32,000 nt of DNA from Amoeboradix gromovi X-113 (GCA_018985225.1 JADGIF010000005.1:16304-48303); one strand, 5' to 3'; shown: positions 1 to 32,000, counted from the first letter of the stretch. Made by a program: numbers and translations. Notes: generated by a model from the letters alone, not told the origin.

Positions 1-125
1 TTTAGCTTCAACATTAATTGGAGCCAAAATTTTGTACCTTACTGTCCAGAATCTGTCGAGTGTTATTACGAGGTTAAATTCCAATGAAAATAATTTTTTA
101 AACATTTTTGAAAATTACTTAATTG

Positions 126-854
126 ATGCTTGAAGATTTAATAGAAGCAAGTTTTGAAGAAAAGGAAATTAAAATCGAAAGAAGGCTACATATACCAGTG
201 ACAGATTACCAAGAATTTGCAGCAGGTGGTAAATATATTAGTCTGGATAAATTATTAAACTTGCATAGAATTCCTGCTGTAAATTGGTACACCGTTGGAG
301 TAGTCCAGATAATTGAAAAATCTTCTTTTGAGCTTTCAGATATGAAAGGCCTAAGTATCAAATGCATCAACCATATTGAGCCAGTTAACGAGGGTGATGT
401 TGTTGCCGTGTCTAATCCAATCTGGAGACAAAATCTCATGATTCAAGAAAAAGGAAATATACACTATATCGGTAAGACTGGAGCCATACGCTGCAGGCAA
501 TGTAAAAGACTAACTATAGATGTGCTTTGTTCTGTGCATTTGCGAGAATCCATCCAGGATCGCAAAAATGAACGGCAGAATGTTAAAACTTCAAGCTCAG
601 TATTCCAATTTGAAAAAAAAGAGTTTAAAAAGCCAGAAATTCTTGATAAGTCAACCGAAGATTTCTTTGATTACATTTCCAAGAAGAATGACAGAGTTTC
701 AAATCTACTAAAAAGACAAACGAGAGTTCAATCTCCAAAGAATTATTCTAATCCCATGTTGAAGCAAACTGCTTTTTACAAGATTCAGGAGAAAAAGAAC
801 TCTGCTAAAGCTGTTGATTTAAGTTCTGAGCTTTTGATTGATTTCGACGAATAA
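126..854 (+). CDS. MCM10: Mcm10-like replication factor (OB-fold + CCCH zinc finger), short form
   Basis: NWYTVGVV, GDVVAVSNP and IG..G..RC..C.....C..H match the Mcm10 internal domain. ATG at 126 (the ORF track starts at an upstream TTG). Confidence 0.7.
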   Translation: MLEDLIEASFEEKEIKIERRLHIPVTDYQEFAAGGKYISLDKLLNLHRIPAVNWYTVGVVQIIEKSSFELSDMKGLSIKCINHIEPVNEGDVVAVSNPIWRQNLMIQEKGNIHYIGKTGAIRCRQCKRLTIDVLCSVHLRESIQDRKNERQNVKTSSSVFQFEKKEFKKPEILDKSTEDFFDYISKKNDRVSNLLKRQTRVQSPKNYSNPMLKQTAFYKIQEKKNSAKAVDLSSELLIDFDE

Positions 855-1007
855 AAGAATACGGTTACACCAATTTAATTTTTTCATTCATAAATATATT
901 CTTCTACATCATCAGACCAACTAGGTAAAAAATACACAAAAGGCAAATTATATTCCGGTGACTTGGCAATAATTTGTTAACAATTTCTCTTCTTTATTTG
1001 CCTCTCT

Positions 1008-1821
1008 ATGAGTTTAGGACTGTTTTAGCCGGAAAATATATATCAATCCGAGACTGCACTATAGCAGGCTTGTTATCTTCAACGAGTGGCTCATTTCCAA
1101 CCTTCAAAACTTAAACCGGTTTAAACACCTAATGAAAGAGCAAGTCGAGGAGCATCCCATCCTGAAGGACCGTAATTGCATGGATACCACATCCTTGGAG
1201 CATTTGCAAGAGCAATTAAAGGAGTTCTTCAAGCTCACAAGATAAATTACTATGTGAGTCAAAGCAATGATTTCAGTTGCCTGTCGTTTTGTACATTATG
1301 GCAGAATACTCCGCAGAAAGCAACATATGCTGGAAACTTATCTGAAGATATGATCCAAAGTGATAAAAGCATTGCGCTAAATGTGAACACCTGCCGGAGA
1401 AGGAATAGATCATAGATCAATCGATGCTCCAAACTGCTAGCCTCTCAAGAATCTTCAAGGATGACCCGTCTCTGTAGTACAAGTCAAGAAGCCAAGAACC
1501 TCAAGTAAGCCATACATAGAAGTAGGCTCAAGGTACTTTATGAGTATTTAAGCGGTAAATCACAAGAAAATGGCGCAATGGACACAATAAATTTGATATG
1601 TGGATTCTTTTCTGTTGATACCAATCGCAGCCATAACACACCATTCTCCGTTAGACGTTGAAAACAGATCGTTAACTAAGACATGCTAGACTTCTGAACT
1701 TGATTGAATTAGGTATATGCAGCTGAATATGGCTCTAGATCAGGTCTTGCTCATCTTCTTGGATATTAGTAAGCGCACATGATTGCTTCCTAAGCCGAGA
1801 GTTATCAGTGACTTATTCAAG
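1008..1821 (+). pseudogene. possible highly decayed TnpB/Fanzor2 relic
   Basis: Broken + frames give RKIYINP, EEHPILKD..., DKSIALNVNT (RuvC-I-like) and KNLK*AIHRSRLKV in the expected order. No second copy in the window; motifs are weak. Confidence 0.25.
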
Positions 1822-2030
1822 TATACTATGATTTATGCCACTATACAGTTTCTGTATTGTTCATCACCAATTTTTTCAGTATGAATAATGCATTCTCGCT
1901 GAGATAAGATCAAAGATCTGAACTCGTAAATAAAATAAAGCGTACTGCCTGGATTCTTTACACAAGCACCTACTAAGAAAAACAGTTTATACAATAAAAG
2001 ATTTGCTCAAAGTGATTTACTGTTTCTTAT

Positions 2031-4151
2031 TTAAAATGTAGAGTATATCGCATTAGAGGCTTTGCTGCTATCAGTGCCCTTGCCCAATTTTGATAAAAGC
2101 GTTCTTCGGAATGGCGCAAAGTGCAAGACTGTAAATAATAATAAAGTGCTTGCAAAGAATCTCACAATCACAGAAAAGGTGATATCCCAGAGCTTGGGAG
2201 TATAATATTTTGCAACTTTGTCTACCGATTGAACTGTAAAAACACTAGTTGCTTTCGTATGCTCATATGACAATATTGTTGAGTTGATAGTAGCCGACCT
2301 TCTTCTCAAACTTTTCTTTGACTCCAACAAAACCTCTAAAGTACTGTCATAAAGAGTAGTGTCAAGTTCAAGGCTTTTTCCAATGTTTGTCACATCTTCA
2401 GTAGCTTCACTTTGGGGGACTGAATTGGCGTACGTTTTAGATAATGATTTCTTAATCTCTGCTAAAGTAGAGCTGGTCGCATTCTCAGCAGAAGCAATAT
2501 AAAAATCGAGAGTAGTGACAAACACTACAGTAGATTCAGTGGATTCCGTAGATTCCGTAGATTCCGTTGATTCAGTAGATTCCGTAGATTCCGTAGATTC
2601 AGTAGAAACGATAGAAGAAATATAAGCAACAGTACTGGTAGAAACTGGCGCACTAAAGAGATTATCTTTGACACACTTTGCAAAATCATTGCTGTTCGTA
2701 GACTTCAAAAGTGGATTTTCTGAGATGTTGCAAGCTACTAAATTACTGGTGCTGTTGAAAAAGATGTCGGTGATAGAGTTGTTCTGAACATACAAATACT
2801 CAGGATTCAACAACCATAGCGTGCCGCTAAAGTTGTTATCATATAGAATCAACGACTTAATGGCAGAAGGAATGCTTGGAAGGTCTCCAGTGAAAGTATT
2901 GACAGATAAATCCAAGTAAGTCATGTTGACAGGTATTGCGAAGAGTAGACCAGAGAGCTGATTGTATCCGACATCAAAAGTTTCCATAGAGATAGGCAAA
3001 GTCGATGGGAGAGTGCCTGTCAAGGAATTATGACTGATGTTGAGAAAAGATAAGCCTGTTGGCAGAGTGGCTGGAAAATAACCAGTGATGCCGTTCATTT
3101 CCAACTTCAATGTCGTGAGTAAGTCAGGTATACTGGCACTCTGTATTACACCATTTAAACCATAGCCTTTCCAGTTGATCTGCACTACACGACCTGAAGA
3201 GCCCTGGTCACATGTGACTCCGGAAGCAACACAGCAGTTGCCATAAATCACCCCCATGTTGCTAGGATTCACCTCTTGCATCCGCAATGCTCTGGCTAGG
3301 TCTATCACTTTTGGACAATCGGTGGAGATAGAGTAAGCACCATTCTTATTACATTTTGCAAGGGTTGGTGAGCTTATCTGTGCTAGTATAGGGTTGCTGG
3401 ACAAATCACAGTCAAACCAAGGGTTGGTGTCGGTACCAATGACAACGCTGGTTACGTAGGTACCTGGCATATGTATTAGCTTTGGTGCAGCCAAATATAA
3501 TGTGCCATTGAACCTGTTGGTTGGATAAGCATAGTTCAAATAAACTTCTGAAATGCCGCTCGGAAAAGCTGGCAATGGTCCCGTCAAGTAGTTTCTATGC
3601 ACTTCAAAGAACTGTAATCCAGCTGGAAGGGTTTTTGGCAACCAGCCAGTTAAAAGGTTATTCCTTATATAGTACGCGTAGATATTAGGAGGTAGAGTCT
3701 GGTGCATCTGACCAGTCAATGAATTTATGATGCAGCTGAATGTAACAGTGCTGGTAGGAAGAGTAGGGTACATATTACCACTTAAAGAGTTAAAACTGAG
3801 GTTTATAGTTTGCAGCGAGTCAGGCAACATCGGGATTCCCCCAGTTATTGAGTTTGAGGACAAATCTAACACTGTTAGCGCGTTTGGGACTGCTGTCCCC
3901 AAGATAGTTCCATCTAATCCCCAACCTGACCAGGTTATCTGAGCTACGCGCCCACTTACACATGTCACACCGTTTGCAGTGCAGCAATCAGAGTTTATGA
4001 GTGCCATGACAGCAGGCTGCTTTGTATTTACGTGCAGTCCCGTGGCAAGGTTGATGACATTTGGACAGTCAACCGATACGGCGAAGGTTGTTTTTACGAA
4101 CCAAATCATCAATAACATCCAAAGAGAAGTCATCGCGCTCGTGTTTGACAT
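2031..4151 (-). CDS. secreted/single-pass membrane leucine-rich-repeat protein with two Cys-capped LRR modules and a Ser/Thr-rich stalk
   Basis: Hydrophobic N-terminal signal. Two DCPxVIxLA...CC...GVTC...RVxxIxW caps, each followed by LxxLxLxxNxLxG repeats. (STE)n stalk and a C-terminal hydrophobic segment. Confidence 0.85.
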   Translation of the reverse strand: MSNTSAMTSLWMLLMIWFVKTTFAVSVDCPNVINLATGLHVNTKQPAVMALINSDCCTANGVTCVSGRVAQITWSGWGLDGTILGTAVPNALTVLDLSSNSITGGIPMLPDSLQTINLSFNSLSGNMYPTLPTSTVTFSCIINSLTGQMHQTLPPNIYAYYIRNNLLTGWLPKTLPAGLQFFEVHRNYLTGPLPAFPSGISEVYLNYAYPTNRFNGTLYLAAPKLIHMPGTYVTSVVIGTDTNPWFDCDLSSNPILAQISSPTLAKCNKNGAYSISTDCPKVIDLARALRMQEVNPSNMGVIYGNCCVASGVTCDQGSSGRVVQINWKGYGLNGVIQSASIPDLLTTLKLEMNGITGYFPATLPTGLSFLNISHNSLTGTLPSTLPISMETFDVGYNQLSGLLFAIPVNMTYLDLSVNTFTGDLPSIPSAIKSLILYDNNFSGTLWLLNPEYLYVQNNSITDIFFNSTSNLVACNISENPLLKSTNSNDFAKCVKDNLFSAPVSTSTVAYISSIVSTESTESTESTESTESTESTESTESTVVFVTTLDFYIASAENATSSTLAEIKKSLSKTYANSVPQSEATEDVTNIGKSLELDTTLYDSTLEVLLESKKSLRRRSATINSTILSYEHTKATSVFTVQSVDKVAKYYTPKLWDITFSVIVRFFASTLLLFTVLHFAPFRRTLLSKLGKGTDSSKASNAIYSTF
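2530..2606. repeat. 9-bp coding tandem repeat (GTAGATTCM x ~8.5) encoding (STE)n in the LRR stalk
   Basis: Units gtagattca/gtggattcc/gtagattcc are directly visible. Confidence 0.9.
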
Positions 4152-4503
4152 TCTTTGTTTTATATTTAGGCCGTTGGCAGATTCGAATTATGTTCTGACA
4201 CTAAAAAGAACCGCTGCCCAAATAATTGGAAATGGAAGATAGAGGAGCACGATTGCATCATGAAATCGCAATATCATTTTTTCGTTCATGCTCTTCCTAC
4301 GGTTGATGCTGTAATAGCAATCTTGTGACACAAATATACTGAGATCCAGGAACGAGCTTGAAGCATAAATATGAGCCTAATATTAAAACCTGCTATTAAG
4401 CTTTGAATTCAATATATTTAACATTTGTATGGATTCACGCTCGTTGGAAATTTACCATAAGATTTACTTAATTTGAGTTTCATTCCTCATGGATCTAGCA
4501 CGC

Positions 4504-5260
4504 CTCGTGAAAAGTCCTGATGAGCTGTAGATGCACATATCTCTAGTAAAATAGCTAGGAACCTGCTGTACTAATGTCAAGTAAATTTATTGTACAGTCC
4601 AATAGAATTCTGTTGCTGAAACTTCCATTCAGTTAATGTCCAGATTAGACTTCATAGAGCTCTTGCTTGATATTGTGATCTTAAAAGTCGGTATAGGAAA
4701 TAGCTCCGTCAGTTAAAAGACCTGGGTTAGCTATTCATTCTTCACCTAATGTTGACTTCCACGGTGAAATGAATAGACAATCTTAGGTCTTGGCGTACTG
4801 CAAAAAGGATGCGAAATGTCATAAATATGTCAATGAACTAAGCTTTTATCAAAAAATTTGATTTTAGGTCAAGACGAGGAAATTTATTCTAATTCTCCTT
4901 CAAATGCCATTAGTTGAACAAAAACATAAACGGCGTAAAATTCACTTCCCGTGGTTTAATTTGATCAGCGCGATGATAGGCACCACATCTGTTAATTATA
5001 TGCTGGTGTTTGTGTACAAATTACACTGGATGGTTGATAATGTGCATTAATGCAGTGGTTAGAAAGACTACTCAATTCTTAGCATGGCTTCTCTAGATTT
5101 CTTTCCATGCCCTCCAGGTATTCATTGCATAATAGATGGTGTAGCGGGTTTCATATTGTGCATGTGTATGTCTCCAAATTGGTTTTATTAGTAAACCGTT
5201 CATAGTATTCTAGAAATGTCTTTCCTCTTTATTAGCACTCCATATATTTGTGCACCATCT
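4504..5260 (-). mobile_element. degraded family-A IS607/Fanzor2 relic (right-end motif plus RuvC-II/zinc-finger fragment)
   Basis: 4504-4521 on the - strand reads ATCAGGACTTTTCACGAG, a 17/18 match to the family-A right end. ~5150-5240 on the - strand translates EC**RGKTFLEYYERFTNKTNLETYTCTI*, matching KCKQRGNTSVECNEAFT (23.3 kb) and KTNLETYTCTKC (14.95 kb). The intervening ~600 bp could not be aligned. Confidence 0.55.
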
Positions 5261-5376
5261 GAATATCTTGTTTTATGAAGTTTGAAACGTTTAGAATGCG
5301 ATTATTGGAGCGATGTATCTCGTTTAATCACGAATGCGTCATGCGATCCAAAACACAATAAAAATAATTAGCAAGT

Positions 5377-7171
5377 TTATTTTAACCCTAAATCTTGTGC
5401 TACCAGCTTTGAGCAAATTGAATGATACCTGTTTCTAGCCAGCTCAAATGTCGCCTTAGCTTCGGACGGGTAATTCTTGTTATATACGCGATACAACGGC
5501 CTTACGTACTTCATTCTTCCTTGATTTAACAAGAATGAATTCGCTAATGGTAACACTTGATCATATTTATGCTTCAAACACAATTTAATAAATCTGTACT
5601 GCAGTTCCAAATTAGCTGGTGGTTTCTCTACATAATTGAATTGAGCGCTAAACAATTTCACAAATTCTATATTCAATGGCCTGTCAATCAACACATCCAT
5701 CAAATAGATTTGTTGATCTATAGACAATCCTTCAAATCCTTCCAATGTTGATGGCAATTGAACCCACTTGTTAACTAGCTCTGTGACCTGGTTAAACAAT
5801 GTTAATCCAAATGAAGCTTTTACTGGCGGTAAGCCTTGATCATTAAACCAACTGTTGAAATCCACGGCATTTATCAACTCTAATTTGTGGCTTGCCTTTT
5901 CGCTAGTCCAAATGATCAAAAAATCCTTCCAGTCCTGTGCGCTTAACGATTTATATTTGAAATTGTTGATATATTCCTTGGAGTACTTCTCGAATAGGTC
6001 GTATCCTAATATGGTTTCAATGTGGTACAACAATTGAAAACCTTTTTCATATGGAACTGAGCTAAATGCGTCATCGGGATCAATTCCACTTAATTTGGGA
6101 CAAAGTTTTGTATATTCAAGCTCATTTGATTCAGTGTATCGGTTAATACTCTCTTTCATATCATGGTCACCCTGCAATGCCGCAAATTGACGCACATCCT
6201 CACCATGAAGTTTTCGAAGAATCGCCCGCTCGAGCCACACTGTCCATCCTTCATTTAGAAAGAAAGATTCCCAAGAATGATTTGTAACTAGGTTTCCAGT
6301 CCAACTATGCGCAATTTCATGAGCAACAACATCAGTGAGAGATCTATCACCTGCAATTAGTGAAGGAGTAACAAATGTAAGATTAGGATTTTCCATACCT
6401 AAATTAGAAATCAATACCTCCGAACGGGAATGAAAACGGTAAAACCAAGATATCGTACAAACCCCAGGCGTATGGAGTCAATATATCCTCTGCGGCTTTA
6501 ATGAACTTTTCAGTTTCTGCAAATTCATATGCACATTTATCGATAAGTTCCGGTTCAGAATAAACATTACTGCGGGGACCAATTGGTCTAGAAACTAAGT
6601 TTCCAACTGCCAAGGCTAATAAGTAACTGGGAATTGGAATAGATTGCTCAAAACTTGTAATTTGTTTGTCTTCCAGCTTTTCAGTTCGAATCTTTAAGGC
6701 TGACATTAAAGGAACAAGGAATTCATTACTGCAGTTCTTTTCAGTTACTTCAACTGTGGCGTAGTATTTGAATTTCAACTTTGGGGCATCAAAGCAAGGC
6801 AGTAGGGATCTAGCATGAATTGCTTGGCATTGTGTAAACAAATATTTTGTTTTAGACAATGTTTGATTCTTTGACAAAAACTTGGCAGCAGTACATTTGT
6901 CTGTCGTAGAATAAGTTATTTCGACTTTGTCTGTAGGTTCCTCAAAGTCAATCTGAAGTGGGGTGCCTAGAGCATGATGAGTTTCTAGCATACTGAATTT
7001 GCCGTTAGTGCTTTCAATCTTCAGAAAACTGGTATCGAGCGTAACACTCTTGGTAGGTTCGGATAGCAACCATGTACATTTTCCATGAATAGTGTTAGTT
7101 TCAAAATCAACCTTGATTGCCCATGTTAAATGAGATGGAATCGCATTAGAAAAAGAGCAAGGATCTACCAT
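5377..7171 (-). CDS. LTA4H: leukotriene A4 hydrolase / M1 leucine aminopeptidase, join(7171..6418,6398..5377), 591 aa
   Basis: MVDPCSFSN start, FTQCQAIHARS, PIPSYLLALAVG, HEIAHSW...LNEG zinc motif, SSVPYEKG and QGRMKYVRPLY. Removing the intron restores the FPFGGMENP motif. Confidence 0.95.
6399..6417 (-). other. 19-nt spliceosomal intron GTATTGATTTCTAATTTAG
   Basis: GT...AG ends with a CTAAT branch-like motif 2 nt before the AG. Removal joins the two ORFs in frame and recreates GGMEN. Confidence 0.9.
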
Positions 7172-7452
7172 GTGGGAAAAACTCTTCAAACTTTTAAAAC
7201 AAATGTCTCAAAATGCTAAAGTAATTGCTTTGGTACTCATTATTTGAGTTAAAAATTCTTGATATTCTTCTTGTTTGCCAGTCAGAACTTTTGTCATTGC
7301 TCAGTAGATTTTTTACGACTTTGAGATTGTTAAAACAAGATTCACACCTCGATCGACGAGAACATCATAGTGCAGATCTTAGAACCTTAAGAGATCGCCG
7401 AATGCTATTGTGCTTGCCACCATTATCATTTCAACTTTAGCATTATTGAAAT

Positions 7453-7859
7453 GGGACACCAAATTTAAAAACTAGACTAACTCGTTTTTAAAGAAGGTGC
7501 ACCATCGGAGGAAATGCTATCATTAATAAAAGATCTTCTATTATACCAGTTTTCTTTCATTGATTGTATTCCCTCTTCAAAATAATACTAGATATGAGGT
7601 CTTTGAGCATCTAAGCAAAAGGTGCATTTTCTTACTCTTATATATTTCTTTGAAGTGTAATAGTGATGTTTTATTTGAAATAAAGATTGGATGAAAGAGT
7701 AAGAGAACAGCTGTACAGAATATTTATTTTCCTTTTATACTCGTCAACTCCGCAACTAGCTGAATGTCCACTCGCCTCTTGAATCCATAAAATAATAAAG
7801 CTGAAATAATGATTCAAACTTTATCAGAAAGTTAGTCCAGTTTTTATATTTGATGTCCC
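7453..7859 (-). mobile_element. family-B MITE copy 1 (407 bp, 30-bp TIRs, AAAT TSD) carrying a Fanzor1-like C-terminal fragment
   Basis: TIRs GGGACACCAAATTTAAAAACTAGACTAACT (7453-7482) and 7830-7859 match at 27/30. AAAT at 7449-7452 and 7860-7863. Homologous to 18140-18566 (inverted) and 31779-32000. Confidence 0.9.
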
Positions 7860-7925
7860 AAATGTTCTTTAAGCAGGGTGTACAACTGATTCTGTATTTA
7901 GAGCACACTTAAGGAAACTGCAAGG

Positions 7926-8159
7926 CCTACGTTGAATGCAAATGTCTGAAATAAATCAGGTTTCACGTTTCTGGAGTGTAGATAACCTGTGTAGATGACA
8001 CTTAAGCATAGTTGCATTCTCATATTTCATATTTGTCGTCACTATCTTCACATAACAACTTCCCTGCGCATCATATTAGTTTTTCTTGCATTCGCAAGTG
8101 TTTCCTATGATGTTGTTTGACGTAGCACTCTGGTGATAATTGTTAGATATGGCCTTGAG
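7926..8159 (-). mobile_element. family-C IS607/Fanzor2 mini-element copy 1
   Basis: Collinear blocks shared with 24077-24491: GCCTACGTTRAATG, CAC..TTCT..AGTGTAGA.AAC.TG.G.AGAT, CATCATATT, TCCTATGATRTTG. The left boundary is approximate. Confidence 0.6.
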
Positions 8160-8261
8160 TAATTTTTCTGTGTTTTGCCGCCTCTAGTTAATTCATAGAG
8201 GATGTAGATAGTATCGGAAAAGAAAACTCACTTTAATGGGAGGATTGACTAGAAATAGTAT

Positions 8262-8948
8262 TTATTCGCAAAACTTGGGTGGTGGTGCATTTAATGGTAT
8301 ATTTCCGATTTCAAAATCGGAATTTTCAAATTGTAAGATCTCTTCGCGAGTTAAATTCACTTCACATTCAACTTCTTCGACTTCTACACTGGGCGCATTA
8401 ATAGCAAAAGTACCGCGCTGGAAAACACTTTGAATTTTTGGTGGGTTAATGAAACTAAAATTTTGAACGGATGTAGAACGTGGAGTTGAAGTCTGTAAAA
8501 ACGGTTTGGCTTGATTAGTAAAACTAAAAGGTATTTCTCGTTCATGCCTGTAGTCATTGGGCATATAATTATAAAGATCGTCACGTGGGTGATTGTCATT
8601 TCTGTATGTGCTTCTATTTGTGTTTTGACTAGCATTATTGCTAGAATTGTACCTATTTCCGTCCCTTGTTTGGCTTCGATTAGTATTTTGGGTTGGGTTT
8701 ACATCATGTGAAAATCTACAATTGTCACCAAATCTGCATTGTCCCGTCTCGGAAAAGTTACGACAAACCAATCGAGTATCGTCACCTTGATTTCTTCTAC
8801 TTGCTCGATGGTCTGGTTCTTTGGTAGCATATGCATAATTCTCTACTTCAACATCGTGGGAGTACCTGCAGTTTTCGCCAAATCGACAGGTGCCTGTCTC
8901 CGCAAAAAAGCGACAAACTCTCGACATGTTTCCGTTGTTTTGGGACAT
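8262..8948 (-). CDS. NUP42: Nup42/NUPL2/Amo1-like nucleoporin with two CCCH zinc fingers
   Basis: Two C-x8-C-x5-C-x3-H fingers. The C-terminus LTREEILQFENSDFEIGNIPLNAPPP matches the Nup42/CG1 Gle1-binding tail. Confidence 0.7.
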   Translation of the reverse strand: MSQNNGNMSRVCRFFAETGTCRFGENCRYSHDVEVENYAYATKEPDHRASRRNQGDDTRLVCRNFSETGQCRFGDNCRFSHDVNPTQNTNRSQTRDGNRYNSSNNASQNTNRSTYRNDNHPRDDLYNYMPNDYRHEREIPFSFTNQAKPFLQTSTPRSTSVQNFSFINPPKIQSVFQRGTFAINAPSVEVEEVECEVNLTREEILQFENSDFEIGNIPLNAPPPKFCE

Positions 8949-9085
8949 GCAATCTGAGACTCAGATCACCACGTTGAATCAGTACTTTTTATGGATGCGC
9001 ATTGCGGACTTCTCAAACGTTTTGTTCTTTAATATCCTTTTTGCGTACTATACTTCTTGTAGGCTTTAACAACTTCATCCGTTTT

Positions 9086-9213
9086 TATGCATCCTTGTTC
9101 AATCCCGCCTCGGGGTAGTGAAAGCATGAGCAATCACTATAACAGATTAACTAGCACAGCTAGTTTCTCTGTGGAAATTCTCCATTTCCTCGGAAATCAG
9201 GACTTTTAACGAG
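9086..9213 (+). ncRNA. family-A right end, putative Fanzor2 omegaRNA scaffold (copy lacking the nuclease domains)
   Basis: Aligns with 23438-23566 and reverse-complement 14763-14886. Stems TAGTGA/TCACTA, ACAGA/TCTGT, AACTAGC/GCTAGTT and ATTTC/GAAAT. Ends ...CAGGACTTTTAACGAG. Confidence 0.7.
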
Positions 9214-9430
9214 GTTACAACAAGTGTTATTGAATAAACAAATTTATCGAGAACACGTGTCTTTTTTATATGTATACTCTTCTTTTCTAGATACTCCAAT
9301 GGTATAAAAAGAGGATCCTCGCTGTTCATCAATGGCAAGTAGCTCTAAACCTCGCAATCCTGAATACGTCAGATCTGAAGAAAAAACTAATAGATATAGT
9401 AAACACTCATCGATATTGAGAAATTGGTGT
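9214..9430 (+). mobile_element. family-A left end plus IS607 TnpA HTH stub, head-to-tail with the preceding right end
   Basis: 9225-9290 resembles the left ends at ~23000 and ~15310. 9354-9428 translates RNPEYVRSEEKTNRYSKHSSILRNW, versus RNPEYVKSKEISNSYSIHLSTLRNW at 23117. Confidence 0.65.
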
Positions 9431-9540
9431 GGGTAGAGATCATGAGCCACAGCGGTTTATCAGAAATCAGCGATTTCTATGGTGGGCATCTAAACTTTTG
9501 CACGTCGAATCAATTCTTAACTTTCTTAGATTGTTATTTA

Positions 9541-9729
9541 TTAGGTCGTATGACTGGGTTCTAAAGAAGATGAGGATAGTTTGTCGTTGCGTGTCACATT
9601 TGTTGACATTCTCTCTCTTTCTTCGTTCTGCTGACGATGGACCAGATAAACAGACGCACCTGCAAATAACACAGAAATGGCTAGCACTACTTGTGATTGT
9701 CTATTACTATTTGTCATCTCCTTTGACAC
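9541..9729 (-). CDS. PET117: Pet117-like cytochrome c oxidase assembly factor
   Basis: SQVVLAISVLFAGASVYLVHRQQNEERERM..NV.R.D fits the Pet117 pattern (S..vL..s......V..VH..Q..er..l..gV.rD). The start could be the second Met (9717). Confidence 0.65.
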   Translation of the reverse strand: MSKEMTNSNRQSQVVLAISVLFAGASVYLVHRQQNEERERMSTNVTRNDKLSSSSLEPSHTT

Positions 9730-9739
9730 ATTAAACGAA

Positions 9740-10015
9740 CTTTGAGAAATGGCAGATTCACTTCAAAGTGACCAAAGATAGGCTAGTGTAAGACTGCGAA
9801 AACTTAAACAAGCAATTTCAATGTAATTCGAAAGGCCTAACCTTAAGCAACTCTCCTTTTTTACACCGTTTTCTGCCACGTGAGTGTAGAAGATTTGTTT
9901 TTTATTGCTTGGTGATTTAGTATAATTAGCATATTGTGGTATGGAGAATTTCGAATCACCTGTCATGAATGCGAAGAGCCAAACATCATGTTTTTACTTG
10001 ATTAGAAATTTACAA
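9740..10015 (-). pseudogene. possible decayed IS607 TnpA serine recombinase
   Basis: - strand gives KFLIK*KHDV (compare family-C KFIR...KQYDV), KKQIFYTHV (YARVS-like), R.GLSNYIEIA...LTLAY and, frameshifted, FGHFEV, in TnpA order. Confidence 0.35.
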
Positions 10016-10552
10016 TGTGAAAGAACTATTGGAACGATAAAAGCTATGTAATAGCAATAAATGGTTTATTCAATTAGAATCAATGACTGTTCGTCAAGTT
10101 TGCTATCAAATGCTGTACAACAGTTGATATATCAAGACTGTCTCTTTGCATCATGCGGCAATTACGTTGACAACTGTAAATGCTTAGACTCTTGATGCAT
10201 ATTTACTTTTTGTGTCTTTACGATAATTGAACAAAACGTTGCTTAACGAATAGTAAGATGAGACTTATATCCGCATCAGACTCGGAGATCCATAACAATG
10301 TGATACAATAGAAAAGAGTCCACCTCTTTGGATTGGTGTCAATCGATGCATGTTATGTGTCTCTAAAGGCCACTGTTTTAATCGCAATTTTCTTTTTAGG
10401 ACCTTCCATAGGCACTGGAACAACTGTTTGAAGTTGCTCTATTTCATAAACACATCAATATTGATACCCAACTAGCAATTCTGATTTATTGAAAATAGAA
10501 CAACGTTCAGGAGACACAAGGCCAGCATGTCATTCTCTATCTCGAATGCTGC

Positions 10553-13500
10553 TCAATCCAAAAGTAAATCCTGAAATACGCCCTCGACTGTTTGATTTGG
10601 TTGAAAGTAAGCATTTTTTAACAAATCTATGCATTCTGGGTATCTTTGCATAATACACAAAAGCCTCTGTGGCTCTAGATTACAAAAACCTTGTTTAGCT
10701 AATCCATAGGTATTTAATCCATCCCGTTCATACTTTGCTACACAGCGCACGATCCACTCAAATGGCTTCTCATGGTAAAGCAGCAAATCTATCAATTCAC
10801 TTCTCTTCAAAAGTTTTACAAATCCAAGCATAAGCTTCACTGGAATATCTCTTTGTAAAATATTACTGCATTGTACCTGCAAATCAGTATCTTTATTCAT
10901 CAACACACTTATGTATTCACCATTTAAGTTTGTAACATTGCAGGTCTTGAAAAAAGGCTCCAATCCATACAGATCTATATCTAGCAGCCTATCAATATCG
11001 CAGCAACTTAACTTATCAAAGAGGTACTGTCCAATGTATTTAAGAGTCTCACTGTTTAAGAACTTTAAGTGATTTTTAGCTGTCAATGCAAACTTAATCC
11101 AGTCTATTTTTGTTGAACGAGTATCCAATGCATATATGTCTAATCCGTTCAGAGGTTTAAACAGTATTTTCTTACCGCGCCGAGTCATTTTAGAATAAAA
11201 CTCATAATCCATCAATCCAAACAAATTCAACAACAAGTCGTAATCCAAATACTCGGTAAAATGGTTTAAATACAAGCTGCTCAGTTCCTGGTTAAATGGT
11301 GCCTGATTTCGTAGAAACTCTAAATTCACGTTTCTTGTTATCTTCATATTCGGTATTGTTAAAGACGTAGTAAGCGCCGGAATCAATTGATGCTGAACCA
11401 CAAATGACAACAAACTACCTGGAAGTGGTTCGTAGTATTCATCGGTCTTGTACAAATCCAAAGGTTCATCAAGTAAGACAATGTACTTCACGACTGTCTT
11501 TAATACCGCCAGCGAGGATGCATTGCATGTATCCAACATCTCAACATTACGCCTTTCAATACCGATACTCCACAACAGTTGACGTTGATCTGTCACAGAT
11601 GGTGCAGTATTTTCCATGTTTTTGGTGTTTATTTCCATATCATTTGGGAAGTCTACCAGCAATTGCAACACCTGACTAGCTAAATGCATAATCAGTGGAG
11701 TGTTTTTTATTCCTGCATAAAATATCTTGTAGTATGTTAAACCTGGTAATACAGGAAGCTTTGGTATAATATCAATTAAAGTATTTAAAAAATCATAATT
11801 TAACAGTATATTAAGATAGGGGTTATGGGTAATGCCTTCTAGTACACCTAAAATGGCTACCCCACAACTGGTTTTGGTATTCAGCGATGTAATATTATCA
11901 CAACATTGTTTTAATAAAATTAAGATAGTTTCAACTTGATCAGGGGTAGTAGAGCGACAATAATAGCCAAATGATATCAATTCTAAGCTCCATTTTACTA
12001 TATCAGAGACACTGAACCTGTAGAACTTGCTAAACTGACTAGTGGTGCATGGATATTGAGATAGTAAAATGAATGATTGTAAATAACCATCCCAATGAAT
12101 TTCCAATGGCAGAGGCTTTATCGCTTGGATTTCATATCTAGTTTGATGCTGTTGGTAGTCCTTTCGAGGGAGTTCTTGTATTTCTAATTCTACAAAGAAT
12201 CCCAAAAAATGAAGTAAATCGTCATGGTTTAAATCTGACGAATTTTTTAAAGTAAAACAAGTCAATTGAGGCTCGATGGATGTCATATATGATATCACTA
12301 GATCAGAATCTTTTCTAATATATTCTAGCACCATCTTAGATGGTAGTTTGCTGACACACTTCAGCGCTTTTAACCCCACTGATTTATCATAATAATGGTT
12401 AGCAATTTCCAGTTCAGTATTACTCACTATTCTTTTTAGCTTCCCAAGTGGTGGTATTAACGAAAATGCAATTTGGCGGATCAATTCATGAAATGACTCA
12501 ATTTCGGTCATTCTAGCAGTTACTTCTAAGCAGTTCGTAGTTACAAATGGCGCGTTATATGACTTGTATAATAGTGGAAGGATAAACTGCGTAAAAATGT
12601 CGCGTTGAATAGCTACTGTGAGTGTGTACCAAAGGTCGTAAATCATTGAAAATATAGTATCACAGCACTCAGCCGATATAGAAGGCCATTCTAAAACTGG
12701 CAGCAATAATGAGCAACACTCTAATGGCTTACGATTCATTAAGATCGGTAGTAATTTGTAATTCACTTTTAAATCAATATGGCGCAACAAATGTGATTCC
12801 AAGAGGGTAATATATGATATGCGTTTGATTTTGCTGTTGTAATCGTTTAACAAGTATTGATAGGCTATTATCAGTTCGTCATAGTTGTACAAACGTAAAA
12901 GTTGCTGCATTATGTGCTCATCCTCATCATCTCTCTCGCCATCAAAGTACCCACGAGATAAGCAGTGGATTCTATTGTTGAATGGATCAGATTCCAAAAT
13001 GCCAAAGATGTGGCGGCGGCAATCTAAATTTAAATACAACTTATTATTCAGCAGCAGCTGGTATTGCTTGTTATTGTTGAACATGTTTGTAAAATGCCAT
13101 GTAAATACATAGGATTGCAGCTCAACAGGTAAATCGTAAATGTATGAAATATCATACTCTGACTGAAGTAATTTAGACACTGCATTTAGACAATGGAACT
13201 CATTTGCATCCAGTGGTATATCAAATGGAGATAGCGTGAGCTTCTTATTTAATACCGACAATAATTTAGAGTCACTTAACTGAGCATAGAACAGTAAAAT
13301 ATGACTGGCAACTGAGTTACTGTATAGTCTTACACAACTTAATATATGACAACATGGCAATTCTTTAGCAATGCTTCTTAGCATAACTTCCTGCTGTATA
13401 TTACTTGACATTAGTTCTATCAACTGCCATGGGTAGTATCCATCATTATTATCTACAAAATTTGAGCTAAATAGCATCAAGAATTCCGTACATGGATGAT

Positions 13501-13609
13501 TGTTTAATATCCTATAATCTGTTTTTTGACACTGCTTTACGGTGTATTCAATGTCTATATCAACCAAGGCGTATCTAATATCGCTAGGTATCTCATCAAT
13601 GTCGAGCAT
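10553..13609 (-). CDS. large Leu-rich, probably alpha-helical (HEAT/ARM-like) protein of unknown function
   Basis: Uninterrupted ~1018-codon ORF from ATG 13609. No family motif recognised. Confidence 0.75.
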   Translation of the reverse strand: MLDIDEIPSDIRYALVDIDIEYTVKQCQKTDYRILNNHPCTEFLMLFSSNFVDNNDGYYPWQLIELMSSNIQQEVMLRSIAKELPCCHILSCVRLYSNSVASHILLFYAQLSDSKLLSVLNKKLTLSPFDIPLDANEFHCLNAVSKLLQSEYDISYIYDLPVELQSYVFTWHFTNMFNNNKQYQLLLNNKLYLNLDCRRHIFGILESDPFNNRIHCLSRGYFDGERDDEDEHIMQQLLRLYNYDELIIAYQYLLNDYNSKIKRISYITLLESHLLRHIDLKVNYKLLPILMNRKPLECCSLLLPVLEWPSISAECCDTIFSMIYDLWYTLTVAIQRDIFTQFILPLLYKSYNAPFVTTNCLEVTARMTEIESFHELIRQIAFSLIPPLGKLKRIVSNTELEIANHYYDKSVGLKALKCVSKLPSKMVLEYIRKDSDLVISYMTSIEPQLTCFTLKNSSDLNHDDLLHFLGFFVELEIQELPRKDYQQHQTRYEIQAIKPLPLEIHWDGYLQSFILLSQYPCTTSQFSKFYRFSVSDIVKWSLELISFGYYCRSTTPDQVETILILLKQCCDNITSLNTKTSCGVAILGVLEGITHNPYLNILLNYDFLNTLIDIIPKLPVLPGLTYYKIFYAGIKNTPLIMHLASQVLQLLVDFPNDMEINTKNMENTAPSVTDQRQLLWSIGIERRNVEMLDTCNASSLAVLKTVVKYIVLLDEPLDLYKTDEYYEPLPGSLLSFVVQHQLIPALTTSLTIPNMKITRNVNLEFLRNQAPFNQELSSLYLNHFTEYLDYDLLLNLFGLMDYEFYSKMTRRGKKILFKPLNGLDIYALDTRSTKIDWIKFALTAKNHLKFLNSETLKYIGQYLFDKLSCCDIDRLLDIDLYGLEPFFKTCNVTNLNGEYISVLMNKDTDLQVQCSNILQRDIPVKLMLGFVKLLKRSELIDLLLYHEKPFEWIVRCVAKYERDGLNTYGLAKQGFCNLEPQRLLCIMQRYPECIDLLKNAYFQPNQTVEGVFQDLLLD

Positions 13610-13662
13610 GGTTTCGATGGGATAAAAAATGAAAAACAAAACATAAAAAATAAAATTTTGAT

Positions 13663-14547
13663 TTACTCTTCGATATTAGAGGAAGCGATATTACTGTAAT
13701 ACAATGATTTAGTTACATCGTCATTTGAAAATAAACTGCTCTCAACACTATCATCCAATTCCACATTACCTTTTCTGATATTTACAAAAGATTTAGACTC
13801 CAACACATTTAGCAAGTCGATAAACTCACTGTAACTAGCCAAAGGCACTGAGTGCTTGTTTTTATAAAGGGGTTTACATTTTTGGTAGAGCTGCTGGAAA
13901 GAAACTTTTTTGATCCTTTTTTGTTTATTGATATCAAAAACAAAAGTTAGATAAAGCAAACACAGTAGATGTTTAGCATGAATTGGCATTGCATGGAACC
14001 TAGTTATTTGCGAACTTTTAGTTACTTCAATCACATCTTTTATGGTTGGATTTTCTGGCAAACATTTTATCCACGATTGAAGACGCCTTACATCTCCATC
14101 TATATTTGAACACTTTCTGCCTAGAAAATCCAAAATTTTAGAATCGGCTTGAATATCCATGTTACTAACTATGTTTCCTGCTATTTCGGTTAACTCGCTT
14201 GCATTATATGGTGGAAATGAGACAAGTTGTAAATCATTTATGAGTTCGTCTGGAATAAACCCAATATCCAGTGTGTTTGCGATTCCTATCACTTTAAATC
14301 CATTTTTAACGTGATCAAATACTAATTCCCAATTCTGCTTGCTCATATTATCAATTTCATCCAAAACATTAATTTTTTCGTTCAGTACAATATTATCACA
14401 CATACAATTTATATAATTTAAATTCTTCAGTCTTTTTACAGTAAAAGTCTTACCGCATCCTGGTATTCCAGATATATACATAAATTTTGATTCACTTCTT
14501 ACGAAATCAAGTATTTCTTGGTATTCAAGATCCCTAATTTGGGACAT
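13663..14547 (-). CDS. CDC6: Cdc6/Orc1-family AAA+ ATPase, minimal form (294 aa)
   Basis: YISGIPGCGKT (Walker A), VLDEID (Walker B), IGIANTLD, FPPYN and GDVRR, followed by a winged-helix-like tail. Confidence 0.85.
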   Translation of the reverse strand: MSQIRDLEYQEILDFVRSESKFMYISGIPGCGKTFTVKRLKNLNYINCMCDNIVLNEKINVLDEIDNMSKQNWELVFDHVKNGFKVIGIANTLDIGFIPDELINDLQLVSFPPYNASELTEIAGNIVSNMDIQADSKILDFLGRKCSNIDGDVRRLQSWIKCLPENPTIKDVIEVTKSSQITRFHAMPIHAKHLLCLLYLTFVFDINKQKRIKKVSFQQLYQKCKPLYKNKHSVPLASYSEFIDLLNVLESKSFVNIRKGNVELDDSVESSLFSNDDVTKSLYYSNIASSNIEE

Positions 14548-14762
14548 GCTCTTCAATAATCAATAAACTTTCCAAAACAGAAGTTTCAAAAATTATGGCA
14601 GCACTCGATTTCAATTGCACAAACCAACTATAGTGATTAAACGAGGCATGCCTATTCAATATGCTCTTTATAAACTTAACTAGCTTTATGAAACAATATA
14701 CTAGAAACCGGTCTAAAAATGAACTGGAAGTGCAAATAACAGGGAAAGACATTGGTAGCCTA

Positions 14763-14886
14763 CTCGTTAAAAGTCCTGATTTCCGAGAAAATCGAGAATT
14801 TCCACAGAGCAGCTAATGGTAGATCTCCGTTACAGTGACTGCTCACGCTTTCACTACCCTGAGGCGGGATTGAATAAGGATACATA
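14763..14886 (-). ncRNA. family-A putative omegaRNA scaffold
   Basis: Copy of the conserved structured end: TAGTGA-aa-GC GTGA GC-ag-TCACTG, ACGGAG/CTCTGT, terminal GACTTTTAACGAG. Confidence 0.65.
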
Positions 14887-15328
14887 TACTTGATGTATAT
14901 GTTCCTTGCTGCCATATGATCTCTGTCTATCTTCAAATGACACTTTGTACAAGTGTAGGTTTCTAAATTAGTTTTCTTTAGAGTAGCACACCTCGTACAT
15001 GCCATTGAATTTGTTCCTTGGTGCCATGTGGTCCATTTCGACTTCCAAATGACACTATATACATGAATAGCTCTCCAAATTGGTTTTCTTAAGGGTGCCA
15101 CATATTGTACATGGTATCGAATTTCCATGCTTGGACCAGCTTATCAGTCTGAGACGAATGTATGCTGTACCTGCTAGTTATTTCTTTAGAATCGATTTAC
15201 CATTTGCGAAAAGAATATCGAGTGTTTAGGCTATTAGAAAAATCTGGAAAAGTCTTGAAATTATACAAAAATGCATACAGATTCGCGATAAATGATATAT
15301 TCAAGAAAACAATCGAGGTCTTTACACC
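14763..15328 (-). mobile_element. family-A non-autonomous IS607/Fanzor2 element (TnpA HTH stub, duplicated Fanzor2 zinc finger/RuvC-III, structured right end)
   Basis: Homologous to 22985-23566 at both ends. SKEITSRYSIHSS..L..WSKHG, then CTICGTLKKTNLESYSCI*CHLEVEMDHMAPRN and CTRCATLKKTNLETYTCTKCHLKIDRDHMAARNI. Confidence 0.85.
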
Positions 15329-15584
15329 AAATTGTGTCCTCAACTAGCCCTTGTAAGTGCAATAAATTCGTAAAATTTATAACGACTACTTTCTAGTGAA
15401 TTTTTAGATGTTTGATAAACCAAAGTCTCTTTAACTACCCACAAAGCGCATCGAATATGTGTATTAAAAGAAATCTGTTAATTAGAAATTTGTGTTCCTA
15501 AAGTAGCAGCGTTATTAACGCTTAGCTAAACTCGATTAACTTCAAAATGTGCAAGATGACTAGTGCTAAATTCTGATCATAAAT

Positions 15585-17948
15585 TTATTGTCTTCGTAAA
15601 ATTTCATCATAAATTGAGCAGTACACCCTTTTGTTATGTTTGTATAAATAAAATAGCTTTTTACACACATTTTGCAAATCAACGTCGACCGACTGCAACC
15701 CAAAATTTTTTAAACTAGACTTGATTTTCCCATCTTTCAGCGCTTCTTTGTAAATTGTTTTAACTCTCCTATTTATAATGGAGTAAATTGGTGTGTCTGC
15801 TGTAATTGCAGAGTCGCAAAGCTTTTCAATTACGTGGTTATCCATATCTACATTTAGCTCCGATAGAATAGTCATTGCGTGCGTTTTGAAGCCACCATCA
15901 ACTGATCCTATTAGCCTGGAAATTTCTTCTACTTTAGGTCTATCATCAAAAGTCATATGCGCCTTCAATAAATTGAAAAATAGGCATTTCTTTACCAACT
16001 GAGCAGTAGTGTTACGTATTTCAAAGATAACATCGGCATCTATTGAAAATGTCTCCGGAAGGTTTCTTTCGTTGTATTCATCAAAGAATAACCCGTTAAA
16101 CGCATTATCAAAAATGTCCCCAAAACTTGAATCTACTTGTTTGTAGCTCTGCAACCATGCTACAGCCATATCTAGTGTTTCGTTATTCTGAGCAAACAAG
16201 TCTCTTTCATAAGATATCACGTGATCTTTTAGTGTGCCTCGCAGTGCTTGTGCATGAAAGTTAGCCAAATCCAATTTCAGTTCATCCAAAACACTTGATA
16301 TCATTTCTAATTTTTCCAGCTCATTATTTACCGATCCAATTGCACTAATCTGTGCATCTCTGCTAGGTGCGCAGAATTCACCCATGATAGAAACTACAAA
16401 TGTGTTTAATGGCCCTAATCGGTTCGCTACAAATGCTTTCGGGTCCGGCGTGTTTTGCAATATTTCAATATCCATCACTTCGTCAATCAGTGCTCTATAA
16501 TGGCCAGAGTGAGGCACAATTTGCATTAAATTAGTCTTCAGTACAGACAATACATTTATCAATCCGCTGCAGTCTGATAATGACTTGTAATTGTTAATAA
16601 ATGAACGGAGTTGCAGTTGCGTATAAGTTTCTTTGTTAGCCTTGAATTTAAAATCGGGATCTACCATAATTTTATGAGCCAAATTAAAGTTGATGCTATT
16701 TCCCTTCATGATGTACTGTTTGTCAGTATCAATTGGCACTTTTGGGATAGCATGGACTAGAACTGGTGACTCAGGTGTCTTTAATGGTCGCGAATGAATG
16801 GTTGGAGCGGGTGGGGTGGTGGGTTCTTTTGGGACCTTAACAAGACATTCTTTTTTCATTTCAAGATGCAATCGCCTTAATCCTTGTTTTCCAGCAAACG
16901 CTTTTAACTTCAACAAAATATGATTCTGTTGCTGAACCAACTTAGGTCTCCATTCTAACTCACAGTTTGGCTCACCCTGAACTGAATTCCACATTCTGCT
17001 TAGTTCTACAAAGTGTGAAATCATAAGCTCAATCATTTCTTTCTTGTCTTGTACTTTCCATGACTCAAAGTCTGATTTGTACTGATTCCACACATGCTTA
17101 AATGCATTGGAGTAAAGCTGAAAGCATTTGGGGTTAGTGCAACTCACTAAACCTTCGAATACATCAAACAGTACTCTGGCCTTATTTTGCAATTTTAACT
17201 CCTTGCATTCTACAGAAACGAAGGCTTTTTCAGGATGATGCTTGACTATTAAAGCAGATAAAAAGATTCGTTCAAAATTATGATCCTTCTGCATTTTCAA
17301 TGCTTTGCTGAACTTGCTGCACAATTGTAAAATACCAGGATCGTTAATTTTAAAGGTCAAATCTTCAAATGACGCAGTATCGATTCCTTGGAGTGTGGCA
17401 GATATATCTGTTAATATGGCCTTGGAAGAAAAATAAAACCAGAACCATTGAATATTTGAAGCCATTTTCATTGGGTGTTTAATAGTGGTAGTATTGTTAC
17501 ACTTTCCTTTTAATTGAGATCTTCTCCAGTATGTGATCATGTCTTTCGTAACAATAGATTGCTCTAACTCTTTAATTTTTTCGCTATTTTCTAAAAGTGT
17601 TTTCTCTACAGTTTGTTTTGCCTTTTTGTTGTCTTTTTCTACCTTGGACACAATTTTCTGCAGTAAAAGGGACTTGGATTTGCTCGCCTTCGACATGTTC
17701 CGTGATAAATCTGATACTAGCTGTTTAACATACTCGTCATGCTCTAGTTGTTTACACCTAACTCGCTTGCTGAATTCCTCAAAGCGGTTACGAATCGCTT
17801 CTGTGCGTTCATGTATGATAACAATTCTTCTGGCTGTTACTTCTGCCAGCACATCAGCATTCCCGGATGGTTTATTTTCGAATCTAATGCTGAGGTGCTT
17901 TGGTTTACGAGAGGGTTGACGAAGTTCTGGCGTAGAAATAAAAAACAT
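15585..17948 (-). CDS. T-complex protein 11 (Tcp11/Sok1) family protein
   Basis: FLSA.I...HP, F..WK..DK, LAH.I..DP.F.F, CAP.RD, LKLDLANFH, YER..F and LPETF..D motifs. Confidence 0.85.
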   Translation of the reverse strand: MFFISTPELRQPSRKPKHLSIRFENKPSGNADVLAEVTARRIVIIHERTEAIRNRFEEFSKRVRCKQLEHDEYVKQLVSDLSRNMSKASKSKSLLLQKIVSKVEKDNKKAKQTVEKTLLENSEKIKELEQSIVTKDMITYWRRSQLKGKCNNTTTIKHPMKMASNIQWFWFYFSSKAILTDISATLQGIDTASFEDLTFKINDPGILQLCSKFSKALKMQKDHNFERIFLSALIVKHHPEKAFVSVECKELKLQNKARVLFDVFEGLVSCTNPKCFQLYSNAFKHVWNQYKSDFESWKVQDKKEMIELMISHFVELSRMWNSVQGEPNCELEWRPKLVQQQNHILLKLKAFAGKQGLRRLHLEMKKECLVKVPKEPTTPPAPTIHSRPLKTPESPVLVHAIPKVPIDTDKQYIMKGNSINFNLAHKIMVDPDFKFKANKETYTQLQLRSFINNYKSLSDCSGLINVLSVLKTNLMQIVPHSGHYRALIDEVMDIEILQNTPDPKAFVANRLGPLNTFVVSIMGEFCAPSRDAQISAIGSVNNELEKLEMISSVLDELKLDLANFHAQALRGTLKDHVISYERDLFAQNNETLDMAVAWLQSYKQVDSSFGDIFDNAFNGLFFDEYNERNLPETFSIDADVIFEIRNTTAQLVKKCLFFNLLKAHMTFDDRPKVEEISRLIGSVDGGFKTHAMTILSELNVDMDNHVIEKLCDSAITADTPIYSIINRRVKTIYKEALKDGKIKSSLKNFGLQSVDVDLQNVCKKLFYLYKHNKRVYCSIYDEILRRQ

Positions 17949-18139
17949 TTTAGTCGTCGTGACGGTGGTTGCCTTGATAAATCAATTTGTTGCTATTTTT
18001 AGTAACAGACGCGATTGGTGTAAATTAAAGCAAATTCAAACAAGTCTTGAAATTCTATAATTTCTACTGTACTTATAATCAAATTCTTTCGCAGGTCAGA
18101 TCTCCAAGACAAAAAAAAGCTCAAGTATTTTAAACAATT

Positions 18140-18566
18140 GGGACATCAAATATAAAACTGAACTAACTTTCAGTAACAACTTGGAACATTATTTAAGAGG
18201 CGAGTGGACATTCAGCTAGTTGCGGAGTTGACGAGTATAAAAGGAAAATAAATATTCTGTACAGCTATTCTCTTACACAATCTTTATTTGAAATAAAATA
18301 TCACTACTACACTTCAAAGAAATAGATAAGAGTGATGATGTTAGTATAACATTACAAAATGACTCTAAAAAAGAGTACCGTCTAAGAAAATGCACCTTTT
18401 GCTTAGATGCTCAAAGACCTCATGTATTTGAACGAGATGCAGGGTCTTCTAGTTATATTTTGAAAAGAGGAATACAATCAATGGAAGAAATTGGTATAAT
18501 AGAAGATCTTTTATTAATGATAGCATTTCCTTAGTGAGTTAGTCTAGTTTTTATATTTGGTGTCCC
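18140..18566 (+). mobile_element. family-B MITE copy 2 (427 bp) with Fanzor1-like fragment
   Basis: TIRs GGGACATCAAATATAAAACTGAACTAACT...AGTTAGTCTAGTTTTTATATTTGGTGTCCC. Flanks AATT/AATG (3 of 4 match). The frame from 18361 reads DSKKEYRLRKCTFCLDAQRPHVFERDAGSSSYILKRG. Confidence 0.88.
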
Positions 18567-18570
18567 AATG

Positions 18571-18873
18571 GGTCTCAAGGTAAAAATAACAAAATTTATT
18601 TAATATTAATTATTAAGTTAGTAATGTGCTTTAGCTGTCATGGGAATGATGACAGGTATAAGAGAATTCGATCTACTGAATTTCTTTGCTTACGCCAGAG
18701 CACTCACTGTAATGTATTCATCGATGGAGATTGGAACGCATATCGTGACAACCTTCAAGTTCTAGAATGCGCATCTAGCAAAAGTGAAAGCCCGGTAGGC
18801 AGAGAAGGGACCACAGCGAAAGAATCTCATTAAATCTCTGGGTCATGAAATATGGGATTCTTCTGTATAGCGG
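18571..18873 (+). mobile_element. family-D TnpB/Fanzor remnant with structured 3' end
   Basis: ORF 18624-18833 CFSCHG...R..EFLC......C..FIDGDWNAYR matches a zinc ribbon plus RuvC-III (DRDxNAA-like). Hairpin AAGAATCTCAT (18820-18830)/ATGGGATTCTT (18852-18862). The 5' end GGTCTCAAGGTAAA resembles the family-C left end. The right boundary is inferred. Confidence 0.65.
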
Positions 18874-18901
18874 TTACTTTATTATTAAACTGGTGTCTAA
18901 T

Positions 18902-21900
18902 TTACCTCCCGCAGGCCTTTATAAACTCTTTTATTTCCGTGGCATCCTTGGTTCCTCTAACTATTTCCACCCCGCTACTGCAATCCACTCCAACACCAAT
19001 CCTCAGACCTTCCTGAACGTTTTTTGTGTTTATACCGCCTGCTAACATAAAATCTTTGCATTCTATTAAATCCCAATTTAGTTGCTCTCCAGACCCACCG
19101 TTTTCGCCATCCATTAAGTATATTAGTGGTTTTCTATTGCATTTTTCGTATTCCTTTATTTCTATTGAATTTCTAATAGCTTTGATAACCGGCACGCTCA
19201 TCATATCAACTAATTCATTGCTCTCTTGCCCATGTAGTTGCACCATATCTAGTCTGCAGTATCGTACTATTTCTTCAATTTCTGCAAAGGATTGATTCAT
19301 AAACACTCCAACATTTAATGGTCGGTTACTTGTCCCACATACACGTTTTACAACCTCAATTCTATCTTTTATCGAATCAAACCTTCTTCCCTGCTGCAAT
19401 AAGCCAATGTTAATCTTGCCACTGTTAACGATCTTGCTACAATCTTCTTTATCTATAAATCTTGGAGACTGCTCGACAAACACAAACCCAACCATCTCGA
19501 CAGCGCAGAGTGTATATATATCAAGAGTTTTAACTCCGCAAATTTTAACTAACTTATCAACATGCTTTGAAGTCGGGTTTCCAAATATTGAGCTGATAAA
19601 TGTAAAGGGATCGTTCTTCATCAACGCTTCTCCAATCAACACACCATTACAGCTATTATCTTTATAATAAATGGCATCTTGAGGACTGCTGATACCACTT
19701 AATGCTATTATGCTTTGACAATTGGTAAAATATCTCATAATTTCAATGGTATGATGTTTGCTCACTTTAAAATTGTGCAGGTTTCTGTTGTTTATTCCTA
19801 TTAAAGTACACTGTAGACCATTAACAATCTTAGCCTCTTCTACAGAGTACACTTCAACCAATGGAGTCATTCCAAGCAATAAAGTATAGTCTATCAACTC
19901 TTTCAATTCCTGAGTATTTAAGATGGCAGCTATCAGTAAAATAATATCGGCCCCATATACACGAGACTGTAATACTTGGTATTTATTAATGATGAAGTCC
20001 TTTCTGAGTACTAGCATATCAGATTTGTCTAATAATACTCTAATTTGGGCCATGTTAGCTAACTGTCCTTTAAAATATTTCGGTTCTGTCAACACACTTA
20101 TAACAGAAGCATTAGAATATTCATACTGCTCTGCTATATGAACTATAGAAGTAGACTTATTAATCACTCCTTTGGAAGGGCTAGCACGTTTAAACTCTGC
20201 AAAAACATGAAAGCTTTTATTTTTTAATTTTCTAGCGGGTAGCGCATGTGGTAGAATATCCAATAGGTCGTTGAAGGTATTTCCGGGTGTGCTCATCAAA
20301 TTTGACAGATCTGATCGTGTTACTTCTACAATTTTATCCAAAATAGATTTTTCGTTCAAATTGGCTGCCGAATTTGCAGTAGTTGTACCAGTTGACATGG
20401 CTATGAAATTTTTAATCATCTGCTTTCCGTACTCACTTTTTATTGACTCAGGGTGAAACTGAACTGCATGTATGCAATACTTATTATGAGCTACACTCAT
20501 CAATAACCCATCTTCAACAGTGGTTGAAGTGCTTACAAGGTCATTCCCTTGGATTTTGCCTATTAAGGAATGATATCTCATGACTCTTAGTGGAGATGGA
20601 ATATCCAGAAATATACCACTCCCTGTATGCTCAATCATAGATGTCTTGCCATGCATTAAGTATGGCGCGTAATCTACTAATCCGCCGAATGTCTCGCATA
20701 TTAGTTGATGTCCTAGACATATGCCCAATATAGGGACCAACCCCTTAAACTCCTCAACAACAAGCGGACAAATTCCCGAATCTTTGGGAAAGCCTGGACC
20801 CGGACTTATAACAATATGCGATGGGCACATTTCATGTATTTGCTGTAAAGTAATTTGGTCATTGCGTACTACAAACACAGCTTTACTAATGTAGTGATAA
20901 ATGTTAAAAGTAAATGAATCGTAGTTGTCAATCAATAGCACGGGATTGCTTGTATCAGGTTTTAAATGCTTGTAGGCTGCTATGCTCTTGTTTCCAGGAA
21001 CATTCTGGATCTTTACCATTGTTAAAGAATGGGCAATTGTATTGTTTAATGGGATCTTGAATAGAGATTTAGCACAGCAGTCTTCAATTGCTTGAAAACA
21101 GGCACCCATCTTGTTAACCGTTTCTAGGTATTCCATGACTGGGTCACTATCAGCTACAATTCCTGCACCGGCTTGTATTAAAGCAACTCTCTTGTTGCCA
21201 ACATTAGTGAATACTATAGTGCGAATCGCGATAGCAGAGTCCATACCACCTCTACCATTTATATATCCGACTAAACCACCGTAAACACTTCTTCTATTGG
21301 GTTCAAAATGATTGATTAATTGCATTGCTTTGTGTTTCGGCGCACCACTTAAAGTACCAGCAGGGAATAAACCACGAACTACATCAAACGTATCTGACAC
21401 ATAAGCATGTTTAAACGTGAATTTTATTTTGATAAGCGATTCTAGGTCAATTAGCTCTTGGGGCTTGTCTGCCAATGGGTGGACAACAAATGAAATGCCC
21501 TGTACTTCGCTAACTATATGCATAACATGCGAAAAATACTGAATCTCCATGAATTTAGAAACTTTAACGAGATCCAAAATAACGGTGGGGTGTGGTAACA
21601 CAATTCTTCCGATATCGTTACGAGCCAAATCTACCAACATCAAATGCTCTGCACATTCCTTTTTGTCACTTAATAAATCCTGTGATAAAACATCATCCTC
21701 TATTGGATTCTTCCCACGTTTACGAGTGCCAGCTATAGGATGGGAATAAATTAGAATTTTTGTAATGACATTCTCCCTTTGTACCTCAGAAGCAATGGGA
21801 TCAATTCTACAAAGCAGCTCCGGAGACGCACCTACTATACTTGTAGAATCAAACTGCATGTAATACATATACGGGCTAGGATTCATTTGCCTCAGAGCCA

Positions 21901-22753
21901 TGTAAACTTGAAATTCGTTCAGGTTGTCTACTTCCAAAATAACTTGACGTGCAAAAACGCATTGAAATATGTCTCCCTCATGAATATGGTGTTTGATCTT
22001 TAACACATTACTCTGGTATTCGCTTTCAGACATATTGGAGTGTCGTTGCTTAATTGATCCAACAGAATACGGGATAGAAATGGAAGAACGATGGTAAATG
22101 TTCTCGCTATTCATGATAGACAGGCTTATGTTTTGCAGATCTTGTTGATGTTCGTTGTAAATTACTGATAAATTAGATAGATCATTTAATATCACAATTT
22201 TATGAACATGAACCAGATGATGTACATGGTCGTAAACACAATAGTAAGTAGGAATTATCCATTGCGACCTATGGATGTTGTCATGAGCTAAATCAAATAT
22301 CGAGGTAGATTGTTTTTGCTTGTATGGAATGTTATGATACTGCTCGATAAGATCGTAGCTGAGATATCCTACATGCGTAATAAAATGCAGCGGAGAGTTG
22401 CTGATGATATCGTAAGTATCTTCAAGAGTAGAGGAGTTTTCGATTACTGTGTGACCAGTCCCCATCAAAGAGTACTGGTTCATATGTGTTAATTGGGCAC
22501 TTTCCAACAGAAACGAGTAGTTGCTCTGAATGCTCAAATAGATGGATGTAGGTGTTTGCAAGGAAGCATTAAATTGTTCGTGCAAAATTAGAAGAGTGGG
22601 ATTTTGTCGTTTCATTTGGTCGTTCCCCTCGTAAAAATCATGGTATCCAGTAAAGTCAAGAACTTGTAAAGAGAAACGGACAAAGTCAGTCAACACGCTA
22701 TAGCGGCTACTCATCCTTCCAATACGGTAAGTCGGGATTGAATTGGGGCGCAC
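18902..22753 (-). CDS. multifunctional tryptophan biosynthesis protein: anthranilate synthase component I + glutamine amidotransferase (component II) + IGP synthase + PRA isomerase (TrpE-TrpG-TrpC-TrpF)
   Basis: TrpE: SFLLES, GDIFQ, NPSPY, PIAGTRKRG, EHLMLVDLARND, FPAGTLSGAPK. TrpG: IDNYDSF, SPGPG, GICLGHQ, RYHSL, QFHPES. TrpC: AEFKRASPSKG, SVLTEP, LRKDF, GINNRNL. TrpF: VKICG, VQLHG, LAGG, GVDCSSGVE. The true start is probably ATG 22714 or 22615 (the ORF track starts at a GTG). Confidence 0.93.
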   Translation of the reverse strand: MRPNSIPTYRIGRMSSRYSVLTDFVRFSLQVLDFTGYHDFYEGNDQMKRQNPTLLILHEQFNASLQTPTSIYLSIQSNYSFLLESAQLTHMNQYSLMGTGHTVIENSSTLEDTYDIISNSPLHFITHVGYLSYDLIEQYHNIPYKQKQSTSIFDLAHDNIHRSQWIIPTYYCVYDHVHHLVHVHKIVILNDLSNLSVIYNEHQQDLQNISLSIMNSENIYHRSSISIPYSVGSIKQRHSNMSESEYQSNVLKIKHHIHEGDIFQCVFARQVILEVDNLNEFQVYMALRQMNPSPYMYYMQFDSTSIVGASPELLCRIDPIASEVQRENVITKILIYSHPIAGTRKRGKNPIEDDVLSQDLLSDKKECAEHLMLVDLARNDIGRIVLPHPTVILDLVKVSKFMEIQYFSHVMHIVSEVQGISFVVHPLADKPQELIDLESLIKIKFTFKHAYVSDTFDVVRGLFPAGTLSGAPKHKAMQLINHFEPNRRSVYGGLVGYINGRGGMDSAIAIRTIVFTNVGNKRVALIQAGAGIVADSDPVMEYLETVNKMGACFQAIEDCCAKSLFKIPLNNTIAHSLTMVKIQNVPGNKSIAAYKHLKPDTSNPVLLIDNYDSFTFNIYHYISKAVFVVRNDQITLQQIHEMCPSHIVISPGPGFPKDSGICPLVVEEFKGLVPILGICLGHQLICETFGGLVDYAPYLMHGKTSMIEHTGSGIFLDIPSPLRVMRYHSLIGKIQGNDLVSTSTTVEDGLLMSVAHNKYCIHAVQFHPESIKSEYGKQMIKNFIAMSTGTTTANSAANLNEKSILDKIVEVTRSDLSNLMSTPGNTFNDLLDILPHALPARKLKNKSFHVFAEFKRASPSKGVINKSTSIVHIAEQYEYSNASVISVLTEPKYFKGQLANMAQIRVLLDKSDMLVLRKDFIINKYQVLQSRVYGADIILLIAAILNTQELKELIDYTLLLGMTPLVEVYSVEEAKIVNGLQCTLIGINNRNLHNFKVSKHHTIEIMRYFTNCQSIIALSGISSPQDAIYYKDNSCNGVLIGEALMKNDPFTFISSIFGNPTSKHVDKLVKICGVKTLDIYTLCAVEMVGFVFVEQSPRFIDKEDCSKIVNSGKINIGLLQQGRRFDSIKDRIEVVKRVCGTSNRPLNVGVFMNQSFAEIEEIVRYCRLDMVQLHGQESNELVDMMSVPVIKAIRNSIEIKEYEKCNRKPLIYLMDGENGGSGEQLNWDLIECKDFMLAGGINTKNVQEGLRIGVGVDCSSGVEIVRGTKDATEIKEFIKACGR

Positions 22754-22984
22754 ATGTTTGTCACTATCAAATAGTCGTTACAACCACCAGAAAATTCCAC
22801 ACATACTGCTCATCTGGCTAATAAATTTCCATTGAGACTCGCCATTATCTCCCTTTTTTGCACAAGACCTCAACTAAAATATCCTTTGGAGCGATAAAAT
22901 TAATTCAAGCCGATAAAAATTTCATTCGATTAAAAAATAAACTTTTGTAAACAAATGAGACATTACTGTGAACACTAAATTAGC

Positions 22985-23566
22985 TATTTAAAAAGCTCCA
23001 TTGTTTTCTTGAATAATTATTTGTCGCGAATTTGTATGCATTTTTATATAATTTCATGACTTTTCCAGATTTTTATAATACCTTAATTACTCGATATTCT
23101 TCATAGAGTTAGTGGACGTAATCCCGAATATGTCAAATCTAAAGAAATAAGTAATAGCTACAGCATACATTTATCAACGCTGAGGAACTGGCCCAAGCAT
23201 GGAACAATTAGTTATCTTTCGACGCCAGGAAGCGATTTCTCTACAATTTGTTCAAAGAACTCTTGAAGTTCAAGTGTAAGCAAAGAGGAAACACGTCGGT
23301 TGAATGTAATGAAGCATTTACTGGTCAGACATGTACGAGGTCTGGTACTCTAAAAAACCAACTTAGAAACCTGAACCTGTACAAAGTGTCATTTGAAGAT
23401 AGAGACAATATGGCAGCAAGGAACATTTACATCAAGTATATTTATCCTTATTCAATCCCGCCTAAGGGTACTGCAAGCGTGAGCAATCATTGTAACGGAG
23501 CATCTAGCATTGCTAGTTTCTCTGTGGAAATTCTCGATTTTCTTGGAAATCAGGACTTTTAACGAG
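22985..23566 (+). mobile_element. family-A non-autonomous IS607/Fanzor2 element
   Basis: 23117-23230 reads EYVKSKEISNSYSIHLSTLRNWPKHGTISYLSTPG(fs)KRFLYN, an IS607 TnpA MerR-like HTH. It is joined by deletion to FKELLKFKCKQRGNTSVECNEAFTGQTC...EDRDNMAARNI (Fanzor2 RuvC-II, zinc finger, RuvC-III). The left boundary is approximate. Confidence 0.88.
23438..23566 (+). ncRNA. family-A putative omegaRNA scaffold
   Basis: Conserved structured end: CTAGC-att-GCTAG inside ACGGAG/CTCTGT, then GATTTT/GAAATC. Ends TTTTAACGAG. Confidence 0.65.
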
Positions 23567-23769
23567 AAGTAGTTCTCATTAGATGGAGACTAATAAATTT
23601 ATTTAACACTACTAGTTACCTCAGGAAGATTTTACTTAACTTCCTAGTCAGTTCATTTATGGTGAAGAAAGCAGTTACTACCTTAAAACAACCCCAAAGG
23701 TTATAGTGTCAATGATCTACATTATTCCAGCCTAGTCATTAGCAAATATATCGGTCGAAGCAGTTTTTA

Positions 23770-24049
23770 ACTCTAATTACGTTGAACAAAAATATTGTTT
23801 CTCGTTACATTAGGATATGATTCTTCTAATTATGCTGCAGCTGTTGTGGAGCTGCTGGTTAGGAAAATTGTATTAAAGGGACTACTAGAAGTCCAAAATT
23901 ACGCTATTATGATATGAAGGAAGAAAAACTTACGAATGTAGATTATATGATCCATCAGCTTGTAGAAAACTTTGCTAAATAATGGTGAGAGACCTATTAG
24001 CAAAGAACAGAGATTGGCAATAGCTTGATGCCACCTGGAGCTTAGGTAA
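23770..24049 (+). pseudogene. decayed Fanzor2 central fragment
   Basis: Frameshifted but collinear LITLNKN (RuvC-I-like), LGYDSS, KLTNVDYMIHQL (bridge-helix-like) and RPISKEQRLAIA*CHLELR. Confidence 0.45.
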
Positions 24050-24076
24050 TAAATTTGGGACATGAATGATTGATCG

Positions 24077-24491
24077 CCTACGTTAAATGTGAAGAATTCG
24101 AAAATCATGAAGATTTAAAACCCACACTTCTCAAGTGTAGACAACTTGGGGAGATACCGTTAGAGCATGTTCTTGCCTGCATAATTTTGAAGTACCTGGA
24201 TTGATATCTCTATGGTCTTGGTGACCGCATTGCTGACAATTGACGCAACGCTTGCAGCTACCACAAGTGTTGGACACATCATATTGTTTTTGAATGGTCG
24301 CAACTCTAATGAACTTTGAGTTCTTTTCATTTCGCATATTCTGATGCGAAAAATTGCTCCATGTCGTAGATCTGCAAAGTGTTGAATGGTGACAAAACAC
24401 CAGTACCAATAAAAAGAAGTCCTATGATATTGAGAATTGTTTATTTTTTGTCTTTTTCACTTTCACGCCAACGGCTTTACCTTTTGAGACC
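24077..24491 (-). mobile_element. family-C IS607/Fanzor2 mini-element copy 2
   Basis: MRNEKNSKFIRVATIQKQYDVSN (TnpA HTH start) is fused in frame to TCGSC...CQQCGHQDHRDIN (Fanzor zinc finger/RuvC-III). Ends GGTCTCAAAAGGTAAAG ... TTTAACGTAGG. Second copy at 7926-8159. Confidence 0.75.
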
Positions 24492-24542
24492 TTGTTTTAA
24501 TATTTTTGTACGTTTTTGTAGAATGTGTGCCAAATTTTATCC

Positions 24543-26942
24543 ATGAAACGTCAAAATTTAGCAATTGACATAGTAGAATTGTTAATTAAATCACAAGATG
24601 CGAATGGTACAGAGTATGATGAATATAAAGACCTGATTGTTCTGAAGCTTAATGAATACCAAAATACAGAAGTCGCGGAAAATGATATAAATAGGAAATT
24701 TATGGATTCCAGTGATGTTTTCAGGAATCAAGAAAATCTAGACAATTCCAGCAACCTGAATTTAAATCCTTTTGTGGAGAGATTTCAAAATAACAGTTTT
24801 GCACAAGAACAGCAAGGTAACCAAAGTAGGAATAATTTAATTTTCAGCGACAGTGATGAGATACAAGACGAAAATGACTTGGAGTCTCACCAGGTTGAAA
24901 TAATAGAACCCAAGGAATACAAGTCATTAGTGAATGACAACATAATCGACATGACTCAGATTCCCGATGATGTGTTTCCCCTAAGTTTAAATGTTCCTGA
25001 TGTTGTTGAGGTAGTAAATGAAAGTGAAGACGTAACTTACAAATGGACAAGCCAATGCTATAAGATTCTCAAGTCTGTCTTCGGTCTCAAAACTTTCAGG
25101 CCCAATCAGCTTCAAGCAATTAATCATACATTGAATGGTGATGATACCTTTGTTTTAATGCCAACTGGTGGCGGTAAATCTCTCTGTTTTCAATTACCTG
25201 CTTTAATAACTGCTGGCACTACTCAGGGCTTATCTATTGTAATCACTCCACTACTTAGTTTAATGATGGACCAAGTGAATGCATTACTAAACAAGACGGT
25301 GAATGTTGGTGCCTTTTGGGGCGATATGTCTGCTTCTCAACGTAGCAAACTCAAGTCACAGATATCCGAAATACCATGTCGATTGAAACTTCTTTACATT
25401 ACACCAGAGATGCTGAATAAGTCAACCTGGATGCAAAATCAAATGCAGTCTTTAAATAACAACAAATCATTAGCTAGGTTTATTGTGGATGAAGCCCATT
25501 GTTTAAGCAGTTGGGGCCATGACTTTAGGCCAGATTATAAGGCATTAGGCTTCATGAGACAAAGGTTTCCAAATGTTCCAATAATGGCATTAACTGCCAC
25601 AGCAAATTCGAAAGTAAGGCAAGATGTTATCTCTATTCTCAGAATGAGGAATGCTAAAATGATTAAACAGTCATTTAATCGTTCGAATCTTGTTTATAGC
25701 GTGTTCCAGAGAGACGCCTCTTTTATTGATAATGTTGTTAGTTTTGTCAAAATGAAATATCCAAATGAGTCAGGCATAATTTACTGTCAGACCAGGAGCA
25801 AATGTGAGCAAGTAGCAGCTAAATTACAAAGTGAATTGAGCATAAGCTGCTATCACGCCGGATTGCAAAAGGAGGATCGTCTGAGCATCCAACAGCAGTG
25901 GAGCAGCGGAATAATTAAGGTAATTGTAGCAACTATTGCTTTTGGTATGGGAATTGACAAACCTAATGTTAGATTTGTCATTCATCAAGCCTTGCCAAGC
26001 AGTGTGGAGGGATATTATCAAGAAACTGGTAGAGCTGGTAGAGATGGGCTACAAAGTGACTGCTTATTATACTATAGCTACGCAGATACCAAGACCGCGG
26101 AGTTATTAATAAATAGAGGTGAGGGAAGCAGAGAGCAGAAACAACGTCAATATGATAACCTTAGACAAATGATTAGTTACTGTGACAACAAAATAGAATG
26201 TAGACGAAGTATAATATTGCATTACTTTGGCGAAAAATTTGACCCTGCTGACTGCAACGGAACTTGTGACAACTGCAATAACAAAACCAAATATGTAGCT
26301 ACAGATGTAACTGAGATAGCCAAGGACTGTTTAAATATTGTTGATCAAATAACTTCCAATGGCAAGTACACTTTAATTTACTGCGCAGATTTAGTGCGTG
26401 GCAGTAGATCCAAAAAGGTTCAAGACCTTGGCCACGATGCAATAAAGGGTCACGGCGGTGGTAAATCTTTGAACAAAAGTGACGTTATGAGGCTAATGAA
26501 TGAGCTGGTCACTAAGGGATACTTGAAAGAAAAGACAGAGATGGGAAAAGCAGGATTTGCATGTAAGTATATTCATGTCACAACGCTTGGTGTACGGGTT
26601 ATTGATGGAGGTAAATTTAAAATGGAATTGAACATAGCACCTATAGTTTCAACAACAAAACCCTTACAGGCACCTAAAAGAAAGAGTTCGACTGCTAGTA
26701 AATCTAAGAAACAAAAGAATTTCAACTGGAAAGTAGCCTTAACTGATTTGAGAACTAGATTGTCGACTAATTACGCAAACGAGAACGACATAATATCAAA
26801 TAAAGAGATAAGTGAAGTGGTTAGAAGAAAACCGACTAATATGAATGAGATTAAACAATTGTCATTCATGGATGTAAATAGACTAACAATTGGTCTGCAC
26901 GAAGAGATATTAAACATATTGCAACAGAATCAGACTGCCTAA
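24543..26942 (+). CDS. SGS1: RecQ-family DNA helicase (Sgs1/BLM-like)
   Basis: FRPNQ, MPTGGGKSLCFQLP, VDEAHC.S.WGHDFRPDY, ALTATA, VATIAFGMGIDK, YYQETGRAGRDG and RQC zinc motif CRR...CDNC. Followed by winged helix and an HRDC-like tail. Confidence 0.93.
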   Translation: MKRQNLAIDIVELLIKSQDANGTEYDEYKDLIVLKLNEYQNTEVAENDINRKFMDSSDVFRNQENLDNSSNLNLNPFVERFQNNSFAQEQQGNQSRNNLIFSDSDEIQDENDLESHQVEIIEPKEYKSLVNDNIIDMTQIPDDVFPLSLNVPDVVEVVNESEDVTYKWTSQCYKILKSVFGLKTFRPNQLQAINHTLNGDDTFVLMPTGGGKSLCFQLPALITAGTTQGLSIVITPLLSLMMDQVNALLNKTVNVGAFWGDMSASQRSKLKSQISEIPCRLKLLYITPEMLNKSTWMQNQMQSLNNNKSLARFIVDEAHCLSSWGHDFRPDYKALGFMRQRFPNVPIMALTATANSKVRQDVISILRMRNAKMIKQSFNRSNLVYSVFQRDASFIDNVVSFVKMKYPNESGIIYCQTRSKCEQVAAKLQSELSISCYHAGLQKEDRLSIQQQWSSGIIKVIVATIAFGMGIDKPNVRFVIHQALPSSVEGYYQETGRAGRDGLQSDCLLYYSYADTKTAELLINRGEGSREQKQRQYDNLRQMISYCDNKIECRRSIILHYFGEKFDPADCNGTCDNCNNKTKYVATDVTEIAKDCLNIVDQITSNGKYTLIYCADLVRGSRSKKVQDLGHDAIKGHGGGKSLNKSDVMRLMNELVTKGYLKEKTEMGKAGFACKYIHVTTLGVRVIDGGKFKMELNIAPIVSTTKPLQAPKRKSSTASKSKKQKNFNWKVALTDLRTRLSTNYANENDIISNKEISEVVRRKPTNMNEIKQLSFMDVNRLTIGLHEEILNILQQNQTA

Positions 26943-27327
26943 ATATTAGCAATAAGACTCTGCAATAAATCTATATTATGCTCTTAATCACTGGATCACT
27001 TTGGCTCTTGTGACTTTACCAGCAATTAAAAATGACGACATTGAAATATTGCACTGCATATAGGGTGGCTGAATGCTAGTATTTCTTCCTTTTATTCAAA
27101 CATTTTTTGCATCGAATGGAGGCATATTCACATATCTTTGAAATTAGCTTGATTTTGTCAGATCGCTGGGAGATCAGATTGAGGAGAGCAAGTGCCAGCA
27201 ACAAATTGCAGCTTGGATTATAGATGATAAAGTATGGGAAATGCACGCTTTAGTAGCTCTTTTTGAGATATTTATATTAAGAGTCTATCTATTTATTTAA
27301 GTTAATCAAGTAAGTTAAATTTATTAT

Positions 27328-30237
27328 TTAGTCATCTCCCTTATAAACACTTGCATACGGCCCCTTTTGCAGTGCTTTTATTTTTAATAAACACTCATCA
27401 ATCTCTGCCACATCTTCCTTCAAGCTTTCTATTTTGTAAAATACTCGCAATCCGACCTTTAGATAGTTTATAGTCTTTTCCCTGTCCTGAGTTAATTTAG
27501 CTAGTTTAGGTGGATTCTTTATCTGATTTAACAATTCCAACAACAATGGCCTGTAATCCTCCAACTTGAGCTCTTCGTTATCAATTGCCATTAATACCAT
27601 GATTGCACTCTGCCTCACTTGCTCTATATCTTTTAATCCTTTGCTTAGCAGTTCTATAACATAGTCACGATTCGCCATATTCAGCTCTACTAATAATTGC
27701 AAACACGCGTACGCAAGTTTCCTATTTGTTAGCCCATCATCAATTTTAATTTTCATCAAACCCATATCTAGCACTCTTATGTATTTAGCATTAACATTAG
27801 TTTGTAACCGTAGGTACTCAAACAGCGAACCTAATTCTGTTTTTATCAATCCGTTGATAATCGCATCCATAATTATTTCCAATTTACAGTAATTGAACTC
27901 CAATAGATCGCTGGTCGTATTGAATATCTCATCTATTTGTTTGGTCACCTTTAACAAGTGGATTCGTAACATGGTGTTGTTTACCAACGAGTCATCTTGT
28001 AACAAATTTAGTCTACCAGACAACAATGAATGCGCATGAATGGCCAGACTGTTGAAGCCATCCGATTCACCCACATCCAGTTCATCTGCCAGCTTGTCAC
28101 ATAGTTTTACAAAGCTCAAATCTGCCGATTTGTGGTTCAGTAGAAACACAAGTTTGTCCTTCACATCCATTAATCCTTCATATATCTGCATGAAAACTGT
28201 GTCATTTACTCGGCTACCAGTATACTTTAGAGTGTATTTATTCAGTGGAATCGCACATATTTCAGCAATGTTTGTAATTTCATTGGACATCAAGAAAGTT
28301 GACCATGATTTTATTGGAGCAGTTGCTCTATTGGCTAGTGAGGTATAAAATAGCAGCAGTTCGCTAGGCTCTGCGCTAAAATTCGTCACGTCATTTGATT
28401 TTATCAACTCATACAAAGCATCGGTTAGATGAGGTTTAATCAGTTCTAGCTCATCCGAATTGCTAGTGGGCATATAAAATAAGTAATTCATAATAGTTTT
28501 GTCACCAATAAAAGGCAGTAACTTGTAATAATCCGAATAATTGGACATTGGATGATTTTGATTAATTAGATAAAATAATATGCCACTAATAGAATTAGAG
28601 TTAGCCGATGCGTATTTTAAGTATTCTAGTATAAACGGTAGCAAGGGCTCAATCGGTTTCATACTAAAAAGCATTGTCCATTCCTCATCAGTAAACGGAA
28701 CCCAATTATCGAAAAACAATTTGCTTCCCGAGCTTTGCAATATGTCAATTATTATTGAGTTATTGGTTTTTAACAGATTTACTAATAATGGACCAACATC
28801 AATCAAATCAGGGTACCATATTGCAACGGTTGCTAGGTTAGAATCGATAATTTTACCAAGTAGTGAGACAGTAACAGGATATAAAGACTCATGCAGCTGG
28901 TTATTCAATCTTAAATGTTCCAATATCATTACAATATTTTCTTTTGAGGAATTTAAGCAATTTGTTAGCAATGTAGATTGCCACTCAATTGGTGGACTAG
29001 AATGCTTTAGGAGCAATGAGAATAGAGTATAGTAGTGTGGGTTAGTGCTGTTGAATAAATTGAATGTTTTACTGATATGCACTGAATATGGGATTGCCTT
29101 GATCACTAACAGAAGTAGTTCATCATTATTAGGATCATTAATAAGAACAGTAAACAAAGTATCAATTAGGTTTGTGATTTGAGTAGAGGTTAACTTATTA
29201 AATTGAAGGCTGGAGAGTGATAAGTAATGATTAGCCACCACAATACGGATTTGGAGATTTTGATCGTTAAGCGAATTAATAAGAACATCGTGTGATTTGC
29301 CGGAATCAAAATCAGGGTATCTAATTAGCAATCTCGAAAGCAGTTGAATAGCGTGTAACCTAATTTGCCAACTACTATCATAATTAGAATCCATTTGATC
29401 ATCAAATCCAAAATCATCATCAAGCATGCCCTCATCCATGGAGAACTGGCACAGTGAGTTTAGCTGATTTATGAATGAATTGAGATAATCGCGATTGAAT
29501 AAAGTAAGAAACTTTGGAACAAACATATGAAACATATCAATCAAAGCACAGCCATCTAGTATATTGTCCTCGTGTAAATCTAAGGGAAGATGCAAAATGC
29601 TATGGAACTGCGCAAGTGAAGAAATATCTCGTCTGAGTATTGAAGATAAAACTGAATAAAACAAGCGAGACTGAATCCTGTCAGAAGACCTGCGCTCCAA
29701 AGTTAAATGAATAATGGATTGAAGGAGATTAGAAGGAACGCAGTTAACAAGGGCTTCTAATAGAAGATATTGTTTATCTAATGAGTCGAGAGTTGATAAG
29801 TAAGTAATAAGGGAGTCATCAAATTGGATCTTCAGATTGGATTTGTACTGTTCACAGAACTGAATAATTAGTTCTAAACACTTCCATGAAATGAACTTTG
29901 ACAACCAAGAGGGATCAAATGGTGCCCTGGACTTAATTAGTGTTTGATAACACATAACGATGATTTCTTCGTATTCATTTGAATAGAGGTCATCCAGAAC
30001 GCTGGTGACAGCACTCACATCCATCAGAGGAATGGATTTAATTGTCATCTGAACTATGTCAGCCTGATGGGATGTTAGCAACTGCAAGACTTGTCTTGTT
30101 TGCTTAGAGTCTAATAGCTGTATGGGTTCTTGATTCTTCACTGAAAGTAGCAGATCAGATAGTGCAATAAAATGCAAATCTGGATCACTGGAAGTAGCAA
30201 GGTTTTGTAAAAGTTGAGCAACCGGTGGAATTGTCAT
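27328..30237 (-). CDS. CAND1: cullin-associated NEDD8-dissociated protein 1 (TIP120), divergent
   Basis: N-terminal SSDPDLHFIALSDL, acidic loop followed by DSSWQIR, and the TIP120 C-terminal motif IRVLDMGLMKIKIDDGLTNRKLAY. Confidence 0.85.
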   Translation of the reverse strand: MTIPPVAQLLQNLATSSDPDLHFIALSDLLLSVKNQEPIQLLDSKQTRQVLQLLTSHQADIVQMTIKSIPLMDVSAVTSVLDDLYSNEYEEIIVMCYQTLIKSRAPFDPSWLSKFISWKCLELIIQFCEQYKSNLKIQFDDSLITYLSTLDSLDKQYLLLEALVNCVPSNLLQSIIHLTLERRSSDRIQSRLFYSVLSSILRRDISSLAQFHSILHLPLDLHEDNILDGCALIDMFHMFVPKFLTLFNRDYLNSFINQLNSLCQFSMDEGMLDDDFGFDDQMDSNYDSSWQIRLHAIQLLSRLLIRYPDFDSGKSHDVLINSLNDQNLQIRIVVANHYLSLSSLQFNKLTSTQITNLIDTLFTVLINDPNNDELLLLVIKAIPYSVHISKTFNLFNSTNPHYYTLFSLLLKHSSPPIEWQSTLLTNCLNSSKENIVMILEHLRLNNQLHESLYPVTVSLLGKIIDSNLATVAIWYPDLIDVGPLLVNLLKTNNSIIIDILQSSGSKLFFDNWVPFTDEEWTMLFSMKPIEPLLPFILEYLKYASANSNSISGILFYLINQNHPMSNYSDYYKLLPFIGDKTIMNYLFYMPTSNSDELELIKPHLTDALYELIKSNDVTNFSAEPSELLLFYTSLANRATAPIKSWSTFLMSNEITNIAEICAIPLNKYTLKYTGSRVNDTVFMQIYEGLMDVKDKLVFLLNHKSADLSFVKLCDKLADELDVGESDGFNSLAIHAHSLLSGRLNLLQDDSLVNNTMLRIHLLKVTKQIDEIFNTTSDLLEFNYCKLEIIMDAIINGLIKTELGSLFEYLRLQTNVNAKYIRVLDMGLMKIKIDDGLTNRKLAYACLQLLVELNMANRDYVIELLSKGLKDIEQVRQSAIMVLMAIDNEELKLEDYRPLLLELLNQIKNPPKLAKLTQDREKTINYLKVGLRVFYKIESLKEDVAEIDECLLKIKALQKGPYASVYKGDD

Positions 30238-30275
30238 GTTTCAAGGCATAAATTTTATTGTTTTAAATATAAAAC

Positions 30276-30914
30276 CTAATCAATATGAATGCTGGCGACT
30301 ATTTTCCCTCGAACACTTCCAAAATCTGATATTTTAGAGTCGCCATACACTTGAGTTAAAATTACCTTTTGCAACATTTTTGACTGAATACCCATGCCTA
30401 ACTCGAATACCATGCTACCTAGAACAAGTTCGCATTTTCCTGATTTGTAAACTCTTACTTTACCAATTAAGCCGTTGCCACTAACTTTGGGCAATGGTGG
30501 CATGCACAACATATGGATTTGATTATAGAATTCTTGAGCTTCAGACGGCGGCATTTCGTTTAGGCAAGCCTTTTTTAAAAGATCTTTCAATGGGATGTCT
30601 GATACTAAAAGCTGTTTGTCGAATTTGTACTCGTGTAAATCAATTTTATCTTCTACGCGAGTATCCATCTGAAAATCTTGCTGCGGTTCGTCAACAATCA
30701 TCTGGTTCTGAGTATGAACTTGTTTCTTGTACTTCCTGTCCTCTATTTTTCGCAACCTATTCTCAAACTCTTCTTTTCTATTTAATCTTTGTTGCTTTTG
30801 AATACTAGTCAACTCAGAATTGTCTGTATTTCTCGGCTTGAATTTAGGTTTGAATTTAAATCCTGTCAATGATGGCAATATGTTGTCTGTCTTATCGTTG
30901 TCTTCATTTTTCAT
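30276..30914 (-). CDS. RPC53: RNA polymerase III subunit RPC4/Rpc53
   Basis: Rpc4 signature GLIGKVRVYKSGKCELVLG...FE...G; N-terminal KFKPK motif. Confidence 0.8.
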   Translation of the reverse strand: MKNEDNDKTDNILPSLTGFKFKPKFKPRNTDNSELTSIQKQQRLNRKEEFENRLRKIEDRKYKKQVHTQNQMIVDEPQQDFQMDTRVEDKIDLHEYKFDKQLLVSDIPLKDLLKKACLNEMPPSEAQEFYNQIHMLCMPPLPKVSGNGLIGKVRVYKSGKCELVLGSMVFELGMGIQSKMLQKVILTQVYGDSKISDFGSVRGKIVASIHID

Positions 30915-31050
30915 AGTTTCGGATTGGGATCCCTCAAAATTTCAGAGTGGATTCCATAATGAACAATTCATGAAAGACAGAGTATAGCATAGTATTTGAA
31001 CAGATTTACTTAATTTAATTGATCGATTAAACAATCCAAAACTGAACGCG

Positions 31051-31470
31051 TTATTTTAATTTGAGATGTTTGGGTAAAATTTGCTTACAGTACTTCACTG
31101 CGTTTTCTATGTTATCGACTTTTGGATGGACACTTTGAGCTTTGGCAACTGCCACATGTTGCCGATGTCGGATTGTATGATAGTTGTACAATGGCGAATC
31201 AACAATTACTTGCATTCCAATGTAGTTGTAACTTCCGATTGGGGCATATATACATGCACCGGTATCAATGTAGTTATGGTCTCCAATATTGCATTGAATT
31301 GAAGTAAATTCGCAAATTACGGTAAAATCTCCAATACTTACGTTATTAGATATTCTAGCAGTCGGGTGGATAATGCAGTTTTTACCAATACTTACATTAG
31401 ATCCTATTGCGGTGTCAAATGCTACAACACTGTTGCTCATTTTGAAGTGTCTCGTTTCAAAAAGAATCAT
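31051..31470 (-). CDS. DCTN6: dynactin subunit 6 (p27)-like left-handed beta-helix protein
   Basis: Hexapeptide repeats NVSIGKNCIIHPTARI...IGDFTVICE and C-terminal ILPK..KL. The start may be ATG 31440. Confidence 0.6.
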   Translation of the reverse strand: MILFETRHFKMSNSVVAFDTAIGSNVSIGKNCIIHPTARISNNVSIGDFTVICEFTSIQCNIGDHNYIDTGACIYAPIGSYNYIGMQVIVDSPLYNYHTIRHRQHVAVAKAQSVHPKVDNIENAVKYCKQILPKHLKLK

Positions 31471-31778
31471 AATAAATAAACGAGACCCATTCTGACAAAT
31501 GTCCTCATTTCCAAGAAGGAAGAATACTTATAAAGCATACTAGATTACCCATTATCATTAATTGATGATGCCCAACACAAAAATGAAACGAAAAAACACG
31601 CTGAACGCGCCATTATAGAAGAACAAAAAAGATTACAATGAGGTATTAGAAAAAGACAATAAGTCAAAATCACCACATGCAAAACACATTAAACCACAAT
31701 CAAGAGAATGTGTACACGTATGTCATAACATTCAAGTACAATCCTTTTAATTTATCAATTGGGCTTCACTTGGCAAAT

Positions 31779-32000
31779 GGGACACCAAATATAAAAACTA
31801 GACTAACTGGTTTTTAAAGGAGGTGCACCATACGGAGGAAATGCTATTATTAATAAAAGATCTTCTATTATACCAATTTTCTTTCATTACTTTCAATCCC
31901 CTCTTCAAAATAAAACTAAAAGACCTGCATCTCGTTCAAATATATGAGGTCTTTGAGCATCTAAGCAAAAGGTGCATTTTCTTAGACGGTACTCTTTCTT
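31779..32000 (-). mobile_element. family-B MITE copy 3 (truncated by the window end)
   Basis: AAAT followed by the TIR GGGACACCAAATATAAAAACTAGACTAACT. The - strand reads KKEYRLRKCTFCLDAQRPHIFERDAG. Confidence 0.88.

Follow-up and report, generated by a model that had tools for sequence, protein, structure and literature searches.

IS607 serine-recombinase elements are known mostly from bacteria, giant viruses and some protists. The described systems closest to families A and C of this study are IS607EU, ACa-1/2 and mimivirus ApmFNuc/ApmFz2: like A and C, they have a serine-recombinase TnpA overlapping Fanzor2 and no TIRs, and they further share a 3-nt, G-ending left-flank motif and a rearranged RuvC-II Glu before the zinc finger. 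Unlike them, the present elements inhabit a fungal nuclear genome as non-autonomous derivatives of ~580 bp and ~400 bp, hundreds in number; they fall into at least three lineages, family A shows two deletion junctions, and copies appear to be mosaic. Family B resembles two further published groups. The Sola2-Fanzor1 elements DFa-1/2/3 and PPa-1/4/5 likewise have TIRs, a Fanzor1 and a 4-bp AWWT duplication, whereas their TIRs span 12-21 bp as compared to 30 bp in B, whose 1.66-kb copy has no transposase and whose divergent Fanzor1 has few relatives (PMC3627910 for the DFa and PPa elements). Spu-1 and ghost Spu-1 of Spizellomyces, like B, represent a transposase-less Fanzor1 TIR element with ~500-nt derivatives, 30-nt TIRs and flanking bases that are conserved only before the left TIR (PMC10432273). 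In Spizellomyces, RNA evidence accompanies 19 full-length and 134 ghost loci; the present loci are several times more numerous, still carry a Fanzor coding tail, and their intact masters are few or absent. The one public run of the present genome consists of DNA contigs. IS607-Fanzor2, Sola-Fanzor1 and ghost loci are already published; what is new here is their scale in a fungal genome, and it is notable that they are so dense and occur together in a genome this small. A literature search, with the supplements of one key survey outside it, found no publication on Fanzors in Amoeboradix gromovi.

The window (the whole 32-kb stretch of DNA that was analysed) lies in an assembly of 10.55 Mb in 1319 contigs, with ~36% GC and compact fungal-type genes. 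Comparison of the window with itself found A and B copies far above chance (E down to 1e-93), and the following features were assigned:

4501-4790, minus strand: degenerate IS607-Fanzor2 mini element, with a TnpA-HTH stub (4716-4767) and an A-like right end
5150-5333, minus strand: diverged A-like Fanzor2 zinc-finger fragment (tblastn against a long A copy, E 4e-5), which pairs with 14633-14764
7453-7859, minus strand: family B Fanzor1 mini element with both TIRs and a perfect 4-bp target duplication
7924-8013, minus strand: family C right end, putative omegaRNA region, 74-77% identical to the long C copies C459 and C689
9086-9216, plus strand: solo right end of family A, a putative scaffold of an omegaRNA, 85% identical to other A ends (fold z -4.6)
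9217-9443, plus strand: diverged A-type left end with a TnpA MerR-like HTH stub
14600-14758, plus strand: diverged A-like relic, interrupted by the adjoining A copy
14760-15317, minus strand: complete family A mini element (PF07282, 31.3 bits) with a duplicated 112-bp zinc-finger segment
18140-18566, plus strand: family B Fanzor1 mini element with both TIRs
18600-18830, plus strand: "D", an unconfirmed Cys-rich, Fanzor-tail-like peptide; single copy, weak relatives, no profile match
22624-22760, minus strand: solo right end of a diverged A type, located ~10 nt upstream of where a Trp fusion gene probably starts
22996-23569, plus strand: complete mini element of family A (PF07282, 35.2 bits) that comprises a left end, a TnpA-HTH stub, the Fanzor2 tail and a right end
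24075-24471, minus strand: complete family C mini element in which a TnpA-HTH stub joins the second half of a Fanzor2 zinc finger, with left flank CCG and right end GCG
31779-32000, minus strand: family B right part, running beyond the window edge

The first-pass annotation had listed about 14 relics from at least four sequence families. Ten of the 14 were confirmed, and three relics absent from that list (5150-5333 and 22624-22760 on the minus strand, 14600-14758 on the plus strand) bring the count to 13; D (18571) and the orphans at 1.0, 9.8 and 23.8 kb found no support, leaving A, B and C as three verified families. The weakest confirmed relic, at 4501, is identified by a 22-nt end motif and a TnpA-HTH match (E 5e-4). 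In the Pfam search, PF07282 exceeded its cut-off at two sites, 14763 and 23248, and matched with E 8e-4 at 24134; the B pieces had no match in Pfam and PDB peptide searches and match an in-genome Fanzor1 at E 1e-19. Fanzor zinc-finger motifs and IS607 TnpA HTH stubs are carried by A and C relics; D and the orphans yielded no significant Fanzor or TnpA signal. The 13 relics cover 3.8 of the 10.1 kb of intergenic DNA (38%), and to call the intergenic space dominated by them was too strong. The proposal of several parallel lineages holds, with IS607-Fanzor2 in A and C and a TIR-Fanzor1 in B.

D was single-copy at the DNA level. As D also has only seven, weak, peptide relatives and no match in Pfam, PDB, Atlas or profile searches, its status as a family is unsupported; its Cys pattern is Fanzor-like, which is suggestive only. 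The 1.0-kb orphan has one relative of 69 nt, 9.96-10.2 kb is a low-copy repeat with no detected Fanzor motif, the 23.8-kb orphan gave no Fanzor or TnpA signal, and Pfam and PDB searches with the orphan peptides were empty. Whole and sliced Fanzor1, Fanzor2 and TnpA profiles, run against six-frame intergenic DNA with shuffled controls, left D and the orphans unsupported; because the same profiles missed some true relics, their silence is not proof of absence.

Families A and C derive by deletion from IS607-Fanzor2 elements and are non-autonomous. Family A elements (~560-600 bp) run from the left end through a TnpA HTH stub and a Fanzor2 tail to the right end; they lack TIRs and show two deletion junctions. 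The earlier statement that deletions removed the catalytic middles and kept the ends stands in part: internal deletions retain both ends and removed RuvC-I, WED and REC, while the A tail keeps the RuvC-II Glu, the C4 finger and the RuvC-III Asp, and the corresponding residues and zinc finger survive in B as well. The left flank of A reads RCAG (C/A/G in 44/44/47 of 50 copies) and the right end GAG (G/A/G in 45/46/44 of 58), with the dinucleotide core AG at both junctions. We also weighed whether selection maintains a TnpA-HTH::Fanzor-tail fusion protein and rejected this, the frame being open in 2 of 44 copies and the start region often deleted. A first look at the genome gave 1277 candidates for B and 929 for A, the latter not being a copy number; five A-type right ends in the 48-kb contig of the window also point to hundreds to about a thousand A copies, and A and B each probably number hundreds to about a thousand copies in 10.5 Mb. 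IS607 elements can amplify in a MITE-like manner in a fungal nucleus, beside a Fanzor1 system.

The suggestion that autonomous parents exist elsewhere in the genome was borne out to the extent that longer parents were found, none of them seen wholly intact. A PF07282 search of the genome returned 560 candidates, of which 150 were scored, all 150 above cut-off; no intact Fanzor2 of A or C was among these scored hits, and a full TnpA of family A itself was not seen. For A, the long rearranged copy C385 retains the RuvC-I DPG motif. For C (~400-bp mini elements without TIRs), both the HTH stub and the tail match C459, a near-complete TnpA + Fanzor2 element (PF00239 E 6e-17, plus a MerR match) with one in-frame stop in the nuclease. 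Six more long C copies were read, all broken; one of them, C787, resembles another subfamily. In family C, CCG forms the left flank of 8 among 9 copies and GCG the right end of 8 among 10, with core CG, boundaries having been set by eye. CCG is the same as the measured TAM of NlovFz2. Under the ISXfa1 rule, an element has one trimer at its insertion site and another at its own right end, and CAG/GAG in A and CCG/GCG in C both show this rule.

C542 has an open Fanzor2 of 671 aa with D/E/D motifs, amid host genes. C542, C459 and C385 all have the RuvC-I D, the Glu before the C4 zinc finger and the RD motif, of which mini copies keep the tail only. The best PDB match of the C542 Fanzor2 is 9B0L (mimivirus Fanzor2, E 1.7e-13), and its database relatives are ~30-40% identical. 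It is ~50% identical to A tails and has a different right end; C542 belongs to another subfamily and is not the parent of A or C. C542 is rejected as a fully intact element, as its TnpA has a stop after the HTH. The genome contains 12 resolvase loci.

Family B comprises ~400-490-bp elements with 30-bp TIRs of the form GGG…CCC. Their target duplication is a 4-bp AWWT (69 of 92 positions match vs. 53.5 in shuffled flanks, p<0.001; perfect in 8 of 23 copies), and 2- and 3-bp duplications fit worse. The left flank has WAC before the duplication, with C in 22 of 23 copies compared to 10 of 30 on the right (p 3e-6). The 1.66-kb copy C33 has a frameshifted Fanzor1, a perfect AAAT duplication and no transposase inside; C1157, of a sister subfamily, has a Fanzor1 frame open for at least 435 aa up to the contig edge, with the motifs DPG, NESYTSK, CxxC..CxxC and ERD. 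Many Fanzor1 pieces sit at contig ends. The B protein contains the Fanzor1 pattern D-X(125,275)-[TS][TS]-xx-C4 zinc finger-X(5,50)-RD and matches a Fanzor2 tail profile (E 1.4e-7) and PF07282 (E 4e-4); it is divergent, with a handful of database relatives, had no PDB sequence match, and its AlphaFold model (pLDDT 37) is unusable. We take its WGDG motif to be a Fanzor1 mark, and this motif together with the TIR host suggests that the protein is a Fanzor1. Relatives from unrelated metagenomes terminate in the same TIR, so that the B lineage is no assembly artefact. By the AWWT duplication and the G..C termini, B would be a Sola-like Fanzor1 mini element. DUF7869 transposase-like loci number 29 in the genome, with frames up to 687 aa, and one DUF7869 relic terminates in a B-like TIR; this link makes DUF7869 (presumed Sola-type) transposases the most likely mobilisers of B. 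No pair of B-type TIRs was found to enclose an intact transposase, and the open 687-aa ORF has no matching TIR pair. With so many copies, the ends and the candidate TAMs (CAG, CCG and WAC+AWWT) are readable straight from the genome. It offers two nuclease candidates for testing, as well as natural material for the question whether trans Fanzors select TAM-bearing insertion sites.

The right end of A is predicted to form three or four hairpins and a candidate pseudoknot in which a CCUC loop pairs with the terminal GAGG, a right-end pseudoknot of this kind being conserved in IS607 and Fanzor2 RNAs; CUUA and UAAG occupy a similar place in the C542 right end. The candidate helix is paired in 95% of cells, and its covariation support is modest to weak, a one-column slide yielding an equal number of doubly changed pairs. 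The ends of B and of the C parents fold slightly better than shuffles (z about -2 to -2.5), and in many copies folding is at the level of shuffles. For 53 guides, 2 matches turned up elsewhere in the genome DNA that was read, about chance by a rough estimate.

From the observed identity, ends, broken parents and flank motifs of the three families we infer the mobilising enzymes, TAMs, omegaRNAs and homing as follows. We think it likely that the copies are trans-amplified deletion derivatives of two unrelated Fanzor-carrying transposon types, with past homing, and are now mostly relics. Both transposon types would have entered the genome and given rise to short internal-deletion derivatives, which multiplied by enzymes supplied in trans. 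A and C would have been inserted, without TIRs, by a serine recombinase via the dinucleotide cores AG and CG, the base preceding the core creating a TAM-like left trimer (CAG, CCG) that differs from the right-end trimer (GAG, GCG); B would have been moved by DUF7869 transposases duplicating AWWT. While masters were active, each mini copy may have made an omegaRNA with its own right flank as guide, and a trans Fanzor could have re-cut the empty site of a mini copy, leading to a restored copy, i.e. restorative homing (a concept reviewed in PMC13565253). Such past homing would explain the TAM-like flanks, and both the flanks and the candidate pseudoknot are consistent with it; transposase preference by itself could also produce the flank motifs. 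At present most copies would be neutral, decaying relics. Tail variants present in at least four A copies are 25 synonymous and 19 other, compared to 19 and 121 among singletons (p 3e-8); shared variants being mostly synonymous and singletons not, the masters coded a functional protein under coding constraint and single copies decay neutrally.

Two other accounts bear on the role of the nuclease. Transposase binding alone accounts for the kept ends, and left ends in A are kept and conserved about equally to right ends (0.92-0.94 vs. 0.93-0.97); together with the weak covariation, which the slide control equals, and the shuffle-like folding of many copies, these observations would suit a plain MITE-like amplification, in which ends were kept for transposases, flanks reflect target preference and Fanzor never acted on the mini copies. 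We consider this unlikely, as flank conservation in B is one-sided and the left and right trimers of A and C differ, repeating the TAM logic of ISXfa1. Some observations would suit present-day ghost-guide activity in the genome: the 671-aa Fanzor2 and the Fanzor1 frame of at least 435 aa are open, young copies may lie collapsed behind the Fanzor1 pieces at contig ends, the candidate helix is 95% paired, and ghost omegaRNAs function with SpuFz1 (PMC10432273). That hundreds of mini loci still express omegaRNAs for those Fanzors that are intact to load, and owe their persistence to continuing homing, is nonetheless distinctly improbable, given an open Fanzor2 only ~50% identical to A tails with a different right end, A copies at a mean pairwise identity of 84% with neutral-looking singleton changes, and guide matches at about chance.

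Trans-amplification of deletion derivatives followed by decay, our preferred reading, is accompanied by signs of exchange among A copies. Multi-base markers reassort across both A junction classes, and distances computed from the left, the middle and the right part show no correlation with one another (rho -0.10 to 0.10 vs. 0.13-0.40 within parts), which suggests that A copies are mosaic, through recombination among copies or with masters. There is only a slim chance, in our view, that the genome retains of the order of a thousand or more guide loci from IS607-Fanzor2 and Sola-Fanzor1 mini elements, and that cuts by the few nucleases serving them in trans lead to ectopic gene conversion and hence to mosaics. 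For the mosaic claim itself, an artefact of whole-genome amplification or short-read assembly is a rather doubtful alternative: amplified DNA and 2x100 reads underlie the assembly of the source genome (PMC8371127) and repeat interiors fragment into short unitigs, whereas A copies are ~16% apart on average and markers ~100 nt apart reassort.

One copy of an A-type right end, the putative omegaRNA region of the IS607-Fanzor2 relics, adjoins an ORF that appears to fuse TrpE (anthranilate synthase), TrpG, TrpC and TrpF domains:

Window 18902-22615 (-): Trp fusion gene, a single long ORF
Window 22613-22760 (-): A-type right-end relic, ending ~10 nt upstream of the likely start codon of the fusion gene

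The former Fanzor tail frame of this relic enters the fusion gene in frame, continuing into it because the stop was lost; the putative guide of this right end would be the start of the fusion gene itself.

A ends also keep company with the Fanzor1 mini elements of family B: in Logan contigs, the B right end is frequently joined to an A end, and in two pairs of loci (L014 vs. L061, and L073 vs. L068) B and adjoining A segments are common to both members while the left flanks differ, a sequence arrangement that suggests composite movement or ectopic recombination.

Other loci supplied further ORFs:

L079:7004-8854 (metagenomic contig): full-length relative of the B Fanzor1, 616 aa
L071:390-1307: orphan ORF flanking the C542 Fanzor2 element
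L071:3804-4115: second orphan ORF flanking this element
L083:909-2969 (+): open DUF7869 transposase-like ORF, 687 aa, with a C-terminal homeodomain (E 9e-10)

The neighbours of the 616-aa relative are giant-virus-like. A Sola-like TIR lies upstream at the C542 element, and it is possible that its orphan ORFs are cargo of a larger element. Locus L084 (C488:7000-12985) is nested: a DUF7869 relic and cargo ORFs interrupt Fanzor1 pieces, and its five TIR-like ends come from at least two subfamilies.

Within the window, a surface-type leucine-rich-repeat protein (2031-4151, -) contains a 9-bp tandem repeat coding Ser/Thr/Glu, and a leukotriene A4 hydrolase-like gene occupies two frames, broken at 6404-6414. 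Two low-copy dispersed repeats of unassigned type match other loci at 65-81% (range for both):

Window 9961-10204: dispersed repeat
Window 31474-31655: dispersed repeat
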